In this document: positions 1-64,000 of the stretch, piece after piece | How positions within the stretch are numbered: the first letter of the stretch is position 1 | Layout of the letters: each line of letters begins with the position of its first letter | IMG/VR virus record: IMGVR_UViG_3300045988_149282 | Span: 1-64,000 of that record | From: a virus | Lineage: Duplodnaviria; Heunggongvirae; Uroviricota; Caudoviricetes | Reading direction: 5' to 3' (one strand) | DNA: 64,000 nt | The notes under the pieces: generated by a model | Database searches by the model: none | Told to the model about the DNA's origin: nothing | Seen by the model: only the letters and a program-made list of their open reading frames with translations | Translations under genes and position numbers: made by a program

Positions 1-154
1 CCCCAACCAAAGCCAGCAATGCTGGCTTAATTTCATCTTTAGCCGCAGGGAAGAGCCTGCATATCGCTCATGCACCTGATCAATATGCTTTGTAGCCGTT
101 TTCTTACTGGTATTATTTACGCCATTAAGAAAATAAGTTGTTTACGGAGTTGTG

Positions 155-466
155 ATGAAAAAATCATTGGTTCTTGGTCTGGACAAAGACCAGAAGAGAA
201 AAGAGAAGCCTGCGCTGGTTGCTCAATTAACTTTGCTGGACATCGTTGCCAATGGAACCTCTATTCGTCTGTTCCGTGAAAGAGCGGTGTCTTTCGATAA
301 AAACACCTTTACTCGTTATGTAATGAATGTTCGTCGCCAGCGTGGAAAAGGCTGGATGGCATTTCAAAGAATGTGGCCGGAACATCAGCTCGAACTGGCT
401 TTGATGGAAGTTAACCGCGTTGCCCAGCAAGAAATTCAGAGAGCATCAGTGATGGCAATAGCCTGA
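155..466 (+). CDS. hypothetical protein (~103 aa)
   Basis: ORF track 152..466 (GTG); first ATG at 155 preceded by GGAG; hairpin plus T-run terminator follows at ~502-529. No recognisable motif. Confidence 0.5.
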   Translation: MKKSLVLGLDKDQKRKEKPALVAQLTLLDIVANGTSIRLFRERAVSFDKNTFTRYVMNVRRQRGKGWMAFQRMWPEHQLELALMEVNRVAQQEIQRASVMAIA

Positions 467-501
467 TAATGTGCAAGTGGTAATTAGTCGACAGTACGAC
501 A

Positions 502-529
502 GCCCCGCCATCCTTACGGGGCTTTTTTG
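502..529 (+). terminator. Rho-independent terminator (hairpin plus T-run)
   Basis: GCCCCG...CGGGGC stem followed by TTTTTTG, downstream of the 155..466 ORF. Confidence 0.6.
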
Positions 530-586
530 TATTGTAAGTACTTACCTATGGCGGTAGTATTACGACGCATTTACATGGAGGTAAAA

Positions 587-994
587 ATGAGTTTGACCAA
601 AGAAGATTTAGTATTTGACCTTTACTACGCATCCAGCACTGACGAAGAAGGCAATAAACTGGCCCAGCTGACCGTTCAGTTCCGTGATGCATCGGCTGTT
701 CCGCATGTGACTACCCAGCTGGCCCGCACAACTCTTAAGCGAGATCGCTCGAAGGTTTATGCCGTCGGCGAGCAATCCGTGAAAAATGGTTCAGACACTC
801 TGCTGGCCGCCATTGAAGCCTATTATCGAACAGACCCGAAGACCATTTTCGAAAACCTGATGGCCCAGGTTCAGGATATGATCGAGGGCAACCTTGGCGC
901 CAACAATACCTGGGTTGGTTCTTACGGCATCACCATTGTGTCTGGCGGCTCTCTGGAAGAGTATCTGCCTGAGTCCGTCTACAACGTCCAGTAA
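587..994 (+). CDS. hypothetical protein (~135 aa)
   Basis: ORF track 527..994; internal in-frame ATG at 587 has RBS GGAGGT ~6 nt upstream; starts just after the upstream terminator. Confidence 0.5.
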   Translation: MSLTKEDLVFDLYYASSTDEEGNKLAQLTVQFRDASAVPHVTTQLARTTLKRDRSKVYAVGEQSVKNGSDTLLAAIEAYYRTDPKTIFENLMAQVQDMIEGNLGANNTWVGSYGITIVSGGSLEEYLPESVYNVQ

Positions 995-1120
995 ACCAGC
1001 CAATGGCGCGTAACCCGCGCCATTTTCCCCAACCCGTAAACAAGTTGTTTTATGCCTCTCCTACGTTGCGATAATAACACCAACAAGAAAACAAGTTATT
1101 AACGCAGTGAGGAAACGCAC

Positions 1121-1402
1121 ATGACCGATTTCACCATCTCCCCGAAAGAAGAAAACGTATGGCTGGAATCCTGGCTTGACCTGTCGCCGGCCGAGCAGAA
1201 AGAAATGGATCACGTCGAACCGGACGAACAAACCAGCTCCCGCTTCTTCCATTATCAGGATAGCGTTTATGACATTGCCGATTTCATGCGCGATGACCGC
1301 TTCCCGGAATGGCACGCCGGCTATCCACTGAATGCCTTCGCTATGCTGATGATCCGCGTGACAGATTCAGGCGACGCCATCGACATCGGATTACTTCATT
1401 GA
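1121..1402 (+). CDS. hypothetical acidic small protein (93 aa)
   Basis: ORF with GAGGA RBS; preceded by the conserved AACAAGTTGTT-type motif (1037-1100). Confidence 0.5.
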   Translation: MTDFTISPKEENVWLESWLDLSPAEQKEMDHVEPDEQTSSRFFHYQDSVYDIADFMRDDRFPEWHAGYPLNAFAMLMIRVTDSGDAIDIGLLH

Positions 1403-1464
1403 GAGGGGAGGGCCACCGATGCTGGTGGCCATCAATTACCACCTGCTTTCCCGCAGGCTAAAAA

Positions 1465-1551
1465 CACCCACCTCTTACCGCCAGGCTACCGAAGCACCCA
1501 CCTGTTCCCGTCCGGCTACCGAAGCACCCACCTGTTCCCGTCCGGCTACCG
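1465..1551. repeat. tandem direct repeats, ~3 copies of a 30-bp unit (iteron-like)
   Basis: CACCCACCTGTTCCCGTCCGGCTACCGAAG repeated head-to-tail (two near-identical copies plus one diverged, and a more degenerate copy at ~1438-1464) in the intergenic region. Confidence 0.7.
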
Positions 1552-1637
1552 CAACTTTCCACTTTGACGCCTTATTCGTACAACGATAATTAACACCAAC
1601 AAGAAAACAATTTGTTATTTACGATAAGGAATTAATC

Positions 1638-2120
1638 ATGAATTTTATCGCTACTGTAAACGCACCCGCACATGGCAATATCGCTGTAACGTTCTCTGAC
1701 ATTGAAAAACGAGTACTTGGTGCATGGCGCGACAATGAGACGGTAGAACTGTCAGCACAAGAAAAATGCATTATTGCACGCGACATCATTGGCAATCGTC
1801 GTTACTCGCGGGTATTTGAGAAAGCGTATGTGGTAAATTCTGGATTCGGAACGTTCGTCTTTCCGGTGCGCTCCGGGCGATTCTGCCAGTCCAAGCTGAT
1901 TGAGTTCGCTACGCAGATTTCTGTCTGGATTAAAACTCAATCGTCGTTCAAATTTTCCGACGATGAAGCAGTATCGCAGGGGATGCGGATCGCCAACAAT
2001 GCAATTAAATGCAAAAACATTACGTATACCGCTGGCGTTGATACATGGAAACTGTTTTGCGCTAACTTTATGCTGAATGTATACGCAAGCAACCGCATCC
2101 ACATCCTTGATGGCGTGTAA
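1638..2120 (+). CDS. hypothetical protein (160 aa)
   Basis: ORF with AAGGA RBS; preceded by a second copy of the upstream motif block (1583-1616); hairpin terminator follows at ~2124-2152. Confidence 0.55.
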   Translation: MNFIATVNAPAHGNIAVTFSDIEKRVLGAWRDNETVELSAQEKCIIARDIIGNRRYSRVFEKAYVVNSGFGTFVFPVRSGRFCQSKLIEFATQISVWIKTQSSFKFSDDEAVSQGMRIANNAIKCKNITYTAGVDTWKLFCANFMLNVYASNRIHILDGV

Positions 2121-2123
2121 CTG

Positions 2124-2152
2124 AGAAGAGGGCCAGAAACGGCCCTTTCTCT
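2124..2152 (+). terminator. Rho-independent terminator (candidate)
   Basis: AGGGCC-AGAAAC-GGCCCT hairpin followed by TTCTC, after the 1638..2120 ORF. Confidence 0.5.
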
Positions 2153-2711
2153 ATAGCCACCAGCTGCCGCAGGGAAATTTTCAGAAACGGCGAGGAACGT
2201 ATTCATGAGCCGACGGGGAACGGCCAGGATTTTTTCGGGAAACGGCTGCATTTGCCTTTGTGTAGAAAAAACATCGGGAAGCTGGTGGAATCCAACCAGC
2301 GGTTGTCGGACAGGTGAGCGGGGAAAATTATGATGACTTTCGTCACCTGAGACATCCAGATTTCTTTCGTAGCATAATCACATACGTGATTAAGTGGTGT
2401 GATTATGTGAAAAATCACGCGCACATAATACACGAGCGGATACGGAACAAAACAAAATACCGATCCGCACCGACAAATAAGCGCGGATCACATAGCAAGA
2501 CTAAAAGCCAATGATTAACCATACTCTATAGCGCAATATAACGCGTTTTAAGCGCGTTAATGTGTTAAGTAATGGGCATGTACTGGTAAGGATATAAAAG
2601 CGCGTCTATGGCGTTATTTTGGCGCTTATTTTTATGTTGTTGGAGTGAGTTAAAGACAATAAAAACGCGCCATCATTGGCGCGTTATGGTAGGTGTATTG
2701 GAAACGAAAAA

Positions 2712-2730
2712 AGCGCCCATAGTGGGCGCT
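2712..2730. terminator. bidirectional hairpin terminator (AGCGCCCA-TAG-TGGGCGCT)
   Basis: Perfect 8-bp GC-rich stem flanked by an A-run upstream and T-run downstream; immediately 3' of the minus-strand gene ending at 2736. The same stem recurs at 3217-3237. Confidence 0.55.
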
Positions 2731-2735
2731 CGATT

Positions 2736-2966
2736 TTATTTGTGTAAACTGATTTTAAATCCCATTTCTACGAACGCTTTTAACATTAAAAATATATCAG
2801 CGTCGTTCACGTCTGCTTTTTTTCGCTCCTGGTCGCTCAATAAGTCAATTTTGCGCGTCGTTTCGTCTATAAACTCGACTGCGCGCCCAGCGTAACCAGC
2901 GATCCCAGCGATGCGATTAACATAATATTCATTATGGACGTTAACGCCAGCGATAAGAACAAACAT
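2736..2966 (-). CDS. hypothetical small protein (76 aa)
   Basis: Minus-strand ORF with AAGGAG RBS upstream of ATG at 2966; bidirectional hairpin terminator immediately downstream (2712-2730). Confidence 0.45.
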   Translation of the reverse strand: MFVLIAGVNVHNEYYVNRIAGIAGYAGRAVEFIDETTRKIDLLSDQERKKADVNDADIFLMLKAFVEMGFKISLHK

Positions 2967-2986
2967 GATTAAGCTCCTTAAAAAAA

Positions 2987-3190
2987 TTAAATAGAATTTT
3001 GAAGTTTTCCGATTAATACGCTTAAGCGTAAGTATTCACGTTTGCGCTTGCAATCTCGCTTGCTGTTAAGCAAATCAGAAAACGTAAAATTTAATTGGTC
3101 GCGTTGCGCGATCAAATCGTCGATTAATTCCAGTTTATAAGCGCGATAATTTGCGCGATATTCTGCGCGGATCTTGTCATAGCTGACCAT
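2987..3190 (-). CDS. hypothetical small basic protein (~67 aa)
   Basis: ORF track 2987..3235; internal ATG at 3190 has RBS AAAGGAGC; the longer start would overlap the hairpin at 3217-3237. Confidence 0.4.
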   Translation of the reverse strand: MVSYDKIRAEYRANYRAYKLELIDDLIAQRDQLNFTFSDLLNSKRDCKRKREYLRLSVLIGKLQNSI

Positions 3191-3238
3191 CTTTAAAGCT
3201 CCTTTAAAGCGCCCACAATGGGCGCTTGATTCCATTAA

Positions 3239-3889
3239 TTACGCTTTAAAAGCATCAGCTAAATAATTGTAGAAATCATTCTTGATAAAGCGATATTGCT
3301 GTGTACCAGCTTTTGCGCTTCCCATTCCTTTGACTTTCTCAACAAGCCCAAGACGTTCGCAAAGATTGATCAACTGGTTGGCTTGAGTATAGCCAGCGTC
3401 TAATTTAATTTCACACGCTTTTTTAGCTTCATTCATTAAATCGAAAACAGCACCATTGGTGAACGTGTCGATCTCGTCGTTAATCATATCGATTAAAGCG
3501 AATACACGAGATCCAGACATATCAGCGATGGAATAAACGCATTTGCCAGATTTAATTGATTTAACCAGATAAACCAGTTTTTCCAGAGAATAACTATTAG
3601 TCATTGCATCACGGAAAAATACTTCTGGCGCTTGTTTGCTTGCTTTAATTGCATAGTAGAAAACAGAGCATAATTTTTCGTCTTCTACTGCGTTTACGAC
3701 GTTGTTGATGAAGTAAGCAAGTTTCGTGGTCGCAGCTTGCATATTTGCTTTGTCTGCTTTGGTGTGCGTACCATTTTTATAATGTTCATTATATGTTTGA
3801 GTTGCCAGATCTGCTTTTTCGCGCAGTTCATCGGATACAATGGAAGCAGCTTCAACGATGGATTTTTTAGAAATGATAATGTTAGCCAT
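3239..3889 (-). CDS. hypothetical protein (216 aa), possible DNA-binding/regulatory protein
   Basis: Minus-strand ORF, AT-rich; weak HTH-like C-terminal segment; long AT-rich promoter-like region upstream (3890-4150). Confidence 0.5.
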   Translation of the reverse strand: MANIIISKKSIVEAASIVSDELREKADLATQTYNEHYKNGTHTKADKANMQAATTKLAYFINNVVNAVEDEKLCSVFYYAIKASKQAPEVFFRDAMTNSYSLEKLVYLVKSIKSGKCVYSIADMSGSRVFALIDMINDEIDTFTNGAVFDLMNEAKKACEIKLDAGYTQANQLINLCERLGLVEKVKGMGSAKAGTQQYRFIKNDFYNYLADAFKA

Positions 3890-4147
3890 GATGGATATCC
3901 TTACGAAAAATTAAAATGAATTTATTTTTTACTGTCGTTAGCTAGCTCGCTTTCGACGAGTTCAATTATCGATACGTGAAAAAAGATTGCAAGTATTTTT
4001 TTTAAATTTTCTGCAGGGATGAAAGTCCTAGAAATAAAAGCGAGATCGTCGAAGGTGTTCCCTAAATAAATAATCAATTCGGGCTTTTAACCTTATATAT
4101 TTATACAGAGTGGCATTGAATGAGTTTTAAATGAATGGCATGTAAAA

Positions 4148-4173
4148 TAATAACCGGGCTTAGCCGGTTATTA
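4148..4173 (-). terminator. hairpin terminator for the minus-strand operon
   Basis: TAACCGG...CCGGTTA inverted repeat immediately 3' of the gene ending at 4185. Confidence 0.5.
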
Positions 4174-4184
4174 CCCTTATAGAT

Positions 4185-4709
4185 TTAAAATGGAAGGATT
4201 CGTTCAACCCAATCGAAGAAAACAAGTATTTTTCTGCCGTCTTCTAACTTAAGAGTGACCTGGCAAGCATCAACGCCTCTTGACACCCCTTCAATTTCAC
4301 GACCGTCTGCCATGTAGACCCTTATAGATTGGTCGTTTTGATAAGCCTTGCGACATATCGCAAAAAAGTCACGGCGTGATGGCTGATTGTCAACATAGTC
4401 TGGATGTATTGTTAGCCTACCTTTGAACTCGCGAGCAATGCCATCGATTACACCTGATTCAATTGTGCTAATGCGCTCAAGTGGGAGTCTTATACGATTT
4501 TCTTTATCATATGGAAGCGGGCATAAATCTAGCTTATTGCGGGAAGGCATTGTCCCCTGAACGTACATGCAAAACACCTGACCGTCTTCAAGCGTGACTC
4601 TTACAGGAATGTTGTTCTTCCGCCAGAACATAAGTATGTTTTCAGCATGTTCGTAGTCTCGCGGCCAGACTTCAGCCGGTATGCCGTAGGTGATGTCCGA
4701 TGTTCTCAT
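4185..4709 (-). CDS. hypothetical cytoplasmic protein (174 aa)
   Basis: Minus-strand ORF; start overlaps the stop of the upstream gene (ATGA); hairpin terminator downstream at ~4148-4173. Confidence 0.55.
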   Translation of the reverse strand: MRTSDITYGIPAEVWPRDYEHAENILMFWRKNNIPVRVTLEDGQVFCMYVQGTMPSRNKLDLCPLPYDKENRIRLPLERISTIESGVIDGIAREFKGRLTIHPDYVDNQPSRRDFFAICRKAYQNDQSIRVYMADGREIEGVSRGVDACQVTLKLEDGRKILVFFDWVERILPF

Positions 4710-5299
4710 TCTGATACTCTTAGAGGTGTTTTCAGCAACCCAAATTTAAATTCTTTGTTACCAACGACAAAGAAGGGAACCTCAACATAGATTTTTTTAT
4801 CGACGGATTTAGAGTTCGCTGTTTTCTGTATGTCACGAACGATACGTTTTGAGGTATTTTCATCGATAAACAATACCTTTCCACTTGTATTCCCTTCAGC
4901 CTTGGCGTAAGTAACGATAGGCTCTTCATTGCCAACCCTAATGTTTACTTGGCAACCTGTTGTAGCCATTTCATCACAGTAAAGTGTGCCGTCTTGAACT
5001 TCCAAAACAATTCCAGATGGCTTCATGGCTTCGTCAGAGCTTACATTAACGTTTTCTGGTACAGCGGTCCCGTTAATTTGCAACCGTAATCTTTCTTTTC
5101 CTGCATTAAGTATTGTTTCTTCTGCGTTATCTGAGAATCTGAACCAGACTGGTTGAATCAGACCTCGTGATTCGTATTTTAGTACGTCTTCAGAAGTATA
5201 CATGCTGTACGTTTTTTGCATGTCGGAGACGATATCTGACAACGCATTTGCGGAAAATGACGAGAGGTATATACAAGCAAGAAGTAACGAACGTTTCAT
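4706..5299 (-). CDS. secreted/periplasmic protein with N-terminal signal peptide (197 aa)
   Basis: N-terminus MKRSLLLACIYLSSFSANA is a typical Sec signal peptide; translationally coupled to the 4185..4709 gene. Confidence 0.55.
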   Translation of the reverse strand: MKRSLLLACIYLSSFSANALSDIVSDMQKTYSMYTSEDVLKYESRGLIQPVWFRFSDNAEETILNAGKERLRLQINGTAVPENVNVSSDEAMKPSGIVLEVQDGTLYCDEMATTGCQVNIRVGNEEPIVTYAKAEGNTSGKVLFIDENTSKRIVRDIQKTANSKSVDKKIYVEVPFFVVGNKEFKFGLLKTPLRVSE

Positions 5300-5479
5300 T
5301 TTTATACAGCGATTATTGCAAAGTAGAATTATAAATATCCAATAGTCTCAAACGATAAGTTTTCAACTGTAAATAGCAGACTTGTTTCTCTAAAAGCTGT
5401 GCGGCAAAGGCGTTGTTGCCGCACTCTGTCTATTAGCTCTTCAAGTCTGGCAATTCTGAAATTGACTAAGAATCCAATA

Positions 5480-5758
5480 TTACGGCAGTTTGCTTAGAAT
5501 TTGCTCTAAATCTTCCTTTGTCATATTAGAGTTCTCATAGATGCGCATGATTTTCTCACGAGCCTTAGCAGAGACTCCAACGGCAGATGAAACTTTGTCA
5601 AATTCAGCCATTGTCATCGCTTCCAGAATGGTATTGATAACTTCAGCCTTAGACATTTTGATGTTTTTTTCTTTTAGTTTCATTTGAAACTTTCCAAGTT
5701 TGTCATTGGCCTTATCGGACAATGCCACCTGACAATAAGTTGTTTTCTTTTCGCTCAT
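5480..5758 (-). CDS. hypothetical small protein (92 aa)
   Basis: Minus-strand ORF starting 2 nt after the helicase stop; hairpin downstream at ~5397-5425. Confidence 0.5.
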   Translation of the reverse strand: MSEKKTTYCQVALSDKANDKLGKFQMKLKEKNIKMSKAEVINTILEAMTMAEFDKVSSAVGVSAKAREKIMRIYENSNMTKEDLEQILSKLP

Positions 5759-5760
5759 AA

Positions 5761-7320
5761 CTAATCTCGTTTCAGAACTCCAAAATCGAATGCGCCATCA
5801 ATAGGCAATACACCTTCTGCAAAGCCAGGTGTGGTGTCGATGATGTGTTTTCGCTCATAAGAGTGAGACAACAGGTATTTGTTGCTAATGTCAATGAAAT
5901 CAGTGATAAAACACACGTTTGCCTGATTCTTCTTGGCTCGTAAGCCACGACCGACACGCTGCCTCATTTCAACTTCTGCTTTCCCACCACCAGCCAGAAT
6001 GACCGCACCAACGCTTGGCACATCAACACCGACATCCAGAATAGTCGAGCCTATTAAAACATCTATTTCGCCAGACGCTAAACTGTTCAGCTTTGCTTGC
6101 CTTGTCGCCTGGTTTGATTCCCCATAGATGAAGTCAACTCTAAGGCCGGACTCCTTCATCATCTCCATCAGGATTTGCCCGTGGCGTTTAAGACGAACCA
6201 GAGTCATGCAATTGAGAGAATGTTGCTTATAGAGCAATGCTTCGCGCACAATGGCCTCGTTACGTCCCAAATTATACACGATCCCCAACTGATAAGCCTT
6301 TTGGTAGGCTGTGCTCATACCTACTCTAAAATTGAGGTGTTTGTTGGCAAGTTCGGCCTTGATTCTGGCCTCGTCTGGCTTGTAGGCAACTTTATGATAA
6401 AGGAAGTATGGTTTTGCCAGAATGCCTCTATCAATCAGGTACTTTTCCGTGACTTTTATTTCAATTCGCCCGGCCACTGCCATCAGGCGCATGTTGGCTT
6501 CCGTCGAATCCTTCATGAACGGCGTGGCTGTAAGCGCCAGACGATAGTCTGCGTTCACACATAATCTGGCGATGTCATAGAAATTAGAGCCTGAAGACTC
6601 ATGCGCCTCTTCCAGAATAAGAAGAGAGACACTTGAAAGGAAGCGTTTCACCAACTCCCGACGTTTGAGGTGGTAGCTTTTCTTATCTGGTGTTGCATCG
6701 CGTGGTGGTTCTTCGAGGAAACTTGCAAGAGTTTGAACTGTAGCGACGTTGATATGTCGTGATACCTGGAACTCACCCGAGCCAATTACTCCAACCTTTT
6801 GGTCCTTTAACCACGGTTCGCCATTTTCGGCGCGGTAGTCGATGGATCTCTGGAAGTTTTCGGCCATTTGAAACATCAGAACAGAGCGGGTTGTTAAAAA
6901 TAATGTCATTCGACCGATACGTGCAGTTGCTTTGCAGGCAACGTTAGATTTCCCGCCACCAGTAGCGATCTGCGCAATCATCATTCCCTCTCGAACCAGT
7001 GTTTCTACTGTCTGATCTTGGTACGCATAATCAGGGTTGTATGGAAATGGGTTAACCGCAGGATTTGGTTTACCCAGCGTCGGGGCTTTGTCTTTGCGGA
7101 TATGAACACATTTGATGCCCGCCTTGTTCAAATTAGCCGCCACGGGCTTGGCAAAGCCAGCAGGGAACGAGTTTTTGCTCCAGTTGAACATTGTGCTTGT
7201 GCCCTTCCAGTCGCCAGCCTCGACTTCGTAGCTCAACATTTGCTGCACCAGTTGCTTTACCTTGTCATCTGCGCCAGAAATAAGCGCATTTACTGCGTTA
7301 GATACAATCCGAACAGTCAT
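5761..7320 (-). CDS. superfamily-2 DNA/RNA helicase (DEAD/DEAH-box, ResIII-like)
   Basis: Walker A (ATGGGKS), DExH motif II (LILEEAHE), motif VI (QRVGRGLRA); RBS AAGGAAAGAGG before ATG at 7320. Confidence 0.85.
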   Translation of the reverse strand: MTVRIVSNAVNALISGADDKVKQLVQQMLSYEVEAGDWKGTSTMFNWSKNSFPAGFAKPVAANLNKAGIKCVHIRKDKAPTLGKPNPAVNPFPYNPDYAYQDQTVETLVREGMMIAQIATGGGKSNVACKATARIGRMTLFLTTRSVLMFQMAENFQRSIDYRAENGEPWLKDQKVGVIGSGEFQVSRHINVATVQTLASFLEEPPRDATPDKKSYHLKRRELVKRFLSSVSLLILEEAHESSGSNFYDIARLCVNADYRLALTATPFMKDSTEANMRLMAVAGRIEIKVTEKYLIDRGILAKPYFLYHKVAYKPDEARIKAELANKHLNFRVGMSTAYQKAYQLGIVYNLGRNEAIVREALLYKQHSLNCMTLVRLKRHGQILMEMMKESGLRVDFIYGESNQATRQAKLNSLASGEIDVLIGSTILDVGVDVPSVGAVILAGGGKAEVEMRQRVGRGLRAKKNQANVCFITDFIDISNKYLLSHSYERKHIIDTTPGFAEGVLPIDGAFDFGVLKRD

Positions 7321-7402
7321 AAACCTCTTTCCTTAGTGCCTTTTGTATGTTATTTGGCTATTATAATAAGTAAGTGATTACTTAGTGGATTGTAGCAATA
7401 AA

Positions 7403-8083
7403 ATGGACGTAAAAATCACGATTTTGCAGGTTGATGTTGCCAACCTTCGCCCGAATACCTGGAACACCAATTCGGTTGGTGCGCAGAATTTCGAAAAACT
7501 GAAAGGTTCTATCGAAAAATTGGGCTTTTTTAAGCCAATTTTGGCTCGTGAGCTTGAAGATGGATTTTTTGAAATCCTCGGCGGCGAACATCGCTGGCGT
7601 GCTGCTATTGAGCAAGGAATTTCAACGGTTCCTGTGCTTTCTGTGGGCAAAATTAGCGATGTCGTGGCAAAACAGATGTCACTGGTGGACAACGAGCGAT
7701 ACGGTGAAGACGACCAAATCGCATTGCAACGCTTCATTGAAGAAATTCAGTCAGAACTTGACTATCAACTGTCTGAAATCGCCCCGTATGACGACGAAAT
7801 CTCGATGGTTTTAGCAAAAGAGGCGGCAATCGACCTTGAAGCACTGGAGGCGTTGTCTCGTGGTAGTGATGAGCCTGTCGATACCGACAAACGAGAGAAA
7901 ACCGAACGTGTGGGTGCGGAACATCAGACCATGCGCTTCAAAGTAACTTTCGATGCGTCAGATCGTGTTGCAGAAACTATAAAAAACATCATCAAAGAGC
8001 AGGCTATTAACACCGGTAATGAAATGGAGAACGCTGGTGAGGCTCTGGTGTGGCTGGTCGACTACTACAAGGAGCGTATGTAA
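7403..8083 (+). CDS. ParB-like nuclease domain protein 1
   Basis: ParB/Srx N-terminal domain signature (...FEILGGEHRWRAAIEQGISTVPVL...); ORF track 7385 (GTG), first ATG at 7403. Confidence 0.75.
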   Translation: MDVKITILQVDVANLRPNTWNTNSVGAQNFEKLKGSIEKLGFFKPILARELEDGFFEILGGEHRWRAAIEQGISTVPVLSVGKISDVVAKQMSLVDNERYGEDDQIALQRFIEEIQSELDYQLSEIAPYDDEISMVLAKEAAIDLEALEALSRGSDEPVDTDKREKTERVGAEHQTMRFKVTFDASDRVAETIKNIIKEQAINTGNEMENAGEALVWLVDYYKERM

Positions 8084-8751
8084 TGACCAAAAAGTTTGAA
8101 ATCGTATATCGCGACCCGGCAGATCTTATTCCCTATGAGATGAATGCCAAAAAGCATGATGAACAGCAGATCAGAGATCTGGCCGCAGCCATTAAAAAGC
8201 GCGGATTTGACCAGCCAATTACGGTCGATAAGAACGACGTAATTATTACTGGCCACGGCCGCCGTGAGGCTGCAATTTTTGCTGGACTTGAGCGCGTACC
8301 GGTTATTGTTCGTGATGATCTGAGTGATGACGAGGTACGTGCAAAGCGCCTTGAAGATAACCGACTTGCCAGCATTGATTACGATGCAATTAAGCTACAG
8401 AAAGAGCTTGAGTCGCTTGTTCTGGACGATATCGAGGTTTTCGGCTTCGAAGAGCGTGAGTTGAATGTTCTCGTTGGCAGTATGACAGAAGAAATGGACA
8501 CCGACTCGCTAGTTATCGATCTTGGCGAAGAAACTAAACGACAGAAGGATGAACACACCGAGATCAGTCGTGAAGTTGCAGCGGAAGAAGTACGTGTTGT
8601 CGACGTATTGGGCTTTAAAACGCTTCCTGCTGGCTCTGCCATTGTTGTTGGTGATTTGCTTGCCCACATGGAAGAAATGACGGGAGAAAGCGGGGTAGAC
8701 GCATTTGTGGCATATGCGGAGAAGATCTCTTCCGGGGAGATGGCTGCATGA
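8083..8751 (+). CDS. ParB-like nuclease domain protein 2
   Basis: ParB box (VIITGHGRREAAIFAGLERVPVIV); start overlaps the upstream stop (TAATG) with AGGAG RBS; acidic C-terminal half. Confidence 0.75.
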   Translation: MTKKFEIVYRDPADLIPYEMNAKKHDEQQIRDLAAAIKKRGFDQPITVDKNDVIITGHGRREAAIFAGLERVPVIVRDDLSDDEVRAKRLEDNRLASIDYDAIKLQKELESLVLDDIEVFGFEERELNVLVGSMTEEMDTDSLVIDLGEETKRQKDEHTEISREVAAEEVRVVDVLGFKTLPAGSAIVVGDLLAHMEEMTGESGVDAFVAYAEKISSGEMAA

Positions 8752-9413
8752 GCAAATACATCATCAACGTATCGTTTCAGACACGCGTAAATAAAACCAC
8801 GCGCACGTTGGAAATCGCTGAGTCGTTCGGGCTTGGCCTGGACGAAAAAGAGTGGACGCTTTACGACAATCTGGAGCTGGAAGTGAAGCAGGGCGATGTG
8901 GTGTACATCACCGGCCAATCCGGTTCCGGCAAATCCGTTGTGCTGCGCGAGTTGCAACGACAGCTGAAGGATGAAGGGCTGTCTGTAGCCTCCATCGATG
9001 ATTTTACCTTCGATAATGAGGTTAACGTCATCGATCAGTTGGGCAAAACGACCAGCGATGCGCTTGGGTTGTTATCTATGGCTGGTCTGAACGATGCATA
9101 TCTGTTTGTTCGCAAGCCTTCTGAAATGTCAGACGGTCAGAAATATCGTCTCAAGATTGCCAAACTGATTGAGTCAGGCGCTAAAGTGTGGGCTGCTGAC
9201 GAGTTCGGTGCTGTTTTAGACCGTGTAACCGCTCAGGTTGTGGCATCTAACCTCCAGCGTGCCGCTCGAAAGGTTGGTGCGACGGTAATGGTGGCGACGA
9301 CTCACGAAGACCTGAAGAACGCGCTGCGCCCGGATATGCAGATCACCAAGCACTACAAAGAACGCGTGAAGGTGGAATATCACAATGGTAGTCATGATGA
9401 GGTCCATTCATGA
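8748..9413 (+). CDS. small ABC-type ATPase (P-loop NTPase)
   Basis: Walker A (GQSGSGKS), ABC-signature-like SDGQKYR, Walker B (VWAADEFGAVLD), H-loop-like TTHEDL; start overlaps upstream stop (ATGA). Confidence 0.65.
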   Translation: MSKYIINVSFQTRVNKTTRTLEIAESFGLGLDEKEWTLYDNLELEVKQGDVVYITGQSGSGKSVVLRELQRQLKDEGLSVASIDDFTFDNEVNVIDQLGKTTSDALGLLSMAGLNDAYLFVRKPSEMSDGQKYRLKIAKLIESGAKVWAADEFGAVLDRVTAQVVASNLQRAARKVGATVMVATTHEDLKNALRPDMQITKHYKERVKVEYHNGSHDEVHS

Positions 9414-10300
9414 CGGACATCATCATTAAACGCTACCGCCCTGAAGAGTTTCCGCGTCATCTGGACTTTCTGGAGCGAATGACTGTTACAAAGGGAACTG
9501 TAGAGGACTGGCACGCTCTTAAGTCGCTTCACTACAAAACAGACGGCAAACCTTTCGCGCCAACTTACTATCGCTGCGAACTTGATGACCGTCTGGTGGG
9601 CGTCGTGGTTATGGCTTACCCGAAACTACTGTTGGCACCTCGCCACCGCATGTTTCCTAAGTTGAAACCAACCACTAATACCACCGTGGCTAACCAGTAC
9701 TGGGGTCGGTACGTGAATAACAACTTTGCGGTGATCAGTCGCTCAGTTGTGGATACTCAGTATCGTGGCGTAGGCGTCTCTTATCGAATGATTAACCTGG
9801 TTAGCAGGATGCATGACCGGCCAATCATTGAGATCCAGTCATCGATGAGCAAATACAATCCCTTCGCCATGAAAGCAGGGTTCAAGTTCATCCGCCCTGA
9901 GCGACCGAAGAGCTATGAAAGTGCACTGCGTGTGTTCCAGCGCCATTTCCGTTCCGACCCGGGTGATAACGAGGCGATCGTCAAAGAGTTGTTCGCAATG
10001 AGCGAGTCTCGTCGTCGCCGTGCACTGCGTGATCTGGTGGCGGACTACCACAAGAACAGTTCCCTGGCAAAAGCTGGGCGGAATCGTGGCACGACGATTC
10101 AGGACATTGCCGACAGTCTGGTGGACGAGGCCAGCATTGTGAAGCTGCTCAAGGACATTCACAACCTGAGCTTTACGTCTCCGTTGTATGGTGTGTACCG
10201 AAACCCTGACTTTGGTCGTCGACTGCCTGACACGCTGCCACTGCTGGCATTCGACAAACAACCTTTGGATAAACCGTTAGAAATTGCTTTACCGGCATAA
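9410..10300 (+). CDS. hypothetical protein, possible GNAT-like acetyltransferase fold
   Basis: Translationally coupled (ATGA) to the ATPase; weak GNAT motif-A-like segment (QYRGVGVSYRMINLV). The fold assignment is tentative. Confidence 0.4.
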   Translation: MTDIIIKRYRPEEFPRHLDFLERMTVTKGTVEDWHALKSLHYKTDGKPFAPTYYRCELDDRLVGVVVMAYPKLLLAPRHRMFPKLKPTTNTTVANQYWGRYVNNNFAVISRSVVDTQYRGVGVSYRMINLVSRMHDRPIIEIQSSMSKYNPFAMKAGFKFIRPERPKSYESALRVFQRHFRSDPGDNEAIVKELFAMSESRRRRALRDLVADYHKNSSLAKAGRNRGTTIQDIADSLVDEASIVKLLKDIHNLSFTSPLYGVYRNPDFGRRLPDTLPLLAFDKQPLDKPLEIALPA

Positions 10301-10309
10301 GGATTTGCC

Positions 10310-10576
10310 ATGACGTTAACCGATAAACAAAAGGACATCATCAAAACGCTCAATCTCGGTTATGAGCGAGGTCATTTACTTGATCTGGACGAATTGCTTG
10401 AAGTTTTGCCGTACAAGACAACCAAGCAAAGTATCCAGTTCTCAATTCGCGCTCTGATAAAAAAGGGGCTGGTGGAGAAAGGGCATACGCGCCAACGCAG
10501 TGACAATCGCTATCACCGCCGAACTCTTGGGTTAACTACTTTAGGTCGAGCCAAAGCGAAGTTACTGGTGATGTAA
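10310..10576 (+). CDS. small basic protein, possible winged-helix DNA-binding protein (88 aa)
   Basis: ORF with AAGGA RBS; basic C-terminus; followed by the 55-bp palindrome at 10601-10655. Confidence 0.4.
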   Translation: MTLTDKQKDIIKTLNLGYERGHLLDLDELLEVLPYKTTKQSIQFSIRALIKKGLVEKGHTRQRSDNRYHRRTLGLTTLGRAKAKLLVM

Positions 10577-10600
10577 TCGGTCTGGGAGCTTATTTAAAGA

Positions 10601-10655
10601 CCTGCTTCTGTATATATAAATAATAAGTAACTTATTAAATATATACGGAAGCAGG
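10601..10655. repeat. 55-bp palindromic element, copy 1 (exact duplicate of 47001..47055)
   Basis: CCTGCTTCTGTATATATAAATAATAAGTAACTTATTAAATATATACGGAAGCAGG; near-perfect inverted repeat (one G-T position) centred on AATAAGTAACTTATT. Confidence 0.8.
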
Positions 10656-10690
10656 CTTCGTAAGACATGCCAGACCTAGTTAAACGCCCC

Positions 10691-10733
10691 AGAAAACAAG
10701 TTGGTTAGCAGAAGCAGTAAACAAGTTGTTTTA
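10691..10733 (+). promoter_or_regulatory. two copies of the conserved palindromic motif AGAAAACAAGTTGTT (candidate operator/promoter element)
   Basis: AGAAAACAAGTTGGTT (10691-10706) and TAAACAAGTTGTTTTA (10718-10733), ~40 nt upstream of the 10772 start; the same motif recurs at 1037-1052, 1087-1100, 1603-1616, 44991-45006, 47921-47936 and (degenerate) ~60528-60545. Confidence 0.5.
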
Positions 10734-10771
10734 GAGCGCATGGACGCGCTCTGTGTGTTTTAGAGGGATCT

Positions 10772-11404
10772 ATGACGGTCGAAAAAGACGAGGTAAAAAC
10801 TCGCCTGACACCAGCGGAGTGGGCCGAAGCTGAAGCCAAATGGACGTCAGGCGAATATACACTCTCAAAGCTGGAGGAAGAGTACGGCATTCGTCGTGAA
10901 ACACTCTCCAGACATTTCAAAAAGCGAGGATTAGAGAAAGGCGCGGACTCTGTTGGGAAGATGGTTCGTGAGTCTCTTAAATCTGACGCAGAGCTTCGCG
11001 CTAAAGCCCGTGCGGAAAAGATAGAAGAACGTCGTACACGTTATGACGGCTGGGCGTATGCGTTGGGGCAGATGGTGATGGTCGAAGTCACTACGGCCAA
11101 ACGTGAGAGTAAGCCTTTAGGGGCGATTGAGGATTCTCTCAAGAGCTTACAGAGAGCCAGTAATACCCTTGCAAAATGCTTTGAAGTTTCGTCCAAAGCA
11201 TTGGGCATGGATCATGCGGAAAATGACGAGGAAGAAATTCCGAACCTGGTATTTGGTGAGCTTACGCCTTCCCAGGTGGCGAAATTACGTCAGGAAGACG
11301 ACGAGCCTGAAATCATCGATGACGAATTGCTTGAGACGTTGGAAGAAGAAGCTCTAAGCGAATTTGATGCGACAGATGATGGAAGTGAAGGGGAGGACGA
11401 ATAA
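10772..11404 (+). CDS. terminase small subunit (candidate)
   Basis: Immediately upstream of and abutting the large terminase gene; HTH-like N-terminus and acidic C-terminal tail; positional inference. Confidence 0.55.
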   Translation: MTVEKDEVKTRLTPAEWAEAEAKWTSGEYTLSKLEEEYGIRRETLSRHFKKRGLEKGADSVGKMVRESLKSDAELRAKARAEKIEERRTRYDGWAYALGQMVMVEVTTAKRESKPLGAIEDSLKSLQRASNTLAKCFEVSSKALGMDHAENDEEEIPNLVFGELTPSQVAKLRQEDDEPEIIDDELLETLEEEALSEFDATDDGSEGEDE

Positions 11405-12660
11405 TGGCAATCCCGTCCTCGCTCAGTCTTGTGCAACTGCATTCTGGACAGATGAAAGTCTTCCAGTCTCCGCATCGATTTAAAGTTGTTTGTGCTGGTC
11501 GACGCTGGGGAAAATCCCGGTTGTCGATCTCCACTATTATTCGTGCGGCGGCAAAGGAAAAAAAGCAAAGGGTCTGGTATGTCGCTCCTACTTACCAGAT
11601 GGCTCGCCAGATTTTGTGGGACGATCTACAGGAAGTTCTGCCTCGTAAGTGGGTTAGGAAAAAGAACGACACCACGATGACAATCGTGTTGAAGAACGGT
11701 TCGGAGATCGCCCTCAAAGGTGCTGATAAGCCTGACACTCTGCGCGGCGTAGCGTTGCATTTTGTAGTGCTTGATGAATTTCAGGATATGAAGGCTGACA
11801 CCTGGTACAAGGTGTTACGACCTACTCTTTCATCGACACGCGGCGGTGCACTGATCATTGGTACGCCAAAAGGCTTCTCGGAATTTCACAAACTGTGGAC
11901 TATAGGCCAGAACGTAGAGCTGCAAAGAAAGGGACAGTGGAAGAGCTGGCAGTTTGTAACTGCCGATTCTCCGTTTGTGCCTACGGCGGAAATTGAAGCT
12001 GCTAAGAACGATATGGACCCCAAATCGTTCGCTCAGGAGTACCTGGCCAGCTTTGAGAACATGTCCGGGCGCGTTTACTACCCGTTCGATCGTAACGTGC
12101 ATGTAAAACCGCTTCAGTTCAACCCTCGGTTGCCTATATGGGTAGGGCAGGACTTCAACATTGACCCGATGTCTTCAGTAATTTTGCAACCTCAGCCAAA
12201 TGGTGAGCTATGGGCAATTGATGAATTGGTGCTCTTTTCCTCTAACACGGCAGAAGTTTGTGATGAGCTTGAGAGACGCTTCTGGCGCTGGAAATCACAG
12301 GTAACGGTATTTCCAGATCCGGCAGGTGCTTATCGCCAACATGCTCGTGGGGAGTCTGACGTAGACATATTCAAAGAGAAGGGATTCTTACGTGTCGATT
12401 ATTCGAAAAAGCACCCGCCAATTGCGGATCGTGTTAATGCTGTTAACCGAATGCTGATGTCCGCATCTGGAGATATCCGGCTGTATATCGATCCGAAGTG
12501 CAAGCATTTGATTGATTCACTGGAAAAAGTCATCTACAAGCCTGGAACACGAGATATGGATAAGACAGGTGGCATTGAGCATAGTGCAGACGCATTGGGC
12601 TATCCAGTACATCGTAGGTATCCAGTCAAAAACCGTGTTATTCTTGGTGGTTCTCGATAG
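11404..12660 (+). CDS. terminase large subunit
   Basis: Walker A-like CAGRRWGKS, Walker B-like VVLDEFQDM, C-terminal nuclease-like region; located before the portal gene. Confidence 0.85.
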   Translation: MAIPSSLSLVQLHSGQMKVFQSPHRFKVVCAGRRWGKSRLSISTIIRAAAKEKKQRVWYVAPTYQMARQILWDDLQEVLPRKWVRKKNDTTMTIVLKNGSEIALKGADKPDTLRGVALHFVVLDEFQDMKADTWYKVLRPTLSSTRGGALIIGTPKGFSEFHKLWTIGQNVELQRKGQWKSWQFVTADSPFVPTAEIEAAKNDMDPKSFAQEYLASFENMSGRVYYPFDRNVHVKPLQFNPRLPIWVGQDFNIDPMSSVILQPQPNGELWAIDELVLFSSNTAEVCDELERRFWRWKSQVTVFPDPAGAYRQHARGESDVDIFKEKGFLRVDYSKKHPPIADRVNAVNRMLMSASGDIRLYIDPKCKHLIDSLEKVIYKPGTRDMDKTGGIEHSADALGYPVHRRYPVKNRVILGGSR

Positions 12661-12686
12661 GTAAGTAGTTATCTAAGGTTATTCAA

Positions 12687-14261
12687 ATGGAATTGAACGA
12701 CAAACAAATTAAGGATCTGGTGGCGCGACGCCACCCGGAATACGAAAAGAAAAAAGAACATTGGGACTTCCTCGCCAGCACTTACGCTGGCGGGCGTGGT
12801 TGGTTTACAGACAATATCTTTCGTTACTTTAAAGAGGGAGATCAGGAGTTTAAGGAGCGAGTTGAACGTGCTTATCGCTTCAACCACACTCGTGAGGTGG
12901 TAAACCTCATCAACAAATATCTCTTTAAAGAAGACATTCATAGAAATATCGAAGAGGCACCAGAGCAGATCCGCAATTTCTGGAAACGTGCGACTCGCCA
13001 GAATGCCTCTATTGACTCATTTATGGCCGCTATTGATTTGCAGTCGTCTATTTACGGTCGCATATGGGTTGTTGTCGATAGCACGATGAGTGGTGATGTT
13101 GAGTCAGTAGCTGACGAGAAAAAGAAAGATGCTCGCGCCTACGCCTACTGGATTTCACCTCAGCAAATGCTGGATGTGGCATGGGACGACGACGGGAATA
13201 TGTTGTGGGCGTTAATTGTGGAAGTCGCTCGTGATGACGCAGATCCTTTTACTTCTACAGGTCAGGAATACCAACGTTATCGTCTGTGGACACAAAACGA
13301 GTGGTATCTGTTCCGTGAGGAAGTGAAGAAGGGCGCTGGTGGAGCAGGTCGCCGTCAGGCAAAAGTTATTTTAGAGGATAGCGGTGAGCATAATCTCGGC
13401 GTAGTTCCTGTGTTTCCTGTTGATTGTATTGGAGAAAGTGAATCACCGTATTTCAGCCCATCGTTGATCGATGATATCGCTTATCTTGATCGTGCGGTTG
13501 CAAACTATCTGTCAAACCTTGATGCCATTATTCAGGATCAGACATTTAGCCAGTTGGCTATACCGGTACAGTCGCTTTTACCTGGTGATGAAAACCACAC
13601 TAAAGTGCTTGAAATGGGCACAAAGCGAGTCTTCACCTACGATTCTGAAGGTGGAAACCAGCCGTTTTATCTGTCACCAGACCCGAAACAAGCTCAGATG
13701 ATCATCACTACGATTAAGACGGTGATTAACGAAATCTACCATTCAGTTGGTGTAGCTGGTGAGCGAACGAAGCAGGACAACGCACAGGGAATCGATAATT
13801 CATCTGGTGCCGCAAAAATGTATGACTTCCAGCGTGTAAATAGCTTGCTTGTCACAAAAGCAGAGCGTCTGGAAAGGGCTGAACGCCAAATCATGCTACT
13901 GGTTGCGAAATGGATGGGGGTAGATCTGGACGAAGACCACTCTTTAATTGCGTATCCAGAAAGTTTCGATATTCGTGGCCTTACTGATGAATTTTCTGTT
14001 GCCGAGAAACTGTCATTACTTCAGGCACCGGACTCTGTACGTCGTCACCAGATGGAAATGCTTATTGAGAAGATTTTCCCGAACATTACTGAGGCGATGA
14101 AAAAGGAATTTGATAAAGATCTCTTGAATTTTCCTCCAAAAAATGATCTAAATACCCTTGAAAATAAGTCAGTACTTACTTATGATCGTGGTGCAGCCCA
14201 AGAAAGCGGGCAAGATCAACCCCGAGGGAATGGGGACTCATCTACTCAAGAGAACGAGTGA
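12687..14261 (+). CDS. portal protein
   Basis: 524-aa ORF directly after the terminase with an acidic C-terminus; canonical position and size. Confidence 0.75.
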   Translation: MELNDKQIKDLVARRHPEYEKKKEHWDFLASTYAGGRGWFTDNIFRYFKEGDQEFKERVERAYRFNHTREVVNLINKYLFKEDIHRNIEEAPEQIRNFWKRATRQNASIDSFMAAIDLQSSIYGRIWVVVDSTMSGDVESVADEKKKDARAYAYWISPQQMLDVAWDDDGNMLWALIVEVARDDADPFTSTGQEYQRYRLWTQNEWYLFREEVKKGAGGAGRRQAKVILEDSGEHNLGVVPVFPVDCIGESESPYFSPSLIDDIAYLDRAVANYLSNLDAIIQDQTFSQLAIPVQSLLPGDENHTKVLEMGTKRVFTYDSEGGNQPFYLSPDPKQAQMIITTIKTVINEIYHSVGVAGERTKQDNAQGIDNSSGAAKMYDFQRVNSLLVTKAERLERAERQIMLLVAKWMGVDLDEDHSLIAYPESFDIRGLTDEFSVAEKLSLLQAPDSVRRHQMEMLIEKIFPNITEAMKKEFDKDLLNFPPKNDLNTLENKSVLTYDRGAAQESGQDQPRGNGDSSTQENE

Positions 14262-14282
14262 TAAGTAACAAAAGGAATTTTT

Positions 14283-15170
14283 ATGAATCTGTGGCAAATG
14301 CTTTTGGCCCGTCGTGGTCTGATGGATGTCGCTGAAGCGCATGAGCGTGGAGGCGCTGGCGGTGTAGCTGCTGATAATGAGCAGAGCACACAAGATCCTG
14401 ACAAACAGGGTGAACAAAAAGAGCAGCCGAAGGGCGATGACGAATACGCTGGCATGACTCAGGAAGAGTTACTGGCCGAACTTCGTAAAACCAAGAAAGC
14501 TGGTGCTGAACTGCTGAAGGAGAACATGAAGCGCAAAGAGAAAGAGCGCACATTGGCCGATCAGCTTGCTCAGTACGGTGATATCGACCCGGCGCGTGCT
14601 CGCCAGCTTTTAGAAGCTGAACAGGCCGCAGAAAATGCACGTCGTGAGGCGGAGCAAGCTGAACTGGAGCGTCGTGGTGAGTTCGATGCTGTTAAAAAAC
14701 AGATGATCGAAGCACACCAGGCAGAGCTGGCACAGCGTGACGAACGTTATACAGCACTGGAAAGTGAAAACGCATCACTGAAATCTCAATTAGTCGAGAT
14801 GACCGTGGGCGCTTCCTTCAGTAACTCTCTCTTCCTACGTGACAAAGTTCTGATGACCCCGGCAAAAGCCCGCGTGATCTACGGTTCTCATTTTGAAGTG
14901 GGTGAAGACGGTAGCGTAGTGGGTTATGACAAACCGGCAGGTCATAAAGAACGAGCTGTTCTGGTTGACGGTGAAGGTAAGCCGTTGCCGTTTGAATCCG
15001 CGATTGAACGCATTGTGCGGGCAGATCCGGAAGCTGACGCATTGATGCGTAGCGAAGCCAAGCAGGGTGTAGGCTCACATTCCAAATCGACCTACACAAT
15101 ATCCCAACCGAAGAACAAGTCGACTATGGATAAGTTAGCCTCCGGTCTGGGGAAAATTGGACTTAAGTAA
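14283..15170 (+). CDS. scaffolding protein (candidate)
   Basis: Highly charged, A/E/Q/R-rich predicted coiled coil between portal and capsid genes. Confidence 0.6.
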   Translation: MNLWQMLLARRGLMDVAEAHERGGAGGVAADNEQSTQDPDKQGEQKEQPKGDDEYAGMTQEELLAELRKTKKAGAELLKENMKRKEKERTLADQLAQYGDIDPARARQLLEAEQAAENARREAEQAELERRGEFDAVKKQMIEAHQAELAQRDERYTALESENASLKSQLVEMTVGASFSNSLFLRDKVLMTPAKARVIYGSHFEVGEDGSVVGYDKPAGHKERAVLVDGEGKPLPFESAIERIVRADPEADALMRSEAKQGVGSHSKSTYTISQPKNKSTMDKLASGLGKIGLK

Positions 15171-15195
15171 CATCTAAATCAAAGGGAATTGATAG

Positions 15196-16071
15196 ATGCC
15201 ATTACTGCGTGAAGAAGCTGAAAAGCTGTCTAACAACGAACTCGAACAGGGTGTGATCGAAACCATCATTGATCGCGATGACCTGTTTGCCATCCTGCCT
15301 TTTATGAAAATTAATTCAAAGGCATATCTGTACAACCGTGAAAAAACGCTGAGCGAAGCTACTTTCATTGATGTGAACGACACCATCACCGAAGGTGCAG
15401 CAACCTTCGAAGAGAAAGTTGCGAAGCTGCGCATTCTGGCTGGCGACGTTGACGTCGACAAATTCCTGGCTACCACTATGGCTGATACCAACAACCAGCT
15501 GGCTATCCAGGTTCGTCAGAAAGTCAAAGGTCTGGCTCGTGCCTTCCGTCGCAATCTGATTGTTGGCGACTCCACCACTAACAACAAAGCCTTCGACGGT
15601 ATTCCGAAGCTGATGCATGACGATCAGAAGATCGACATCTCCGGCGCATCCATGACTTTCTCTATGTTCGACGAACTGGTCGACGCAGTTAAAGATCTGG
15701 GCGCAGACTGCATCATGATGCGTTCTGAGCATCTTCGCGCATATCGTGCGCTGCTGCGAACTGTAAACGTAGGCCCGTCCGAAATCATGATGGAAAACTT
15801 CGGTCGACCAATGCTGTGCCATAACGGCGTTCCGTTTATCGTAAACGACTTCATTCCGACCGATGCTGGCAAAGCAAGCATCTACTGCCTGCATCTGTCA
15901 GAAGAGAACGGCGTTACTGGTCTGTATGGCGGCGACAACGCAGGTATCGTTGTTGAAAACATTGGTACTGTACAGAACAAAGACGCAGTACGTACCCGTG
16001 TGAAGTGGTACTGCTCTCTGGCGAATAAGCACGATAAGGCTATCGCTGCACTGACCAATGTAAAAATTTAA
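15196..16071 (+). CDS. major capsid protein (candidate, HK97-fold expected)
   Basis: Position after the scaffold gene; strong AAGGGAA RBS; followed by a strong hairpin plus T-run terminator (16105-16131), typical of highly expressed capsid genes. Confidence 0.65.
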   Translation: MPLLREEAEKLSNNELEQGVIETIIDRDDLFAILPFMKINSKAYLYNREKTLSEATFIDVNDTITEGAATFEEKVAKLRILAGDVDVDKFLATTMADTNNQLAIQVRQKVKGLARAFRRNLIVGDSTTNNKAFDGIPKLMHDDQKIDISGASMTFSMFDELVDAVKDLGADCIMMRSEHLRAYRALLRTVNVGPSEIMMENFGRPMLCHNGVPFIVNDFIPTDAGKASIYCLHLSEENGVTGLYGGDNAGIVVENIGTVQNKDAVRTRVKWYCSLANKHDKAIAALTNVKI

Positions 16072-16104
16072 TCAGTGTTGTAGATAAGTAATTATCTATG
16101 TTTA

Positions 16105-16131
16105 AGGGTGGGCTATACGCCCACCCTTTTT
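16105..16131 (+). terminator. Rho-independent terminator after the major capsid gene
   Basis: GGGTGGGC-TATAC-GCCCACCC hairpin followed by TTTTTG. Confidence 0.65.
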
Positions 16132-16144
16132 GTAGGAGCAAGAA

Positions 16145-17065
16145 ATGCCAGAACAAAAGATGAAGATTACGGAAGAGGCATTTTCGGATTTTACGGGGCA
16201 TATGTGCCGCGCCGGATTTACCAATTCTATCTCCGATGAACCTTTAACCGAGCGGCAACAAAGTCAGCTATCTGCTTGTTTGCAGGCGGTTCCCTTCTCC
16301 CAATCCGTAAACATAACTCCGGCTTCACCATCAGTTTTGGTTGGGAAAACTGTTCAACTTAGTGCAGATATTAGTATGGGTAAGAGTGCCAGTTCATTTA
16401 CCTGGAAGTCAGCCAATGATCAAATTGCAACCGTTAACGGCACTGGATTAGTAACTGGCGTAGCCCCAGGCAAAGTAAAAATTACTGCAACTGATCAGGA
16501 AACCCAGCTTTCCGCTTCAGTGGAAGTCACCGTAAATCCGGTAGCCGTTCAATCCGTAACGGTAACGCCAGAATCAACGTCTGTTGAGAAAGGGAAATCA
16601 GTCAGTCTGAAAGCGAATGTTCAGCCGTCAAATGCGACGAATAAGGCTGTTACCTGGTCTTCCAAAAATGAAGATAAGGCAACGGTAGACCAGAGCGGGA
16701 ACGTAACTGGTGTAGAAGTTGGCACTGCGACGATTGAGATCGTTTCCCAAGATGGTAGCAAAAAGGCAACTGCAACGGTGGAAGTAACTGCGCCTGTTGT
16801 GGCTGTTACAGGCGTCGAAATCGCCCCAAATAGCACAACCGTTGAGGCAAACAAAACTGTTCAGCTGACCGCAAATGTCGAGCCGGCAGGAGCCACAAAT
16901 AAAACCGTTACTTGGGAATCCAAAAATACCGAGTTTGCAACGGTGGACAGCGAAACCGGTGTTGTAACTGGTGTTGCGGCTGGCACTGCCACAATCGAGG
17001 TTACTACCCAAGATGGTAGCCACAAAGCGACAGCGACCGTAGAGGTCACTGCCGCACAGGAATAA
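16145..17065 (+). CDS. capsid decoration-type protein with three tandem bacterial Ig-like (Big_2) domains
   Basis: Three ~85-aa repeats of the Big_2 pattern (VTVTP...V.L.A.V.P..ATNK.VTW.S.N...ATVD..G.VTGV..GTATI). Confidence 0.7.
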   Translation: MPEQKMKITEEAFSDFTGHMCRAGFTNSISDEPLTERQQSQLSACLQAVPFSQSVNITPASPSVLVGKTVQLSADISMGKSASSFTWKSANDQIATVNGTGLVTGVAPGKVKITATDQETQLSASVEVTVNPVAVQSVTVTPESTSVEKGKSVSLKANVQPSNATNKAVTWSSKNEDKATVDQSGNVTGVEVGTATIEIVSQDGSKKATATVEVTAPVVAVTGVEIAPNSTTVEANKTVQLTANVEPAGATNKTVTWESKNTEFATVDSETGVVTGVAAGTATIEVTTQDGSHKATATVEVTAAQE

Positions 17066-17109
17066 CCGACATTGGGCGGCGAAAGCCGCCCAAGAGGAGA
17101 GAAAGCGTT

Positions 17110-17544
17110 ATGAAACCAGCAAAAATTGTTTTATTAGAACCGCAATTTTCCGGTTATTCGGGAATGCTGTGCGGCGTTCAGTTCGAGAACGGGGTGTCCG
17201 TAGCGGAGTTGCCTTTTATCGATCAGCAAAGGATTTGTGCCTCAATGCGAGCATCAACAGTCGAGGGCAAAAATGTTTCTCCGTCTGCCGCATACAGTGA
17301 TCGTGGCGAGTTGACCGCAGACCTGATTACCGAGCCAGCAGCACCTGGCATTGTGCCAATGAAACGTGGGACACCAGATGAACCGGCCAAACAGATCCAG
17401 ACTTTCACACGAGAAGAGTTGGAGTCAATTGCAGACAATGAAGGCATTGCCGGTCTACGTGTGATTGGTAATCAGGTTGGTGTCAAAGCGAAAGGAATTG
17501 TCGAGATGATTGAAGGCATCCTGAAAGCACAAGGCGGTGAGTAA
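17110..17544 (+). CDS. virion morphogenesis protein (head module, function unassigned)
   Basis: ORF in the head/connector gene block with RBS GAGGAGAG. Confidence 0.5.
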   Translation: MKPAKIVLLEPQFSGYSGMLCGVQFENGVSVAELPFIDQQRICASMRASTVEGKNVSPSAAYSDRGELTADLITEPAAPGIVPMKRGTPDEPAKQIQTFTREELESIADNEGIAGLRVIGNQVGVKAKGIVEMIEGILKAQGGE

Positions 17545-18377
17545 TGGCGCAGATCGACTCGTATCGTAGCGGTGAAGCTGTTTCCCTTTCATTTGCCTTC
17601 AACGTGCTGGATATCGAATCTGCTACCTACACAGTAAAGGACAGCACCGGGGCTATTCTCGTTGATGGCGAGCCGCTAGAAATTACCAGCGGTCAAATGT
17701 CGATTCCGGTTGTCGTGTCGGCTGAATATAACCAGCTCTCTGAGAAAGAGCGAGATCTGCGGTACGTCATTGTGAAGGCTGTTGCATCGGGTCTGACGCA
17801 TGAAGAGCGGCAAATGTATGTTCTGCTGAATAGTTTTGAACTGTCGATACCAGAACAGTCGTTTGCAACTGTCGCTGATGCTCAAATGCAGGCGATCGAT
17901 ATGCTGAATGGGGACACTTTGCTGTCGGATGGTGAAGGCTTAATGCGCAAGCGTCTCATTGAGGCTACCAGACGAATTAAAACTTTACCGTTCTCAATCC
18001 GCAAAATTCTACGTATCGACTTTGACCGATACGATCGCCCTCAAAATATGCTGAATGTGTATGACATTCCGTGGGGAGCAGATGGAGCGTACCGGCATGA
18101 TTTAGTCGATTGGGAAAAGATGACGCAGGAGAAGTTTGAAGAGTTCCCTGACTACTTCAAAGAAGCGTTGATGCTTGCCGTTGTCAACGAAGCGTGTGAG
18201 ATCGCAAATGGCAATGATGTAGCCGCAGCACGAGAGGATGGCATTTTGTCAGAGTCCATCGGTGAAACAACCAACATGTACCGTACCGGTAAAGCTGCAA
18301 ACGTGCATGTGGCTCGCAGTACCTGGCGCTTGCTGGTCAGTTACATCAACAACCGTATGATTGTTCGCCGTGCGTAA
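17544..18377 (+). CDS. virion morphogenesis protein (head-tail joining region, function unassigned)
   Basis: Start overlaps the upstream stop (TAATG); inside the structural block. Confidence 0.5.
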   Translation: MAQIDSYRSGEAVSLSFAFNVLDIESATYTVKDSTGAILVDGEPLEITSGQMSIPVVVSAEYNQLSEKERDLRYVIVKAVASGLTHEERQMYVLLNSFELSIPEQSFATVADAQMQAIDMLNGDTLLSDGEGLMRKRLIEATRRIKTLPFSIRKILRIDFDRYDRPQNMLNVYDIPWGADGAYRHDLVDWEKMTQEKFEEFPDYFKEALMLAVVNEACEIANGNDVAAAREDGILSESIGETTNMYRTGKAANVHVARSTWRLLVSYINNRMIVRRA

Positions 18378-18456
18378 CGCCAGTCGCATTATTTACTTTT
18401 GGTCGAAAGGGTTTTTGGCCAGTAATGAGAGCGACCGACAACAACAGGGAGAGAGC

Positions 18457-40200: not shown

Positions 40201-40456
40201 TCGTAACGGTTATATTGTTGAAATGACATTTAACGTTGGCGGTCAGGAGGCAACTCGCAGTTTCCCGATCAACCCGCGAATGAATATGGGCTCCTACTCG
40301 ATGGAGTTTCGTTTTGCAGCGGATATTCCAGGCAACTATGACAACGTCCCGTTCTTTGTAAGAGCACGTGGTCGGGATGCTACTTGGAACTACCAGTGTT
40401 ATGTAGAAAACATCACTGCCACTGCTTTCCGTACAAACAGCAACTCATTCAGCTAA
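28298..40456 (+). CDS. giant central tail fibre / host specificity protein (J-like, ~4052 aa) with internal coiled-coil plus CBM-like domain array
   Basis: N-terminal J-like region with an FN3-like segment; J-like C-terminal region; between them ~2400 aa of repeated coiled-coil segments each followed by a CBM4/9-like domain (start N-L-x-x-N-x-x-F-E, end Y-x-D-D-V-x-V-x-D-V-T-D). ORF track TTG 28292, first ATG 28298. Confidence 0.85.
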   Translation: MDQFKKKRLPLLIAGAGGKKSSGSSRTPVEADDTVNSRAMASILDLLGEGVVGGLINGAKSIFIDGVALENEDGSFNYSGVTWDFRDGSQDQSPMPGFDFVETPKAVNTQLKTTNAVTVAIDNDDADRVRVIMKFPSLRSIDKKTGDTNGTSVQFKFQLANGNGSFYDVIATGESSSDVKLTAKKTGVYYRSYEIQLPKPGRAYKVRVLRLSADSNDQYLFNDTWVDSIGEIVDTPMNYPNSVLVGLKVNSEQFGSSMPSRSYLIRGLKIRVPSNYDENTNTYNGVWDGTFKLLSSSNPAWILFDLLTNARYGLGKFVSESMIDLGQLYQIGRYCDEEVDDGFGGKEKRFAINTQITSRQDAYRLIQDIAGAFRGMVFWAGGMVNIMQDSPSDPVMLFTNANVKDGLFTYKGSARKDRPSVALITYNNKQDGYKQNVEYVEDQEAMARYGERKTEAVAFGCTSRGQAHRVGLWLLYTARMESDMITFTAGLDASFLMPGETVLIQNKYRAGKRNSGRIVSFTKNSITLDAPVSLKKSGSFIRIINQEGKIVERDINETGDNITKVTFKTALATAEQPVANGVWTITEPDLVPMRARVVAIAQGETPGSFDITVVQNNASKYQAIDNGAALVPENTTVLDPTYSKPSNLVISEGTYLSSPGNLSVKLMLAWEGKSPEYWVSWRRSDEGNVSNWQSARATEEQYEIVNVAENGRYDFQLYSVSFGGKKSEIITAVYQVKGTMTPPGAPTSLTAVGDYRNVVLNWVNPDSVDLAQINVYASKTNKLDTATLIAQAATTTFTHAGLGDNETWYYWIRAVNKRGMVGQPNSNLGTEATTRDVLSFLKDKITSSELGKELLDEIDSKATQEAVDNAIGEVQNSVNESIQQVENDLAQTSSEIKAQVDSVNQSLKEDIKTVNQTIVDNIDAVNQTINTNISNVNSQIEAAKQSIKDGDAALSQEIKNAQSSLTTSLSQTSKDLTAAIQKETNDRIADVNDAAKQAADQLLSAKNELKTSIDSLSEVVTSGDENLARQISQIAAGTGEQFDSLKIWYFDQDAEGWTEDDNGYTPMSVTSDGWLKANNPTSTCRSPNGLTIDAHAYRFIKMRIKKVGNPTWNAKMFWIGADETGWNAGRSVVINEPEYDDKGIAILTLHDLEWRDSTTIRRFRFDFTSGQDTDNYLLFDWIAVGRPTPGAGMAALQEEQQARANADTAEAQARSTLAAQIRGSSESGNLDDIRSGLIYQEKNARITADAAEASARESLQTEFNRNKASVAEELHTLSTEQASQASKITGLQTSLGQKADASAVQTISQKVEEQGNTLKSQGAALSTLDNRVGSVESGVSANSKAITGLQSTVTQQDKTLSSQSESITTLNNSLSDIQSDTDTAKSNPSNLLVNASFERDLAGWSAGNSVSNVIKASAPHSGSKILVCAAGTVQITQSVSVVEGRTYKLSSFVRCTTDAVISSPGNNKLRIGAATLLKEIPIRPENLPKDETWKEVSDTWKATLTGKVDVSIMSSLKTGSQYFDDVGFVDVTDALAIEANASATNALTSRVSSVEGTITSQGQQITSMQNSIKNKADASAVTNLANRVTAAENQISSQSQSITSLSNSLDNANADADASKAIIGNMLKNNSFERGFEGWEYVGWTLLEAQNPKSGKYIIQAGKLASGGDSGCNQTIELQAGKTYRIGAWVRKSADFAINNAGNNKISLRNADLTPIKDIPITGAGLSTNWALISGEYTPAKTASVVVSLRASVASGYMYLDDVFCVDVSNEKAIDATSNALSTLNSTVTQQGKDITSNSNSITSLSNQMVNGRQNMWVRSVYNVQLANNTTEPTFSDINGKAPISIDEVPDAAKLDFASAGSYVIAHYKAFVKVNADTTITMAPGSRVFDDTGAVYVNGVRVAFGNASWNTVSFDLKAGWSTVEFLVNQWTGQAYINLGFKLSEKVAQLNSALGMNALSNAISAVTSNVSTVGDRVTSTSQSVTDLRNSLEQTNANLANKADAQALSTLQNTVSKQGDTISSQGNSITNLNNTLTAARNSGDNLIPNYDFLQGATAWDIQYPAGVAFGNFGDGKAGVKLNRTTTTSPGIFSNNNKPLPLNGQRKYRVVVKAKGVSGAMNMLIRRQNKIGQTDSNYEDKNVTLTSEWQTITWETGLTASNADGQNFKLYAHPANAEIWVDTFKVFDITDEVKIKANSDALSTLSSTVTQQGDKITSQGNSITKLTNDLEAADANIAKKADQSAVTTLTGRVEKTESGLTAANSNITSLSSSLSQQSKRGANLLPDGTFESYAVGHNLSNNRVIVTTDDSHGGNKCIRVTRPNDYNANATDNSDNHIFSGFQVRDNAVFYMECWVKLDANSTAMAENTQISIGLSLQYQDNSWQWPAVTKAAKDLSTAQWTKVSGYLKSTKSGIKQAMVRISIPNVSSVKAGNSFLIDDLVITEVTDAYNAQSTADANANAISTLDSTVSQQGDQITSQGNSITKLTNDLATTNNNVSKKADQSALSVLSGRVDQTESGLSSANSSITALNSSVRAGNATSGDLISNPTFDPEFSQMGFTVVPSSSEGVPANCPYAYVARIAARDHHPNFAAIPATLGDVYEMSALVACGTGSADFNLYLGTATRPSGSVGAPLSSGGNRKASATWQRVTWRFKITQGIVDRGFFRPFLQINQSSPFGTVWYVTDWHLRNVTDSSKVQDSLDATAKAVDSLTSTVNQQGENISSIGTRTTNLENNLRTTNANVAQKADANALTALTNRVTQTEKDINSTSSSVTNLNNKVDAISVGGTNLIKNSGDMTGWSNVVSDTYRGNAVIGATVKAGSGYRDLREITLESPVDAGEYVYSFYAKGGVAGQIMTAFFYNPNTTTSIETSQGAKGNNSDGRAQFTLTTSWARYWVKWKQTPTTSTKRLILCRIESNTSKDQTVYINSPKFEVGNVVSDWNESPSDSASASAVDSLTTKVNQQGTSISSIGNRTTSLENGLSTAQNNIAKKADASALQDLRNTVTSQGDDLTAANSSITSLHASMNRRTVFTVTARGNGNSVTHGVFDESGKNLFTPGRSWALVTFAKHSDGSTVIATSKTYDVFGSANNGATMSADIEALASGTYVCVLTFDEPTGNRGKVLSALESLGGTSEVVNSLPYRGAYILLGRKGMKPGDGLELRAPTGGDGTAHISTSVEFVNGVMMGLGAAGGVMMKADANASAITTLQNTVKTQGDNIDSLSSSTTALENSLASSNASVDAASQIPGNLIVNPSFERGTEGYTGWSGIATVATLQVPHLGTKAAKLAAGGSAGVGQKISFKKDRSYKIGIWAKQDPNTTIQSTDNTKFRVADGTGLIASKVYGPFTSNWQEVSWTWKATKDVLADVQFTAFLSAGAMYFDDFYVVDVTDSVETQANSSAITKLDSRVTKTENDITSQGSQVTQLKNDLATTNTNVSKKADAAALTALTNRVTQNEKEIGTQSSQTTSLKNSLSTVQAMGSNPWFDGSLETYSENQQISGSRAVVVSSQKRSGTKSLRVSRGAGEGGNSDKTIGKWIALRENAVFRIELWAMMPADQSPSSGWSTLVGLQTQNAANNNNWPTAITINEAALGARGAWKKFTGTLRVAAGHTRGAFWVSTRGTTGTGTPGYDLYIDDVVVTDITDAKEAQDSANSNASALTSLTSRVTNVEGQVTSQASQLSSLTSQVNDASSKVDQMAQTITNNEKTQSSLNTSLQSQIDAQASANIKNQTELNNATTSMAAIKSTQQTQATTISALSQQQTNLTAQVGGQSAELQELKKTVVENGNVNSTWMVKMETNSNGKKYAAGIALGIDGKNLQSQFLVQTDRFGLINTSNGNTTTPFVIENGVAYINAAVIKDGSITNAKIGGEIRSDNFVNGSNGWRIGKDGSSQFNNAIFRGHIEARSGTFKGTLEAQNFIGDIAVARRYAGLSFRRNNTVQRDGRYQNRGYGMTIVLSCTLIYQVTGGNEDRNGYIVEMTFNVGGQEATRSFPINPRMNMGSYSMEFRFAADIPGNYDNVPFFVRARGRDATWNYQCYVENITATAFRTNSNSFS

Positions 40457-40512
40457 CATGGCGCCCCTTTGGGGCGCCCACTAAACCGTATTAACTCAAG
40501 GAAGAGTAAATT

Positions 40513-41952
40513 ATGGCAATGTATGAAGTTGGCACCATAACGGGTGCTGCAAACCAGGCAAAGGTTACAGGTATTTCCACTAAGTGGTCGGAGACCGCCC
40601 TGGGTATTCAAGAGGGTTCGATTCTTGTCATTTATCGCAATGGAAGTGCCGATCTGTATGCCATCAAATCCGTTAATAACGACACTCAACTGACCCTGAC
40701 GAGAAACATTACAACAGCTTTTTCTGGTGCGAAATATGGAATTATCACATCAGAAACAGCCAGCACATCGTCTTTTGCTAATCAACTCGCCAGTGCATTC
40801 ACTCTGTGGCGTAATGTTGTCCAGGGGTGGTCTACAGCACTAACAGGTAGTGGCAATATTACAATAACAGACCCTTTAACGGGTGTATCTGTGACTGTTC
40901 CAGCAATTTCAGGAATGGCGAAAGCGTCCGATCTCACAGCACTTAGCAACTCGCTGAAAGATGTAGCGAAGACTACAACGGCAAACACATGGACGCAGGC
41001 GCAGACGTGGAACGCAGCATCTACGTTTAAAAATAACCTTACGGTGAACGGCACTTTTACAGTAAATGGGAATTTCTACGGCAAGCAGCTTGCTGGAGGC
41101 CACATAGAGTTAACAGGGGCGACCCCTTATATCGACTTTCACCACGGCAACACCACAACAGACTACACACATCGAATTATTACTGAGAATGGGGCATTGG
41201 CTGTTTATCCGGGCTTACGCGTCCGTGGTGGATTGGGGATTTATGGTGTAGCTACGCAATACGGAGATCAGTACGGGCAGGGATTTATCACCCGTCTTAA
41301 CACAGATCCAGGTAACGTAGCTAACGGCACAATCATTGCCTCTCCACGCGTCACAACTAGGTTCAACACTCGCGGCAGTGACACAAATGTTGACGGCGGA
41401 CAGGGGGCCATGTGGTTTGAGGAGCAGGTGGGGACGAACCATAGGCTGGTATTCATGCTTGGTGGTTTCAGTCAGCCTGTCCAATATTGGCACCACTTGC
41501 CTGATGGGCGGATCTATAGTAGTTCTCGCGGCGATGTTGCATTTAACGGGACGTCCGACGAACGGTTGAAACATAGTATAGAACCGACTGACGGCCATTT
41601 GTCAGTCGATCGCATTCGTCAGCTTGAGCTGGTGACGTTCGTCTATAACGATGACGAGCAGGAACGAGTACGCCGCGGGATTATTGCGCAGCAGGCTCAG
41701 CTGGTCGACAAACAGTATGTTAAGCAGATTAACACATCGTATATTCTCAACGGTGAGAAAGTGGACGATGACCGTCTGCAACTCGATAATAACGTTATTC
41801 TAATGGATACATTGGCGGCGGTTAAAGTACTGATTCAGCGAGTTGAAGAACTTGAGAATAAACTTAACTCATCAGAAGGGAGCGACGCCATAAATACAAA
41901 CCAGAATACCTTCGATACAGGCGTGGCCATGAGAAGTGAGCAATCAAATTAA
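40513..41952 (+). CDS. side tail fibre protein with C-terminal intramolecular chaperone (peptidase S74-like) domain
   Basis: C-terminal motif NGTSDERLKHSIEP... matches the autoproteolytic chaperone domain of endosialidases and T5 L-shaped fibre; RBS AAGGAAGAG. Confidence 0.75.
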   Translation: MAMYEVGTITGAANQAKVTGISTKWSETALGIQEGSILVIYRNGSADLYAIKSVNNDTQLTLTRNITTAFSGAKYGIITSETASTSSFANQLASAFTLWRNVVQGWSTALTGSGNITITDPLTGVSVTVPAISGMAKASDLTALSNSLKDVAKTTTANTWTQAQTWNAASTFKNNLTVNGTFTVNGNFYGKQLAGGHIELTGATPYIDFHHGNTTTDYTHRIITENGALAVYPGLRVRGGLGIYGVATQYGDQYGQGFITRLNTDPGNVANGTIIASPRVTTRFNTRGSDTNVDGGQGAMWFEEQVGTNHRLVFMLGGFSQPVQYWHHLPDGRIYSSSRGDVAFNGTSDERLKHSIEPTDGHLSVDRIRQLELVTFVYNDDEQERVRRGIIAQQAQLVDKQYVKQINTSYILNGEKVDDDRLQLDNNVILMDTLAAVKVLIQRVEELENKLNSSEGSDAINTNQNTFDTGVAMRSEQSN

Positions 41953-42042
41953 TTCAATTCGTATGTAAGTGCTTACCTACAATTAGTTTCTAATTTATGA
42001 TATAAATCTGCCATCCGATTTGACTTATTCATGGAGGAAGAC

Positions 42043-42366
42043 ATGTCAAACGAGATGGCAGGCGTGACGCCAGAGCAGGTGGAGCGCATTGCCGCAATTG
42101 TTGCGCGAGAAGTCGTAGGAAAATTAAGTAAGGAGCTTCGCGATGATATTGGCCAGGAGGTCAACGATCAGCTGCGAACCTACTTTGGCGATATGACTCC
42201 GGCGCAACATAGCATTCAGCATTCCAACCTGGACAAACTTCTTAATCGGCTCGACACGATTTCAAGCGGGTTCTTTGGAGGCATTATTTCCAAGATTACC
42301 TCGTTCCTGATCACCGTGCTGCTTTTGGGTTTGGCCGCTTATGGCGTGAAAAATGGACTGCAATAA
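42043..42366 (+). CDS. holin-like small membrane protein (candidate)
   Basis: ~107 aa with one C-terminal TM segment (ISKITSFLITVLLLGLAAYGV); first gene of the apparent lysis cassette; ATG 42043 follows GGAGG. Confidence 0.4.
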   Translation: MSNEMAGVTPEQVERIAAIVAREVVGKLSKELRDDIGQEVNDQLRTYFGDMTPAQHSIQHSNLDKLLNRLDTISSGFFGGIISKITSFLITVLLLGLAAYGVKNGLQ

Positions 42367-42379
42367 CAGGAGAACAAGG

Positions 42380-43072
42380 ATGAGTACTCCAAGAGGCATT
42401 CGTAACAACAACCCTGGCAACCTGGATAAAGGGTCGCCGTGGCAAGGGTTAGTAAACAACCCGTCGGAACCGCGGTTCTGTACTTTTAAAGACCCCGTAT
42501 GGGGGATTCGAGCACTGACAGTAACGCTCATCACCTACCATGATAAGCGCCGTGCAAAAGATGGCTCCAGCATCGATACGATCCGCGAAGTCATCGAGCG
42601 TTGGGCGCCGCCACACGAAAACAACACCGCCGCCTATATCAATGAGGTTTCTAAAGCCGTTGGCGTGACGCCGGACATGATCATCGATCTGCATGACTAC
42701 AATACTATGCGGCCGCTGGTGGAGGCGATTATTCGTCATGAGAACGGTCGTGGCCCTTTGAAAACACTCAACAGCTGGTATTCGGCCGAAGTTATTGACG
42801 AAGGTATGCGTCGCGCCGGCGTCGTTAAACCGGTAACTGCAGTGAAAGCCGTACCTGTCACGAAAGAAACTGCAGGCGCAACGGTGACTGCAGGTATCGG
42901 TATTGCGCAGCTGGCGGACGTAATGCCGCAGATCTCCGTTGCGATGGATAAGGCCCAGGGACATATTACCAGCGGGGATACCGTTCGCATTATCTTCGGT
43001 ATTGCGACCATTGTTGTCGCCGGCTTTATTGCCTGGTCGCAAGTTCGTAAGCATCAGGCAGGAGTGGTGTAA
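42380..43072 (+). CDS. endolysin-like protein (candidate cell-wall hydrolase) with C-terminal transmembrane segment
   Basis: Position between holin-like gene and spanins; soluble N-terminal domain (IRNNNPGNL...HENGRG) plus C-terminal TM helix (IIFGIATIVVAGFIAWSQV). Catalytic family not identifiable by eye. Confidence 0.4.
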   Translation: MSTPRGIRNNNPGNLDKGSPWQGLVNNPSEPRFCTFKDPVWGIRALTVTLITYHDKRRAKDGSSIDTIREVIERWAPPHENNTAAYINEVSKAVGVTPDMIIDLHDYNTMRPLVEAIIRHENGRGPLKTLNSWYSAEVIDEGMRRAGVVKPVTAVKAVPVTKETAGATVTAGIGIAQLADVMPQISVAMDKAQGHITSGDTVRIIFGIATIVVAGFIAWSQVRKHQAGVV

Positions 43073-43074
43073 CC

Positions 43075-43326
43075 ATGAACGGCAGCCTGCTTTCAAAGGT
43101 CAAATCGACCATCATGACTTTGGCTGCCGTCTTCTCTGTGCTCGTTGGGGCGTACACCTGGGGTGGACGTGCTGCCCGGCGGGCCATGGAAGAAAAGGCG
43201 CAGAGAGAAACCAACAAACGGCTTCAAGGCACAGTGGATGTGAAAAATGAGACGATTAATGAAGTCAGGACTAAGGATGCTTCTGCCGTTCATCGCGAGC
43301 TTCGCGATAAGTGGATGCGTGATTAA
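43075..43326 (+). CDS. i-spanin (Rz-like)
   Basis: N-terminal TM helix followed by a charged coiled-coil periplasmic domain; contains the embedded o-spanin start. Confidence 0.6.
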   Translation: MNGSLLSKVKSTIMTLAAVFSVLVGAYTWGGRAARRAMEEKAQRETNKRLQGTVDVKNETINEVRTKDASAVHRELRDKWMRD

Positions 43327-43474
43327 ACCCCAGACCGTGGGCGTACAATTCTGCGATGGGGCTAACCCTATCTACATCAGCAAGGACGACGCCCTGACAG
43401 AAGAAACTGAGAGGGAAATCCTGATCCACAACACGCTGGGTGAGCGAATCTGTGATTGGGGGAAAGGTACATAA
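43247..43474 (+). CDS. o-spanin (Rz1-like outer-membrane lipoprotein), overlapped with i-spanin
   Basis: Signal peptide with lipobox (FAISGC), short mature protein; starts within the 3' end of the i-spanin gene in another frame. Confidence 0.6.
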   Translation: MRRLMKSGLRMLLPFIASFAISGCVIKPQTVGVQFCDGANPIYISKDDALTEETEREILIHNTLGERICDWGKGT

Positions 43475-43715
43475 GGAACTGACGTAAGATGCGCTTGCGT
43501 TGATGTGAGGCGCATCTGTTTCTTCTATCTGTAATCGAGTAAATGCCGTCATCCAAGTTCACCGAACTTGATTATTCTTCACCGAACTTCACTCAAGGTA
43601 ATCTTGAATCATCCTGCTTAATGATGTAGATTTAACCAACAGCTGACGATGTCGTCAGCCGTTAGACCTGAAAAGGTGCCGCAATGACACTTGTGTTAAC
43701 GGCTAAGGTGGATAT

Positions 43716-44135
43716 ATGCTAAATTATCATGACAATACGCGTTCTATGCAGACGATCCGCACCAATACTGCGGTTATCGACAGCTTTCCTATGCGTATTC
43801 ACAACAGTGAAGACGCAGTAGAAGTGCGACGTATGTTGTGCCGTGAATCAGCTAACCGCCAGCACTTCATCGTCACTTTTAAGAGCGATGTGGCGCGTGC
43901 CGAAAAGATCTCTAATTCTACGTCACTGGTTAAACCGTTGGCCGAGGTTGTCACTAACGGTAAACGAACCTCTTTTGTTTTAGATGTTGCTGAACAATAT
44001 CCTGACTTGAAGTGTTTAGATCGTGATATTTCTTCACGAATCAAACAAGTTGTAGAGTCTTTTATGAAGAAATTCTGTAAAATCGATGATATGGAACCAT
44101 CAACGGCACAGAATACTTCATGGCACCATCTCTAA
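43716..44135 (+). CDS. hypothetical protein (139 aa)
   Basis: ORF with AAGGTGG RBS after the hairpin-rich intergenic region 43480-43700. Confidence 0.5.
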   Translation: MLNYHDNTRSMQTIRTNTAVIDSFPMRIHNSEDAVEVRRMLCRESANRQHFIVTFKSDVARAEKISNSTSLVKPLAEVVTNGKRTSFVLDVAEQYPDLKCLDRDISSRIKQVVESFMKKFCKIDDMEPSTAQNTSWHHL

Positions 44136-44893
44136 TTGGTCAGGCGAACAGATTAATCCCTGAAATAGAAGACTACAGCAAGGTCTTGTCTGAAATGCCG
44201 AGAGCGACGAGAATTATCGCTCTCGGTGAGTTCTATTTTATCTCCCGAGGTTTCGATCTAATTCGATTTACCGAATACGAGCTTGTTGATTCGGCCTATG
44301 AACGCTGTATTGTTGGCGAGTGTCTTGAGTCATGTGATCCTGATTACCAAGAGCAGGAAGTTAAGCGACTCAAACGTGCTGGTTACACACCTCTTGAGAT
44401 AGGAGCAGAAATTGAATCCTACAAGTTGCATGTGGGGCAGCCAGTCCAAACAGTCTTCCGCGTGGCCTACTGCGAGTTTCCAATCAAGGATAAATCTGGA
44501 GTAAAAGTCAGCGCCAAGCAGATTAGAGGGGTTTTTACTCATGCTGATTATATGGGATTAGGCATCGCAAGTTTTGCTTACCTTTATCTCGTAGATAAGT
44601 ATCAGTACTTGGTTTGCGATACGTTACAGACGGTAAAAGGCGCAACTCTTTGGGCTGTGAGTATGCGCAAACATGGACTGGTCGAAATTTACGATACGAA
44701 GAACGAAAATTTTATAGAGGAATTGGGTGAGGATGCCTGTGGCGTAAGTGGTTTTATTCCGTGGGATATCGGTAAGTCTGACGGAGGCCAGATGCGAAGA
44801 CGTGAAGAGTGGGGGACTAATAAAATCAATCTCACCCCAGGTGCTTGTACTCATATAGTGAACATTCTGAGTAAACGATCTATGAATCAATAA
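44120..44893 (+). CDS. hypothetical protein (257 aa)
   Basis: ORF overlapping the upstream gene end; strong terminator follows (44893-44916). Confidence 0.5.
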   Translation: MAPSLIGQANRLIPEIEDYSKVLSEMPRATRIIALGEFYFISRGFDLIRFTEYELVDSAYERCIVGECLESCDPDYQEQEVKRLKRAGYTPLEIGAEIESYKLHVGQPVQTVFRVAYCEFPIKDKSGVKVSAKQIRGVFTHADYMGLGIASFAYLYLVDKYQYLVCDTLQTVKGATLWAVSMRKHGLVEIYDTKNENFIEELGEDACGVSGFIPWDIGKSDGGQMRRREEWGTNKINLTPGACTHIVNILSKRSMNQ

Positions 44894-44916
44894 ACCCGCT
44901 ACGGCGGGTTTTTTGT
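44893..44916 (+). terminator. Rho-independent terminator
   Basis: AACCCGC-TACG-GCGGGTT hairpin followed by a T-run at the end of the 44120..44893 ORF. Confidence 0.65.
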
Positions 44917-44990
44917 TATTAAGCCCACCTATGTACCTATCATTAAACCTTTACACCGCAGCCGTAGGCATTTAGGCTATATCACATATA

Positions 44991-45006
44991 AGAAAACAAG
45001 TTGTTT
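44991..45006 (+). promoter_or_regulatory. AGAAAACAAGTTGTTT motif upstream of parA
   Basis: Exact motif 36 nt upstream of the parA ATG; palindromic core AACAA-G-TTGTT. Confidence 0.5.
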
Positions 45007-45041
45007 CAGACGATAATTATATACGCAAAGGGAACTCTCCA

Positions 45042-45710
45042 ATGACCAAGATCTTTGTGGTTGGCGGCACAAAGGGCGGGCCTGGCAAATCCACCGTTGC
45101 CCAGCAAATTGCCGTTTGCCTGAAAGTCAAAAAGAAGAAGAAGGTTTATATTACCGATATAGATATTCAGCGCACGACAACGAGCTGGTGTGAAGACCGT
45201 CGACAGAACGAAGACCTTGAGCTGATTCCTTTTGCATACGTTCAGGATGACATCATTAAGCACCTAAAATCGCTTCAGGGTAGAGCTGAGTTTGTAGTGG
45301 TAGATGCTGGTGGCTTCGACTCCGAAATTCAGCGACAAGCGATGCTGATGGCTGACGTTATCATTATCCCGCTGCGTCCTAAGCGTCGTGATTTGAAATC
45401 TTTACGTGACATCGATCCTATTATCGACAATGTTCGCAATGTAAACGATAAAGTGAAGGTCCGCGCGGTCATGAACCAGTGCCCGGCTTTGCCATCACAA
45501 GTGTCTCGCATTCTGGCGGCTAAAGAGATTGTTGAGACGTTTGGCATCGAGTCTGCGCCAGTCAATCTATATAACCGCAACGTCTATGATGATGCGGAAG
45601 AGTCTGGTCGCTCTATCTTTGAAATGACCGGTAGCGAGCGCGACAAAAAGGCGGAAGCCGAGTTTGAAGAATTTGTAGATTATCTGTTGAGTCTGGAGGA
45701 AGAAGAATAA
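45042..45710 (+). CDS. parA: ParA/Soj-family partition ATPase
   Basis: Deviant Walker A (GGTKGGPGKST) typical of ParA/MinD; size ~222 aa suggests a type Ib ParA; conserved upstream motif AGAAAACAAGTTGTTT at 44991-45006. Confidence 0.85.
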   Translation: MTKIFVVGGTKGGPGKSTVAQQIAVCLKVKKKKKVYITDIDIQRTTTSWCEDRRQNEDLELIPFAYVQDDIIKHLKSLQGRAEFVVVDAGGFDSEIQRQAMLMADVIIIPLRPKRRDLKSLRDIDPIIDNVRNVNDKVKVRAVMNQCPALPSQVSRILAAKEIVETFGIESAPVNLYNRNVYDDAEESGRSIFEMTGSERDKKAEAEFEEFVDYLLSLEEEE

Positions 45711-46069
45711 TGTCCATGAAAATGGGTGACCTAGCAAAGCGCAAAGAGCCTGATGCACCGGCTAAGAACACAACTCCTTTGCGCCAACCAGTCAGACCAC
45801 AGGGACGCCCGACTCGTGGCAAAGAGAAAATTAAAAGCCGCACAATGTCACTGGAGGACGAATACTTCGAACTGCTGGAGATGATGAAGTTCATCCCTCG
45901 CTTCGAGAAGTTCACTCGTTCTGACGTGATTCGAGCAGCCATTTTCCATCTGGCAGAGAAGTCACCGCAGGAAATCGAGGACATCGTGAAATTGAATGAG
46001 GCGATCACCGCTGCCGATGTCACGATGCGTACCGATGAAATCAAACGAGAGTTGATGAAGAAAGGTTAA
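45710..46069 (+). CDS. partition partner protein (candidate centromere-binding protein, ParG/RHH-like)
   Basis: Start overlaps parA stop (TAATG); basic disordered N-terminus with structured C-terminal region, as expected for a small ParA partner. Confidence 0.5.
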   Translation: MSMKMGDLAKRKEPDAPAKNTTPLRQPVRPQGRPTRGKEKIKSRTMSLEDEYFELLEMMKFIPRFEKFTRSDVIRAAIFHLAEKSPQEIEDIVKLNEAITAADVTMRTDEIKRELMKKG

Positions 46070-46073
46070 AAAT

Positions 46074-46104
46074 CATGCATTGGCGCGTACATTGCGCCAA
46101 TGCA
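46074..46104. terminator. bidirectional terminator between convergent genes
   Basis: 12-bp perfect inverted repeat ATGCATTGGCGC / GCGCCAATGCAT with 7-nt loop between the partition operon (+) and the GIY-YIG gene (-). Confidence 0.6.
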
Positions 46105-46121
46105 TAACTACAGTGTCAGCT

Positions 46122-46889
46122 TTATGCCGCGCTAACACTATGTTCAGTCCTAACCACCCCAACCTTCACAAAAGGGCTACCGTAGCTTGGTGGCTTCTTG
46201 ATTAATTTGCCTACATACAGTTTTCTAATATGCTCATCGGCTATTCTGCCAACAAATTCATAACGTTTTGTGTCGGGGCCAAGAGCTATATCCCTTGTAA
46301 AGTACTGCTGAGAACCGGCTTTGACCCAGCATTCAATCTGATAAACTTCCATTATCAGCCCACCATATGTAGCGTAGGCATATTTGAGATTCTCGTCTCT
46401 TGGAACCTTTGCCCATACGCCACGCGTAGCTTCATATAATGCCAGAGCGGACATTCCTGACTTGTAGGTGCTGTTTAGCAGGAAGGCAAGACCGGCGTGC
46501 TCAGGAGCAATTTCAGTTTCCTCTTGCAGCACTAAGTGATGGTAGGCGTCCAGTGATATTCTGCCCATCATGGAACCACTTCCTCGTACCTTATTCGTAA
46601 GCTCTCCGACCCCCATAAGGTCGATGCATGTCGCCTCAACAAGTTTGGCTGTGGTTTCATCCATACCATGACGAAGTATATCTATGCCTAATTTTTTATT
46701 AGCCAAAAGTTCTTTGATCCGCATGGATTTGGGAGAGTCATCGGGATACTTGATGTGATCGAGACAACGAGTCGATTTGCCTTTTCCTATGTAAAACGGT
46801 CTTTTCATCTTGTCTTCTGTATCATAGAGACAGTAAACATAGTATTTAGCCTTATCCAATGATCTCGCGTATACCGATAAATCGTCCAT
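46122..46889 (-). CDS. GIY-YIG family nuclease (homing-endonuclease-like)
   Basis: N-terminal GIY-YIG-type motif (YYVYCLYD ... RPFYIGKGK ... R ... H); convergent with the partition operon and separated by a 12-bp-stem bidirectional terminator. Confidence 0.55.
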   Translation of the reverse strand: MDDLSVYARSLDKAKYYVYCLYDTEDKMKRPFYIGKGKSTRCLDHIKYPDDSPKSMRIKELLANKKLGIDILRHGMDETTAKLVEATCIDLMGVGELTNKVRGSGSMMGRISLDAYHHLVLQEETEIAPEHAGLAFLLNSTYKSGMSALALYEATRGVWAKVPRDENLKYAYATYGGLIMEVYQIECWVKAGSQQYFTRDIALGPDTKRYEFVGRIADEHIRKLYVGKLIKKPPSYGSPFVKVGVVRTEHSVSAA

Positions 46890-47000
46890 TATTGCATCTC
46901 TTTGCTACTGACTAATGCGTTCTATTTTACACATAAGTTTTTAATCAATTTAACAGGCTCAAAGTGTAGAGCTTCTGGGCGTCTAAGACGACAAGTTATG

Positions 47001-47055
47001 CCTGCTTCTGTATATATAAATAATAAGTAACTTATTAAATATATACGGAAGCAGG
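47001..47055. repeat. 55-bp palindromic element, copy 2 (exact duplicate of 10601..10655)
   Basis: Identical 55-mer located between the GIY-YIG gene and the replication module. Confidence 0.8.
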
Positions 47056-47171
47056 TCTTTTAAAAGACACCACCAGAACAACTCCCTTCCGTTTCCACTT
47101 CCAAAAACTGCCACCAGTCGCTATCATCCGCTCATTGTGATAAGTAAGTAACTACCTACCAGGTGAGCCAC

Positions 47172-47912
47172 ATGAGCCAAATCTTTTTCGATACCATCGA
47201 CAACGACCAGTACGACTTCATGACAGAGTGGAATACCGCTGTTATGGACAAGTGGGTCGCTGAAAACATTGGTTTGTCGCGCTGTAAAGACGAGGCTGAA
47301 CTCTTCGAGACGAAGTGGTTTGATTACCGCGACATGCATCCTCTCATGGCCACCTGTCTTTTTACGGAGGCATACAAACGTCAGTACTCAAATATCATGC
47401 TGACGCACGGTCGCGAACACTTTGAAACAGCTCCGTTCACCACCGGGTTAAAACGCCTGCCTTATCAGGAGTTGTCGACTGCCAATAAAACGTCGCTATG
47501 GAAAGCACGCCAGTTTGCGGATCGCTATTGCTGCTCATACGACTACTTTATCTCCACCGTTCTTTCCGCAGCTGCACGACGGCTGTGGGACAAGCTGCCG
47601 CGCCCACAGCATTTATGGCAGCCAGAACTGATTGAGATATTTGAAGAGAAATTAGCCAGACGCGCAACAACCCGTCTGGATGACTCTCTGGTTAGCTTTA
47701 AGCATATGGGAGACATGCAGTTCAACCCGATTCAGGAAAGCTATTTTGAGTGGATTCTGGAGCGTTTGCGCACCATCCCTCGCAGCAAGCGCATACGCGC
47801 AATTTTCTCCGCTATCTGGCTAATGGAAATCGTTCCAGAGCGCCTTATTTCCGCCCACTTTCCAGAAGAACTGGAAGAAGCACGGCGGTTTATTGATCCC
47901 CTATCTAATTAA
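47172..47912 (+). CDS. hypothetical protein (~246 aa), replication-module associated
   Basis: ORF track 47163 (GTG), first ATG 47172; immediately upstream of the DnaB-like helicase. Confidence 0.5.
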   Translation: MSQIFFDTIDNDQYDFMTEWNTAVMDKWVAENIGLSRCKDEAELFETKWFDYRDMHPLMATCLFTEAYKRQYSNIMLTHGREHFETAPFTTGLKRLPYQELSTANKTSLWKARQFADRYCCSYDYFISTVLSAAARRLWDKLPRPQHLWQPELIEIFEEKLARRATTRLDDSLVSFKHMGDMQFNPIQESYFEWILERLRTIPRSKRIRAIFSAIWLMEIVPERLISAHFPEELEEARRFIDPLSN

Positions 47913-47920
47913 CTAATACT

Positions 47921-47936
47921 AGAAAACAATTTGTTT
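47921..47936 (+). promoter_or_regulatory. AGAAAACAATTTGTTT motif upstream of the DnaB-like helicase gene
   Basis: Motif variant 20 nt upstream of the helicase ATG. Confidence 0.5.
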
Positions 47937-47955
47937 AAAAAACAAAGGAAAGCAC

Positions 47956-49296
47956 ATGACCGAACTTTGCCATACAGGACGCGGGCTGTCCGAAGAGTTT
48001 GATGAAGATTTCCAGAACAGACTGACGGCATATTTTTGTCGTGATCACGAGTTTCTTACTCGTGCGGGAGATCTGGTTGTGCCTAGCCAGTTTGCCAATG
48101 CGGCCAATGCCATATTGGTTAATATGGTTTCGGGCTATTACCGTATGTACAAGAGCGCGCCCTCTTCATCTGCAATTCTGGATATGCTTAAGCGTGCGAA
48201 ACGCGATAAGACTATCCGTGAGGAACTATTCGCCGATGTTGTTGCTGCGTTTAAGCGCATTCTTGCAGAAAAATTGTCCGATACCTCGTACATGGTTGAC
48301 CAGGTATCAACCTTCGCAAAAAGTGTAGCGTTTGATGATGCTCTGATTAAGGCTGCTGAACTGAAAGAGAAAGGCGACTTTCAGGGGGCGATGGCAATCA
48401 TGGCCAAGGTTCAGCAGATTGGATCGAACGAAGCGACCGGAATCTATGACTACTACACCTCCGCAAGTGAGCGATTGAAAGCGCGTGAATATGAGGCTTC
48501 AGAGGAGTATGTACCAAACAGTATTACAACTGGACTCCCTCTTCTCGATAGGTTGCTGTACCAAAAAGGCTGGGCAAAGCGCGAAATGGTGCTCTTCATG
48601 GGGTTCGCTAAATCCGGTAAATCGACCGCAATGGGTGAGTTTTCCATAAACGCAACGCTTGCTGGCTACAATGTTCTGTATCTCTCGCTGGAGGTTCACA
48701 CCACCATTTTATCCGACCGTTTTGATGCAAGATTGTCGGAGACAGAAATGTCCAAGCTGGTGGAACGGCGCGATGAGGTTCATCGTAAGTTGGCAGAGTT
48801 GGGAGCCACGAAGGGGATTGGTAGTTTGTGGGTGGTTGAGCGTCCGTCAGGAAGTATGTCACCGGCAGATCTGGACCGTATGCTTAACAGCATGAAAGCC
48901 AACGGCATGGTGCCTGACATGGTTGTTGTCGACTACGCAGATTTGATGCGTGCCAGTTATGACCTTCGTGATGATCGCGCCAACATTCGTAGCATCTACA
49001 CCGATTTACGTGCTCTTTATGACAAGCATAACGTTGCTGGGATCACGGCATCGCAGACAAACCGTGAAGGTGGCGCGTCAGAAGTTGCCACAATGATGCA
49101 CGCTGCCGACAACATCGAAAAAGTACGTATTGCTGACCTGGTAATAACGATCAACAAAACCGAAGAAGAAGAAGCGAAAGGAGAGGCTCGTCTCTACTTT
49201 GCCGGTTCACGTAACCAGCAGGGAGGGATCAGCATTCGCGTTAAACAAAACCTCGAACAAATGCGCTTCATTGAGCGAATCTTAGACGTTACCTAA
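47956..49296 (+). CDS. replicative DNA helicase (DnaB-like, RecA-fold C-terminal domain)
   Basis: DnaB C-terminal motifs (SITTGLPLLDRLL), Walker A (GFAKSGKST), Walker B (VVVDYADLM), ITASQTNREG; RBS AAAGGAAAG. Confidence 0.85.
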   Translation: MTELCHTGRGLSEEFDEDFQNRLTAYFCRDHEFLTRAGDLVVPSQFANAANAILVNMVSGYYRMYKSAPSSSAILDMLKRAKRDKTIREELFADVVAAFKRILAEKLSDTSYMVDQVSTFAKSVAFDDALIKAAELKEKGDFQGAMAIMAKVQQIGSNEATGIYDYYTSASERLKAREYEASEEYVPNSITTGLPLLDRLLYQKGWAKREMVLFMGFAKSGKSTAMGEFSINATLAGYNVLYLSLEVHTTILSDRFDARLSETEMSKLVERRDEVHRKLAELGATKGIGSLWVVERPSGSMSPADLDRMLNSMKANGMVPDMVVVDYADLMRASYDLRDDRANIRSIYTDLRALYDKHNVAGITASQTNREGGASEVATMMHAADNIEKVRIADLVITINKTEEEEAKGEARLYFAGSRNQQGGISIRVKQNLEQMRFIERILDVT

Positions 49297-49377
49297 AAAA
49301 TAAGCGTGGAGAACACCTCCACGCTTGATTCATTGGTGAAACAACTTTTCTTTTGCCAAACCACAAAAGAAAAACAC

Positions 49378-50559
49378 ATGAACCTTTATATTATATCAAC
49401 ATTTAGGTTGGTCACAATATTGCCTGTTAAAAGTGGAATTATCGTGAGCGAGCTGAAAGAGCTAATTACCGAATTAGATTTTGAACAATGGTTGGATACT
49501 GAAGGTATCGTTTATCGACGTGGAGGCGTGAGTACTCGCGGTCGTGAAGTGAATATCAAGGAGTGTCCGGTATGCGGCAGCTCCAACTGGAAGGTATATT
49601 TCAATCTGACCAGTGGCGTCGGTAAATGCTTCGCTGGTGATCATCCCGAAGAGATTCAGTTCAATAAGCTGGTCTTCCTCAAGCACTACAGCGGCAAATC
49701 ACGACGACAGTTCGAGGAATATGTGCAGAACGCCCTTCTTTCCCAGGGGTGGGCACCAAAGAAAGAAGAGCTAGTGCTTGCAAGCACAGTCGAGTTAGAG
49801 GAGCCAGTTGCACTCCCTCGTCATTACGAGCTTCCTATAGATGGCCGTCTTCCAGACTATCTGGTTGAACGAAACATATCGCCTGAAATGGCAAAGTATT
49901 TTGACCTACGATACTGCGTCGAAGGCAAGCACGCCTATGTAGATCCGTATACAGATCAGGTTAAAGGACAGATATTCGATATGCGAATACTGATACCGGT
50001 TTACGATCTGGATGGGGTAATGAAGACATTTCAGGGACGAGACATTACCGGTACAGCAGAACGCCGCTACCTCTTTCCTATGCAACTTCCAGCTTCAGGT
50101 AAGTTTCTCTACAACGGCCATAATGCAGTCGGCAAACAGACTGTAGTTGTCTGTGAGGGGGCGTTCGATGTTATGGGGGTTAAACGAGCTATTTTTGACG
50201 AAGAAACATTACGTGATTACGTGGAACCAATAGGAACGTTCGGGATGCATCTATCTGGTAACACCACTCAGGATGCAGAAGATCAGTTAGGCGCGTTCCT
50301 GACGCTCAAGGCGCGTGGGTTACGTAATGTGATCATGATGTGGGATAGTGAAAAGCAAGCTATACGCAACACGATGGCCGCAGCCAGGCGACTGACCAGT
50401 ATTGGTCTTAATGTCAAAGTGGCGTGTTTGGGCGAGGAAGGACTCGACCCGGGCGATGCAACGCCAGAGCAAATCATCAAAGCCTATTATCGGGCAAAAC
50501 CGTATACCAAACAGTTGGAGTTGCAAAGCAAGGTTTTGGGCATTAAGGCTCTATCATAA
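49378..50559 (+). CDS. DNA primase (DnaG-like: zinc ribbon plus TOPRIM)
   Basis: Zn-ribbon (CPVCGSSNW...KCF) and TOPRIM-like motifs (VVVCEGAFDVMGV, MWDSEKQA). Start uncertain (ATG 49378 or GTG 49444); the track start 49306 lies inside a hairpin. Confidence 0.75.
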   Translation: MNLYIISTFRLVTILPVKSGIIVSELKELITELDFEQWLDTEGIVYRRGGVSTRGREVNIKECPVCGSSNWKVYFNLTSGVGKCFAGDHPEEIQFNKLVFLKHYSGKSRRQFEEYVQNALLSQGWAPKKEELVLASTVELEEPVALPRHYELPIDGRLPDYLVERNISPEMAKYFDLRYCVEGKHAYVDPYTDQVKGQIFDMRILIPVYDLDGVMKTFQGRDITGTAERRYLFPMQLPASGKFLYNGHNAVGKQTVVVCEGAFDVMGVKRAIFDEETLRDYVEPIGTFGMHLSGNTTQDAEDQLGAFLTLKARGLRNVIMMWDSEKQAIRNTMAAARRLTSIGLNVKVACLGEEGLDPGDATPEQIIKAYYRAKPYTKQLELQSKVLGIKALS

Positions 50560-50634
50560 CAATCACCTTTAAAATAAGTAGATGATTACTTATCTTTCTG
50601 TGAGAATACTTTCATCTGTTAGCTAGGAGTTGGT

Positions 50635-51417
50635 ATGAAAGACGAAATTCAGAAATTAGCCTGCGACATCATTGATAAAACTGGTTTAGAAATCAGCGAG
50701 AGCAATCGGCTAGACATCATTGAAAAAGCCGTAAAAACAGCAATGGATCATATCGCCACTCGTTTGGTCGAGATCCCGCTACCGGGGCTACCTTATCTGA
50801 AGGTTAAGTTACACGTATGGGGTGAACCTTCTTGTGCACGGCGTTCTGCATTAGTTGTTTTTATTAGCAAAGAAAACCCGATCAGTCTTAAAGTGCAGGT
50901 TGGGGCATGGATGGATGGCAAAGTGATCTACACAAATACCGTTTTTTGTGCGTCAAATGACAGTATTATTGAAGAGGCTATTCAAGAATCACTTCTAACT
51001 ATGCATAGCTTATTTTTGCTGGAAGACAAGCAAAACTACGAAGAGTACTTACGGTCGATAAAAGGTGAGAGAACATTGTCACTTAAAGCCGATTTCGTTA
51101 CCCCGACAAACCTGTTGGAAGTCTTGCTTAATAAAGGGGCTAATGATGCCGTAAATGTAATCAGAGAGAGTGAGTATGCGTCTCTTTGCGACATGTGCAA
51201 AAGCCAGTTGGATCTGGTGCATATCGTTATTGATGCTGGGAAGGCATGTGATGGCGTAATGGCGGAGTTTGCTGGGAAGATGGTCAGGATTGCTAACGAA
51301 TTACCGATGATAGAGCAAGAGGCTAAATCATACGCCACCAATCATGTCACAGAGCTTCTTGTCCCCTATCGCTTAGAAAGCGATCAGCGCAAGATGATTA
51401 GCTGGGGAAGTTGGTAA
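50635..51417 (+). CDS. hypothetical protein (260 aa)
   Basis: ORF with GGAG RBS, preceded by the TAAGTA-type hairpin motif at 50574-50593. Confidence 0.5.
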   Translation: MKDEIQKLACDIIDKTGLEISESNRLDIIEKAVKTAMDHIATRLVEIPLPGLPYLKVKLHVWGEPSCARRSALVVFISKENPISLKVQVGAWMDGKVIYTNTVFCASNDSIIEEAIQESLLTMHSLFLLEDKQNYEEYLRSIKGERTLSLKADFVTPTNLLEVLLNKGANDAVNVIRESEYASLCDMCKSQLDLVHIVIDAGKACDGVMAEFAGKMVRIANELPMIEQEAKSYATNHVTELLVPYRLESDQRKMISWGSW

Positions 51418-51472
51418 TCTCTCCGCGCGTCGTTTTTTACGCAAATAACGATAGGTAAGTACAAGATTATTT

Positions 51473-51955
51473 ATGGCGGTAGTTGTGAAAGCTGATTTGT
51501 CAAAAATCCCCTCTATTTCAGGAAATAATGGTTATTCACTTCGTTGTGAGGAAGTAAAGATAAACGGTGAGTCGGCATATTGCAGCTACTCCGTTTGCCA
51601 GCACACCATTCTTGCCTTCAAAGAAAACCGTCTTCCTCGAACTTCATTCCAGTCGTGCGCAACCGCTATCAAAGCAGGCAAATGCAAGGCGTTAAAAATG
51701 ATGGTTGAAGAGATTCGTAAAGGAGAATCTCTGTATTTCGAAGATATGACCGCGCTCATTAAGGAGGTTGAAGAACGGAATAAACAAGCCAGAACTTTAA
51801 AACGAAAACGTGACAGTGTAACGATTAATAGCATGGTTAAGAAGAGCGCCACATCACAAACAGCGATCACTGACGTGTATGCGGCGTTGCTTGAAGAAAC
51901 AACAAAAGAAACACATGAGCAAATCGATCAACATATGGAGGCAAAACAACAATGA
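51473..51955 (+). CDS. hypothetical Cys-containing protein (160 aa)
   Basis: ORF preceded by the GATAGGTAAGTA motif (51450-51465); overlaps the ligase start. Confidence 0.5.
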   Translation: MAVVVKADLSKIPSISGNNGYSLRCEEVKINGESAYCSYSVCQHTILAFKENRLPRTSFQSCATAIKAGKCKALKMMVEEIRKGESLYFEDMTALIKEVEERNKQARTLKRKRDSVTINSMVKKSATSQTAITDVYAALLEETTKETHEQIDQHMEAKQQ

Positions 51956-53274
51956 AAAAGTTGATCGCACTTAAGCATAAGCTGGACGAAATGAAAGCTA
52001 TGGGAACCAATGCAAAAAAAGAGGCATTGGCCAACATGGATGACTTTGAACAAAGCATGGTTTCATTGATGCTCAACCCTTTCATCCGTTTTGGGGTAAA
52101 GAAATACAAAGTGGCAAAGCCGCTTAGTGAGTCCGTCCCAAGTGACGAAAAAGCCATTGATGTACTGAATAAGCTGGCCTCTCGCGAGCTGACGGGGAAC
52201 GCAGCAATAGCAGCTGTTGAGTCTATCGTGGCGTCAATGTGCGCCGATGGGCAGGACGTGTTCCGTCGTTTCCTCTTAAAAGACCCGAAAGCAGGTGTTG
52301 GGATTAGCCTATGCAACAAGGTTTTTGAAAATCCCATTCCGAAATTCGAGGTGCAGCTGGCGTCACCGTATAAAGAAAAAGGCGACAAATACCCCTTCAA
52401 GCCAAATCCTAAAGCAAAATGGCCGATGATTGGCAGTCTTAAGCTCGATGGTTTGCTAGTAATTTGCGAGGTTATTGTTGACGAGGAAGAGGTTAACTTC
52501 CTTTCTCGTACTGGTAATCCAATCACGTCTCTCGATCACCTAAAGCCAGCAATGCTCGAATTAGGCAAACTTTCAGGCCACAAACACATCTTCTTCGATG
52601 GTGAAGGAACAGCCGGTTCATTTAACCAGTCCGTATCTGCATTGCGCAAAAAGAACGTGCAGGCAATTGGCGCTATTTATCATGTTTTCGACTTCTTCCT
52701 ACCGGAATGGCGAGCACAGGCTAAATCCAAAGAGTATGCAAAGACAGGTATGAAGCTGAAAGAGCGCCTGGCTATTCTCGTGGCGTTGTTCAAAAACGAT
52801 CGCAGTGAAGGCTACACACAAGACATTCACCTGCATCCGTTCTATATCATCCATAGCCACGAAGACCTCATCGAACGCTTCATGAAACGCCTGGACGATA
52901 ACGAAGAAGGGGAGATGGGTAAAGATCCGAACTCTGTTTACGAGTTTAAACGCACCCGCAGCTGGTGGAAGTTAAAAGACGAAGATTCAGAAGATGGTGA
53001 AATTATCGATTTTGAGCCGGGCGATCCGGACTCTGGTTTTGCCAACACGCTTGGAAAAATTGTTATTCGTCTTGAAAACGGCGTCATCGTGCGTGCGAGC
53101 GGCATTAAGCATAAATATCTGGACGAGATCTGGAACAACAAAGAGAAGTACCGTGGTCGTATTGTTGAGGTTCATTGTCACGAGAAAACACCGGATGGCA
53201 GCTTACGCCACCCACGACTGAAATGGCCGCGTTGCTTACGCGATACAGAAGATCGAATCGGAGATAAAGAATGA
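51952..53274 (+). CDS. ATP-dependent DNA ligase (candidate)
   Basis: Nucleotidyltransferase motif I KxDG (SLKLDGLLV), FFDGEG, motif V-like WWKLK; RBS GGAGG. Confidence 0.7.
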   Translation: MKKLIALKHKLDEMKAMGTNAKKEALANMDDFEQSMVSLMLNPFIRFGVKKYKVAKPLSESVPSDEKAIDVLNKLASRELTGNAAIAAVESIVASMCADGQDVFRRFLLKDPKAGVGISLCNKVFENPIPKFEVQLASPYKEKGDKYPFKPNPKAKWPMIGSLKLDGLLVICEVIVDEEEVNFLSRTGNPITSLDHLKPAMLELGKLSGHKHIFFDGEGTAGSFNQSVSALRKKNVQAIGAIYHVFDFFLPEWRAQAKSKEYAKTGMKLKERLAILVALFKNDRSEGYTQDIHLHPFYIIHSHEDLIERFMKRLDDNEEGEMGKDPNSVYEFKRTRSWWKLKDEDSEDGEIIDFEPGDPDSGFANTLGKIVIRLENGVIVRASGIKHKYLDEIWNNKEKYRGRIVEVHCHEKTPDGSLRHPRLKWPRCLRDTEDRIGDKE

Positions 53275-53450
53275 TGCTCGGCTGGATGATTGCATTTTTA
53301 GCAGTTGGTTTTTTCATCGGTATTGTGGTGATGTCCAGTTGCATTAATGACTACATTAAAAACGGTGTTATAGAAAGACGCGGTCGTATTTATCGCATTG
53401 TAGAAATAACCAACACCCTGAAGGAGATTAAGGATGATCGTATTAAGTAA
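53271..53450 (+). CDS. small membrane protein (59 aa), paralogue family member
   Basis: Below the ORF-track size cutoff; ATG overlaps the ligase stop; N-terminal TM helix then basic tail (RRGRIYRIVE). Confidence 0.4.
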   Translation: MMLGWMIAFLAVGFFIGIVVMSSCINDYIKNGVIERRGRIYRIVEITNTLKEIKDDRIK

Positions 53451-53649
53451 ACGGGAGAAGGAAACGCTTCATGAAATCAGTAAGTGGCCGGAGTTCCCTG
53501 AGTACTGGAAGCCTAAAACGCGAGCTAAGTTAGAGCGTTTAGGGTTGGTTGCAAACGTTTCTGAAACGAAGTGTTCGGCCAACTACCAGTTAACTGATAA
53601 AGGGAAAGTATTGCTACAGCAATTAGTAGAATCAGGAGTGTTAAAATGA
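53434..53649 (+). CDS. hypothetical small protein (71 aa)
   Basis: ORF with GGAG RBS. Confidence 0.4.
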   Translation: MIVLSKREKETLHEISKWPEFPEYWKPKTRAKLERLGLVANVSETKCSANYQLTDKGKVLLQQLVESGVLK

Positions 53650-53798
53650 TTCCATACATCTCATTAGCTTTTATGGGTGGCTTCCTTATCGGCTTCGGCA
53701 TCTGTCGTGATTTAATTAAGCAGGAACTTAAAACCAAAACACTGTGCATCGGAAAGCGTGTGTATCGGGTAGTTCATGAAACAAAGGTTAAAAAATGA
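53646..53798 (+). CDS. small membrane protein (~50 aa), paralogue family member
   Basis: Not in the ORF track (short); ATG overlaps the upstream stop; TM helix plus basic tail (GKRVYRVVHE) resembling 53271..53450. Confidence 0.35.
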   Translation: MIPYISLAFMGGFLIGFGICRDLIKQELKTKTLCIGKRVYRVVHETKVKK

Positions 53799-54085
53799 GC
53801 AATTTAACTTCTTGGGACTGGTGGTTGGCCACCTATTTCTTAGCGGCCGGAGTCGCATTCGCCTTTTACGTAGGTCAGTTAGTCGTAAAACTGTTGCTGA
53901 TTAAATTTGCTAGTCATAAACGTATCGATGATGGTCTGTGGCGTCTTGGCACCCTGGTGGAAACTCGCTACGGGCAACTTAAGGAGAACGAAACCATTAC
54001 TATCCAGGCGAAACGATTCACTGCCACCATCACAAGAACACCTAGTCGTAGAGTGGCCTTGATCAAAAAAGTCACAACCGAATAA
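53795..54085 (+). CDS. small membrane protein (96 aa), paralogue family member
   Basis: N-terminal TM helix (WWLATYFLAAGVAFAFYVG) followed by a basic region; third member of the apparent family. Confidence 0.45.
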   Translation: MSNLTSWDWWLATYFLAAGVAFAFYVGQLVVKLLLIKFASHKRIDDGLWRLGTLVETRYGQLKENETITIQAKRFTATITRTPSRRVALIKKVTTE

Positions 54086-54094
54086 AAACATCAT

Positions 54095-54116
54095 GATAAG
54101 TATTTACTTACTTATC
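54095..54116 (+). promoter_or_regulatory. TAAGTA-type hairpin motif (GATAAGTATTTACTTACTTATC) at the head of the tRNA/ncRNA region
   Basis: Inverted repeat GATAAGTA / TACTTATC followed by a T-rich tract, at the start of the ~780-bp noncoding stretch preceding the tRNAs. Confidence 0.4.
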
Positions 54117-54863
54117 TTTTATGTATAAGATGACTTTGTTTTCGTTGAGACGCGACTGTTTGAACTTAAATACAAGTGCAAACGAAGAAGTCTATCTGGC
54201 AGTAGCCTAATAAGCCAAACACCAGCGAGGTCAGTTTCCAGCCTCGTTACCGAAATGGGACACACTGAGCGAGTGTGATTGCAGAACGCAGGAGGGAACA
54301 TTCATGTTCCCTCCGATGAAGTAACAGAATGGGCGGTTGGTATATTTTCAACTCCATATGACTCCCGGATTCTTAGCCTCTGACCGCCCATCCTGTTACG
54401 TCATTTTGTTCAATTATGTCGTTTATACTGGGTTAAAAAGCGGCGACGTAGCCCGGCTGGTATGGTTAGCCAGCACACAACGTTGAGGCCATTACATTTT
54501 TATCAATTCTAAGGTTCTATTCACAGAGATACCGGCGAGCGTTGATATGTAACATGTTGGGCAAACATTCAATCGGAGTAGTGGCCTCAACGTTGTGAAG
54601 ACAGGATTGTTGTGTAGGTTTAACCACTGTTGCCATTGGTGCCTGTTTTCACAACAAATGATTCCATACATCACATTGTATAAATTACAAAGTAGGTGCT
54701 GTCCTCAGAAACATCATCTACTTAAAGATTTTGCCTTCTACTATTGAGCGAAGTCGAAAGCGTCTGGCACTAACGAAAAGTGCAAGTAGCGGTGCGTTTC
54801 CTGGCAGAAACTAAACCGTCGCGATTGGCACTGTTGAGTAATAAATACTGGCAGTGCTGAATT

Positions 54864-54938
54864 GATGGTGTAGCTCAGCGGTAGAGCAGTTGGCTGTTAA
54901 CCAACTGGTCGGTGGTTCGAATCCACCCACCATCGCCA
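54864..54938 (+). tRNA. tRNA-Asn (anticodon GTT)
   Basis: Hand-folded cloverleaf: 7-bp acceptor GATGGTG/CACCATC, D-arm GCTC/GAGC, anticodon loop CTGTTAA, T-loop TTCGAAT, encoded CCA. Confidence 0.8.
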
Positions 54939-54943
54939 ATTTA

Positions 54944-55030
54944 GGGGAGTTAGTCCGTAGAGGTAGCGGTGTAGACTGTAAATCTACTGTCATGGCGACT
55001 CGGGTGGTTCGACTCCATCACTCCCCACCA
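54944..55030 (+). tRNA. tRNA-Tyr (anticodon GTA), class II with long variable arm
   Basis: Acceptor GGGGAGT/ACTCCCC, anticodon stem GTAGA/TCTAC with loop CTGTAAA, long variable arm, T-loop TTCGACT, encoded CCA. Confidence 0.75.
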
Positions 55031-55034
55031 AATT

Positions 55035-55110
55035 GCCGGTTTAGCTCAGTTGGTAGAGCGCCTGCCTTGTAAGCAGGATGTCAGCGGTTCGAGTCCGTTA
55101 ACCGGCACCA
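55035..55110 (+). tRNA. tRNA-Thr (anticodon TGT)
   Basis: Acceptor GCCGGTT/AACCGGC, D-arm TAGCTCAGTTGGTAGAGC, anticodon loop CTTGTAA, T-loop TTCGAGT, encoded CCA. Confidence 0.8.
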
Positions 55111-55404
55111 ACATAATATTGAGAACATTGGCGTAACGGGTTCATATCCCAATTTATGAATATAATGTTGCGTTGCAGCGTGACAACCAGTGTTCTCAAC
55201 ATTGTGGTGAATGCACAGGCTGATGTGCGACGTAGAAGCAAGCGGATGAACTGCCTGAAGGCCGCTAACGTAGGCAATGCCGGAGATCAGCACCGGCCAT
55301 CACAATTTGGCTCTCTTGCAACAGCATAACGCTGAAATACGTCCAACCTGGTGCGGTCTGATCACCCGCCGTTAGCTCCACGAAACGGAGCACACAACAC
55401 AATT

Positions 55405-55491
55405 GGAGAGTAGGGAGCATGGTGCTCAAGCGGTCTTGAAAACCGTCCCATTGTGCAAACGATGATGGTTCGATTCCATTACTCTCCGCCA
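55405..55491 (+). tRNA. tRNA-Ser (anticodon TGA), class II (candidate)
   Basis: Acceptor GGAGAGT/ACTCTCC, anticodon stem GCGGT/ACCGT with loop CTTGAAA, long variable region, T-loop TTCGATT, CCA. D-arm atypical, hence lower confidence. Confidence 0.6.
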
Positions 55492-55628
55492 GACACAGCG
55501 TTGAGCGGTTTGGCCTTTTAATCAACCAGATTAAGACTCCGCTAACATAAACCAGACCGCTCAACGCTGTGATAGACAATTACGGCAGACGTTCTTAACC
55601 ATAGCTTGCTAACATCCTAGCAACACTT

Positions 55629-55657
55629 TTTTCAGCGCAAAATTCAAAGGGGCTTCG
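55629..55657. repeat. 29-bp direct repeat, left copy, flanking the lipoprotein cassette
   Basis: TTTTCAGCGCAAAATTCAAAGGGGCTTCG; 27/29 identical to 56550..56578. Confidence 0.65.
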
Positions 55658-55669
55658 GCCCCTTTTTTG
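55647..55669 (+). terminator. Rho-independent terminator after the tRNA cluster
   Basis: AAGGGGC-TTCG-GCCCCTT hairpin followed by TTTTTT; also forms the left copy of the 29-bp direct repeat flanking the lipoprotein gene. Confidence 0.65.
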
Positions 55670-55784
55670 ATTTGTTGACACTTAGTTATATTCACGTATC
55701 GTTTTATCGCTTTGATCCGAGGCAGCGTTAGACTGCCTTCATGTTCCTGATTAGATCGCAGCAGTTAAACATGGAGACAAATTA

Positions 55785-56339
55785 ATGAAGAAGTGCCATC
55801 TCAATATTTTCGCATCTCTAATAATTGCGTTAACACTAACAGGGTGTAACGAATCTGAAATAGATGAATTAACGTTAATAGGCAAAGATAAAAGTGAACT
55901 TGAACAAAATTATAAAGCCCAATTCAAGAAGCTAACACAAAATGTTGAAGTGTTTATTCTTCAAGATAAAAATAGTCCGACTGAAAAAGAACCGCATACG
56001 AATGGCAACCTGATCGACGGAAAAGTCGAAATGTCATTAACCAGTAATGTTGGTAAGTATACATTCATCCAGATAAGTGAAATGCTGACAAAGGAGTACG
56101 GAAAACCCGTTGCTACAAAAGATCGTGTTTTTAACAGAGAAGCAGTATCTGGCATGGACTGTATTGAAACTAAAACTTGTGGAGCTGGTAAATATTATGA
56201 AATCTTTCGAGGGAAGGATAGATTGATTATGGTGTCAAACGGTGCCGGTCTTTTACACGAAAAGGAAGGTGTAACACTACTCACCATCACCGATAAACAA
56301 TTTAAATTTTCTCGTTTAGAAGAAGATAAAATAAAATAA
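55785..56339 (+). CDS. lipoprotein (184 aa), accessory/moron gene
   Basis: Signal peptide plus lipobox (LTLTGC); AT-rich, K-rich coding sequence unlike the surrounding genome; flanked by 29-bp direct repeats. Confidence 0.65.
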   Translation: MKKCHLNIFASLIIALTLTGCNESEIDELTLIGKDKSELEQNYKAQFKKLTQNVEVFILQDKNSPTEKEPHTNGNLIDGKVEMSLTSNVGKYTFIQISEMLTKEYGKPVATKDRVFNREAVSGMDCIETKTCGAGKYYEIFRGKDRLIMVSNGAGLLHEKEGVTLLTITDKQFKFSRLEEDKIK

Positions 56340-56549
56340 TGACAGGGGCGTATACGCCCCTATCTAAAATTTGACATTAAACATATATTGCATCTGGTAT
56401 CAGCAATTTTTGTGCGCTATGTAAGTCCTTACCTGCAATCAGTCTCATAAATATCGGATTTTACGTAGCGTACCATCGTTACAGCAAGCATCAAATTATT
56501 CACTGACATTTATGCGCTGAAAACAGCGTTACTTACCGTAAAATAACAA

Positions 56550-56578
56550 TTTTCAGCGCAAAATTTAAAGAGGCTTCG
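56550..56578. repeat. 29-bp direct repeat, right copy, flanking the lipoprotein cassette
   Basis: TTTTCAGCGCAAAATTTAAAGAGGCTTCG; degenerate copy of the terminator-containing left repeat. Confidence 0.65.
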
Positions 56579-56590
56579 AATCTGCACAAC

Positions 56591-57919
56591 CTATTGTGCG
56601 TACTCGCCCAATTTTAATGTTTCACGCTTATATTCATCAACTATCTCACATGATTTAATATAGATATGGCACAATAGGTTATCACTATCATCATTATCGT
56701 TTATTGCCATAAGTGCCAACTTTTTCTCATATTCATCGATCGCATCACTCAACTGATCACCTGTAATTACATCTGACTCACTCGAGAAATATAACTGCCC
56801 AAGATTTACCGCATTTTTTCCAGTTTTTCTTTGCTCTATGTAATTTTTAATCATATCCTTCACATCCTTTTCACTACTCAGTATTTCACTTTCGAAATGG
56901 ACATGCTCTGAAATCGACGCGACTCTGCAACCGATCAAACGATGAATATAGTCATCAATAGACGTAACACTATCATTAGCTTTTTTTAGTGCTTCATCAA
57001 AAATGCTCTTTACCTCATTTGGCAAATTTTTAAAATAATCATCAATTAAACCAGATAATGGTGTTTGGTAGTTCATTAATACCGATGAAGCAACTTGCGG
57101 ACGACGAGCCACCCAGATTTCTTTGACTTCAACTTGAGAATAATATTCCTTAATCACGTTCCAAAAGTATTTTAACATCTTGGTTTTAAATATTTTATCA
57201 AATCTATCCTTTATAAATAGCTCTACTTCAGGCATGCTTGAATAAGCATCATCAAAGAATATTTCATCTTTGAAAAAATCATATTTATTTAATAAAGCAT
57301 ACAGTTTTTTTGAATCCAGCGGTTCACGAGAATCGATGTCCAATCCAAAAACTGCAATAACCAACTTCATTTGCGGTGGTATTTTTCCACTCAATTGAAT
57401 AATATATTCCATTTTTTCATCAAAACAATTTCCATCTATGTAAAATCGGTTATCTACATAGACTAATATATTGGTAATATGTTTTATGTACTGAATAACC
57501 TCATGCTTTCTTACCAATGGATAAAAAAACGAATGCATTTCATTTTTATTAAATTGTTTTTTTGTCTGTTCAATGATTGGTATGACATTATTGTACAACT
57601 CATCATGCTGATTTAATAAAGTGTCAAACCATTCTTTGAAAGAATTTTTTCTCATCTCAATCAATGAATCGGTAGTTATCCTAACGGCCTCCAGTGCTGC
57701 CTTTGCACTTTTTCTTGCTTCATAGGCGTTCCACGCTGTTGCACAAAAAGCCGCTGTCGTTATAAAACTACTCAATACAGCAATTTGGTCTGTAACCTTC
57801 CAATCTTGAAATGGCTCAAGTAGTAAACCTAAAAACAAAATTATTATGGAAAACATTAGAATTGCAACAGAAATAAAAACAGGCATGTATGCTCTCGTAC
57901 TTACCATTGTTAGTTGCAT
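56591..57919 (-). CDS. membrane-anchored protein (442 aa; two N-terminal TM helices plus large cytoplasmic domain), accessory gene
   Basis: AT-rich minus-strand ORF; TM helices VFISVAILMFSIIILFLGLLL and IAVLSSFITTAAFCATAW; GATAGGTAAGTA-type motif on the minus strand upstream (57981-58002). Confidence 0.6.
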   Translation of the reverse strand: MQLTMVSTRAYMPVFISVAILMFSIIILFLGLLLEPFQDWKVTDQIAVLSSFITTAAFCATAWNAYEARKSAKAALEAVRITTDSLIEMRKNSFKEWFDTLLNQHDELYNNVIPIIEQTKKQFNKNEMHSFFYPLVRKHEVIQYIKHITNILVYVDNRFYIDGNCFDEKMEYIIQLSGKIPPQMKLVIAVFGLDIDSREPLDSKKLYALLNKYDFFKDEIFFDDAYSSMPEVELFIKDRFDKIFKTKMLKYFWNVIKEYYSQVEVKEIWVARRPQVASSVLMNYQTPLSGLIDDYFKNLPNEVKSIFDEALKKANDSVTSIDDYIHRLIGCRVASISEHVHFESEILSSEKDVKDMIKNYIEQRKTGKNAVNLGQLYFSSESDVITGDQLSDAIDEYEKKLALMAINDNDDSDNLLCHIYIKSCEIVDEYKRETLKLGEYAQ

Positions 57920-58058
57920 TAAATATTAACTAAATTAAGTTGTGATTAACAGGCAAGTTTACGATGTATTGCAGACATTAAATAGGTTTTTACTTACCTA
58001 TCTTTTATAGTAATATTTATTTTCTGGTTAAGTAACACATAATTATTATGAGGTAAAC

Positions 58059-58304
58059 ATGACTATCGTTATCTACGGACGAGATAACTGCTCATATTGC
58101 AAACGTGCGGTCGAGCTGGCGAAACAACTAAAGGGACACGGCTATGGTGATTATGAGTACATCGACATCACCACTGCCGGTATCGATAAGGAAAAACTTA
58201 GCGAAATTGTTGGCAAACCGGTAGAGACTATCCCCCAGGTACTGATCGATGGCCAACCGATTGGCGGATACACAGAACTGGCTGCATACGTCACCACTCT
58301 CTAA
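58059..58304 (+). CDS. glutaredoxin (NrdH/Grx-like thioredoxin fold)
   Basis: 81-aa protein with CSYC active site near the N-terminus and glutaredoxin-like TIPQVLIDGQPIGG motif; hairpin plus T-run terminator follows. Confidence 0.8.
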   Translation: MTIVIYGRDNCSYCKRAVELAKQLKGHGYGDYEYIDITTAGIDKEKLSEIVGKPVETIPQVLIDGQPIGGYTELAAYVTTL

Positions 58305-58309
58305 TTTTA

Positions 58310-58333
58310 ACGGCTCACAGGAGCCGTTTTTGT
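58310..58333 (+). terminator. Rho-independent terminator after the glutaredoxin gene
   Basis: ACGGCTC-ACAGG-AGCCGT hairpin followed by TTTTTG. Confidence 0.6.
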
Positions 58334-58514
58334 TCCCACCAAACTCACGCTTGGTTCCCTTAAAATTCAAAAAACAACGGCTAAATGATTCCATACCTAC
58401 TATGTATGGAATCATTACTGAAAATGAGTTACTTTTACTCTTGATCCTATAAGAATCTATGCCTAATATACTGTTTACTTATACAGTGAATCGGCGTAAC
58501 TCGGTGATTGTCAT

Positions 58515-59618
58515 ATGAAAAATAGCTTTGACAGAGCACGCGCTGCGGAGAACACCTCAAAAGAGGCGATTGAGTATCTCGAAAGAGCATCTCAAATGCA
58601 GGCCGTTATGATCTCGCAGGTCAGCAATGACATGAGATTCTCGGACGCATTCATGTTATTCACTCGCTTATCTCTGCTGATAACAAGACGTCGGCCAGAG
58701 ATCGCTGTTCATTGTATTTTGATACATGTTTTGCCGCACATTGCCGATGTAAAAGTAAGTGACATTAATAGGTTCATGGTGAACCAACTGGTCAACCCAC
58801 TAATACTGGATGGCAAAATTGTTATGGGCCGCCGCGTTTTCTCTCTGATGAAGCAGTTCCTTAGCTGGTGCGCCTTCCAGGGGATGATAGACGTGTCACC
58901 GTTAAACGATATGTCACTAAACAAAGTTGCCGGTGGCGCAAAGCCTACACCTCGCGAGCGGAAGCTGACCGACGCAGAGGTATGGGTGTTCTGGAATATA
59001 TGGGACTACTTCAATGTGTGCGCTGGTACAAAATGGGCGGCCAGGCTGTGTCTTGTATCCGCAAGACGACCTGACGAAGTACTGCGGGCTAAAAAAAGTG
59101 AGTTCAATCTTAAGCGTGGGGTTTGGAATCAAGGCAAGAGGAACAAATCTGCCCGTGAGCATTCTCTGCCTTTAAGCTCATTAATGCGCACTTGTATTGA
59201 AGAGTTGTTCGAATATGGTAAAGACAGCCAGTGGCTCGTGCCTTCGAATAAAAAAATCGGGAAAGACCTTCCTATGTCTAAAGTGGCAATAGCCCAGGCA
59301 TTACGTCGTATTCTGGAACGACCAGAACTGATGGAGCTTGAGCCATTTACACCCCGAGATTTGCGCCGTACTGCGCGTAGTTACTTCCCAGCATTAGGCA
59401 TAAGCCAGGAGGTATCACGTAAAATCATGAACCACAGTCTTGAGGGGATAGATCGGGTCTACGACCGGCACGATTATATGGACGAGATGCGAGACGCCTT
59501 AGAAAGTTTCTCGACGTACATCGCATCAATCGTAGAGCAACCGGATTTAGACGAAATTGACCACAAATTTAAGGGAGATCGTCTATCAACAGAGCTTATT
59601 CGTGTAAATTTTTCATAG
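58515..59618 (+). CDS. tyrosine recombinase (phage integrase family)
   Basis: Catalytic-domain motifs: ARLCLVSARRPDEV (box I Arg), FTPRDLRRTARSY (H/RxxR region), RVYDRHDY (putative catalytic Tyr). N-terminal start uncertain. Confidence 0.75.
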   Translation: MKNSFDRARAAENTSKEAIEYLERASQMQAVMISQVSNDMRFSDAFMLFTRLSLLITRRRPEIAVHCILIHVLPHIADVKVSDINRFMVNQLVNPLILDGKIVMGRRVFSLMKQFLSWCAFQGMIDVSPLNDMSLNKVAGGAKPTPRERKLTDAEVWVFWNIWDYFNVCAGTKWAARLCLVSARRPDEVLRAKKSEFNLKRGVWNQGKRNKSAREHSLPLSSLMRTCIEELFEYGKDSQWLVPSNKKIGKDLPMSKVAIAQALRRILERPELMELEPFTPRDLRRTARSYFPALGISQEVSRKIMNHSLEGIDRVYDRHDYMDEMRDALESFSTYIASIVEQPDLDEIDHKFKGDRLSTELIRVNFS

Positions 59619-59999
59619 AGACTTTATGGCCTCAACAACCTTTTGTGATGCGCCTTTCTCTTTACCGAATCGCTCGTTATATGCAGCAAGAACCTGTTTT
59701 TCGTCCTCGTTAAGAGGAGCAGTGCCTTCTTTGTATAAAAATGCTGCGAGTTCGGGTTGGCGTTCTTCCAGCACCATCATCATAAGACGACTTGGCTCAA
59801 TGCCCAGTGCCAGCGCCAGCGGACGAACCTTATCGATAGGCAAAGGAATTTTGCCGCTTTTAATTAAAGAAAGGTTGTTGGCGTTTTTATACCCAATTGT
59901 TTTGGCTATCTGGGCCTGGCTCATAGGTGAGGATTCAATCAACCCTGCGATAAAAGCAGCATAGCGACTTTCTATAAATTCAATCTTGTTGTCAGACAT
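59613..59999 (-). CDS. XRE-family helix-turn-helix transcriptional regulator
   Basis: HTH_XRE-like segment (SQAQIAKTIGYKNANNLSLIKSGK); convergent with, and overlapping by a few nt, the recombinase gene end. Confidence 0.7.
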   Translation of the reverse strand: MSDNKIEFIESRYAAFIAGLIESSPMSQAQIAKTIGYKNANNLSLIKSGKIPLPIDKVRPLALALGIEPSRLMMMVLEERQPELAAFLYKEGTAPLNEDEKQVLAAYNERFGKEKGASQKVVEAIKSL

Positions 60000-60249
60000 T
60001 GTTACAACCTTTGCGCGTTCAATTCTCTCTGGTAAGTGCTTACCGATATTACATCAAAGGTTAGGGTTGTAAAGCTATTATCATTTTTTCGATAGGCACT
60101 TAAAAGACCGGTTAAAGGCCATTGCACGGAGAAAAATTGGCCCAAAACAGGTAAGAAAATTAACTTGCATATGATATGAATGTATTCAGTATTGATATAA
60201 ATTTTAGTAGTATTCCTTACCATAGTATAAGTTAGAATGGATTGATTGA

Positions 60250-60462
60250 ATGAACACCACTATTTCCAGCCTAATCGCTCTTGAGATCGGACACGTACAG
60301 AAATTAGCTGATGAGTGTGTAGCTGACATCCTCACCGATCTACCGAATGAGCAGATTCAGGTTGGTGTGAATGACACAACTGGCTTTATATTCGAACTTA
60401 ACAACAAACGCTTCACGCTTCTCAATATCGGCTCCGGGTCTTTAGCCGTCAGAATCTGTTAA
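60250..60462 (+). CDS. hypothetical small protein (70 aa)
   Basis: ORF only; weak support. Confidence 0.3.
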   Translation: MNTTISSLIALEIGHVQKLADECVADILTDLPNEQIQVGVNDTTGFIFELNNKRFTLLNIGSGSLAVRIC

Positions 60463-60560
60463 CCCCTCTTCTCCCTGCGCGAATGGCTTAGTTCCCTGTT
60501 CGCGCAGTGCTACATTAAACACACTAGTAAATAATTTGTTTTCATAACAAAGGATTAGCC

Positions 60561-62669
60561 ATGTCTAAAAAACGTTCCATCAAAGAGGTTCAGGACTTCC
60601 GTGACAGTGTAAAACGAGTAGTCGCTCTCCTTTCAGGTAAAAACATCCCTGTTGCAGAACGAGGGGACGACGCTTATGTACGCTATAACGATGATGGAGA
60701 GCCAATTCTCGTAAACATCCCATCAATCCCGGATAACGCAACACCGGCATTGATGAATGCTGTGCGCGGATTTCTCGATCATGAGGTTGCTCACATTTTG
60801 TTTACCGATATTCGTGTGTCCAACAAAATGAGAGAAAAAGGACGCGTTCCTTCCTGGTCGCTATGGAATGCCTTAGAAGACGTGTTCATCGAGCGAAAAA
60901 TGGGTCAGGTCTTTAACGGAACAAGACGTAATCTGATGGCAACTCAGCGCCTTATAATCGAAAAAGTCTTTAAACCAAAGGCTTCAGAGGCTATTGCTTA
61001 TTGTGGCAAAGATCAGCGCGCGCTTTTTCTAAACTTCTTTCTCTGTCCGGTTGTAAGAGCCTGGGATGGCCAAGCACCGTTCGTAGATTTCATGGATGAA
61101 TACTGGCCTGTCATTGAGAAACCAATTTCATTATTAAAAGAACATGGTATCGATGTGGCCGTGCGTAACATGTCTTGCACCGAGGATTGTGTAAAGGTGG
61201 CTGCGACCATAGCTAAGATCCTCAAAGACACTGAAAGTGAAAGCAAAGGTAAGGAGTCAGCTCCGGGAAAAACTTCCGATCCTTCAGACGCTGACCAGAC
61301 GGATGCCTCTGGAGAAAACAATGAAGACAACGAAGATCATGAGACACCCTCATCGTTAGATAATCACAAATCTATCGAATCAGAATCACATAGTAAGCAC
61401 AAACATGATAATAACGACAGCGATGATTCAGATAATTCTGAATCATCAGAAACAATATTCGATGATACAGAAAATGATAAAGAGGTATCAGATTCTGATG
61501 CTTCTGATAACGCGGCGTCAGAATCATTAACCGCTGACCACGAAAAAAGAAAAACGACAGAAGACGGCTCTTCAGATATCCCAACTCCGTCAAAAATGAG
61601 TCTGGAAGAGGCTTTAGAGGAGCTGGATAGCATAGAAGATGAAGTCGGAGGCATGACAGAAGATGCTCTATCCGAAACGATTAAAAGCGAGTTAACAGAA
61701 AGCTCGAAAAGCGAATACAGGCCATACAATCGCTCATACGACTTCATCGGCTCGATTGATCAGGCAGAAGCCCATATCAAACGGCTTATTAAAACATTCT
61801 CCGATATTGATTTGGGAGGATATCCAATCAGCCGCTATCGCATCGTTCCTGAAGGCAACCAGCTCTTCGACAAATATATTGAAAAGCATCTTTCGTCAGG
61901 TGTTTCGTCGACGCTGGCAAAAGACCTGGAGCGAGCAATAGCAAGCAGAAACAGAGTTCAGTTTATACCGGGCCAGCGTCGGGGGCGCATTCATGGTTCT
62001 AGTATCTACAGATTAGCAATGAATGATGCTCGCGTGTTTCGTAAAAAAGAAGAATCTAAAGCCGTTAACGCCTGTGTTCAACAAGTGATTGATTTATCAG
62101 GTTCAATGAGTGGTATAACGATTAAACTGGCTCTTGCAAGTGCATATACCATCGCCGATGCCCTTGATCGAATAAATGTTCCCAACATTATCACCGGCTT
62201 CACTACATTTGGTAGTCATATGGCGGCAGGAGAACTTAAGGCTGTCAAGTATGAGTTCTCTCGCTTTGAATCTTTAATGCTACCTATCATCAAAAATTGG
62301 AATGAAAAGGTAAATTCTCGCGAAGTTCGCTCACGTATGGGGTGCGTAGGCTACACATTCCCACTTCTTAATAACGTGGATGGTGAAAGCATAGCCAGCC
62401 TTGCATCGTTATTTTCCGGTCGCTTGGAGGACAGGAAGATCATGCTTGTTCTGAGTGATGGCGCGCCGTGGGCTGTTGGGAGAGGTTTTGACGCTCATTT
62501 GCGTTCAGTTGCGAAGCAAATTGAAACGCAGACTGATATTGATTTGATGGCAATTGGCATCATGACTGACGCACCGGAGAGATTTTACTCAAATCATGCC
62601 CTGGTAACGAGCGTTGATAGTCTTGGTTCATCTGTAGTTACTGAACTATCTCGTATCATTTTAAAGTGA
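60561..62669 (+). CDS. von Willebrand factor A (vWA) domain protein, CobT-like, with long acidic Ser/Asp/Glu-rich linker
   Basis: C-terminal vWA MIDAS motif (VIDLSGSMSG), N-terminal HEVAH segment, central ~150-aa acidic low-complexity region; paired with the downstream AAA+ gene. Confidence 0.7.
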   Translation: MSKKRSIKEVQDFRDSVKRVVALLSGKNIPVAERGDDAYVRYNDDGEPILVNIPSIPDNATPALMNAVRGFLDHEVAHILFTDIRVSNKMREKGRVPSWSLWNALEDVFIERKMGQVFNGTRRNLMATQRLIIEKVFKPKASEAIAYCGKDQRALFLNFFLCPVVRAWDGQAPFVDFMDEYWPVIEKPISLLKEHGIDVAVRNMSCTEDCVKVAATIAKILKDTESESKGKESAPGKTSDPSDADQTDASGENNEDNEDHETPSSLDNHKSIESESHSKHKHDNNDSDDSDNSESSETIFDDTENDKEVSDSDASDNAASESLTADHEKRKTTEDGSSDIPTPSKMSLEEALEELDSIEDEVGGMTEDALSETIKSELTESSKSEYRPYNRSYDFIGSIDQAEAHIKRLIKTFSDIDLGGYPISRYRIVPEGNQLFDKYIEKHLSSGVSSTLAKDLERAIASRNRVQFIPGQRRGRIHGSSIYRLAMNDARVFRKKEESKAVNACVQQVIDLSGSMSGITIKLALASAYTIADALDRINVPNIITGFTTFGSHMAAGELKAVKYEFSRFESLMLPIIKNWNEKVNSREVRSRMGCVGYTFPLLNNVDGESIASLASLFSGRLEDRKIMLVLSDGAPWAVGRGFDAHLRSVAKQIETQTDIDLMAIGIMTDAPERFYSNHALVTSVDSLGSSVVTELSRIILK

Positions 62670-62764
62670 ACAAAACAGCCTTAATGATAAGTTACTACTT
62701 ACGATAGATGATGATATATTTATATAAGAAGTTGAACGCTCATTAGAGAACAAAGGAAAAACGC

Positions 62765-64000: not shown

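What the first reader, a model, noticed from the sequence alone, without database searches (positions are those of the whole stretch)
1037..1616. Recurrent palindromic motif AGAAAACAAGTTGTTT upstream of early, partition and replication genes, including a duplicated ~35-bp upstream block
The motif (palindromic core AACAA-N-TTGTT) occurs 16-40 nt upstream of the start codons of the 1121, 1638, 10772, parA (45042), DnaB-like (47956) and vWA (60561) genes. Upstream of 1121 and 1638 it sits inside a duplicated block (ATAATAACACCAACAAGAAAACAAGTTATT at ~1071-1100 versus TAATTAACACCAACAAGAAAACAATTTGTT at ~1587-1616). A short palindrome this close to ribosome-binding sites looks like an operator for a dimeric regulator, or an mRNA-level translational control site, coordinating a regulon.
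Basis: seen in the sequence. Interest (0 to 1): 0.6.

Follow-up and report, generated by a model that had tools for sequence, protein, structure and literature searches.

The report
Shared operator of phage-plasmid promoters
A 16-base near-palindrome sits just after the promoter of about ten operons in this E. coli SSU5-type phage-plasmid (about twenty in a whole genome). It is most likely the common docking site of one element-encoded repressor that ties early, replication, partition and packaging genes together.

Summary
AGAAAACAANTTGTTT (13-bp palindromic core AAACAA-N-TTGTTT plus a one-sided AGA flank) is 15- to 100-fold over-represented. It lies upstream of start codons far more often than chance allows, and it is oriented with the gene.

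The window is an E. coli SSU5-like phage-plasmid. The same core is kept in relatives whose proteins are only 50-70% identical, and in Yersinia pMT1. No searched paper describes it.

The sites belong to a conserved roughly 90-bp promoter cassette. One copy lies 10-11 bp after an (extended) -10 element. Often a second copy lies exactly 51 bp upstream, over the -35 region. Tandem copies are 25 bp apart. Leader RNAs show no stable fold. In a published lysogen transcriptome, most genes behind the motif are silent.

Best reading: a DNA operator for an element-encoded repressor.

The binder is unresolved:
- **My favoured candidate (about 35%)** is the small protein encoded after ParA (45710-46069). 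Its own promoter carries the window's only perfect site.
- **The neighbouring FljA-family protein** has a tandem Hfq-like fold, so a translational-operator reading remains a live, more novel rival.

Verdict: a new member of a known kind.

The parts
128..143 (+). Motif copy AGAAAATAAGTTGTTT (1 mismatch), 8-11 nt before the start of ORF 152/155-466
1035..1050 (+). Upstream ('U') copy CGTAAACAAGTTGTTT. Perfect core at 1038-1050, just after the terminator of ORF 527-994. It lies 51 bp upstream of the next copy, over the -35 region of the 1121 promoter.
1067..1075 (+). Extended -10 element TGCGATAAT of the promoter for ORF 1121-1402
   Evidence: read; conserved in cassette alignment; T at -14 in 71% of sites
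1086..1101 (+). Downstream ('D') copy AGAAAACAAGTTATTA, 10 nt after the -10 element and 19 nt before the ATG at 1121
1564..1590 (+). Promoter TTGACG-N15-GATAAT for ORF 1638-2120
   Evidence: read; not reported by the strict 16-18 nt spacer scan
1602..1617 (+). D copy AGAAAACAATTTGTTA, 20 nt before the ATG at 1638
10691..10731 (+). Two tandem copies 25 bp apart (10691-10706 and 10716-10731) ahead of the small terminase gene 10772-11404
10732..10753 (+). GC-rich hairpin plus T-run (terminator-like) between the tandem copies and the terS start
44950..44978 (+). parA promoter TTTACA-N17-TAGGCT, conserved across lineages
44991..45006 (+). The only perfect copy in the window, AGAAAACAAGTTGTTT, 12 nt after the -10 element and 35 nt before the parA ATG
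45042..45710 (+). Small (222 aa) ParA/MipZ-type ATPase with no N-terminal DNA-binding extension (type Ib-like)
45710..46069 (+). 119-aa protein overlapping the parA stop codon; my favoured candidate binder. It has invariant segments KIKSRTMS(L/I)EDE and FTRSDVIRAAI and a disordered N-terminus MGDLAKR.
   Evidence: expressed in lysogen
47921..47936 (+). D copy AGAAAACAATTTGTTT, 9 nt after the upstream stop codon and 19 nt before the DnaB-like ATG
   Evidence: RNA step-up 6 to 21 at this point in Cyrano
60526..60541 (+). D copy AGTAAATAATTTGTTT, 19 nt before the CobT/vWA ATG
4185..4709 (-). FljA-family protein (PF03614) with two tandem Hfq/Sm-like domains; the rival candidate binder, acting on RNA
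59613..59999 (-). No motif in its control region 60000-60250, which holds GGTAAGTGCTTACC instead.
10310..10576 (+). Weak LexA-type winged-helix hit; 78% conserved in a distant relative; at background expression in a lysogen.

Best explanation
The motif is a DNA operator.

**Architecture.** Each copy consists of a 13-bp palindrome AAACAA-N-TTGTTT, extended on the promoter-proximal side by AGA. Often a weaker cAACAA unit lies 8 bp further upstream.

- The main copy starts 10-12 bp after the -10 element. It therefore covers roughly +5 to +20 of the transcript start.
- In many promoters a second copy lies exactly 51 bp upstream, over the -35 region. The two extended sides face the -10 element.
- Other promoters carry two tandem copies 25 bp apart.

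**Mechanism.** An element-encoded protein binds these sites and blocks RNA polymerase. This holds about ten operons in this window (about twenty in a whole genome) at low level in the plasmid-prophage state. The operons include:
- small early genes;
- the DnaB-like helicase;
- CobT/vWA;
- nrdB;
- small terminase;
- the partition operon.

**Shown:** the sites, their architecture, their conservation, and the silence of most target genes in a lysogen.

**Inferred:** that a protein binds DNA there, and which protein it is.

**Favoured binder (about 35%).** This is the 119-aa protein encoded directly after the small ParA (45710-46069). It would autoregulate the par operon and, through the dispersed copies, silence the other promoters. 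It might also use the copies as scattered centromere sites. Target genes would then fire on entry into a new cell and shut down as the protein accumulates.
For: **Real, non-random and positioned.**
- Enrichment.
- Bias toward positions upstream of start codons.
- The AGA flank is present on exactly one side in 65 of 104 non-redundant sites and never on both. It is on the gene's strand.

**Tied to promoters.**
- T at -14 (the last base of a -10 hexamer) occurs in 71% of sites.
- TGnGATAAT elements are visible in the site alignment.
- The parA promoter TTTACA/TTGTCA-N17-TAGGCT is conserved across lineages, with the motif behind it.
- RNA-seq in Cyrano steps up at such sites: 6 to 21 before dnaB, and 46 to 114 before CYRAN_117.

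**DNA-level signs.**
- Neighbouring copies are spaced at 51 bp (18 non-redundant pairs) or 25 bp (11 pairs), and hardly anything else.
- Upstream copies sit between the preceding terminator and the -10 element, outside the transcript.
- Core conservation is mirror-symmetric.
- Leader RNAs fold no better than shuffles, z from -0.8 to +0.9.

**Repressive role.** In the LF82 lysogen (background 9.8), genes behind the motif read:
- terS 7.1
- CobT 7.8
- C58 5.7
- C85 7.0
- C87 7.1
- C101 7.5
- C108 5.7
- C110 6.7
.

**Conservation.**
- OW968253.1 has 15 exact cores, although its proteins are 33-82% identical (mostly 50-70%) to the window's.
- pMT1 keeps its cores intact in flanks that are 69-80% identical.
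- In IMG/VR, only SSU5-like contigs carry several copies.

**For the ParA-partner protein as binder.**
- The only perfect site in the window is at its own promoter.
- ParA is small, with no DNA-binding extension.
- There is no repeat array near the operon that could serve as operator or centromere.
- The par operon is on in the lysogen (50/89/55) while the other targets are off. That fits autoregulation, not control by a master repressor.
- The segment KIKSRTMS..EDE...FTRSDVIRAAI is invariant across lineages that are otherwise 48% identical, matching an invariant motif.
Against: - No binding data exist, and transcription start sites are inferred rather than measured.
- The consensus promoter scan did not report these promoters. 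Their spacers or -35 elements are non-canonical.
- The cassettes are paralogous, so the fixed 51-bp spacing may be partly inherited rather than selected.
- A one-sided AGA flank is odd for a symmetric dimer on DNA.
- pMT1 lacks this protein yet keeps the sites, although that loss may be recent.
- Every main copy also lies in the mRNA leader, 5-10 nt before the ribosome-binding site, so an RNA-level role fits those copies equally well.
Confidence: 0.6

Rival explanations
1. Translational operator. The FljA-family protein (4185-4709, minus strand) binds the motif in the 5' leaders of the mRNAs and blocks ribosome loading. This would mirror Salmonella FljA acting on fliC mRNA, giving a regulon-wide RegA-like control.
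For: - The protein matches PF03614 at E=5e-81.
- It is a core gene of the group, present in 831 plasmids.
- The literature states that FljA-type proteins block fliC mRNA translation (PMC2652032).
- All main copies lie in the sense orientation in the leader, typically 19-20 nt before the start codon.
- The one-sided AGA flank suits a strand-specific target.
- The protein is expressed in the lysogen at log2 7-8 in growing cells.
- The Salmonella fliC leader holds CAAGTTGT 19 nt before its ATG.
Against: - Scored with the motif matrix, the fliC leader reaches -5.6 against a training minimum of 9.7. About 0.17% of random positions score as well.
- Upstream copies over the -35 region are outside the transcript.
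- The exact 51-bp and 25-bp spacing and the mirror-symmetric core are unexplained at RNA level.
- The protein is only 34-36% identical between lineages that share an identical motif.
- The leaders have no structure.
- The gene itself has no motif in front of it.
Confidence: 0.15
2. The XRE-type prophage repressor (59613-59999, minus strand) binds the motif as the master lysogeny operator.
For: - It has an HTH domain.
- It is well expressed in the lysogen, at 96.
- Its helix-turn-helix (QAQIAK..G..NANN.SLIKSG) is invariant between lineages that are 45% identical overall. That would fit an invariant site.
Against: - There is no motif in its own divergent control region, 60000-60250.
- That region holds GGTAAGTGCTTACC instead. 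The distant relative has TTACTTAC repeats at the same place.
- Both are related to a second dispersed palindrome family, TAAGTA..TACTTA, which is the more natural target.
- A master repressor with a perfect operator on the par promoter would shut off partition when it is needed, yet the par operon is on.
Confidence: 0.1
3. The 88-aa winged-helix-like protein (10310-10576), or another factor of the lytic phase, binds the motif after induction. It would shut off early promoters, or activate them from the upstream copy.
For: - It is the most conserved candidate, 78% identical in the distant relative.
- It gives a weak full-length match to the LexA DNA-binding domain, E=0.07.
- It has a wing-like sequence.
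- It is encoded next to the double copy ahead of terS.
Against: - It is at background in the lysogen, 7.8, when the target promoters are already silent.
- Most copies lie downstream of the -10 element, where activators do not work.
Confidence: 0.1
4. No dedicated binder. The motif is simply part of a conserved promoter/leader cassette spread by duplication and recombination, like the promoter-early stem-loop cassettes of T4-type phages. Alternatively, it is a promoter element read by RNA polymerase itself.
For: - Many copies sit in a recognisably homologous roughly 90-bp cassette in front of small ORFs of a plastic region.
Against: - The core also occurs behind unrelated promoters (parA, dnaB, CobT, nrdB, terS) whose flanks share nothing else.
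- The core is invariant where flanks are 69-80% identical.
- It is invariant across lineages with 50-70% protein identity.
- In the parA promoter its distance from the -10 element changes (3 versus 12 nt) while the core is kept.
Confidence: 0.05

Closest known systems
Phage-plasmid P1 C1 repressor and its dispersed operators (from my own knowledge)
   Same: This is also a phage-plasmid. One short operator is scattered over the genome at many promoters, including that of a DnaB-type helicase (ban in P1). Some sites occur in pairs that can loop.
   Different: The P1 operator is a 17-bp asymmetric site, ATTGCTCTAATAAATTT, read by a 283-aa monomer. P1's par operon is not under C1. Here the core is a 13-bp palindrome, and the par promoter carries the best copy.
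Omega of pSM19035 and ParG/parH of TP228: small partition DNA-binding proteins that are also transcriptional repressors (from my own knowledge)
   Same: - A small protein is encoded after a small ParA.
- It represses its own operon.
- In the omega case it also represses several other promoters, coordinating copy number, partition and stability.
- Sites are built from short 7-8 bp units in direct and inverted orientation. Compare [cAACAA]GA[AAACAA]N[TTGTTT].
   Different: The known systems use arrays of 7-12 units next to the operon. Here there are single or paired sites at about 20 dispersed promoters and no array. The RHH fold of the candidate is not demonstrated.
KorB/KorA global regulon of IncP plasmid RK2 (from my own knowledge)
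   Same: The operator is a 13-bp palindrome with an odd centre. It is present at about a dozen promoters for replication, partition and establishment genes. Some copies lie about 40 bp upstream of the start site.
   Different: KorB is a large ParB-family CTPase. The two ParB_N proteins of this element (7385-8751) are at background in the lysogen. Most copies here lie downstream of the -10 element.
Dispersed SopB centromere sites of phage-plasmid N15 (from my own knowledge)
   Same: This is also a phage-plasmid. Partition-protein binding sites are scattered in promoter regions of phage genes and influence their expression.
   Different: N15 has four sites and a type Ia SopAB system. Any centromere function of the present sites is untested.
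FljA-fliC translational repression in Salmonella; T4 RegA
   Same: A homologue of FljA is encoded here. The main copies lie in leaders just ahead of ribosome-binding sites, in many early and DNA-metabolism genes.
   Different: The fliC leader does not match the motif matrix. Copies outside transcripts and the fixed DNA spacing do not fit.
PeSL promoter-early stem-loop cassettes of T4-type phages (from my own knowledge)
   Same: Short, repeated terminator-plus-early-promoter cassettes flank small ORFs in a plastic genome region.
   Different: PeSLs are discussed as recombination modules. Here the conserved element inside the cassette is an operator-like palindrome, which is also found at non-cassette promoters.

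Membership tests
Dispersed repressor operator set (P1 C1-like / plasmid global regulon) | One specific short sequence recurs far above chance at many promoters of one replicon | tested here: met
   about 20 sites in Cyrano; 15 exact cores in OW968253.1
Dispersed repressor operator set (P1 C1-like / plasmid global regulon) | Sites overlap the core promoter or start site so that binding would block RNA polymerase | tested here: inconclusive
   The -10 elements lie 10-12 bp upstream and the second copy lies over the -35 region. Start sites are inferred, not measured, and the strict promoter scan does not report these promoters.
Dispersed repressor operator set (P1 C1-like / plasmid global regulon) | Target genes are repressed when the regulator is present | tested here: inconclusive
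   Most genes behind the motif are at background in the LF82 lysogen. There is no comparison without the regulator.
Dispersed repressor operator set (P1 C1-like / plasmid global regulon) | A cognate protein binds the site | not testable with these tools
   Needs EMSA, footprinting or ChIP
Type Ib partition system operator/centromere (ParG, omega type) | Small Walker ParA without an N-terminal DNA-binding domain | tested here: met
   222 aa; MipZ/AAA_31/CbiA/ParA hits starting at residue 2-6
Type Ib partition system operator/centromere (ParG, omega type) | Small partner gene directly downstream, with a flexible N-terminal tail | tested here: met
   119 aa; its start overlaps the parA stop codon. 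Residues 1-25 have low confidence or are disordered, and MGDLAKR is conserved.
Type Ib partition system operator/centromere (ParG, omega type) | Partner protein has a ribbon-helix-helix fold | tested here: inconclusive
   [not shown]
Type Ib partition system operator/centromere (ParG, omega type) | Array of short repeats next to the operon serving as operator and centromere | tested here: not met
   There is only one motif copy upstream of parA and no repeat array in 44500-47200. The copies are dispersed instead.
FljA-type translational operator | FljA-family (PF03614) protein encoded by the element | tested here: met
   E=5e-81; Hfq-like tandem fold
FljA-type translational operator | Target lies in the mRNA 5' leader near the ribosome-binding site | tested here: inconclusive
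   True for promoter-proximal copies. Not true for upstream copies of 51-bp pairs.
FljA-type translational operator | Target resembles the one characterised FljA target, the fliC leader | tested here: not met
   It shares only CAAGTTGT. Matrix score is -5.6 against a family minimum of 9.7.
KorB-type (ParB-family) global operator | ParB-family protein with an HTH, expressed in the plasmid state, binding a 13-bp palindrome | tested here: inconclusive
   Two ParB_N proteins are encoded, but both are at background in the lysogen. Binding is not testable.
Known RNA family | Match to an Rfam model | tested here: not met
   Only three tRNAs in the window

The most novel reading that the evidence does not exclude
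The motif is read on RNA by the FljA-family protein, which the model shows to be a tandem Hfq-like (Sm-fold) protein. SSU5-type phage-plasmids would then run a regulon-wide translational shut-off of about twenty early, replication and partition leaders through one motif. The Salmonella phase-variation repressor FljA would be a domesticated member of this phage regulator family.
Probability: 0.13. Interest if true: 0.8.

Novelty: new member of a known kind. Interest (0 to 1): 0.5.

Why it matters
SSU5-like phage-plasmids are very common in clinical Enterobacteriaceae. About 800 records in the plasmid collection match, across Klebsiella, E. coli, Enterobacter and Salmonella pHCM2-type plasmids, and Yersinia pestis pMT1 is a relative. 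They carry resistance and virulence genes.

None of the literature searches I ran (motif string, SSU5 repressor, SSU5 induction or transcriptome) returned a paper describing how they control the plasmid-versus-phage decision. This motif, together with the second palindrome family, gives a concrete wiring diagram to test. It names which promoters are co-controlled, where the operators are, and a short list of candidate regulators.

If the partition protein is the binder, partition, copy number and early-gene silencing are coupled through one protein. That would explain a burst of early expression on entry into a new host.

Tried and rejected
1. **fliC leader as a copy of the motif.** I remembered the fliC sequence, and the genome scan confirmed the shared octamer. 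The matrix score shows it is not a family member.
2. **Presence/absence genetics to pick the binder.**
   - All candidates are core genes of the group.
   - pMT1 lacks the ParA-partner protein but keeps the sites, probably a recent loss.
   - The IMG/VR and metagenome scans returned only SSU5-like contexts.
3. **Co-variation in a distant relative.** The motif is unchanged in OW968253.1, so no co-variation is available.
4. **92-aa protein 5480-5758(-).** Its N-terminus looks ribbon-helix-helix by eye and it is highly expressed. However, its putative DNA-reading strand differs between lineages that share the motif. The 'site' at 5733 lies inside its coding sequence. It gives no Pfam support.
5. 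**CYRAN_98 'LexA-like' protein.** It is a UmuD'-like protein behind a LexA box, not a repressor.
6. **Host transcription-factor sites.** I could recall none that fits (memory only).
7. **RNA hairpin.** Leaders fold no better than shuffles.
8. **Rfam.** Only tRNAs were found.
9. **Structure and fold search of the 119-aa protein.** The result was uninformative.
10. **Original FljA papers.** They are not held in the library.
Full report
**What the window is.**
The first 6 kb match E. coli plasmids of about 110 kb at 94-98% identity. They also match phages Cyrano, CMS-2020a and PhiR41_1, and more distantly Salmonella phage SSU5. The window is therefore part of an SSU5-like phage-plasmid. GC content is 45-53% apart from one island, so the window is not AT-rich.

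**Checking the observation.**
The sequences and coordinates are as described.

| Measure | Observed | Expected |
|---|---|---|
| 16-mer, up to 3 mismatches, window | 18 | 1.02 |
| Core AAACAANTTGTTT, exact, window | 4 | 0.03 |
| Core, up to 1 mismatch, window | 8 | 0.27 |
| Core, exact, complete Cyrano genome | 9 | 0.07 |
| Core, up to 1 mismatch, Cyrano | 18 | 1.0 |

Using one mechanical criterion (SD plus start codon of an ORF of at least 45 aa within 45 nt), 6 of 8 window sites and 12 of 17 Cyrano sites precede a gene. The background is 9.3% (p=1.6e-5 and 1.4e-9). The distance from the motif end to the start codon ranges from 8 to 40 nt, with a mode at 19-20. Hits at 4217, 5733(-) and 49339(-) have 2-3 mismatches and lie inside coding or antisense sequence. 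I treat them as chance.

**Anatomy of the sites.**
I collected 104 non-redundant sites from the window, Cyrano, a distant Klebsiella relative and IMG/VR contigs.

- The 12 defined core positions are 93-100% conserved, and the conservation is mirror-symmetric.
- The 5' flank AGA is exact on one side in 65 sites and never on both. The site is therefore intrinsically one-sided, and the AGA side faces the gene's promoter.
- Upstream, T at -14 occurs in 71% of sites. This is the last base of a -10 hexamer.
- Many sites show TGnGATAAT, an extended -10 element, 10-11 bp before AGA.
- A weaker cAACAA-like unit lies 8 bp before the core.

The aligned sites reveal a conserved roughly 90-bp cassette:

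terminator of the preceding gene - GCCTT - AAACAANTTGTTT - TCTGCCTT - about 11 nt - TGnGATAAT - AA - 8 nt - AGAAAACAANTTGTTT - a few nt - SD - ATG.

The site at 1035 is the upstream copy of the first one.

Distances between neighbouring copies are almost only 51 bp (18 non-redundant pairs, plus 2 at 50 bp) or 25 bp (11 pairs). If transcription starts about 7 nt after the -10 element, the main copy covers about +5 to +20. The upstream copy is then centred near -38.

Other promoters (parA, dnaB, CobT, nrdB, terS) share nothing with the cassette except the motif. At parA, a promoter TTTACA/TTGTCA-N17-TAGGCT is conserved across lineages, with the motif 3 or 12 nt behind it.

**Conservation.**
Klebsiella plasmid OW968253.1 is syntenic, but its proteins are 33-82% identical to the window's, mostly 50-70%. 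It carries 15 exact cores in the same contexts. Yersinia pestis pMT1 keeps 7-8 copies with intact cores in flanks that are 69-80% identical to Cyrano. In a scan of IMG/VR, every contig with several copies was SSU5-like, and other contigs had single chance matches. Full-text searches for the motif, and for SSU5 regulation, found no description of it.

**Expression.**
The LF82/Cyrano lysogen RNA-seq table (PMC9928086, supplement) has a background median of 9.8.

| Gene behind a motif copy | Normalised reads |
|---|---|
| terS | 7.1 |
| CobT | 7.8 |
| CYRAN_58 | 5.7 |
| CYRAN_85 | 7.0 |
| CYRAN_87 | 7.1 |
| CYRAN_101 | 7.5 |
| CYRAN_108 | 5.7 |
| CYRAN_110 | 6.7 |
| nrdB | 12.9 |
| dnaB | 21 |
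| par operon (three genes) | 50 / 89 / 55 |
| CYRAN_111 | 25 |
| CYRAN_117 | 114 |

RNA steps up at motif sites inside apparent operons: CYRAN_31 at 6.2 to dnaB at 21, and uvsW at 46 to CYRAN_117 at 114. That fits a promoter just upstream of each site. So promoters with good -10 elements are silent in the lysogen, as expected for repressed promoters. The par promoter, which carries the best site, runs at a moderate level.

**DNA or RNA?**
I lean to DNA for four reasons.

- The upstream copies lie between a terminator and the -10 element, outside the transcript.
- The exact 51-bp and 25-bp spacing suggests cooperative binding on the double helix.
- Core conservation is mirror-symmetric.
- Seven leaders fold no better than shuffled sequence, z from -0.8 to +0.9. 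The exception is the terS leader, where the two copies pair with each other.

The caveat is that the cassettes are paralogues, so the spacing could be partly inherited.

**Who binds? Candidates in turn.**

   - It is expressed at 96 in the lysogen.
   - Its helix-turn-helix is invariant between distant lineages.
   - Its own control region has no motif. It has GGTAAGTGCTTACC, and TTACTTAC repeats in the distant relative.
   - These resemble a second dispersed palindrome family, TAAGTA-N2-TACTTA. That family lies 55-75 nt upstream of the ParB-like, structural and CobS-like genes.
   - I think XRE owns that family.
   - It is the most conserved candidate, at 78%.
   - It gives a weak LexA-type winged-helix match.
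   - It is at background in the lysogen.
3. *Two ParB_N proteins (7385-8751).* Both are at background in the lysogen.
4. *92-aa protein 5480-5758(-).*
   - It is highly expressed.
   - Its N-terminal strand differs between lineages that share the motif.
5. *FljA-family protein (4185-4709, minus strand).*
   - PF03614 at E=5e-81.
   - FljA-type proteins are reported to block fliC mRNA translation (PMC2652032).
   - This makes the translational-operator reading attractive.
   - However, the Salmonella fliC leader shares only the octamer CAAGTTGT. It scores -5.6 on the motif matrix against a family minimum of 9.7.
   - The protein is only 34-36% identical between lineages with identical motifs.
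6. *119-aa protein after ParA (45710-46069).*
   - ParA is small, with no DNA-binding extension. In such systems the partner protein is the autorepressor (established knowledge of type Ib partition systems).
   - The window's only perfect 16-mer sits at this operon's promoter.
   - No repeat array that could serve as operator or centromere lies near the operon.
   - The protein is expressed at 89 in the lysogen.
   - The segments KIKSRTMS(L/I)EDE and FTRSDVIRAAI are invariant across lineages that are otherwise 48% identical.
   - A perfect operator for a foreign master repressor on the par promoter would switch off partition exactly when it is needed. The observed moderate expression fits autoregulation instead.
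   - By eye the protein has a ribbon-helix-helix pattern, but no tool supports that.

**Commitment.**
The motif is a DNA operator of an element-encoded repressor (about 0.6-0.7). The ParA-partner protein is the most likely binder (about 0.35). It would act as autorepressor of the par operon and global silencer of the other promoters, possibly with the dispersed copies doubling as centromere sites. Target genes would be expressed on entry into a naive cell and shut down as the protein accumulates. This last step is pure inference, by analogy with KorA/KorB and omega.

**Comparison with known systems.**
It works like several known dispersed-site systems:

- the dispersed C1 operators of P1;
- the omega and ParG regulators;
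- the KorB operators of RK2;
- the scattered SopB sites of N15.

It is not a member of any of them by sequence. It fails one defining feature of type Ib centromeres, the repeat array next to the operon. The cassette organisation recalls the PeSL cassettes of T4-type phages. All of these comparisons rest on my own knowledge of those systems.

**Verdict.**
The finding is a new, undescribed member of a known kind of regulatory device in a clinically widespread element family, with an unresolved and testable question about the binder.

Noticed in passing
[not shown]
   Followed up: partly
window 7371, 14165, 19660, 26122, 54097, 62688 (14-mers TAAGTnnnnACTTA): A second dispersed palindrome family, TAAGTA-N2-TACTTA, lies about 55-75 nt upstream of the ParB-like, portal-region, tail and CobS-like genes. 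The distant relative OW968253.1 has the same half-sites with wider spacing (TAAGTAA-N4-TTACTTA, 12 copies). Related GTAAGT palindromes lie next to the XRE repressor gene (60032). This is probably a separate regulon, perhaps the XRE repressor's.
   Followed up: partly
window 1465-1551: A 30-bp tandem repeat (2.9 copies, 92% matches; unit CACCCACCTGTTCCCGTCCGGCTACCGAAG) lies between ORF 1121-1402 and the promoter of ORF 1638-2120. It looks iteron-like, but its function is unknown.
   Followed up: no
window 10732-10753: A terminator-like hairpin (AGAGCGC..GCGCTCT plus a T-run) lies between the double motif and the small-terminase start codon. It suggests that late-operon expression needs read-through or antitermination.
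   Followed up: no
window 47001-47055: Nested palindromes (17-nt arms, 94% complementary, 21 nt apart, with an inner AT-rich palindrome) lie in the gap between the GIY-YIG-like gene and ORF 47163-47912.
   Followed up: no
window 56001-58000: A low-GC island (0.34) holds a 442-aa ORF on the minus strand (56591-57919). This region differs from the corresponding part of phage Cyrano and is probably an accessory or defence insertion.
   Followed up: no
window 54864-55107: Three tRNA genes in a row. Cyrano annotates Asn, Thr and Ser tRNAs at the equivalent place.
   Followed up: no
L002 39278-39700 (phage Cyrano, outside the window): The gene annotated 'LexA-like peptidase S24' is a UmuD'-like protein that starts at the cleaved-form motif GFPSPAADY. 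A canonical LexA box, TACTGTATGTGTATACAGTA, precedes it. It is the third most expressed Cyrano gene of unknown role in the lysogen.
   Followed up: partly
window 5480-5758 (-): This 92-aa protein follows the UvsW-like helicase. Its N-terminus looks like a ribbon-helix-helix by eye, and it gives a weak PHROG 'transcriptional repressor' hit. Its Cyrano orthologue is strongly expressed in the lysogen (114 against a background of 9.8). It may be another regulator of the switch.
   Followed up: partly

Follow-up and report, generated by a model that had tools for sequence, protein, structure and literature searches.

A putative cis-acting direct-repeat recognition array between early gene cassettes of SSU5-type phage-plasmids

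Genes and features at the locus

In the window (the whole stretch of DNA that was analyzed, 64,000 nucleotides), a tandem array of 30-bp direct repeats occupies the interval between two small early genes on the + strand. The gene to its left is a 93-aa ORF (1121-1402; phrog_1845, unknown function), which is a variable neighbor, and the gene to its right, to which the array is linked, encodes a protein of 160 aa (1638-2120; phrog_1641, unknown function). The initial annotation had described tandem repeats of about 30 bp lying between two small early genes, and both the repeats and their placement, between the stop codon of the first gene and the start of the second, are borne out. When Tandem Repeats Finder is run on the 64-kb window, as had been proposed, the array is recovered as the top tandem repeat, with a period of 30 at 1465-1551 (2.9 copies, 92% matches, score 146) and a consensus that is the one quoted earlier. 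It is by far the strongest tandem repeat in the window, the next best scoring 56.

Read in register, the array consists of four head-to-tail units, A to D, on the + strand (1436-1554). Unit A (1436-1464) is diverged and carries a box 1-like TACCACCTG, a spacer and box 2 CAGGCTAA, its right half being part of a highly conserved core. Unit B (1465-1494), the most conserved, is composed of box 1 ACCCACCTC at 1466-1474, the spacer TTACCGC and box 2 CAGGCTAC at 1482-1489. Unit D (1525-1554), with box 1 ACCCACCTG and box 2 CCGGCTAC, is the third unit of the E. coli type, and unit C (1495-1524) is an extra copy. A search for the 30-mer elsewhere in the window, allowing up to three mismatches, returned no further copy, and none is expected in shuffled sequences.

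Units C and D differ by 2 nt, at their 3' end, so that the earlier description of two nearly identical copies is correct as far as it goes, but this pair is evidently a recent 30-bp duplication private to the window sequence. The closest relatives, L001 and L018, carry A-B-D only, and the C-D junction has no match above 90.8% in any of the 220 complete E. coli genomes that possess the locus. Because the duplication is private, the ancestral array had three diverged units; the extra unit is a neutral, recent product of unequal crossing-over. Among 75 IMG/VR loci, arrays of three units predominate (55), followed by those of two units (16) and of one unit (3), with four units in a single locus, and whole-unit changes are seen as a duplication of unit B in L079 and as the presence of one unit fewer in L068.

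Immediately to the left of the array lies an RNA hairpin, GGCCACC-gatgct-GGTGGCC (1411-1430, + strand), which has no U-tract, shows compensatory changes and is also present in the predicted fold. Its variants, GGCCATC/GATGGCC, GGCCATC/GGTGGCC and GAGCCACC/GGTGGCTC, include G.U intermediates as well as compensatory pairs, and they pair only as + strand RNA. The hairpin and the array occur together after no fewer than four different upstream genes, all of them co-directional. Other lineages carry different genes to the left of the array, some of them on the opposite strand; where the upstream gene is divergent (a 90-aa gene in SSU5, L027 and L073, and a 62-aa gene in L038, L065 and L077), the hairpin is lost and box 2 of unit A is kept together with units B and C. 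In neighboring cassettes, the equivalent slot is taken by intrinsic-terminator-like hairpins followed by T-runs. The RefSeq name given to the homologue of the 93-aa ORF is 'ABC transporter', which is probably an annotation artifact because the protein has only 93 aa and no Pfam match.

To the right of the array, a sigma-70-type promoter is predicted for the 160-aa gene at 1564-1590 (+ strand), with TTGACG at 1564-1569, a 15-nt spacer and GATAAT at 1585-1590. Across 71 distinct sequences the hexamers, TT(T/G)GAC(G) and GATAAT, are conserved and the spacer is variable; a consensus promoter scanner made no call at 1564-1590. The 71-sequence alignment also has a conserved AAACAAnTTGTT palindrome after the promoter. 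In the window this is an operator-like palindrome, AAACAAtTTGTTA, on the + strand at 1605-1617, downstream of the -10 hexamer, and the array ends about 50 nt before it, in agreement with the earlier statement that the repeats lie upstream of a AACAATTTGTT motif. The 13-bp palindrome AAACAAnTTGTTT has eight sites in the window (131, 1038, 1605, 10694, 10719, 44994, 47924 and 60529) compared to 0.37 expected. Where sites were read in context they adjoin promoters, such as those ahead of parA and the 93-aa gene; further sites precede the ORFs for the terminase and the DnaB-like helicase. The palindrome looks like the operator of a global repressor.

A protein-coding origin of the repeat was considered, given a 56-aa ORF at 1419-1589 and an ORF annotated here in pJN2-26. 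Among 70 distinct sequences, however, the segment between box 2 of unit A and the -35 hexamer has lengths in all three classes modulo 3. These lengths, together with single-base indels and the loss of the reading frame, lead us to reject a protein-coding repeat.

The 160-aa protein has homologues only in SSU5-like elements. Its AF2 model is confident (pLDDT 87.7), and comparison with the PDB gave no fold match with Z >= 5 and no recognizable DNA- or RNA-binding fold. We therefore reject the 160-aa protein as a recognizable DNA-binding initiator or regulator, and it offers no clue to what binds the array. The linkage between the two is strict: in all 65 of the 65 IMG/VR matches to unit B the 160-aa gene comes next, whatever lies upstream, even a divergent gene as in SSU5 and some further lineages.

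Several other features were noted in the surrounding DNA. Chi sites (GCTGGTGG) are enriched about 10-fold in the window (14 compared to 1.45 expected), 12 of them being on the + strand, and examples are found at 1421-1428, inside the hairpin upstream of the array, at 2157-2164 (- strand) and at 2281-2288. The convergent intergenic zone at 2400-2740 and 3206-3236 contains several terminator-like hairpins on both strands, and an element AAAGCGCCCA(T/C)A(G/A)TGGGCGCT is repeated at 2710-2740 and 3206-3236.

Relatives, conservation and a second array

A sequence search with the region around the array returned SSU5-like phage-plasmids, and the window is evidently an E. coli phage-plasmid of the SSU5/pHCM2 type. 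The identity to the array region is 98.8% for E. coli plasmids such as NZ_CP122519.1, 97.5% for phage Cyrano (pLF82), where part of the query is aligned, and about 86% for Klebsiella phage-plasmids; SSU5 is likewise among the matches. The repeat locus is present in 55 Yersinia plasmid records and in 220 complete E. coli genomes, in every one of which it is carried on a plasmid. According to the annotation of NZ_CP122519.1, the closest full relative, the window begins among the small early genes, takes in the structural genes and reaches a cluster encoding a DnaB-type helicase and primase, and the plasmid initiator gene lies outside it. Loci for comparison were collected by means of the 160-aa protein (75 from IMG/VR, 6 from genomes and 4 from GenBank), giving 71 distinct upstream sequences.

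In the alignment of these 71 sequences, a conserved block comprises the right half of unit A and all of unit B, after which the third unit is more variable up to the promoter. The 45-nt core at 1450-1494 is identical at 43-45 of 45 positions in SSU5 and in Kluyvera-, Yersinia- and Klebsiella-type lineages, in which the adjacent coding sequence is only 68-82% identical to that of the window; where this identity is 68-70%, third codon positions are 44-48% identical. A few lineages have lower values for the core (34-42 of 45). The array is evidently under strong selection, although its very high conservation may partly reflect repeated recombination through the array patch, since the window is itself a recombinant with a junction inside the array. 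This junction is located at about 1475, within unit B. The left side, including the 93-aa gene, is of Klebsiella type, with 45/45 identity of the core to pJN2-26, and the right side is of the Cyrano/E. coli type, its coding sequence being 99.6% identical to Cyrano-like sequence; it is this change of affinity across unit B that places a recombination junction in the array. Across the relatives, the hairpin or unit A is the point at which no fewer than eight different sets of upstream genes are joined to the module.

The same grammar describes 58 distinct units from two arrays: ACC[C/A]ACCTC, exactly 7 variable nt, CAGGCTAC and an A-rich linker, with a period of 29-31 bp. The 7-nt spacing between the two high-information boxes is invariant, and the spacer sequence is free yet 79% pyrimidine. 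That two paralogous arrays keep the boxes invariant and their spacing fixed argues for sequence-specific recognition. In the papers searched by topic and by sequence string there is no description of these repeats, and the sequences of the unit, of the RepA iteron discussed below and of the palindrome are all without mention in them.

The second array (array 2) falls just outside the window on its left, at a distance of 3-4 kb upstream from the 160-aa gene; its two to three units are of the same kind and strand and recur every 29-31 bp. It is present in 52 of the 64 loci that have at least 5 kb of flanking sequence. A conserved, promoter-like TTGACG-17-TTATAC and two AAACAAnTTGTTT palindromes precede array 2 by about 190-280 nt, and just past the array no promoter is obvious. 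In L087 it is embedded in a non-coding, G-poor and A/C-rich tract of about 900 nt (A 358, C 278, T 177, G 127), which ends at a terminator-like hairpin followed by a T-run. This tract may be an early non-coding RNA; it is silent in Cyrano lysogens. The tract of L087 corresponds to 48160-49170 of that locus and to 98160-99170 of NZ_CP122519.1, about 0.9-1.9 kb to the left of the window start, and it also holds another repeated motif, GCCATTAC(C/T).

Apart from array 2, no further units were found in the 64-kb window or in the 50 kb of the relative's record that were scanned (positions 50001-100000). A search of 2.9 million viral contigs (IMG/VR) with a degenerate two-unit pattern gave 85 stretches, and 84 of the 85, among the matches listed, fall in SSU5-like contigs. 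The sole unfamiliar contig proved to be a chance match in coding DNA, so this architecture was rejected as a feature of elements other than SSU5-like ones.

Past the terminator of the 160-aa gene, at 2160-2330 of the window and in all lineages examined, there are about three copies of a G-rich repeat, G(G/A)AAACGGC(C/T)(A/G)G, a paralogous copy of which follows the A/C-rich tract at 49230-49360 of L087. That these are inverted 30-bp units was rejected (local alignment score 17, compared to 15.3 +/- 2.5 for shuffles). There are short complementary matches between array 2 and the downstream G-rich segments, but long-range RNA pairing between them was also rejected, the duplex energy being -67.5 within lineages and -65.7 between lineages.

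Replication and partition

The initial annotation had suggested that tandem repeats of this type mark a replication origin or a partition centromere. The array is separate from the plasmid replication origin. In NZ_CP122519.1, a RepB-family initiator is encoded at 62105-63319, about 38 kb from the repeats, and at least 14 iterons ACCGCTGACAGCATA are found on both sides of it, which we take to be the classical arrangement of origin and control iterons. In L087 these plasmid-replicon iterons lie at 11567-12104 and 13214-13320, around repA and outside the window. The ACCGCTGACAGCATA iteron and the 30-bp unit share no sequence, and no 30-bp unit is present near repA in positions 50001-100000 of the relative's record. 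Moreover, there is no rep gene within 5 kb of the array and no DnaA box within 800 bp of it (the nearest match being at 2406-2414), and the window as a whole shows no enrichment of such boxes. The array resembles the iterons of theta plasmids (of the P1, F/RepFIB and pPS10 types) in its head-to-tail direct repeats with an asymmetric conserved core, in its whole-unit variation of copy number and in having a second cluster at a distance. Unlike these iterons, however, it has a period of 30 bp rather than about 21-22 bp and possesses neither an adjacent initiator gene nor DnaA boxes nor a free AT-rich unwinding element. Published iterons of related plasmids adjoin repA; in Klebsiella SSU5-like (IncpKPHS1) plasmids, four of them are located 48-218 bp downstream of this gene (PMC6735626). 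The proposal that the repeats are iterons of the plasmid (prophage) origin, bound by an initiator of the RepB/RepA family, has their tandem-repeat appearance in its favor and, set against an initiator about 38 kb away with unrelated iterons of its own, has next to no chance of being correct.

An origin used in the lytic cycle has been weighed separately. The units would then bind a phage replisome organizer, the stretch after the array (1551-1650, 31% G+C) would unwind, and the two arrays would be two origins, as in SPP1. Two arrays do exist, the GC-rich repeats abut an AT-rich stretch, and SSU5-like phages apparently have no known lytic origin. Nevertheless, the AT-richness of 1551-1650 is explained by what appear to be the conserved promoter, operator and RBS, DnaA boxes are absent from the vicinity, and no replication gene lies within 5 kb, the replication genes being clustered 45 kb away. 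The GC-skew check that had been suggested was run and gives no signal at the array. Cumulative skew follows gene orientation, so that the array locus is not singled out, and because its minimum at 6-7 kb coincides with the divergence of transcription, the curve is uninformative on an origin at the array. A near-perfect, AT-rich 55-bp palindrome, CCTGCTTCTGTATATAT...ATATATACGGAAGCAGG, is located at 47001-47055 and is followed by a C-rich stretch (47062-47161). This palindrome stands directly upstream of the replication cluster, which comprises a 249-aa ORF, the DnaB-like helicase and the primase, and on structural grounds it is a stronger candidate lytic origin than the 30-bp repeats are. On balance, a lytic origin at the array seems to us quite improbable.

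A ParA/MipZ-type ATPase (45042-45710) and its 119-aa partner are also encoded in the window, and the arrays might be centromere sites for this partner at a distance from the par operon, as in N15 and pSM19035. The omega, parH and sopC-like arrays of pSM19035, TP228 and N15, respectively, lie upstream of promoters, off the par operon and in more than one cluster. The 30-bp repeats share all three features with these dispersed centromeres of the type Ib/N15 kind; in addition, they are direct repeats of variable copy number. The subsites of such centromeres, however, are closely packed and 4-7 bp long, or are palindromes, whereas the units of the array are bipartite and 30 bp in length. The upstream region of parA has a conserved block of its own, with TAGGCAT/TAGGCTA 9 bp apart and a 13-bp palindrome. 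TAGGCAT and TAGGCTA are loosely like box 2 (CAGGCTA), although what they share is only an AGGC(T/A) core, which at 5-6 nt is too short for statistics. The par genes are 43.5 kb from the array. They are matched in 774 plasmid records, with Yersinia absent from the 10 named genera and at most one record unnamed, yet the repeat locus is kept in 55 Yersinia plasmids, so that array and par genes do not co-occur as a centromere and its partner should. There are also contigs that encode ParA and yet lack array 2 in the 7 kb upstream of the 160-aa gene, and strict linkage to a single gene and its promoter is unexpected for a centromere. The centromere proposal is accordingly disfavored, and we judge it unlikely. 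Elsewhere, at 7385-9413, the window has genes for two ParB_N-domain proteins side by side (232 and 233 aa) and for an ABC-type ATPase (221 aa), which come just before the terminase genes and have a UvsW-like helicase as a neighbor; this is not a classical partition operon.

Transcription at the cassette boundary

The more general notion in the initial annotation, that of an array of binding sites, fits the boxes, their fixed spacing and their conservation; its specific form as an origin is contradicted and that as a centromere disfavored. The position of the array and its strict linkage to one promoter and gene point to a role in cis in transcription at the boundary. We give about even chances to the reading in which the array is a sequence-specific factor-binding element at a transcription and cassette boundary, acting in DNA or RNA form. 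The units would be recognition sites for a sequence-specific factor, most likely encoded by the element, and would act in cis on transcription where the conserved cassette of the 160-aa gene meets the variable early gene upstream. Filling the gap from the terminal RNA hairpin of the upstream cassette to the -35 hexamer of the next promoter, the array would serve to insulate or tune the promoter of the 160-aa gene. In the DNA form, the factor would be bound to duplex 45-165 bp upstream of the transcription start. In the RNA form, read-through would yield an unstructured, C-rich RNA of the Rho-loading type, in which the boxes would be read by the factor.

Composition and structure bear on the choice between these forms. 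With 47 C and 16 G residues, 1464-1563 (+ strand) has the highest C minus G per 100 nt of the window, about 4.3-4.7 SD above the mean, and the array would give at least 80 nt of C-rich, G-poor sense RNA, as looked for in a rut site. Its minimum free energy of folding is -17.9, compared to -20.35 +/- 2.64 for shuffles (z +0.93), which agrees with the little structure expected of a rut site. A stable RNA structure of the array was rejected, as neither strand folds better than shuffles, and Rfam covariance models, including those of CRISPR repeats, gave no match at the array even at E <= 5. Untranslated RNA following a co-directional gene is expected in the window and in most lineages but not in contexts of the SSU5, L027, L038 and L073 types. 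The hairpin and the C-rich, unstructured tract fit the anatomy of a factor-dependent (Rho-type) terminator or insulator. The integrity of units B and C beside a divergent upstream gene, where no + strand transcript is expected, argues against an RNA or terminator role, and a duplex-DNA upstream control region fits this persistence between divergent genes. Against a site that is duplex DNA alone stand two other observations, the pyrimidine skew where the sequence is unconstrained and the A/C-rich surroundings of array 2.

Similar evidence can be read as a plain Rho-dependent terminator, the hairpin being a processed 3' end of the mRNA and the repeats a rut site with no dedicated factor, which we consider doubtful. 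Rut sites such as lambda tR1 rutA-boxA-rutB are C-rich, G-poor and unstructured RNA after a stop codon. The array is alike in these respects; it has the top C>G skew of the window, and it directly follows the stop codon and a covarying hairpin devoid of a U-tract. Tolerance of whole-unit changes in copy number would also be understandable. Box 1 with the start of the spacer (CCUCUUAC) resembles what we take to be lambda boxA (CGCUCUUAC), and the array presumably also has likenesses to the RfaH ops element and the 16S anti-SD sequence; no weight is placed on these resemblances. RNA-seq data for Cyrano are in keeping with a plain terminator as well as with the factor-binding reading: the upstream gene, CYRAN_110, is at the detection floor, and CYRAN_111, the homologue of the 160-aa gene, is about 5-fold above the local background (PMC9928086, table S1; gene-level data). 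CYRAN_103, which overlaps array 2, is at the floor in the same gene-level table (PMC9928086, table S1). A rut site, however, needs composition and not sequence, and so leaves unexplained the 43-45/45 identity of the core, the two invariant boxes with their conserved GG and the exact 7-nt spacing; nor would units B and C be expected to persist beside a divergent upstream gene, where there should be neither an upstream transcript nor read-through. To our knowledge, rut sites are not conserved in sequence as the array is and have no invariant GG. It is also conceivable that the repeats have no function of their own and are a remnant prone to slippage, whose similarity is maintained because cassettes recombine through it as a patch of homology, rather as in the promoter/stem-loop cassettes of T4-type phages. 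In favor of this, units have been gained and lost, the window itself recombined at a point within the array, and the many upstream contexts (at least eight) are all joined at the hairpin or unit A. Recombination alone, however, does not make a box/spacer/box pattern with fixed spacing in two paralogous arrays, and it does not account for near-invariance beside sequence that is saturated at silent sites, which makes this alternative very improbable.

A variant of the factor-binding reading, which we put forward as rather unlikely, is that both arrays are single-stranded RNA recognition elements in unstructured, G-poor early transcripts, serving an element-encoded RNA-binding regulator or the capture of a host factor such as Rho. 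One candidate reader would then be a protein of the FljA family encoded at 4185-4709. This 174-aa protein (PF03614, repressor of phase-1 flagellin, E 5e-81) is encoded on the - strand 2.7 kb from the array, has a weak Hfq-like match and is conserved in SSU5-like elements, and it could be an RNA-binding regulator. A mimic of the fliC leader as the target of such a protein was rejected: the non-coding region around array 2 is no more similar than shuffles to the fliC leader, the sequence of which was confirmed in E. coli genomes.

Among systems with a comparable layout, the promoter-early stem-loop (PeSL) cassettes of T4-type phages are a conserved module of hairpin and promoter between small early genes, at mosaic junctions. 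The module described here is similar in that it has a hairpin and a promoter between small early genes at a mosaic junction. We know of no report, however, of a PeSL in which tandemly arrayed bipartite boxes separate stem-loop and promoter.

Phage-plasmids of the SSU5 type are common in clinical E. coli, Klebsiella, Salmonella and Shigella and include pHCM2 of S. Typhi and pMT1 of Y. pestis, and the regulation of their early region is essentially uncharacterized. The present analysis removes a tempting mis-annotation, in that the repeats are not origin iterons, and defines in its place a family-specific non-coding element, with its unit grammar, second array and polymorphism, which is conserved far better than the neighboring genes. 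The array also marks a recombination junction between gene cassettes, which bears on the exchange of accessory genes in SSU5-type elements. What reads the array is now a directly testable question, and if the RNA reading were true, the early region of these elements would contain an undescribed post-transcriptional or antitermination switch.

What the first reader, a model, noticed from the sequence alone, without database searches (positions are those of the whole stretch)
2520..3237. Cluster of GCGC-core hairpins in an AT-rich noncoding stretch, with the same stem re-used 500 bp apart
Between 2160 and 2735 there is about 570 bp with no convincing ORF, containing several perfect palindromes with GCGC cores: AACGCGTTTTAAGCGCGTT (~2540-2560), AACGCGCCATCATTGGCGCGTT (~2656-2677) and AGCGCCCATAGTGGGCGCT (2712-2730). 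The last stem recurs as AGCGCCCACAATGGGCGCT at 3217-3237, between two minus-strand genes. Re-use of an identical 8-bp stem with different loops suggests a sequence-specific element (protein-binding hairpin or processing site) rather than generic terminators.
Basis: seen in the sequence. Interest (0 to 1): 0.45.

Follow-up and report, generated by a model that had tools for sequence, protein, structure and literature searches.

The report
Repeated terminator hairpins flanking small-gene cassettes
The hairpins are real, but they are best read as a family of transcription-terminator stem-loops at the end of a small leftward operon of an SSU5-like phage-plasmid; the re-used copy marks the boundary of small accessory genes that come and go between relatives. 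This is an ordinary kind of element with a tidy evolutionary story.

Summary
True positions are hp1 2540-2558, hp2 2664-2685, hp3 2712-2730 and hp4 3208-3226. The interval is the densest cluster of GC-rich perfect hairpins in the window.

The window is an SSU5-like phage-plasmid. On the minus strand a 216-aa gene, a 67-aa gene and a 76-aa gene form one unit.
- hp3 and hp2 follow the last stop codon. Each carries a T-run that is conserved in all relatives on that strand only, so they are tandem intrinsic terminators.
- hp4 has the same stem but sits between the 216-aa gene and the next ribosome-binding site. Its T-run is shortened, so it is probably a leaky terminator or attenuator.

Across 78 related loci the hairpin flanks a variable cassette: none, p67, p76, both, or two p76 variants. 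Cassette-free genomes carry the hairpin followed by a T-run straight after the 216-aa gene. One pair of relatives differs by exactly one hairpin-plus-gene unit (247 bp). This mirrors the PeSL shuffling modules of T4-type phages, minus the promoter.

The loops invert freely (CTA/TAG), which argues against loop-specific recognition. The 7-bp stem core is nevertheless essentially invariant, while a neighbouring control terminator shows a compensatory change. A sequence-specific role is therefore not excluded. Interest is low to moderate.

The parts
3239..3889 (-). 216-aa gene (PHROG 1513, function unknown); first gene of the leftward unit whose 3' end carries the hairpins
   Evidence: ORF list. 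PHROG E = 1e-139. Annotated as a CDS in PhiR41_1, Cyrano and SSU5. No Pfam, NCBIfam, PADLOC or PDB match.
3208..3226 (-). hp4: internal copy of the hairpin, AGCGCCCA-ttg-TGGGCGCT on the minus strand. It starts 12 nt after the 216-aa stop codon and is followed by TTTAAAGGAGC, the Shine-Dalgarno sequence of the 67-aa gene. Proposed leaky terminator/attenuator and cassette boundary.
   Evidence: Sequence. RNA fold of the 61-nt context -15.5 kcal/mol. Fails the T-run criterion of the terminator scan. Internal copies in relatives carry mostly 2-4 T in the 8 nt after the stem, against 5-7 for terminal copies.
3196..3208 (-). RBS module AAGGAGCTT of the 67-aa gene; short direct repeat of the RBS module of the 76-aa gene (2971-2983)
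   Evidence: D15. Cyrano lacks about 225 bp carrying the 67-aa gene, and the gap in the alignment runs from one RBS repeat to the other.
2987..3190 (-). 67-aa cassette gene (PHROG 6145). The real start is the ATG at 3190 with SD AAGGAG; the longer ORF from 3235 runs through hp4 and is an artefact.
   Evidence: profile 1-67 of 67. The PhiR41_1 CDS is 204 nt. Present or absent among relatives.
2736..2966 (-). 76-aa cassette gene (PHROG 1585, function unknown)
   Evidence: Present or absent among relatives, with diverged variants at 45-51% identity.
2700..2730 (-). hp3 plus T-run: AGCGCCCA-cta-TGGGCGCT TTTTTTCGTTTC on the minus strand, 5 nt after the 76-aa stop codon. Primary intrinsic terminator of the operon.
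   Evidence: Terminator scan hit on the minus strand. Fold -15.6 kcal/mol, z = -4.2. The T-run is conserved after the last copy in 64 of 65 distinct arrays.
2650..2685 (-). hp2 plus T-run: AACGCGCCA-atga-TGGCGCGTT TTTATTGTCTTT on the minus strand, 25 nt after hp3. Back-up (tandem) terminator and probable paralogue of hp3 (core GCGCCA against GCGCCCA).
   Evidence: Terminator scan. Fold -14.8 kcal/mol, z = -3.6. Core conserved with flipping loops in relatives. The same position is occupied by an hp3-type hairpin in L098, L121 and L079.
2598..2627 (-). Degenerate hairpin AAGCGC...GCGCTT with an 18-nt loop, followed by TTATAT. SSU5 and Klebsiella relatives have an intact AAACGCG-N9-CGCGTTT plus T-run here.
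   Evidence: Read from the sequence. Inference only.
2540..2558 (.). hp1: AACGCG-N7-CGCGTT, sharing its outer 6 bp with hp2. Weak, with no T-run on either strand. It lies in a zone that is a degenerate ~10-nt repeat (TTTTAGCGCG) in relatives.
   Evidence: The stem is kept with 3 loop changes in Cyrano. It is not a hairpin in SSU5 or the Klebsiella phages.
2461..2490 (-). Further minus-strand terminator-like hairpin, GATCCGCG...(C/T)GCGGATC plus GTATTTTGTTTTGTT
   Evidence: Terminator scan. The window differs from PhiR41_1 by a change that gives G.U on the minus-strand RNA but A.C on the plus strand.
2129..2153 (+). Terminator of the convergent 160-aa gene (AGGGCC-agaaac-GGCCCT TTCTCT). Used here as the control terminator.
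   Evidence: Its stem shows a compensatory C-G to G-C change among the same relatives.

Best explanation
The hairpins are one family of Rho-independent terminator stem-loops that act in the minus-strand RNA of a short operon of an SSU5-like phage-plasmid. The operon is the 216-aa gene, then the 67-aa gene, then the 76-aa gene.

**Terminal copies.** hp3, backed up 25 nt later by its paralogue hp2, ends the operon. hp3 begins only 5 nt after the last stop codon. A terminating ribosome would probably interfere with its folding, which would explain why a second terminator follows. That last step is inference.

**Internal copy.** hp4 has the same stem, but its U-tract is cut to about 3 U by the Shine-Dalgarno sequence of the next gene. 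It most likely acts as a partial terminator or 3'-end stabiliser. The conserved 216-aa gene would then be expressed more than the accessory genes behind it, while read-through still reaches them. This is also inference.

**Why the stem is re-used.** The unit 'hairpin + short T-run + SD' is the repeated boundary of a cassette site.
- Recombination or replication slippage between hairpin copies deletes, duplicates or swaps the small genes between them.
- It also keeps the copies alike (concerted evolution).
- The loops flip by intra-hairpin template switching.

**The other hairpins.** hp1 and the other weak hairpins further downstream are degenerate relatives or chance palindromes in the same GCGC+T-run-rich tail.
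For: **Element and gene order.** The window matches Escherichia phages CMS-2020a, PhiR41_1 and Cyrano at 95.6-96.5% identity, and SSU5 and Klebsiella phages at about 80%.

**Strand.**
- The terminator scan calls hp3 and hp2 on the minus strand.
- The T-run after the last hairpin is present in 64 of 65 distinct arrays (5-7 T in 8 nt).
- It is also present after hp2 in most relatives.
- The plus-strand tails are not T-rich in SSU5 or pJN2-26.
- Of the outermost-pair variants, 6 are G..T, which is G.U on the sense RNA, and 2 are fully compensated G-C. Three are T..T and one is C..T.

**Internal against terminal copies.** Internal copies have mostly 2-4 T and are followed at once by AAGGAG or AAGGAT.

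**Cassette behaviour across the 78 related loci.**
- The hairpin sits 13-17 nt after the 216-aa stop codon in all but one (L079) of the loci where it was found there.
- The architectures found are: no cassette, hairpin straight after the gene; p67; p76; p67+p76; p76'+hairpin+p76, with three hairpins; and a p76'' variant.
- L053 and L033 differ by a single 247-bp indel. It equals exactly one hairpin+SD+p67 unit and is bounded by the two hairpin copies.
- Diverged relatives carry 2-4 tandem hairpin+T-run units with no gene between them.

**Concerted evolution.** L039 carries the rare loop pair TCA/TGA in both copies, in opposite orientation.

**Family relationship.** hp2's core is hp3's core minus one C:G pair. 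L079 has a hybrid, AACGCGCtCCA...TGGGCGCGTT.

**Locality and generality.**
- The stem is local to this site: 2 copies in the complete 107,998-bp PhiR41_1 genome.
- The same stem appears away from 216-aa/160-aa gene homologues in 36 of 117 IMG/VR stretches, often with terminator-like A/T-run flanks.

**Published precedents.**
- Recombination between repeated regulatory stem-loops, with a single copy at the empty site: PMC2839356.
- Loop inversion by template switching: PMC8794818.
Against: - No transcript data were available, so termination, read-through and polarity at hp4 are all inferred.
- The 7-bp stem core is almost invariant across a depth of divergence at which flanking non-coding sequence is no longer visibly similar. 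At more modest divergence a neighbouring control terminator has a compensatory change. Generic terminator selection alone does not predict this. I attribute it to turnover and gene conversion, which is plausible but not shown.
- Recombination breakpoints in mosaic relatives do not fall cleanly on the hairpins.
- The window's own p67-p76 junction has no hairpin, and the Cyrano deletion used the repeated SD rather than the hairpin.
- hp4 in the window has a very poor U-tract and may not terminate at all.
Confidence: 0.7

Rival explanations
1. The invariant 19-nt palindrome (8-bp half-sites around a free 3-nt centre) is a sequence-specific binding site. It could be an RNA hairpin operator next to the SD of the cassette gene, bound for example by the FljA-like protein encoded about 1 kb upstream. 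It could equally be a double-stranded DNA operator or roadblock for a dimeric protein. Termination would then be secondary.
For: - The stem core is essentially invariant in 75 distinct loci, down to 53% identity of the flanking protein, whereas the control terminator shows a compensatory change.
- The conservation forms an island: stem 1.00, flanks 0.52-0.79. The copies were selected by matching the core, so the 1.00 partly follows from the selection.
- A variable centre between conserved half-sites is what a dimeric DNA-binding site looks like.
- hp4 lies 3-11 nt from the SD in every architecture except the p76'' variant.
- The upstream 174-aa gene matches Pfam Flag1_repress at 5e-81. FljA-type proteins block fliC mRNA translation (PMC2652032).
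Against: - hp2, a different stem, is conserved in the same way with flipping loops. Strong stem conservation is therefore not special to this sequence.
- The terminal copy has no downstream gene to regulate, yet it keeps a perfect T-run.
- The same stem appears elsewhere in IMG/VR away from 216-aa/160-aa gene homologues, often with terminator-like flanks.
- Tandem copies with no gene between them fit terminators better than operators.
- No promoter overlaps any copy.
- No link to any protein could be tested.
Confidence: 0.13
2. Some hairpins in the non-coding stretch (hp2, hp1, 2461-2490) are not back-up terminators of the operon. They would instead be terminators or structural parts of one or more small RNAs transcribed within 2440-2700.
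For: - About 560 bp of ORF-free sequence between two convergent terminators is a lot to leave unused. It is annotated as non-coding in PhiR41_1 and Cyrano.
- The stretch contains operator-like inverted repeats (2375-2392, 2399-2420), promoter-like hexamers on the plus strand and several hairpin+T-run units on the minus strand.
Against: - There is no Rfam family at gathering score. The only hit is Hrs1 at E = 0.1 and 24 bits, against a 56-bit cut-off.
- Only 25 nt separate hp3 from hp2, which leaves no room for a gene.
- hp1 is not conserved outside the E. coli group.
- No promoter-like site was found on the minus strand inside the stretch.
Confidence: 0.1
3. The shared stem is a coincidence: two independently evolved generic GC-rich terminators.
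For: The stem recurs elsewhere in IMG/VR away from this gene neighbourhood, so it can probably arise independently.
Against: - 0 of 100 shuffles give two copies.
- The similarity extends to 31 nt.
- Both positions carry the same stem in dozens of relatives, and the copy number tracks the cassette content.
Confidence: 0.02

Closest known systems
Rho-independent (intrinsic) terminators, including tandem and intercistronic attenuating terminators
   Same: - A GC-rich 8-9-bp stem with a 3-4-nt loop and a U-tract on the transcribed strand, placed just after a stop codon.
- A second terminator close behind the first.
- An internal copy with a weakened U-tract placed between cistrons.
   Different: - The stem sequence, not only the pairing, is held constant across a whole phage-plasmid family.
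- It is repeated at the cassette boundaries.
- Function has not been measured.
PeSL (promoter-early stem-loop) modules of T4-type phages (Arbiol et al. 2010, PMC2839356; PMC4122927)
   Same: - A repeated regulatory stem-loop that terminates or attenuates and sits just upstream of the SD of small genes of unknown function.
- Occupied sites have a copy on each side of the ORF, and the empty site has one.
- The inferred role is recombination between copies driving gene gain and loss.
   Different: - There is no sigma-70 promoter component. Only about 17 nt separate the hairpin from the start codon in the window, and no promoter-like hexamers were found.
- The repeat is about 19-30 nt rather than about 100 nt.
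- Copies are confined to one locus rather than about 50 dispersed copies.
- Mini-circles have not been shown.
Phage morons (autonomous accessory gene units bounded by a terminator)
   Same: Small accessory genes of unknown function vary among close relatives and are bounded by a terminator hairpin. The PHROG category for p67 is 'moron'.
   Different: The cassettes have no promoter of their own. They rely on read-through from the 216-aa gene.
Hairpin-loop inversion by replication template switching (PMC8794818; small inversions in chloroplast hairpins, from my own knowledge)
   Same: A perfect stem with the loop found in both orientations among close relatives: CTA/TAG, TTG/CAA, TTA/TAA, TCA/TGA and, in hp2, TCAT/ATGA and TTGT/ACAA.
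   Different: Here it is seen repeatedly in a terminator of a phage-plasmid. The rate has not been quantified on a tree.
Integron attC sites
   Same: A folded palindromic site follows each promoterless cassette in an array.
   Different: - The site is a 19-nt perfect palindrome of fixed sequence rather than a 57-141-nt imperfect site with R''/L''/L'/R' boxes and a GTTRRRY core.
- No integron integrase is adjacent.

Membership tests
Rho-independent terminator | GC-rich stem of about 5-14 bp with a short loop | tested here: met
   hp2 has 9 bp with 6 GC, hp3 has 8-9 bp with 6 GC, and hp4 has 9 bp with 6 GC. Folds of the 51-61-nt contexts are -14.8 to -15.6 kcal/mol. hp1 has only 6-7 bp and folds at -8.1 kcal/mol.
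Rho-independent terminator | U-rich tract directly 3' of the stem on the transcribed strand | tested here: met
   Met for hp3 (TTTTTTCGTTTC) and hp2 (TTTTTATTGTCTTT) on the minus strand, and conserved in relatives. Not met for hp4 in the window (TTTAAAGGAG), and only partly met for internal copies elsewhere (mostly 2-4 T). Not met for hp1.
Rho-independent terminator | Located downstream of a co-oriented gene or operon | tested here: met
   hp3 lies 5 nt after the 76-aa stop codon and hp4 12 nt after the 216-aa stop codon, both on the minus strand.
Rho-independent terminator | Transcript 3' ends map to the U-tract, with measurable termination efficiency | not testable with these tools
   No RNA-seq or Term-seq data were accessible. 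The transcriptome table of the LF82/Cyrano paper is held only as an image.
PeSL (T4-type promoter-early stem-loop) | Sigma-70-like promoter combined with the stem-loop | tested here: not met
   No promoter-like site lies near any copy. In the window only about 17 nt separate the hairpin from the start codon, and the SD fills much of that gap.
PeSL (T4-type promoter-early stem-loop) | Copies flank variable ORFs, and the empty site carries a single copy | tested here: met
   Architectures in 78 loci. L053 and L033 differ by one 247-bp unit bounded by the hairpins.
PeSL (T4-type promoter-early stem-loop) | Many copies dispersed through hyperplastic regions of the genome | tested here: not met
   There are only 2 copies, both at this locus, in the complete PhiR41_1 genome and in the 64-kb window.
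PeSL (T4-type promoter-early stem-loop) | Excised mini-circles carrying one chimeric copy | not testable with these tools
   This needs outward-facing PCR or deep sequencing of phage DNA.
Integron attC | Imperfect 57-141-nt palindrome with R''/L''/L'/R' boxes and a GTTRRRY core, plus a nearby intI | tested here: not met
   The hairpin is a 19-nt perfect palindrome with no GTTRRRY. The only annotated integrase in PhiR41_1 is about 50 kb away.
Loop-read RNA protein-binding hairpin (for example lambda boxB/nut type) | Conserved loop sequence recognised by the protein | tested here: not met
   The loop is CTA in 97 copies and TAG in 15, with nine other loop variants making up 12 further copies. 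Inverted pairs occur among close relatives.

The most novel reading that the evidence does not exclude
The hairpin may be more than a terminator. It could be the dedicated, sequence-specific joint of a miniature cassette-exchange site in SSU5-like phage-plasmids. In that reading its invariant 7-bp core is kept because a protein recognises it, either as RNA next to the cassette SD or as a DNA palindrome. Candidates are the adjacent FljA-like RNA-binding repressor, the 216-aa protein of unknown function, or a recombination function. This would explain why the sequence, and not just the pairing, is almost fixed across relatives in which the neighbouring protein has diverged to 53% identity.
Probability: 0.1. 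Interest if true: 0.6.

Novelty: new member of a known kind. Interest (0 to 1): 0.3.

Why it matters
As terminators these hairpins are ordinary. The modest value lies in the evolutionary pattern.

- SSU5-like phage-plasmids are widespread. A 1.8-kb stretch around this locus matches 770 PLSDB plasmids from Klebsiella, Escherichia, Enterobacter, Yersinia and Salmonella, in whole or in part.
- At this site small accessory genes of unknown function are gained, lost and swapped between copies of one terminator hairpin.
- This gives a compact, testable example of regulatory repeats acting as recombination joints outside the T4-like phages.
- It also flags two small genes (67 and 76 aa) as dispensable accessory cargo worth testing for lysogenic-conversion or anti-defence roles.
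- It corrects annotation. The 67-aa gene should start at 3190, and its 'MIT/CorA transporter' label is not credible for a protein of that size.

Tried and rejected
- **Rfam scan of 1500-4500 at E up to 1.** It gave only a sub-threshold Hrs1 hit (24 bits against a 56-bit cut-off), which I rejected as chance.
- **Function of the 216-, 67-, 76- and 160-aa proteins.** Pfam, NCBIfam, PADLOC and the PDB sequence search gave nothing usable.
- **AlphaFold on the 216-aa protein, single sequence.** It gave pLDDT 54 and pTM 0.40. That is too poor for a fold search, so none was run. I ran no further search on building an alignment, because the protein's identity would not change the reading of the hairpins.
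- **Do mosaic breakpoints between relatives fall on the hairpins?** They do not fall there cleanly. Identity switches occur inside p76 or 30-50 nt beyond hp3. I therefore rest the recombination claim on the copy-number pattern and the exact 247-bp indel, not on breakpoints.
- **Transcriptome evidence.** I looked in the LF82/Cyrano paper, but the relevant table is an image and nothing could be extracted.
- **Other families considered and rejected.**
  - attC sites and loop-read hairpins of the boxB type: see the membership tests.
  - REP/BIME elements, from my recollection of the REP consensus: I saw no resemblance, and the stem is not dispersed.
  - Telomere or flip-flop replication hairpins: at 19 nt and internal, this does not fit.
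- **The ORF 2987-3235 that reads through hp4.** Rejected in favour of the start at 3190.
Full report
**1. What the window is**

Region 1600-4200 matches Escherichia phages CMS-2020a, PhiR41_1 and Cyrano at 95.6-96.5% identity. It matches Klebsiella phage-plasmids and Salmonella phage SSU5 at about 80%. A 1.8-kb stretch around the finding matches 770 PLSDB plasmids, in whole or in part. These come from Klebsiella, Escherichia, Enterobacter, Yersinia, Salmonella and others. The window is therefore part of an SSU5-like phage-plasmid.

**2. The observation**

All four palindromes exist.

|---|---|---|---|
| hp1 | AACGCG-ttttaag-CGCGTT | 2540-2558 | ~2540-2560 |
| hp2 | AACGCGCCA-tcat-TGGCGCGTT | 2664-2685 | ~2656-2677 (8 nt off) |
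| hp3 | AGCGCCCA-tag-TGGGCGCT | 2712-2730 | 2712-2730 |
| hp4 | AGCGCCCA-caa-TGGGCGCT | 3208-3226 | 3217-3237 (9 nt off) |

- The hp3/hp4 core occurs exactly twice in 64 kb, against none in 100 shuffles.
- The similarity between the two copies extends to 31 nt at 84%.
- The finding's interval has 4 GC-rich perfect hairpins. No other 718-bp window sampled has more than 3.
- GCGC is 5-fold enriched at 2400-3300, the maximum in the window.
- The stretch 2160-2735 has no annotated CDS in PhiR41_1 or Cyrano. The four ORFs overlapping it have no meaningful PHROG match.
- 'AT-rich' is only mild: 40-45% GC against 47%.

**3. Anatomy**

Three minus-strand genes form one unit.
- 3889..3239: 216 aa, PHROG 1513.
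- 3190..2987: 67 aa, PHROG 6145.
- 2966..2736: 76 aa, PHROG 1585.

The last two each have an AAGGAG Shine-Dalgarno sequence. The 67-aa gene starts at 3190, not at the upstream in-frame ATG at 3235 that would read through hp4. The PhiR41_1 CDS and the PHROG profile both give 67 aa.

The gene upstream of the unit is a 174-aa FljA-like protein (Pfam Flag1_repress, 5e-81). A perfect 10-bp hairpin at 4148-4173, followed on the minus strand by TTTTAC, lies just after it and looks like its own terminator. The stretch 3890-4185 contains a promoter-like site on the minus strand. The three-gene unit therefore probably has its own promoter; this is inference.

Read on the minus strand, the hairpins look like this.
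- hp3 is AATCG-AGCGCCCA-cta-TGGGCGCT-TTTTTTCGTTTC, beginning 5 nt after the 76-aa stop codon.
- hp2 follows 25 nt later as AACGCGCCA-atga-TGGCGCGTT-TTTATTGTCTTT.
- The terminator scan calls both on the minus strand. The 51-nt contexts fold at -15.6 and -14.8 kcal/mol, with z = -4.2 and -3.6.
- hp4 lies 12 nt after the 216-aa stop codon. It is followed by TTTAAAGGAGC, the SD of the 67-aa gene, so it fails the T-run criterion.
- Further downstream on the minus strand there are a degenerate hairpin (2627-2598), hp1, and a hairpin plus T-run at 2490-2461.
- Seven of the ten GCGC sites in the non-coding part (2400-2735) read as 'GCGC + T-rich run' on the minus strand.

**4. Comparative evidence**

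I fetched 78 IMG/VR loci encoding relatives of the 216-aa protein, at 53-100% identity, and surveyed them.

In all but one (L079) of the loci where it was found, the first copy of the hairpin GCGCCCA-N3-TGGGCGC sits 13-17 nt after the 216-aa stop codon. What lies between that first copy and the last copy varies.

| Content between first and last hairpin | Loci |
|---|---|
| Nothing: one hairpin followed directly by TTTTTT | 10 loci |
| p67 only | Many Klebsiella-type loci and SSU5 |
| p76 only | Cyrano, p4727 and others |
| p67 + p76 | The window, PhiR41_1 |
| p76 variant (45% identity) + hairpin + p76, three hairpins in all | L025, L026 |
| p76 variant at 51% identity | L046, L048, L049, L073 |

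- Several architectures occur within each clade of the 216-aa protein, so the events are recurrent.
- L053 (empty) and L033 (p67) have near-identical flanks. They differ by one 247-bp indel that equals exactly one hairpin+SD+p67 unit, with both ends inside the hairpin copies.
- More diverged relatives carry 2-4 tandem hairpin+T-run units at 44-47-nt spacing with no gene between them.
- L079 (53% identity) has the order 216'-hairpin-p67-like-hairpin-hairpin. Its first hairpin is AACGCGCtCCA-tag-TGGGCGCGTT, which combines hp2's outer stem with hp3's inner stem.
- That hybrid, together with hp2's core being hp3's core minus one C:G pair, suggests that hp2, hp3 and hp4 are paralogues (inference).

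**5. Strand and function**

- The copy that ends the array has 5-7 T in the 8 nt after the stem in 64 of 65 distinct arrays. Internal copies mostly have 2-4 T, merging into AAGGAG or AAGGAT.
- hp2 keeps its minus-strand T-run in most relatives.
- The plus-strand tails of hp3 and hp2 are not T-rich in SSU5 or pJN2-26.
- Of the outer-pair variants, 6 are G..T, which is G.U in the sense RNA, and 2 are fully compensated G-C; three are T..T and one is C..T.

Together these place the function on the minus-strand transcript. They make hp3 and hp2 canonical tandem intrinsic terminators, and hp4 a T-run-depleted internal copy.

Three steps are inferred rather than shown. hp4 may attenuate or stabilise rather than fully terminate. 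It may set a higher expression of the 216-aa gene relative to the cassette genes. hp2 may compensate for ribosome interference at hp3, which starts only 5 nt after a stop codon.

**6. Sequence conservation and loop flipping**

- The 7-bp core is identical in 75 distinct loci. The one exception is L042, where both copies have a single mismatch.
- Around the core, flanks are 52-79% conserved and the loop 75-88%. The copies were picked by matching the core, so its 100% in that profile follows partly from the selection.
- The loops occur as reverse-complement pairs among close relatives: CTA (97) and TAG (15), TTG/CAA, TTA/TAA and TCA/TGA. In hp2 the pairs are TCAT/ATGA, TTGT/ACAA and TTGA/TCAA.
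- Loop inversion in perfect hairpins by replication template switching is a described mutational mechanism (PMC8794818).
- Free inversion argues against any loop-reading factor.
- In L039 both copies carry the same rare loop in opposite orientation, which suggests copy-to-copy conversion.
- The terminator of the convergent 160-aa gene serves as a control. In the same genomes it has two stem types related by a compensatory C-G to G-C change. The hairpin core never varies.

I explain the invariance by cassette turnover and gene conversion repeatedly resetting the copies. A sequence-specific constraint remains possible, and I give that rival 0.13.

**7. Distribution**

- In the complete PhiR41_1 genome (107,998 bp) the core occurs only at these two positions, and hp2's core occurs once. 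The element is therefore local, not dispersed.
Of these, 81 lie next to 216-aa or 160-aa gene homologues. The other 36 do not, and there the stem is often flanked by A- and T-runs as in a terminator. The stem is thus not unique to this neighbourhood.

**8. Comparison with known systems**

- The hairpins meet the sequence criteria of intrinsic terminators. hp4 and hp1 do not meet the U-tract criterion.
- The cassette topology matches PeSL-mediated modular shuffling in T4-type phages, where repeated promoter+stem-loop modules flank ORFans and the empty site has one copy (PMC2839356).
- This element is not a PeSL. It lacks the promoter, is much shorter, and is confined to one locus.
- It is not an attC site: no R/L boxes, no GTTRRRY core, no adjacent integrase.
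- It is not a boxB-like loop-read hairpin.

**9. Limits**

- There are no transcript data.
- Mosaic breakpoints do not sit cleanly on the hairpins.
- The window's p67-p76 junction has no hairpin, and the Cyrano/window difference appears to have used the repeated SD (AAGGAGCTT) rather than the hairpin. The whole 'hairpin-T-run-SD' module, rather than the stem alone, probably supplies the microhomology.
- hp1 is weak and may be a chance palindrome within a degenerate TTTTAGCGCG-type repeat.
- The role of the roughly 560-bp ORF-free stretch as a whole remains open. It also contains four GRAACGGC repeats and operator-like inverted repeats.

**10. Verdict**

The thing itself is a locally repeated terminator-hairpin family marking a small-gene cassette site. 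It is a new member of known kinds, namely intrinsic terminators and regulatory repeats used as recombination joints. Interest is 0.3.

Noticed in passing
window 4185-4709 (-): The 174-aa gene just upstream of the unit matches Pfam Flag1_repress (FljA, repressor of phase-1 flagellin) at 5e-81. It also has a weak Hfq/LSM-like C-terminal match. A phage-plasmid-borne flagellin translation repressor could silence the host's fliC.
   Followed up: partly
window 2136-2246 (+): Four direct copies of GRAACGGC lie within 110 bp. The first is inside the terminator of the 160-aa gene. There are only 7 matches in the whole window. Three of the four are recognisable in SSU5, where the copy inside the terminator is changed. 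They could be iterons or a protein-binding array.
   Followed up: partly
window 2375-2392 and 2399-2420: Operator-like inverted repeats TAATCACatacGTGATTA and GTGATTatgtgaaaAATCAC overlap a plus-strand promoter-like site (GAGACA-18-CATAAT, 2349-2378). This may be a regulated promoter pointing into the ORF-free stretch.
   Followed up: no
window 2400-3300: GCGC is 5-fold enriched (20 per 900 bp against 4.1 +/- 2.7), the maximum in the window. Part of it comes from the hairpin arms. Part comes from a YRA-NYRA-Y peptide repeat in the 67-aa gene (TATCGCGC x3 at 12-nt spacing, 3141-3168).
   Followed up: partly
window 7367, 16081, 26117, 50574, 54095: A recurring AT-rich palindrome family built on (GA)TAAGTA...TACTTA(TC). 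One example is ATAGATAAGTaatcACTTATCTAT at 26117-26140. It may be a candidate operator or promoter motif of the phage.
   Followed up: no
window 10601-10672 and 47001-47072: A 72-nt direct repeat, 89% identical and 36.4 kb apart. Its first 55 nt are themselves a long near-perfect palindrome (CCTGCTTCTGTATATATAAATAATAAGTAACTTATTAAATATATACGGAAGCAGG).
   Followed up: no
window 113, 1020, 1071, 1587, 44976, 47906, 60511 (+): Seven copies of a 30-nt motif ending in AAGAAAACAAGTTGTT (D1). Whether they sit upstream of genes was not checked. It may be a shared promoter or regulatory motif.
   Followed up: no
window 1462-1551: Three tandem 30-nt repeats (AAACACCCACCTCTTACCGCCAGGCTACCG and variants, D4).
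   Followed up: no
L151 1497-1603, L115 8080-8142, L098 4123-4188, L121 11795-11860: Diverged relatives carry 2-4 tandem copies of hairpin plus T-run at 44-47-nt period with no gene between them. In L151 the spacers are identical. This looks like slippage amplification of the terminator unit.
   Followed up: partly
window 2987-3190 (-); SSU5_119: The 67-aa protein is annotated in SSU5 as 'putative MIT family metal ion transporter CorA', and the label has passed into PHROG 6145. A 67-aa soluble-looking protein cannot be a CorA channel, so the annotation is almost certainly wrong.
   Followed up: partly
L053 about 3590-3640 (homologous to window 2520-2560, minus strand): The zone corresponding to hp1 is a tandem ~10-nt repeat (TTTTAGCGCG x3) in L053 and is degenerate in others. 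hp1's palindrome may be a by-product of this repeat.
   Followed up: no

Follow-up and report, generated by a model that had tools for sequence, protein, structure and literature searches.

One of the closest described counterparts of the repeats analysed here is the C1 operator family of phage P1, in which one repressor-type site is scattered over a phage-plasmid genome of about 100 kb and overlaps or abuts the σ70 promoters of many operons, the regulator's own region included (Oref, Omat, Ossb and Olpa are examples from the annotation). The operators of 434, lambda and P22, to which Cro/CI helix-turn-helix dimers of the XRE family bind, are 14-18-bp palindromes with short half-sites; they cluster at two loci, with a site at the repressor's own promoter and a divergent immunity region beside a small gene. 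KorB of the IncP plasmid RK2 belongs to the ParB family; its targets, about a dozen palindromes (OB), are spread over the plasmid, and it acts as a global repressor of promoters near and far. ParB and KorB sites are near-perfect palindromes of 13-16 bp with little degeneracy, OB itself being a nearly invariant 13-bp one. Finally, Lpa of P1 switches on promoters that are otherwise inactive, for which it requires an inverted repeat of 9 bp at -22, separated from the -10 hexamer by exactly 4 nt.

The DNA considered here (the window) comprises 64,000 nucleotides of an SSU5-like phage-plasmid with about 98% identity to Escherichia phage Cyrano, and was compared with Cyrano, SSU5, Klebsiella pJN2-26 and Acinetobacter baumannii NZ_CP035046. 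Its TAAGTA-core repeats resemble C1 operators in their dispersal and promoter overlap, but the P1 sites are asymmetric 17-mers bound by C1, whereas those of the window are palindromes of phased pentamers with a candidate XRE-type binder and also occur inside the late operon. They share size, symmetry and a place at a repressor's own promoter, in a divergent region beside a small gene, with the lambdoid operators, and the candidate protein's model has the same five-helix HTH fold; unlike lambdoid operators they are dispersed (about 16 copies per 64 kb, 25-30 per genome), with half-sites in tandem at a 4-bp phase so that several binding registers overlap. As in RK2, promoter distance varies and ParB-like proteins are encoded in the same DNA, but the window sites are degenerate. 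The Lpa box has a similar inverted-repeat core, AAGT(G/T)ACTT against AAGTACTT; here, however, no Lpa homologue was found, the distance to the -10 hexamer is not fixed, and placement suggests repression. On sequence grounds we infer that the repeats are probably a dispersed operator family bound by a phage-plasmid repressor, likely of XRE type, and repressing the operons that carry them. They are neither terminators nor autonomous promoters. We found no description of the motif in the searchable literature; the SSU5-like family of phage-plasmids is very common, and TAAGT/ACTTA operators would give a first handle on its switching.

Distribution and architecture of the repeats

The original prediction placed TAAGTA-based hairpins in at least 12 intergenic regions. 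Every sequence it quoted is present at its position, and the recurrence at gene junctions stands, but the count rises to about 16, one of them within the portal gene. TAAGTA occurs 44 times in the whole window against 18.8±4.8 in shuffles, none of 100 reaching 44. Non-coding DNA makes up 10.7% of the window and has 27 of these copies (binomial p ~6e-16). TAAGTA is the most intergenic-enriched hexamer here and also in Cyrano (48/73), SSU5 (41/59) and Klebsiella pJN2-26 (55/79; p 3e-32). Searches with GATARGTAAGTA, allowing up to two mismatches, found 24 sites where 5.7 were expected, and TARRT-N4-AYYTA has 12 intergenic matches for an expectation of 0.22.

Might such counts simply reflect AT-rich, stop-codon-rich intergenic sequence, or a series of weak intrinsic terminators? 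TAAGTAA does contain stop codons in two frames, with copies overlapping real stops at 14259-14269 and 15164-15170, and T-rich tails follow three sites (50575, 54097 and 57979). Markov shuffles of the intergenic DNA only (41% GC), however, yielded 5.3±2.4 copies (maximum 16 in 500) against the 27 observed, and TAAGTA is therefore not a by-product of AT-richness. Strictly quantised spacing, conservation of orthologous sites, replacement of the whole set in the Acinetobacter lineage, and short AT-rich stems adjoined by genuine GC-rich terminators likewise speak against this reading, which we regard as highly improbable.

Two pentamers in inverted orientation, TARRT-N4-AYYTA (14 bp), form the unit; this 5-4-5 arrangement is found in 13 of the 14 strong window sites and is often extended by pentamers in 4-bp phase into palindromes of 18 and 22 bp such as TAGGTAAGTACTTACCTA. 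Because the extra pentamers are in phase, apparent spacings are limited to 0, 4 or 8: exact TAAGT..ACTTA pairs in the intergenic DNA of three genomes number 12, 20 and 8 at these spacings and zero at every other, save spacing 1 in the 55-bp palindromes. The asymmetric spacer GATT/AATC is found in both orientations before plus-strand genes. This architecture is typical of what a dimeric DNA binder would recognise; since spacing 8 accounts for nearly as many sites as spacing 4, the 5-4-5 half-site geometry is provisional. The 55-bp palindromes (10601-10655 and 47001-47055) had been said to contain the same core. They do contain the pentamers, as TAAGT-A-ACTTA, but their spacing of 1 breaks the rule, which makes them appear distinct from the family. 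Another set of dispersed palindromes, AAACAAnTTGTTT, sits upstream of parA.

The sites are as follows (promoters are predictions; sites marked "new" were missed originally).

535..548: TAAGTACTTACCTA (GTAAGTACTTAC at 535), new, upstream of the range first covered; directly after an intrinsic terminator; at -32..-19 of TTGTAA-17-TAGTAT, whose -35/17-nt spacer/-10 geometry is kept (-10 TAGTAT in Klebsiella, TAATAT in SSU5, TAGAAT in Cyrano)
7367..7384: TAAGTAAGTGATTACTTA, divergent region between UvsW-like helicase (-) and ParB (+); overlaps core promoter elements both ways (-4..+14 and -31..-14); SSU5 and Klebsiella keep a site without indel, five substitutions in the window having shifted ACTTA by 4 nt
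12658..12675: TAGGTAAGTAGTTATCTA, TerL/portal junction, ATG 11 nt downstream; TAGGTAAGTGCTTACCTA in SSU5, TAAGTAAGTACTTACCTA in Klebsiella
14165..14182: TAAGTCAGTACTTACTTA, within the portal gene 3' end; fills the spacer of TTGAAA-17-TATGAT, the strongest σ70 match over the first 20 kb; no nucleotide of the site differs in SSU5, Klebsiella or Cyrano
16081..16098: TAGATAAGTAATTATCTA, between the major capsid gene and an Ig-like gene, then a strong terminator hairpin (16101-16127, -18.5 kcal/mol against -6.4 for the site); a perfect TAGGTAAGTACTTACCTA at the orthologous Klebsiella position
19660..19673: TAAGTATATACTTA, before the tail-tube gene; overlaps TTGAAT-18-TATACT; the hairpin that follows varies in sequence and keeps its pairing in SSU5 and Klebsiella
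26118..26139: TAGATAAGTAATCACTTATCTA, 22-bp palindrome separating minor tail genes M and L; preserved in every relative, beside a conserved TATTAT
41966..41979: TAAGTGCTTACCTA (tight palindrome GTAAGTGCTTAC), new, preceding the holin gene; occupies -42..-29 of a conserved TGATATAAAT box
47141..47158: TAAGTAAGTAACTACCTA, ahead of the gene that opens the replication module; at +8..+25 of a promoter with a -10 (TATCAT/TATGAT) that SSU5 and Klebsiella preserve
50575..50592: TAAGTAGATGATTACTTA, before gene 50635-51417; kept with a TGT-(G/A)AGAAT extended -10 in SSU5 and Cyrano, TGTAATAAT in Klebsiella; flanks unalignable, protein N-terminus only 33-41% identical
51452..51465 (+): TAGGTAAGTACAAG, one-sided, before gene 51473-51955; right arm degenerate (GATTA) in every relative
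54097..54114: TAAGTATTTACTTACTTA, upstream of an ORF-free stretch and tRNA cluster; covers -41..-24 of TTTACT-17-TAAGAT; conserved in SSU5, Klebsiella and Cyrano
56421..56432: tight palindrome GTAAGTCCTTAC, new, in region 56340-56590; flank similar to the one at the holin site (TATGTAAGTnCTTACCTnCAAT)
57979..58000: TAAATAGGTTTTTACTTACCTA, divergent region before the glutaredoxin gene; covers -45..-24 of TTTACT-17-AATATT
60031..60044: palindrome GGTAAGTGCTTACC, new, over the promoter start of the repressor gene; at -7..+7 of TTTACA-16-TAATAT directed towards 59999; TTTACA-16-TAATAT-C-GGTAAGTACTTACC kept in Klebsiella; weaker half-sites at 60091-60102 and 60213-60233
62688..62701: TAAGTTACTACTTA, between cobT-like and cobS-like genes; covers -39..-26 of TTACTA-17-TATATT preceded by TG; kept in SSU5 and Klebsiella

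Placement relative to promoters and transcripts

The sites had been said to lie 15-80 nt upstream of a gene, which holds only approximately (5-14, 11, 18, 38-63 and 100 nt, with no ORF downstream of 54097); several do lie where nothing upstream needs terminating, as claimed. Relative to predicted σ70-type promoters they range from -45 to +25 (for example -32..-19, -28..-11, -7..+7, +8..+25 and -42..-29), these promoters being matches at 8-11 of 12 positions of a kind common by chance in AT-rich DNA; several of those overlapped are conserved in relatives. TAAGT/ACTTA itself resembles a weak -35. Thus the association with promoters that had been proposed is borne out, but not as autonomous or activator-type elements: palindromic form, spacers in both orientations and variable promoter position, with no fixed distance to the -10 box across 72 sites, are the pattern of operators overlapping promoters.

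On this basis, a single sequence-specific regulator encoded by the phage-plasmid probably binds operators in early and late modules as well as in those for replication and accessory functions. At most sites the overlap with a putative promoter involves its -35, spacer, -10 or start region, so that a bound dimer would block host RNA polymerase and, in the plasmid (lysogenic) state, silence the operons; once the regulator is lost, the site-bearing operons would be released jointly, and the site over the repressor's own promoter start could provide negative autoregulation. Some placements argue against operators: neither 12658 nor 16081 has a plausible promoter according to our predictions, and a number of late sites have a stop codon on one side and a terminator-like hairpin on the other, where an operator would not be expected. 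Late-operon sites that lack a recognisable promoter may prevent read-through or indicate weak internal promoters.

Alternatively, the palindromes could serve middle or late promoters as activator boxes, in the manner of Lpa. The AAGT|ACTT centre of the 18-bp sites is close to the P1 sequence, the centres of 14165 and 26118 fall 9.5 nt before a -10-like hexamer (about -21.5), genes that follow a site are silent in the lysogen, and the window is poor in canonical σ70 promoters (14 against 27.5 and 19 against 36). However, the variable -10 distance does not fit, the best tblastn match to Lpa has an E-value of 0.29, 47141 and 60031 lie downstream of predicted starts, 535 and 14165 lie between -35 and -10, one site covers the promoter start of a gene expressed in the lysogen, and terminators separate some late sites from the next gene. 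We consider activator boxes unlikely.

Could the elements instead act in RNA? Folds of the sites range from -0.1 to -9.2 kcal/mol, against -12 to -18.5 for real terminators of the window, in agreement with the earlier view that they are not terminators alone. A phage RNA-binding protein or nuclease might recognise them, either as short hairpins or as single-stranded words, and so affect the stability, processing or translation of polycistronic transcripts: about half begin within 20 nt of an upstream stop codon (29/55), and several stand just before a ribosome-binding site or terminator hairpin. One candidate is the FljA-like protein at 4185-4709 (full-length, Pfam PF03614, E 5e-81, with a weak Hfq-like C-terminal match), which is present in all enterobacterial relatives and whose Salmonella homologue represses fliC mRNA translation. 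Against this, 5 of 16 sites are essentially unfolded as RNA (-2 kcal/mol or weaker); 535 with its orthologues, like SSU5 39088, is placed after a terminator but ahead of the next predicted start and should therefore not be transcribed; palindromic symmetry and orientation-independent spacers suit recognition of double-stranded DNA; the Acinetobacter element has the architecture without an FljA-like gene; and that gene is absent from the lysogen-expressed genes in Table 1 of PMC9928086. An RNA-level role thus appears quite improbable.

Conservation across relatives

For 13 window sites SSU5 and/or Klebsiella has an orthologous intergenic region, and in every case a site is kept there, even where flanks and neighbouring proteins have diverged; the repressor-promoter site is kept in Klebsiella only because SSU5 lacks that region. 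In A. baumannii NZ_CP035046 the same architecture appears with TCAGT/ACTGA in place of TAAGT/ACTTA (ACTGACT 37/43 intergenic, p 2e-28; spacings 0/4/8 in 20/34/22 pairs), a switch of the whole set which argues that the motif co-evolves with a trans-acting factor. Since more than 25 non-homologous sites per genome share one word and the set switches together, what is conserved is sequence rather than pairing. The sites are not structural hairpins, and the suggestion of regulatory hairpins is not supported.

Candidate regulators

One gene stands out as encoding a candidate cognate regulator.

59613..59999 (-): 128-aa XRE/Cro-CI-type helix-turn-helix protein, Cyrano CYRAN_45 'putative repressor'

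Its product matches PHROG_8 (E 1e-11) and, weakly, Pfam HTH_19; the modelled five-helix domain is nearest to C.AhdI, the lambda and 434 repressors and HigA. Homologues occur in 865 plasmids, Acinetobacter relatives included, and it is among only a few DNA-binding candidates common to the window and the Acinetobacter element. A site covers the gene's promoter start, in Klebsiella too, and we infer that its product is most likely the binder of the TAAGT/ACTTA sites. In the LF82 lysogen the gene is expressed about 10-fold above background (PMC9928086). The lysogen RNA-seq does not discriminate, because nearly all lytic genes are silent, site or no site, and CYRAN_34, which has a site, is 4-5-fold above background (PMC9928086).

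SSU5 lacks the repressor gene (a deletion of about 3 kb), yet has 24 intact sites against 24-25 in relatives, so the gene may have been lost recently, or else the sites serve another protein. Such a protein might be found in the ParB-like pair (7403-8083 and 8050-8751), acting like KorB. The pair is conserved in every motif-bearing lineage, SSU5 and the Acinetobacter element (38% and 47% identity) included, site 7367-7384 is directly upstream of its operon, and highly varied promoter distances, with some sites lacking a promoter, would fit a binder of this type. ParB and KorB targets, however, do not show the degeneracy and multiple registers of the TAAGTA sites, and AAACAAnTTGTTT is an equally good ParB target; we think this explanation has a small chance of being correct.

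As to the XRE-type repressor, a Klebsiella allele that is only 48% identical, and still accompanied by TAAGTA sites, retains the recognition helix NANN(L/I)SLIKSG. In an Asn-to-Arg covariation across two lineages only, the Acinetobacter protein has KR in place of KN at the helix N-cap, parallel to the A-to-C change in the half-site.

Statistics, anatomy and conservation of the palindromes

The hexamer TAAGTA occurs 44 times in the window, compared with 18.8±4.8 times in dinucleotide shuffles, and 27 of the 44 copies are intergenic, the strongest intergenic bias of all hexamers (p ~6e-16; the intergenic fraction, 10.7% of the window, was set with a hand-made gene map). Because intergenic DNA is AT-richer, we shuffled it on its own as a further control. 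TAAGTA then appears 5.3±2.4 times (at most 16 in 500 shuffles) versus the 27 copies observed, so that the TAAGTA-core family described in the original prediction is indeed non-random in intergenic DNA; every sequence quoted there was also found where it had been reported. The same hexamer heads the intergenic ranking in Cyrano (48 of 73 copies), SSU5 (41/59) and the Klebsiella phage pJN2-26 (55/79, p 3e-32), for all of which gene maps and the comparison were taken from annotated genomes.

Exact TAAGT...ACTTA pairs in the intergenic DNA of three genomes have spacings of 0, 4 and 8 (12, 20 and 8 pairs, respectively); the only other spacing found there is 1, which belongs to a set of 55-bp palindromes. 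In a position-frequency matrix anchored on TAAGT, TA recurs every 4 bp over four periods, implying that the arms are short tandem arrays of 4-bp-phased pentamers (TAAGT, TAGGT, TAGAT). Allowing for this degeneracy, TARRT/AYYTA at spacing 4 has 12 intergenic matches in the window versus 0.22 expected, and 13-15 at spacing 8. Among the strong sites, N4 fits 13/14 and N8 10/14, each being ~55-fold enriched. The simplest description of these sequences would be a 14-bp 5-4-5 core to which further in-phase pentamers may be added, and the variable loop originally ascribed to the family dissolves into a register effect of the phasing. The asymmetric spacer GATT is found before plus-strand genes in both orientations (7371 and 50579 versus 26122), which argues against a directional element.

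We count 16 sites in total, 15 intergenic regions plus one coding site in the portal gene. The earlier figure of at least 12 was too low; the present count includes three tight palindromes missed before and, in addition, the site in the portal gene. Relatives have 24-25 exact 5-4-5 matches per genome. Searching one genome per species for the exact 18-mer TAGGTAAGTACTTACCTA yielded 4 loci, approximately chance level, one of them on a Kluyvera SSU5-like contig, and no sign of a host regulon.

By megablast, the window belongs to the SSU5 group of phage-plasmids, with 98-99% identity to Escherichia phage CMS-2020a and Cyrano (pLF82) and ~80% identity over conserved genes to Salmonella phage SSU5. 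Where an orthologous intergenic region exists in SSU5 and/or the Klebsiella element, the site is kept in 13/13 cases; for the site at the repressor promoter that region exists in Klebsiella only, SSU5 being without it. The Klebsiella version is often the perfect 18-mer. At 50575, the site and an extended -10 box are kept despite unalignable flanks and a downstream protein whose N-terminus is only 33-41% identical, and at 7367, where the genomes align without an indel, five substitutions within 11 nt have shifted the right arm by exactly 4 nt.

The distant Acinetobacter baumannii relative, a 107-kb plasmid carrying replication, recombination and structural genes of the SSU5 type, uses a different word. 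Its intergenic regions are dominated by AGTCAGT/ACTGACT (37/43 copies intergenic, p 2e-28) in sites resembling TATAGTCAGTACTGACTGAT, and spacings 0/4/8 account for 20/34/22 pairs versus 0-3 at other spacings. With the same spacing rule and TAAGT replaced by TCAGT, the architecture is old and the recognised base has changed. A lineage-specific word of this kind looks like the joint evolution of a cis site and a trans-acting factor that reads its sequence, and such a switch is unlike a purely structural element or hairpin, as which the family had also been read.

Placement over predicted promoters

As RNA, the sites form AT-rich hairpins of -0.1 to -9.2 kcal/mol, five of them essentially unfolded, compared with -12 to -18.5 kcal/mol for terminators in the window; the stable GC-rich stem-loop of an intrinsic terminator is not found. 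Neither is a U-run typical: at 13/16 sites the 8 nt that follow contain no more than 4 T or lack a contiguous run, T-rich tails being confined to 50575, 54097 and 57979. Both features agree with the earlier claim that these are not terminators alone. Terminators do occur nearby. The site at 535 and its orthologues, like SSU5 39088, are positioned between a terminator and the next predicted start, and several late-operon sites are flanked by a stop codon on one side and a terminator-like hairpin on the other; overall, our crude detection placed terminators both before and after sites in no consistent order.

Using σ70-type predictions at modest stringency (at least 8/12 matches), 13/16 sites overlap a predicted promoter, which in four cases is conserved in relatives; a consensus promoter scan matched only two sites. 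No promoter was predicted at 12658 or 16081.

Placement of sites relative to predicted promoter elements
535: between -35 and -10 (TTGTAA-17-TAGTAT)
14165: between -35 and -10 (TTGAAA-17-TATGAT, the top promoter match of the first 20 kb)
60031 and 7367: covering the predicted start
47141: downstream of the predicted start, after a conserved TATCAT/TATGAT
41966, 54097, 57979 and 62688: over or upstream of -35

Three relatives with differing -10 hexamers retain the -35/-10 geometry seen at 535, and Klebsiella retains the promoter at 60031. No preferred distance to a downstream TAnnnT emerged from 72 sites; the sole peak starts within the right arm (37/72 sites) and is probably part of the motif itself. 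Repressor operators, unlike activator boxes, typically occupy varying positions over core promoter elements in this way. Of the original alternatives, promoters or regulatory hairpins, the association with (predicted) promoters is supported and the hairpin, given the weak folds, is not.

As a separate observation, canonical σ70 matches reach only about half the shuffled number (14 versus 27.5±6.3 in 1-20000, 19 versus 36±6.6 in 40001-60000), as if such promoters had been selected against in these two stretches.

The family is a real and conserved set of palindromes associated with predicted promoters, and most probably represents the dispersed operator of a phage-plasmid repressor. Systems of this type are already known. 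In logic, the nearest analogue is the set of P1 C1 operators, which are likewise dispersed over a phage-plasmid genome; here, too, many copies lie in intergenic regions of separate operons. The C1 operator is asymmetric and 17 bp long. The putative operator described here is symmetric, and is therefore not a C1 operator in sequence; in form it resembles the palindromic operators of the 434/lambda type. The Lpa-dependent late promoters of P1 carry AAGT(G/T)ACTT at -22, strikingly like the centre of the 18-mers. Despite the similar box we rejected this analogy for want of an Lpa homologue (best tblastn hit for gp10 E 0.29 across the window, Cyrano, SSU5 and the Klebsiella relative) and of a fixed geometry. 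The P1 box is a 9-bp inverted repeat, AAGTNACTT, centred at -22 and 4 nt before the -10 hexamer; the core here is AAGT/ACTT, with pentamer spacings of 0, 4 or 8 and positions from -45 to +25. We found no description of the motif, either of this instance or of its 4-bp-phased multi-register form, in the searchable literature, and the sole paper found on Cyrano names a 'putative repressor' and no operator (PMC9928086).

Candidate binding proteins

Genes for candidate binders and a neighbour
59613-59999, minus strand: 128-aa XRE/Cro-CI-type protein, CYRAN_45 (PHROG_8, E 1e-11; weak Pfam HTH_19)
60250-60462, plus strand: 70-aa protein, divergent from the repressor gene, CYRAN_46 (PHROG_2627)
7403-8083: ParB-family protein (PHROG_723, E 1e-78)
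8050-8751: ParB-family protein (PHROG_930, E 1e-112)
4185-4709, minus strand: full-length FljA homologue (Pfam PF03614, E 5e-81), C-terminus weakly Hfq-like

Which protein might read these sites? We infer that it is most likely the XRE-type repressor. Its single-sequence model (pLDDT 75) contains a five-helix HTH domain whose nearest folds, all XRE-type and all weak (E 0.04-0.4), are controller proteins, the lambda and 434 repressors and HigA; a sequence search of the PDB returned no match. The gene has a site at its own predicted promoter, with GGTAAGTGCTTACC occupying -7 to +7 of TTTACA-16-TAATAT, an arrangement conserved in Klebsiella, and more half-sites lie in the divergent region towards 60250. 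In the LF82 lysogen it is expressed ~10-fold above background and has been named putative master repressor (PMC9928086).

Comparison across lineages narrows the field. The Acinetobacter element encodes homologues of only 44 of the 122 Cyrano proteins, and the DNA-binding candidates among them are the XRE repressor, both ParB-like proteins, the small terminase subunit and an 88-aa protein encoded at 10310-10576. A Klebsiella plasmid whose repressor allele is 48% identical retains the recognition helix (NANNISLIKSG versus NANNLSLIKSG), and its top intergenic hexamer is still TAAGTA. The Acinetobacter homologue reads KRPNVLSMIKSG, with Asn changed to Arg at the helix N-cap. Asn usually prefers adenine and Arg guanine, so that this replacement matches the A:T to C:G change in the half-site. 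A further homologue, from Thauera, is in a conjugative plasmid and is uninformative.

One observation speaks against the XRE repressor: SSU5 is without the integrase/repressor segment, yet its intact sites are as numerous as those of its relatives. A serious alternative is that the ParB-like proteins bind the sites in the fashion of KorB; these proteins are conserved throughout the lineages, the repressor-less SSU5 included. For ParB or KorB a near-invariant palindrome would be expected, whereas the sites here are degenerate. A version of this idea, which we regard as improbable, has the phased pentamer arrays serving as loading or nucleation sites for both ParB-like proteins and not as simple repressor operators, with a KorB-like clamp keeping the plasmid form's entire lytic genome silent from ~30 dispersed sites, some at gene ends before terminators. 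If true, such 4-bp-phased repeats in overlapping registers would constitute a centromere-like site of a new kind, used for genome-wide phage silencing. The RNA-seq table for the LF82 lysogen does not separate repression from lack of activation.

The FljA-like protein was rejected as a binder: it is absent from the Acinetobacter element, which has the same motif architecture, its own promoter has no clear site, and its gene does not figure among those expressed in the lysogen. Universal in enterobacterial relatives, the protein occurs in 831 enterobacterial SSU5-like plasmids and is absent in Acinetobacter relatives. FljA is the Salmonella repressor of phase-1 flagellin, and the homologue might let the element silence host flagellin.

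If the sites are indeed operators of the XRE repressor, the operator word with its ~16 mapped positions constitutes a candidate regulon and predicts which operons are switched together. This matters because SSU5-like phage-plasmids are very common and their lysis/lysogeny control is essentially uncharacterised. Homologues of the repressor are present on 865 plasmids in PLSDB, from Klebsiella, Escherichia, Enterobacter, Salmonella (pHCM2-like), Yersinia pestis (pMT1-like) and Acinetobacter. The natural specificity variant (TAAGT versus TCAGT, Asn versus Arg) offers a test of the recognition code, and the sites could be targets to engineer or cure SSU5-like plasmids.

Two observations concern the repressor region itself. 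In SSU5, a ~3-kb segment (integrase, repressor and small divergent gene) is missing at ~42600-42760 and is present in its closest plasmid relatives (~93% identical); its loss may explain the lytic-phage behaviour of SSU5. The divergent gene 60250-60462 rises from ~4.3 to 10.8 log2 units inside macrophages in the LF82 data (PMC9928086), which fits a Cro-like or anti-repressor early gene.

Genome organisation and other elements

Accessory genes come first in the window, then a ParB-like operon and the late operon, which extends from terS at 10772 as far as lysis genes at ~43400. These are followed by parA, the replication module, a tRNA cluster and the integrase/repressor region, and cobT/cobS-like genes end the window.

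Further features of the window
28292-40456, plus strand: single 4054-aa ORF, central tail-fibre (J-like) protein plus long fibre region
56591-57919, minus strand: 442-aa gene in a 34% GC island (window average ~47%)
10601-10655 and 47001-47055: two identical perfect 55-bp palindromes, CCTGCTTCTGTATATATAAATAATAAGTAACTTATTAAATATATACGGAAGCAGG, both flanks T-rich
1465-1551, intergenic: 2.9 tandem copies of a 30-bp GC-rich unit, CACCCACCTGTTCCCGTCCGGCTACCGAAG
54115-54860: ~750 nt from the putative promoter/operator at 54097 to the first tRNA, without a long plus-strand ORF
41999-42007 and 60194-60202: two copies of GATATAAAT

The tail-fibre ORF is likewise fused in pJN2-26 (12,138 nt) and split into two genes in Cyrano and SSU5. 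The 442-aa gene is missing at that position in Cyrano and is likely a recently acquired accessory or defence gene.

The 55-bp palindromes, whose centre TAAGT-A-ACTTA has spacing 1 and falls outside the 0/4/8 rule, have 2-3 relatives in each related genome, at module borders; they may be terminators acting in both directions, an origin, or a site of packaging or recombination. The 13-bp cores of another dispersed palindrome family, (G)AAAACAAnTTGTTT(A), are at 1038, 1605, 10694, 10719, 44994 and 47924, as a rule only a few nt ahead of a ribosome-binding site, that of parA included. With six copies in the window, 13 in SSU5, 11 in the Klebsiella relative and only one in the Acinetobacter element, this second family is probably the site of another regulator or of the partition protein. 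The GC-rich tandem units look like iterons or protein-binding repeats.

Cyrano, SSU5 and the Klebsiella relative all conserve the start (TGTTTTCGTTGAGACGCGACTGTTTGAAC) of the region 54115-54860, which is possibly a leader or an undescribed non-coding RNA; Rfam found four tRNAs only in 54000-56600. Finally, GATATAAAT is kept ahead of the holin gene in every relative and also stands before the small gene beside the repressor and, in the Klebsiella relative, before uvsY; it resembles the late-promoter box of phage T4, TATAAATA.

Follow-up and report, generated by a model that had tools for sequence, protein, structure and literature searches.

Four translationally coupled genes that precede the terminase genes of the tailed virus analysed here, together with a fifth gene for a small winged-helix protein, may specify an ATP-driven acyltransferase of the late phase that is directed to DNA and, as the genome is packaged, marks either the viral DNA or the proteins bound to it. 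Sequence comparison shows that two of the genes, one for an ABC-type ATPase and one for a GNAT-fold acyltransferase, correspond to the two halves of a single protein in a large ABC-GNAT fusion family. It is a serious possibility, albeit short of a probable one, that the five products constitute one lytic-phase machine acting on viral DNA at the transition from replication to packaging. Positions of the features in the window, that is, the entire stretch of 64,000 nucleotides under analysis, are collected in Table 1.

Table 1. Features of the acyltransferase-like operon, its surroundings and the ParA locus in the window.
Feature	Position	Strand	Description
SF2 helicase gene	5761-7320	-	Divergent neighbour upstream of the operon
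Divergent helicase/ParB1 intergenic region	7321-7402	.	Motif ATAATAAGTAAGTGATTACTTA at 7363-7384
ParB1	7403-8083	+	226 aa; ParB/Srx N-domain, acidic linker, conserved C-terminal domain of ~50 aa
ParB2	8083-8751	+	222 aa; paralogue of ParB1 with identical architecture
ABC-type ATPase	8748-9413	+	221 aa; soluble; every catalytic motif intact
GNAT-fold acyltransferase (predicted)	9410-10300	+	296 aa; pI 9.8; two insertions
wHTH protein	10310-10576	+	88 aa, basic, winged-helix; fifth operon gene, conserved in split-type relatives
Near-perfect palindrome	10600-10656	.	57 bp; between the wHTH and TerS-like genes
TerS-like protein	10772-11404	+	210 aa; phrog_867; annotated in Cyrano as 'Terminase small subunit'; outside the operon proper
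Large terminase (TerL)	11404-12660	+	418 aa; Terminase_6N, phrog_2; conserved downstream neighbour, outside the operon proper
ParA locus	45042-46069		ParA-like gene (45042-45710; phrog_164) and coupled 119-aa partner; 35 kb from the operon

The original prediction placed four coupled plus-strand genes between the helicase and the packaging genes, and the open reading frames and their overlapping stop/start junctions confirm this arrangement. In the sequence TAATG the stop codon of ParB1 (TAA, 8081-8083) overlaps the start codon of ParB2 (ATG, 8083-8085), and the ParB2/ABC and ABC/GNAT junctions each consist of a common ATGA (8748-8751 and 9410-9413, respectively). The boundaries and membership of the unit had to be revised: ParB2 starts at 8083 rather than at 8050 or 8080, and the coupled genes are joined by a fifth member, the winged-helix (wHTH) gene, which begins 9 nt past the GNAT stop codon and follows GNAT in 18 of the 30 loci of the split type. 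Its product matches phrog_900 (E = 2e-45) and, weakly, the wHTH domains of LexA, Lrs14 and Sta1. Each of the four operon genes matches a PHROG family (E-values from 1e-59 to 1e-165) and their order is kept in elements of Pseudomonas, Rhizobium, Stenotrophomonas and Ectothiorhodospira, at 41–44% protein identity. Therefore, these are real genes and not chance open reading frames.

Both ParB1 and ParB2 carry the ParB-like N-terminal domain that had been proposed for them, with matches to ParB_N (PF02195) above the Pfam cut-off of 26.3 bits (50.0 bits, E = 3e-13 for ParB1; 35.2 bits, E = 1e-8 for ParB2) and to the PDB sequences of Spo0J, ParB and Noc (E = 1e-9 to 1e-5). The paralogues are 33% identical to each other and match phrog_723 (E = 1e-78) and phrog_930 (E = 1e-112), respectively. 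ParB2 also matches the N-terminus of phrog_498, a 'DNA methyltransferase' family (E = 1e-31; ParB1 likewise, E = 7e-17), as well as that of the PADLOC MTase_II model PDLC03229 (E = 3e-17), and is closest to the ParB domain of phage ParB-methyltransferase fusions. A check for the CTP-binding motifs GERRxRA and ENxxR found GEHRWRA and DNER in ParB1, and GHGRREA and DNRL in ParB2; invariant in both paralogue families are the G..R (GxxR) and the D-N of the nucleotide pocket, and no more. Binding of an NTP by the two proteins is plausible. Neither protein matched HTH_ParB or any other HTH model at E ≤ 0.1, in contrast to a genuine ParB in the relative L057, which matched PF17762 in an equivalent search. 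The C-terminal domain displays a beta-alpha-alpha pattern; a ribbon-helix-helix identity for it would be a guess, which Pfam and PDB profile searches did not support.

Taken at face value, the names of the homologues in the databases ('ParB-like partition protein', 'ABC transporter') describe a pair of plasmid partition ParBs and the ATP-binding subunit of an ABC transporter, and the Pfam matches to ParB_N and ABC_tran agree with this annotation. We nevertheless consider it highly improbable. The element has a ParA-like gene of its own, located away from the operon and accompanied by a coupled partner. In Cyrano lysogens the ParA gene and its partner are expressed at 50 and 89 FPKM, whereas the four operon genes (CYRAN_119-122) stand at 5–9.5 against a prophage median of 9.8, which is background, as do TerS and TerL (data of PMC9928086). 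The four-gene operon is switched off in the plasmid-prophage state. The separate ParA locus, the silence in the lysogen and the absent ParB HTH domain rule out a partition system, and the operon has, moreover, been kept in phage isolates of Pseudomonas, Rhizobium and Stenotrophomonas. An Mrp/MinD-like ATPase of PhiR41_1 was considered as an orphan ParA and rejected, since it proved to be a moron, an Mrp of host-like type that is confined to the E. coli subgroup. As for a transporter, the operon contains neither a permease gene nor a hydrophobic segment (maximum Kyte-Doolittle value over 19 residues ≤1.46), and in thousands of relatives ABC and GNAT domains form one protein, which together exclude that annotation as well.

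What the operon does contain, besides the ParB-like proteins, is an enzymatic partner. The 221-aa protein described earlier as an ABC-like ATPase is indeed one: it matches ABC_tran at 50.2 bits (cut-off 25; E = 5e-13) and possesses Walker A (GQSGSGKS at 56), the signature (SDGQ at 128), Walker B with the catalytic Glu (VWAADE at 147) and the H-loop (THE at 185). The tentative GNAT assignment of the following protein was likewise borne out, since both the GNAT fold and the beta4-alpha3 pyrophosphate-binding loop of the superfamily (Q/R-x-x-G-x-G/A) are present, the latter as a conserved CoA-loop motif RGVGVS. Two insertions interrupt the fold, at residues ~70-105 and, as a helical Arg-rich segment, at ~165-255; the basic character of the protein and this Arg-rich insert fit a DNA context for the putative machine. 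Binding of acyl-CoA and transfer of the acyl group are putative activities, and the donor could also be an aminoacyl-tRNA, by analogy with the Mom or Fem transferases. Foldseek searches with the GNAT protein retrieved, among others, the nucleic-acid-modifying GNATs TmcA/NAT10 and Mom, the latter as the top match among viral models. However, the TmcA/NAT10 matches (2zpa, 9j3c, 9aym) are restricted to the GNAT core, with a TM of 0.31, and the likeness to Mom, TmcA and NAT10 is that of a generic GNAT core, with scores barely above those of small-molecule and protein acetyltransferases, which counts against a base modifier.

A profile of GNAT-like homologues matches residues ~200-480 of 440–500-aa proteins that have ABC_tran at their N-terminus, and a profile of the fused proteins aligns with both split genes of the window type, over model positions 14-229 for ABC and 221-468 for GNAT. 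The two window proteins correspond to the N- and C-terminal halves, respectively. They have in common with the fused proteins the motifs SDGQKYR, (F/L)HY(R/K), YRG(I/V)G and YNPF, and the GNAT fold with its R-G-x-G CoA loop is invariant across split and fused forms. The family, which we take to be COG2401, is catalogued by JGI and phage annotators solely as 'ABC-type ATPase with predicted acetyltransferase domain' (e.g. 'MK0520 protein'), and JGI gives the same name to both split genes. Full-text literature searches yielded no published characterisation, either of this fused family or of the module.

By far the most relatives have the ABC and GNAT-like halves on one polypeptide: this is so in 2099 proteins (E ≤ 1e-10), and the two are fused in 43 of 80 IMG/VR loci and 78 of 80 genome loci. 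The family is confined to tailed viruses and their proviruses in bacterial and archaeal hosts. It is commonest in the archaea, where Bathyarchaeia and Nitrososphaerota harbour proviral copies by the hundred. At least eight proteins are ParB+ABC+GNAT triple fusions (L057, L118, L139 and L147; cluster representatives P0315, P0342, P0344 and P0347), and hhalign matched the ParB1/2 profile to the N-terminus of L057 with a probability of 97.3% (E = 2e-11). Since the three parts occur on single polypeptides, they probably act as one machine. A ParB domain or ParB neighbour was, however, found in only one of the 43 fused IMG/VR loci, and targeting to DNA through ParB is therefore not universal. Among the other members, L034 and P0321 are uninterrupted PolB-ABC-GNAT reading frames, one ABC-GNAT copy adjoins DnaE and P0284 has an intein inside the ABC domain, all of which speak for a DNA context. 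The neighbours in Firmicute prophages are an amidoligase and a gamma-glutamylcyclotransferase, and these might indicate that the chemistry concerns peptides or small molecules rather than DNA. In phage nickie a tRNA-Met gene adjoins the cluster.

Across the family as a whole, nothing is conserved more strongly than its tight, often overlapping, linkage to TerL. The counts of TerL neighbours given here are minimum values, since TerL was called by phmmer with three TerL queries alone; the ORF caller behind them was crude and sometimes picked antisense frames. At 42 of 78 loci in archaeal genomes TerL directly precedes the family gene, and 35 of these 42 show either an overlap or a gap of ≤9 nt. 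Among the fused IMG/VR loci it lies immediately upstream in 15 of 43 and within three genes in 23 of 43. In the SSU5 supergroup the operon is always found directly upstream of TerS-TerL-portal. The original prediction set the module apart from ordinary packaging machinery; this linkage contradicts it, and on present evidence the function of the module cannot be separated from packaging. Adjacency to TerL is explained just as well by a role in packaging that involves no modification of DNA. The complex might be a non-catalytic or ATPase-only packaging accessory that recognises or prepares a start site, such as the long palindrome upstream of TerS, and hands the DNA to the terminase, the GNAT fold being a structural or ligand-sensing domain. 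Other phages, DLP3 for one (PMC7326821), commonly have ParB-domain proteins beside their terminases, and 16 of the 43 fused IMG/VR loci lie ≤300 bp from a contig end, provirus borders also being frequent. We nonetheless judge such an accessory quite unlikely: a separate TerS-like gene already completes the basic packaging set, and the CoA loop and ~35 other positions of the GNAT protein are invariant over more than 55% sequence divergence, which argues for catalysis.

A candidate start site does exist. Long palindromes occupy the position of the 57-bp palindrome (Table 1) in Klebsiella, Rhizobium and metagenomic relatives, and the linear records of SSU5 and Cyrano terminate within it. An identical second copy is, however, found at 47000-47056, in a replication/partition region, making an operator more likely than a pac site. 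The motif ATAATAAGTAAGTGATTACTTA upstream of ParB1 is related to the core of the palindrome, and the 12-mer ATAATAAGTAAS occurs four times in the window against 0.31 expected. The palindrome is a candidate operator, ParB loading site or packaging site.

For the late acyltransferase, we infer a physical complex, DNA as its site of action and coupling to ATP. ParB1 and ParB2 would form an NTP-gated DNA-binding adaptor or clamp, as is thought for ParB-methyltransferases and DpdB, and recruit the soluble ABC ATPase and the GNAT-fold acyltransferase to DNA. ATP-driven closure of the ABC dimer would present the substrate to the GNAT active site, and the GNAT would transfer an acyl group from acyl-CoA or, as Mom does, an aminoacyl group. 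The likeliest acceptor would be a base in capsid-bound DNA, which would then be protected in the next host; a base rather than a DNA-bound protein is, at this point, a speculative choice. DNA modification or anti-restriction, which had been proposed for the four genes, is still the leading idea, given the intact ABC ATPase and GNAT and the methyltransferase-type ParB domains. Nucleic-acid surveillance, the other function named, found no support: PADLOC 2.0 returned no full-length match to a defence component, its hits being limited to a partial P-loop (mad3, residues 31-68) and the ParB-like N-terminus of MTase_II, and none at all for the GNAT-like protein. Nothing therefore points to surveillance, and a defence system was rejected on the same grounds. 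In its specific form, that of a previously unrecognised system of tailed viruses for the ATP-dependent acyl or aminoacyl marking of bases as DNA passes to the terminase, the proposal is tentative and the chances are against it; such a system would be a kind of epigenetic or anti-restriction modification new to virology and common to bacterial and archaeal viruses. No modified base has been reported for any phage with the module, and SSU5-type genomes already carry ordinary DNA methyltransferases, which counts against acylation of DNA.

The same DNA-tethered ATPase-GNAT machine could instead acetylate proteins bound to the DNA at packaging, with HU, H-NS, archaeal histones or Alba and the viral TerS, TerL or portal as candidates that would be stripped or regulated, leaving bare DNA to be threaded into the capsid. 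The prevalence of the family in archaea, where it is translationally coupled to TerL, speaks for this, and the PolB and DnaE links fit a clearing of chromatin ahead of DNA motors. Yet there is no known protein acetyltransferase coupled to an ABC ATPase, and bacterial and archaeal hosts have no conserved candidate substrate in common; we regard protein acylation as rather unlikely. Phage GNATs with anti-defence-type roles are known, namely AcrVA5 and tRNA-acetylating toxins, so that an enzyme of anti-defence or host takeover unrelated to viral DNA, acetylating a host immune protein, a signalling nucleotide, tRNA or an antibiotic, was also weighed. A position near the genome ends could suit early-entering genes, and the small genes inserted between ABC and GNAT differ among relatives. 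Such a role is improbable, as the module belongs to the syntenic core of a deep viral lineage instead of being a variable accessory gene, is co-oriented and coupled with late packaging genes, has ParB and PolB fusions that point to DNA and shows neither a consistent link to tRNA genes nor a PADLOC-type relationship.

Should the late acyltransferase reading be true, the annotation as 'partition protein' and 'ABC transporter' would be wrong in every SSU5-type phage-plasmid, and the genes would instead encode a conserved complex of late enzymes whose work is coupled to packaging of the genome. Clinical E. coli, Klebsiella and Salmonella commonly carry SSU5-type elements, and the mis-annotation matters wherever 'partition' or 'transport' genes of phage-plasmids serve for typing. 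The fused form is among the most regular large-terminase neighbours in archaeal proviruses. Working out its role could reveal new chemistry of DNA or chromatin modification and show by what means these viruses escape restriction or clear their DNA for packaging. The system is tractable, as Cyrano and PhiR41_1 are inducible in E. coli.

Among known systems, TmcA/NAT10 couple an ATPase to base acetylation by a GNAT domain, and it is this combination, along with the GNAT core matched by Foldseek, that the module resembles. These tRNA/rRNA cytidine N4-acetyltransferases, however, have a RecD-like helicase ATPase, DUF1726 and a tRNA-binding tail where an ABC domain is found here, act on RNA without a ParB partner and lack sequence similarity to the module; no TmcA-related match was obtained in NCBIfam or Pfam, the ATPase being of the ABC class. 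A TmcA-like link to tRNA was dismissed, as the four tRNA genes of the window are 45 kb off and none is tRNA-Met. Mom of phage Mu, a DNA adenine carbamoylmethylase, is a GNAT-fold DNA adenine modifier (PMC13219725, PMC7261163) that uses glycyl-tRNA (PMC13219725), but it is a single small protein without an ATPase or ParB partner, its sequence homology to the GNAT protein is undetectable and as a structural match it surpasses generic GNATs by little.

ParB-methyltransferase fusions (phrog_498; PADLOC MTase_II PDLC03229) likewise join a ParB domain to a DNA-modifying catalytic unit and often adjoin terminase genes. They employ a SAM methyltransferase, whereas the catalytic partner here is an ABC ATPase with a GNAT, and the ParB proteins of the module are mostly separate polypeptides, fused in a minority of relatives. 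In the Dpd 7-deazaguanine system (DpdA/DpdB), to which the module is likened by description, the ParB-like NTPase (ATPase) DpdB supports an enzyme that modifies DNA bases (summarised in PMC12839542); that system performs transglycosylase chemistry in host defence, whereas the module is a viral late operon. With the CTPase clamps of the ParABS/KorB type, ParB1 and ParB2 have in common ParB_N with the box I, GxxR and (D/E)N motifs, although the GERRxRA of ParABS ParBs is degenerate in both, the parS-binding HTH domain and a ParA partner are missing and the genes are silent in the plasmid state. From the fused ABC-GNAT family, finally, the form in the window differs in being split at the linker into overlapping genes and in being preceded by two ParB paralogues.

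Every junction, as read from the sequence, bore out the four coupled ORFs of the original prediction, since stop and start codons overlap at each of them: as TAATG at ParB1/ParB2, which places the start of ParB2 at 8083, and as ATGA at both ParB2/ABC and ABC/GNAT. The predicted size of the operon did not hold, because a winged-helix (wHTH) gene follows GNAT almost immediately and is kept in relatives, making the coupled unit one of five genes. The ParB-like N-terminal domains foreseen in two consecutive proteins and the ABC-like ATPase were recovered by Pfam above the curated cut-offs (ParB_N and ABC_tran), the latter with a full motif set (Walker A, signature SDGQ, Walker B with the catalytic Glu, and H-loop). 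The two ParB proteins are paralogous, their N-domains being 33% identical, and share one architecture: ParB_N comes first, then an acidic linker, then about 50 aa of conserved C-terminal domain. A Pfam search found a ParB HTH domain in neither. The closest relatives of their ParB domains, and above all of that in ParB2, are the N-terminal ParB domains of methyltransferase fusions from phages (ParB2 matches phrog_498 with E 1e-31 and PADLOC MTase_II with E 3e-17). By sequence, the fourth protein gave a sub-threshold Pfam GNAT match alone (E 0.037); the order of its secondary-structure elements indicates one GNAT domain carrying two insertions. The protein is basic (pI 9.8). In homologues as little as 41% identical, its CoA pyrophosphate loop (R119-G-V-G122) never varies, nor do about 35 further positions. 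No membrane segment was found in any operon protein.

Coordinates of features, in the window unless a locus from another genome (L) or a protein cluster representative (P) is named
Feature	Location	Strand	Remarks
ParB1; ParB2	7403-8083; 8083-8751	+	
ABC; GNAT	8748-9413; 9410-10300	+	
wHTH gene	10310-10576	+	88 aa, phrog_900; begins 9 nt past GNAT stop
GNAT insertion 1	residues about 70-105		
GNAT insertion 2	residues about 165-255		helical, Arg-rich
GNAT strands beta6 and beta7	residues 259-277		resume here
92-aa protein	5480-5758	-	phrog_1466, weak repressor-like match; divergent from operon
UvsW-like helicase	5761-7320	-	divergent from operon
Half-motif related to palindrome	7363-7384		upstream of ParB1
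Palindrome, copy 1	10600-10656		between wHTH gene and TerS
Palindrome, copy 2	47000-47056		divergent intergenic region beside ParA locus and DnaB-like helicase
Tape-measure-sized ORF	21187-25728		
4054-aa ORF	28292-40456	+	single ORF, downstream of tape-measure-sized ORF
ParA-like gene	45042-45710		222 aa, phrog_164; genuine partition locus of the element
ParA partner	45710-46069		119 aa, phrog_5111; overlaps ParA-like gene
tRNA cluster	54864-55491		Asn, Tyr, Thr, Ser
Mrp/ApbC-like P-loop ATPase	L096:26801-27901		PhiR41_1, outside the window
ABC/GNAT insert genes of relatives	L003:5453-6004; L004:6961-7999; L006:5161-5496; L007:4543-5398		
PolB-ABC-GNAT	L034:3580-7362; P0321		uninterrupted 1260-aa ORFs; family-B DNA polymerase
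ABC-GNAT with intein	P0284		LAGLIDADG intein after Walker B of ABC domain
ABC-GNAT with TFIIB repeat	P0275		C-terminal
Firmicute prophage loci	L009 (Desulfofarcimen), L012 (Heliorestis)		Amidoligase_2 and GGACT between ABC-GNAT and TerL
SNase-bordered proviruses	L010, L013, L014, L100, L102		staphylococcal-nuclease-like gene

Judging from its sequence, the window represents an E. coli phage-plasmid of the SSU5-like type. Across 7300-10700 it shares 98-99% identity with the Escherichia phages Cyrano (OV696614), PhiR41_1 (PV340561) and CMS-2020a, 85% with Salmonella phage SSU5 and about 81% with phage-plasmids from Klebsiella. In the records of these relatives the first gene is named 'ParB', the second 'ParB-like nuclease' or 'DNA modification methylase', the third 'ABC transporter' and the fourth 'MK0520 protein, ABC-type ATPase fused to a predicted acetyltransferase domain'. 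At 41-44% identity the operon order is retained by phage isolates of Pseudomonas (nickie), Rhizobium and Stenotrophomonas, as well as by one element from Ectothiorhodospira, the arrangement being helicase(-) / ParB, ParB, ABC, GNAT, wHTH, TerS-like, TerL, portal. Between ABC and GNAT, relatives have zero to three unrelated, variable small genes, for example that of a 183-aa protein in Klebsiella and those of Phage_gp49_66 and RyR-domain proteins in Ectothiorhodospira; the form found in E. coli and SSU5 lacks such genes. The ABC/GNAT junction seems to be a hotspot where small accessory genes enter an otherwise fixed operon. Elsewhere in the window, the 4054-aa ORF presumably encodes a giant tail or fibre protein, and four tRNA genes are clustered.

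A profile search with the GNAT-like protein retrieved 911 cluster representatives, many of them 440-500 aa long, matching at residues about 200-480 and with an ABC_tran domain ahead of the match. A profile of the fused protein retrieved 2099 proteins at E<=1e-10, the majority from Bathyarchaeia, Nitrososphaerota and Thermoproteota and some from Firmicutes; JGI names the family 'ABC-type ATPase with predicted acetyltransferase domain'. The motifs in common (SDGQKYR, HY(R/K), YRG(I/V)G and YNPF) mark the window ABC and GNAT genes as two halves cut at the linker, a split version of this large fused family. P0300 is a further representative with an unusual architecture, alongside the polymerase fusion, intein and TFIIB-repeat proteins (see table). 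ParB paralogues accompany the split form in 24 of 30 IMG/VR loci and are almost never found alongside the fused form there. ParB-ABC-GNAT triple fusions do occur as single ORFs of 638-699 aa (L057, L118, L139 and L147), with more among the cluster representatives (P0315, P0342, P0344 and P0347); the Pfam ParB_N model did not match their N-termini, which were matched by a ParB1/2 profile (E 1e-8 to 1e-11; hhalign probability 97.3%). The best evidence that the parts would act jointly comes from these fusions combined with translational coupling.

At least 358 relatives are present in GTDB species genomes, chiefly Bathyarchaeia, some MAGs having several copies, and the gene is fused in 78 of the 80 loci fetched. 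With neighbours taken from a crude ORF caller and TerL recognised by phmmer with three queries only, so that its counts are lower bounds, TerL lies immediately upstream in 15 of 43 fused-type IMG/VR loci (within three genes in 23) and, in the same orientation, directly precedes the fused gene in 42 of 78 fused GTDB loci, abutting or overlapping it (gap <=9 nt) in 35 of those 42. Sixteen of the 43 IMG/VR genes lie <=300 bp from the contig 3' end. Such linkage might also point to a packaging-initiation accessory whose GNAT has no catalytic role; the donor loop is invariant, and we regard this explanation as quite unlikely. Eight of nine contexts inspected are viral or proviral; the ninth, locus L015, has ordinary cellular genes around it and is not callable as proviral. 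Firmicute prophages have the order integrase, ABC-GNAT, Amidoligase_2, GGACT, TerL, portal, and L016, L017 and L099 are also listed with this Amidoligase_2/GGACT (gamma-glutamylcyclotransferase) arrangement. These neighbours hint at a longer modification pathway, possibly with amino-acid or peptide adducts. In proviruses of thaumarchaeal/Nitrososphaerota type the fused gene is second to last among the viral genes, with an SNase nuclease gene after it at the provirus/host border; in one phage DnaE adjoins the fused gene. Among the GTDB loci (L099-L178), Bathyarchaeia MAGs contain many copies of a conserved tailed-provirus module ending with TerL and then ABC-GNAT, one MAG having five contigs with it (L116, L132, L159, L161 and L165) and two others three each, which suggests a family of proviruses that has been very successful, or else an element that has been domesticated.

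In RNA-seq of a lysogen of Cyrano, a 99%-identical relative of the window element, the four genes (CYRAN_119-122) are at 5.0, 9.5, 9.2 and 8.0 FPKM, TerS at 7.1, TerL at 8.4, ParA at 50 and its partner at 89, with a prophage median of 9.8 (PMC9928086, S1 table). The four are thus at prophage background, level with TerS and TerL, while the ParA locus is expressed; the operon is therefore assigned to the lytic cycle. The divergent homologues of the 92-aa protein and UvsW-like helicase are at 114 and 46 FPKM, in contrast to the operon, so that the intergenic region gives very unequal expression on its two sides. Taken at face value, the annotations would describe a partition system plus a transporter; the separate ParA locus, the silence in the lysogen and the lack of both HTH and membrane segment effectively exclude this. 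The Cyrano record names the 119-aa ParA partner 'RelE/ParE putative toxin'. Another candidate ParA, the Mrp/ApbC-like ATPase (MinD in the Cyrano annotation), looks like a moron rather than a partition ParA; among SSU5-like elements only the E. coli subgroup has it, and it is 48-59% identical to copies in other phage records.

The window has two identical copies of a near-perfect palindrome of 57 bp, GCCTGCTTCTGTATATATAAATAATAAGTAACTTATTAAATATATACGGAAGCAGG. Klebsiella, Rhizobium and metagenomic relatives have long palindromes with AT-rich centres and other sequences at the same wHTH/TerS position, and the linear records of SSU5 and Cyrano terminate inside the palindrome. It may serve as an operator, as a site for ParB loading or as a genome terminus.

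What is established is a lytic, terminase-linked gene set, whose products probably form one complex, with ParB/Srx domains of a DNA-associated kind, an ABC ATPase that is intact and a GNAT whose donor loop is intact. TmcA and NAT10 are ATPase-coupled GNATs that acetylate a nucleic-acid base. Structural matches of the GNAT include both, as well as Mom, the top viral match; margins over generic GNATs are small and the fold similarities generic. Mom is a late phage enzyme of GNAT fold that modifies DNA before packaging (PMC7261163, PMC13219725). The ParB-methyltransferase kinship and these precedents lead us to favour, tentatively, acyl transfer that would be powered by ATP and directed to DNA on the eve of packaging. 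Transfer to DNA-bound proteins instead of DNA would likewise employ the DNA-associated domains and donor loop; we consider it unlikely. An unrelated anti-defence enzyme seems improbable.

The components belong to the ParB/Srx, ABC ATPase and GNAT superfamilies, and the ABC-GNAT pair to a catalogued fused family. A full-text literature search retrieved neither a functional nor a comparative account of the module or its terminase linkage; there is a fair, though less than even, chance that it constitutes a new DNA acylation system. The module falls outside ParABS, ABC transporters, TmcA/NAT10 and every PADLOC defence system, and probably outside the Mom clade; the nearest known kind is rated to be ParB-targeted or ATPase-coupled nucleic-acid-modifying enzymes.

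Follow-up and report, generated by a model that had tools for sequence, protein, structure and literature searches.

The closest described counterparts of the element studied here are the intrinsic (Rho-independent) terminators, including those that insulate morons and other cargo in temperate phages, which typically have a stem of about 5-14 bp and a loop of 3-8 nt. Long interrupted RNA duplexes are known from operon junctions as well: in lambda sib/tI, transcription that reads through the terminator extends its stem into a substrate for RNase III, and the RNase III sites of T7 are several sites of similar sequence in one genome. The PeSL cassettes of T4-type phages are stem-loops repeated at module boundaries, beside variable or hyperplastic regions. 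The herpesvirus origins oriS and oriL, three per genome, have an AT-rich palindromic centre between inverted boxes that bind protein. Lastly, the phage-plasmid N15 has dispersed palindromic centromeres (SopB sites) scattered through its genome, some of them near par genes. The element that we describe shares features with each of these systems and differs from each.

The DNA analyzed, hereafter the window, is a stretch of 64,000 nucleotides (positions 1 to 64,000 of IMG/VR record IMGVR_UViG_3300045988_149282) and is that of an SSU5/pHCM2-type phage-plasmid. The E. coli phage-plasmids CMS-2020a and PhiR41_1 are 98-99% identical to the region. Cyrano (pLF82) is 99% identical up to copy A of the element, where the Cyrano record ends, and 97% downstream of copy B, these figures being for the shared parts only; Salmonella phage SSU5 is about 83-87% identical and the Klebsiella relatives about 79%. 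A preliminary description of the window had reported a 55-bp sequence that occurs twice, without a mismatch, in noncoding DNA about 36 kb apart. This is confirmed: CCTGCTTCTGTATATATAAATAATAAGTAACTTATTAAATATATACGGAAGCAGG is present exactly at 10601-10655 (copy A) and at 47001-47055 (copy B), both on the + strand, 36,400 bp apart and intergenic (Table 1), and an exact 55-mer repeat appeared in none of 100 shuffles of the sequence. Elsewhere in the window, a single ORF of 4054 aa (28292-40456; a giant tail or host-recognition protein) far exceeds the corresponding SSU5 tail genes in length, and a cluster of tRNA genes (Asn-GTT, Tyr-GTA, Thr-TGT and Ser-TGA; 54864-55491), in a stretch with few ORFs, has long inverted repeats near it, at 54316-54404, 55109-55209 and 55494-55571.

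Table 1. Features around copies A and B of the element, in window coordinates.
Feature	Position	Strand	Description
88-aa ORF	10310-10576	+	PHROG 900, DNA-binding annotation in relatives; copy A lies 3' of the gene
Extended imperfect palindrome around copy A	10579-10676	+	GGTCTGGGAG (10579-10588) can pair with GCCAGACC (10669-10676); potential hairpin of about 100 nt
Copy A	10601-10655	+	Arms CCTGCTTCTGTATATAT and ATATATACGGAAGCAGG, AT-rich interior; 24 nt past the stop codon of the 88-aa ORF, 116 nt before terS
Copy A tail	10656-10664	+	CTTCGTAAG, a poor U-tract
Packaging-operon leader	10694-10771	+	Two palindromic AAACAAGTTG(T/G)T motifs (10694, 10719); hairpin at 10734-10751; terS ATG at 10772
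parA (222 aa) and 119-aa partner	45042-46069	+	Upstream operon aimed at copy B
Variable cargo gene	46122-46889	-	Adjoins copy B upstream; LEM-3-like GIY-YIG nuclease domain, PF22945, E = 5.5e-7
Copy B	47001-47055	+	Identical to copy A; between the parA/cargo region and the replication module
T-run after copy B	47056-47064	+	TCTTTTAAA; would-be U-tract of an intrinsic terminator
249-aa ORF and DnaB-like helicase	47163-49296	+	PHROG 2500; first replication-module genes downstream of copy B

The 55-mer folds at -30.5 kcal/mol on the + strand (z = -7.65 against shuffles) and at -26.4 kcal/mol on the - strand (z = -7.08). Its lower stem of 17 bp, with one G.U pair, is followed by an asymmetric 3/1 internal loop and then by an upper stem of 7 A/U pairs that is closed by a 3-nt loop; the 10 bp at the base of the stem include six G-C pairs and the one G.U. 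The sequence had been taken for a near-perfect inverted repeat with a single mismatch that would be a G-U pair in RNA. The G.U pair is indeed present in the 17-bp stem, but it is not the sole irregularity, given the internal loop. No minus-strand match to the 55-mer was found at up to three mismatches, so its reverse complement differs at more than three bases and the repeat is not near-perfect. Raw fold energy does not single out the elements, because GC-rich coding DNA folds equally strongly, and sliding-window folding of the whole window left both copies out of the eight most stable 70-nt windows. No Rfam 15 family matched the element at its gathering threshold; the matches were microRNA-precursor models at chance level, with 15-22 bits against thresholds of at least 70. 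No promoter-like or sigma-70 site was found inside or beside either copy. In this respect the element differs from the PeSL cassettes, whose recurrence at module boundaries beside variable regions it shares, and it differs from them also in having three copies only, at fixed positions. Our literature searches turned up no account of such an element.

The centre of the 55-mer had further been described as a TAAGTA core common to smaller intergenic hairpins. The octamer TAAGTAAC is over-represented in the window, with 8 occurrences observed against 1.3 expected. Beyond the element, most sites coincide with overlapping stop codons where genes end (TGATAAGTAA at 14262, 15164 and 47145) or fall within an ORF, and a single one, at 56528 on the minus strand, is in the loop of another hairpin. 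A hairpin family built on this core was therefore rejected, the enriched octamer being mostly gene-end stop codons or intra-ORF sequence.

The two copies in the window belong to a family of three: copy A precedes terS, copy B precedes the replication genes, and copy C, outside the window, follows a DNA methylase gene. All three are complete in SSU5, where A spans the junction of the record ahead of terS, B is at 33458 ahead of the replication genes and C is at 78304, following the DNA methylase. Cyrano likewise has A, B and C, and in CP053388.1, the genome closest to the window, the third copy is found about 19 kb outside it, past its start. The 55-mer occurs in about 825 PLSDB plasmids, at roughly three places per record, with Klebsiella, Escherichia, Enterobacter, Yersinia (pMT1), Salmonella, Citrobacter and Cronobacter as hosts. 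A pattern scan of IMG/VR returned 116 copies, all in one orientation, and their contexts, assigned by flanking homology, were A for 39, B for 48 and C for 29. Loci that were anchored on neighboring proteins, a choice without bias towards the search pattern, numbered 80 for each copy and held a recognizable element in 68 cases for A (anchored on TerL), 78 for B (anchored on the 249-aa ORF) and 68 for C. A search of related genomes for conservation and position, which had been proposed as a check, thus places the element at three syntenic slots, in one orientation and with conserved arms. It is a fixed feature of these genomes and not a mobile repeat.

These data bear directly on the idea of a mobile palindrome of the MITE or REP-like kind, or of a site for site-specific recombination, the latter having been among the early proposals. 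The sequence is palindromic and repeated, and the variable cargo upstream of copy B makes that copy a mosaic boundary. Yet all 116 copies occupy the three syntenic positions and none lies elsewhere, and in plasmid and phage searches the full-length matches were confined to the enterobacterial phage-plasmid group, with weak partial matches elsewhere. The 27-bp spacer does not fit the core sites of tyrosine or serine recombinases. A recombinase site present as three direct repeats would break up the replicon, and the fixed, directly oriented syntenic positions contradict a recombination site. We regard mobility or recombination as an extremely improbable account of the element.

Comparison among relatives reveals which parts of the element are held constant. 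The arms CCTGCTTCYGTATA and TATACRGAAGCAGG are almost invariant, and the AT-rich interior drifts through TA slippage, substitutions and one inversion. Elements from E. coli and Klebsiella are 92-95% identical, against about 79% for the surrounding 2 kb. Exact conservation over 55 bp had been read as a sign of sequence-specific function. This argument is weakened, because only the arms of 10-14 bp are conserved across relatives; the interior varies, and the identity of A and B is limited to some lineages. Close relatives show several differences between their copies A and B, so that the exact identity of the two in the window reflects recent homogenization and not selection on all 55 bases. Paralogous copies within a genome carry common lineage-specific variants; one genome has an identical unusual interior in A, B and C, and in the L196/L365 genome TATCCAGAGCA(C/A)GGC is common to A and C. 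These patterns indicate that copies within genomes are occasionally homogenized, of which the identity of A and B in the window would be one case. We infer that the shared sequence among copies, including the identity of A and B, stems from common descent and occasional gene conversion; these can account for the concerted arms, since genes for an exonuclease and a recombinase, as a pair, are present in these phages.

Covariation within the main sequence type is weak, because most arm pairs never vary: 89.2% of the cells are paired, against 88.3% in shuffles, and two-sided changes are few. The double changes in this type include C8-G48 to T-A and T6-A50 to G-C. In deep lineages both arms have changed jointly (CCTGCTTCCGTATA / TATACGGAAGCAGG versus GCCTTGCTCCCATA / TATGGGAGCAAGGC), and the GCCTTGCTCCCATA ... 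TATGGGAGCAAGGC variant is found at both A and C. When the diverged arm type was searched for with a 15-mer, most matches were due to chance and five loci were relevant. In a diverged lineage (L363, L364, L378 and L407, IMG/VR relatives with about 81% TerL identity), the A and C elements are followed by a shared AACACTGCGGAAA directly before the next gene; the A copy of this lineage has an interior of about 105 nt, and its 5' arm is degenerate in one of the two genomes examined.

The explanation that we favor, with moderate confidence, is that the elements are long intrinsic terminators that insulate gene modules. Copies A, B and C are all oriented along transcription, and each follows the 3' end of a gene block with another block just downstream. 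Copy A stands between the ParB-like, ATPase and 88-aa genes and the packaging operon, and copy B between parA with the cargo and the replication genes, with C placed after the DNA methylase. Once transcribed, the stem of about 24 bp, with its GC-rich base CCUGCUUCUG / CGGAAGCAGG, followed by a U-run, would release RNA polymerase by factor-independent termination. The lytic modules would in this way be shielded from the genes of the plasmid (lysogenic) state, namely the par genes and the cargo.

The likeness to intrinsic terminators lies in several features. The 55-mer is a stable stem-loop with a GC-rich base, it is followed by a T-run at B and C, and it stands in sense orientation just past a gene block. 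The nine nucleotides after copy B contain, among distinct relatives, a mean of 5.5 T on the + strand versus 3.8 on the opposite strand, and those after copy C 4.4 on the + strand versus 2.8 on the - strand. After copy A the means are 3.5 and 3.7, respectively, and there is no convincing U-run in the E. coli, SSU5 and Klebsiella lineages. The element also departs from the usual form: its stem of 17 + 7 bp with an internal loop, about 24 bp in all and AT-rich in the upper half, is far longer than that of a typical intrinsic terminator, its sequence is reused at three sites and conserved across genera, and copy A lacks a U-run. A scan with a simple terminator consensus did not call the 55-mer.

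Expression data from a relative point to a sharp drop in RNA across copy B. In RNA-seq of strain LF82 grown in LB, the Cyrano genes gave values of 50 for ParA/CYRAN_28, 89 for CYRAN_29 and 55 for CYRAN_30, and then 6 for CYRAN_31 on the other side of copy B (PMC9928086, S1 Table); in other conditions the log2 values across copy B are 10.4 versus 2.6 (PMC9928086). As gene-level counts in a relative's genome, these correspond to a drop of 9-fold (LB) to more than 100-fold. The element is the only strong hairpin in the Cyrano intergenic region at copy B. Across copy A the gene-level counts fall 2- to 4-fold, at low expression. No drop is seen at copy C, where the upstream expression is already at background, so the Cyrano RNA says nothing on C.

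The slots themselves provide a second line of comparison. In one more diverged lineage (L186 and L196), canonical terminators fill two of the slots: at A there are hairpins with runs of T5-T7, and at C the element has decayed and a canonical terminator, AGAGATTCAGGCAC-TTAC-GTGCCTTAATCTCT plus GTTTTTC, comes after it. The joint changes of both arms in deep lineages, and the persistence of element A beside its upstream gene when cargo is inserted before terS (L190 lineage, below), also count in favor of a terminator. Among non-Watson-Crick pairs in the arms, 45 are G.U on the + strand versus 17 on the - strand, a bias that is only suggestive because the sequences are related. Fold energies calculated for both strands of 62 distinct sequences (core and extended) gave no consistent preference, with B favoring the + strand, C the - strand, and A depending on the flanks.

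Taken by copy, termination at B is well supported. Termination at C is suggested by the T-run and by the terminator that occupies its slot in one lineage, and the case for A is weak; that termination occurs at the hairpin itself is what these observations lead us to infer. The element had been proposed to be a bidirectional terminator, among other roles. The terminator part of this proposal is favored, most clearly at B, also at C and weakly at A, but the signals run in one direction only, that of the + strand.

Copy A, which has no good U-run and is enclosed in a longer outer palindrome, is probably a leaky terminator and may instead, or in addition, be a 3'-end-protecting or RNase III-type processing hairpin. 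Against shuffled flanks, this outer extension has a mean z of -3.2 at A (below -2 in 23 of 24 distinct sequences), compared with -1.0 at B and -1.8 at C. The structure recalls lambda tI/sib, in that the inner hairpin of copy A is nested in a longer palindrome that can form only in read-through transcripts, and both lambda tI/sib and the T7 sites, in that a long interrupted RNA duplex lies at operon junctions; the likeness to T7 extends to several sites of similar sequence in one genome. The outer pairing is significant at A only, however, and the proposed likeness is one of structure.

A more general version of this comparison holds that all of the elements act as RNA-level hairpins without termination, as putative RNase III processing or 3'-end-protecting sites that turn a polycistron into module-sized mRNAs. 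The coaxial stem of about 24 bp with its asymmetric internal loop offers the stretch of interrupted double-stranded RNA, at least about 20 bp, that an RNase III site requires, copy A is without a U-run, the palindrome of about 100 nt at A is formable only in read-through RNA, and the + strand G.U bias fits a role in RNA. We nevertheless consider it unlikely as the main function, since the outer pairing is non-significant at B and weak at C, and the large drop in RNA at B is more simply explained as termination at a hairpin followed by UCUUUU. Processing by RNase III is compatible with termination.

The position of copy A also raises the question of packaging. The element lies close upstream of terS (Table 1), and the GenBank records of SSU5 (NC_018843.1) and Cyrano (OV696614.1) are both linearized inside it, at ...ACTTATTA | AATATATACGG, which corresponds to 10638/10639 in the window. 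These two observations would fit a cos or pac site that is cut by terminase at copy A. The same sequence is present at B, however, and a close relative of it at C, so that with three copies per genome the site is not unique. The start of the Cyrano record was apparently matched to that of SSU5, judging from the records and a comparison figure (PMC9928086), and a contig break at a repeated hairpin is an expected assembly artefact; such a break, carried from SSU5 to Cyrano, is more likely than a real virion end. TerL has distant matches only, at about 25% identity, to T5-like and Jersey-like phages, T4 gp17 and P74-26, which do not decide the packaging type; that these nearest relatives are not classical cos phages is weak evidence against the proposal. 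In the L190 lineage, moreover, element A and terS are separated by the insertion of an AbiJ-like gene that runs on the opposite strand, and the element stays beside the stop codon of the 88-aa ORF. The three copies, the insertion between A and terS, the TerL relatives and the common contig-break artefact together make a packaging site very unlikely. We found no relative of TerS with a solved structure, and no paper reporting the termini of SSU5 or of SSU5-type virions.

Two further observations concern the packaging side. The inserted gene of L190 (785-1678, minus strand, IMG/VR contig 3300014631_000001) is an AbiJ-like defence gene with PF18863 and PF22809, and element A of that lineage has conserved 9-bp arms around a different 30-nt interior. 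The leader of the packaging operon contains a conserved, terminator-like hairpin, GAGCGCATGGACGCGCTC followed by TGTGTGTTTT, that ends about 10 nt before the start codon of terS; relatives show compensatory changes in it (GAGCAC...GTGCTC, GGCGC...GCGCC and GGTGCA...TGCAC). This leader hairpin may be an attenuator or an antitermination target for the late operon. On the other side of copy A, the 88-aa ORF is the last gene of a block with two genes for ParB_N-domain proteins and two for ATPases, with terS and terL lying beyond the element.

Copy B lies 107 nt before the 249-aa ORF, which is followed by DnaB and primase. In SSU5 and Cyrano it sits after + strand genes; in the window a minus-strand cargo gene intervenes, and the + strand parA operon still points towards the element. 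The Cyrano homologues of parA and its 119-aa partner are expressed in lysogeny. Cyrano, SSU5 and one CMS-2020a record lack the GIY-YIG gene and have other genes (CYRAN_30, DUF2971) in the slot. More than ten different upstream flanks were found in IMG/VR, and the slot upstream of B is therefore a cargo hotspot with the element as its right edge. Between the convergent 119-aa (+) and GIY-YIG (-) genes there is a perfect palindrome at 46075-46105 with 12-bp arms, ATGCATTGGCGC-GTACATT-GCGCCAATGCAT; it is probably the terminator of the GIY-YIG cargo gene, because a T-run follows it on the minus strand.

The immediate proximity of copy B to the replication module is one of the reasons to consider a DNA-level dyad site, in which an AT-rich meltable or cruciform centre and conserved boxes would serve a phage protein, as a lytic origin or as a roadblock or insulator. 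Sequence is conserved in the arms, with an AT-rich centre that is free in sequence and length, the paralogous arms evolve in concert within each lineage, and symmetric half-sites predict compensatory-looking changes equally well. The arrangement is analogous to that of herpesvirus oriS/oriL: inverted boxes that are conserved flank an AT-rich centre that varies, and of the three copies one lies beside replication genes. Against this, the elements have one orientation relative to transcription and the T-runs of B and C lie on that strand only, the element tracks the upstream gene when cargo is inserted, and canonical terminators occupy a slot in which the element has decayed. Isolated half-sites were not enriched elsewhere in the window, GC skew is featureless at copies A and B and tracks gene orientation only, and no candidate binding protein was found. 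The comparison with oriS/oriL therefore has its limits: neither an origin-binding protein nor a skew signal was found, and the strand-specific T-runs would favor a role at the level of the transcript. On balance a DNA-level site appears rather improbable.

A related proposal is that the copies are dispersed centromere sites of a plasmid partition system, as in N15. Copy A comes after two ParB_N-domain genes and copy B after parA, and the palindromic sites are scattered in a phage-plasmid genome, some near par genes. The sequence and geometry of the element are nonetheless unlike those of ParB-type sites. The arm itself is not palindromic, and the distance of about 35 bp between the arms differs from that in sites for ParB or ParG; copy C is near no par gene, and repeat arrays are absent. 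A centromere is in our judgment a highly unlikely identity for these hairpins.

The window contains another dispersed palindrome, the 13-bp motif AAACAA(G/T)TTGTTT, with 19 strand matches at up to one mismatch against 2.7 expected and none of 100 shuffles reaching this number. Its sites include 131, 1038, 1089, 1605, 5734 (minus strand), 10694, 10719, 44043, 44994, 47924 and 60529, and almost all of them are 25-80 nt upstream of + strand start codons. Among the genes behind it are terS (two copies of the motif), parA, DnaB and the ORFs at 1121, 1638 and 60561, and (G)ATAAT(T)AACACCAACAAGA often stands just before it. It looks like a candidate operator for a global regulator, or else like a component of a promoter or leader specific to the phage. 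That a motif distinct from the element already resembles a family of regulator-binding sites was counted in favor of the terminator reading.

One set of findings runs counter to a plain terminator. The conservation of the arms and the lineage variants that are common to paralogues exceed what termination needs, and the conserved arms and concerted copies could reflect recognition by a trans-acting factor instead. We see as possible, if doubtful, that the GC-rich arms are recognized, as DNA or RNA, by a co-evolving factor of the phage-plasmid and that the elements are switchable module boundaries; such recognition would account for the lineage-specific arm variants shared by paralogous copies. 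The boundaries could, for example, be lytic replication origins that unwind at the AT-rich centre, or a phage factor could set termination on in lysogeny and off, through antitermination or processing, in lytic growth.

Returning to the preferred explanation, the element is best filed as a sequence-conserved, triplicated, extra-long terminator hairpin, an unusual form of a familiar feature. The hairpins are useful but fairly ordinary punctuation and not a new type of element. Phage-plasmids of the SSU5/pHCM2/pMT1/pKpn type are frequent in clinical Enterobacteriaceae, and their cargo includes resistance and defence genes. If the hairpins are insulators, they would mark the transcription units of the whole phage-plasmid family, and CCTGCTTCYGTATA...TATACRGAAGCAGG would be a simple sequence marker for module boundaries. 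The build-up of cargo beside the elements would then be accounted for, with the GIY-YIG gene, DUF2971 and CYRAN_30 upstream of B and the AbiJ-like gene downstream of A. If a phage factor also recognizes the elements, they would offer a handle on lysis-lysogeny control in this poorly studied group.
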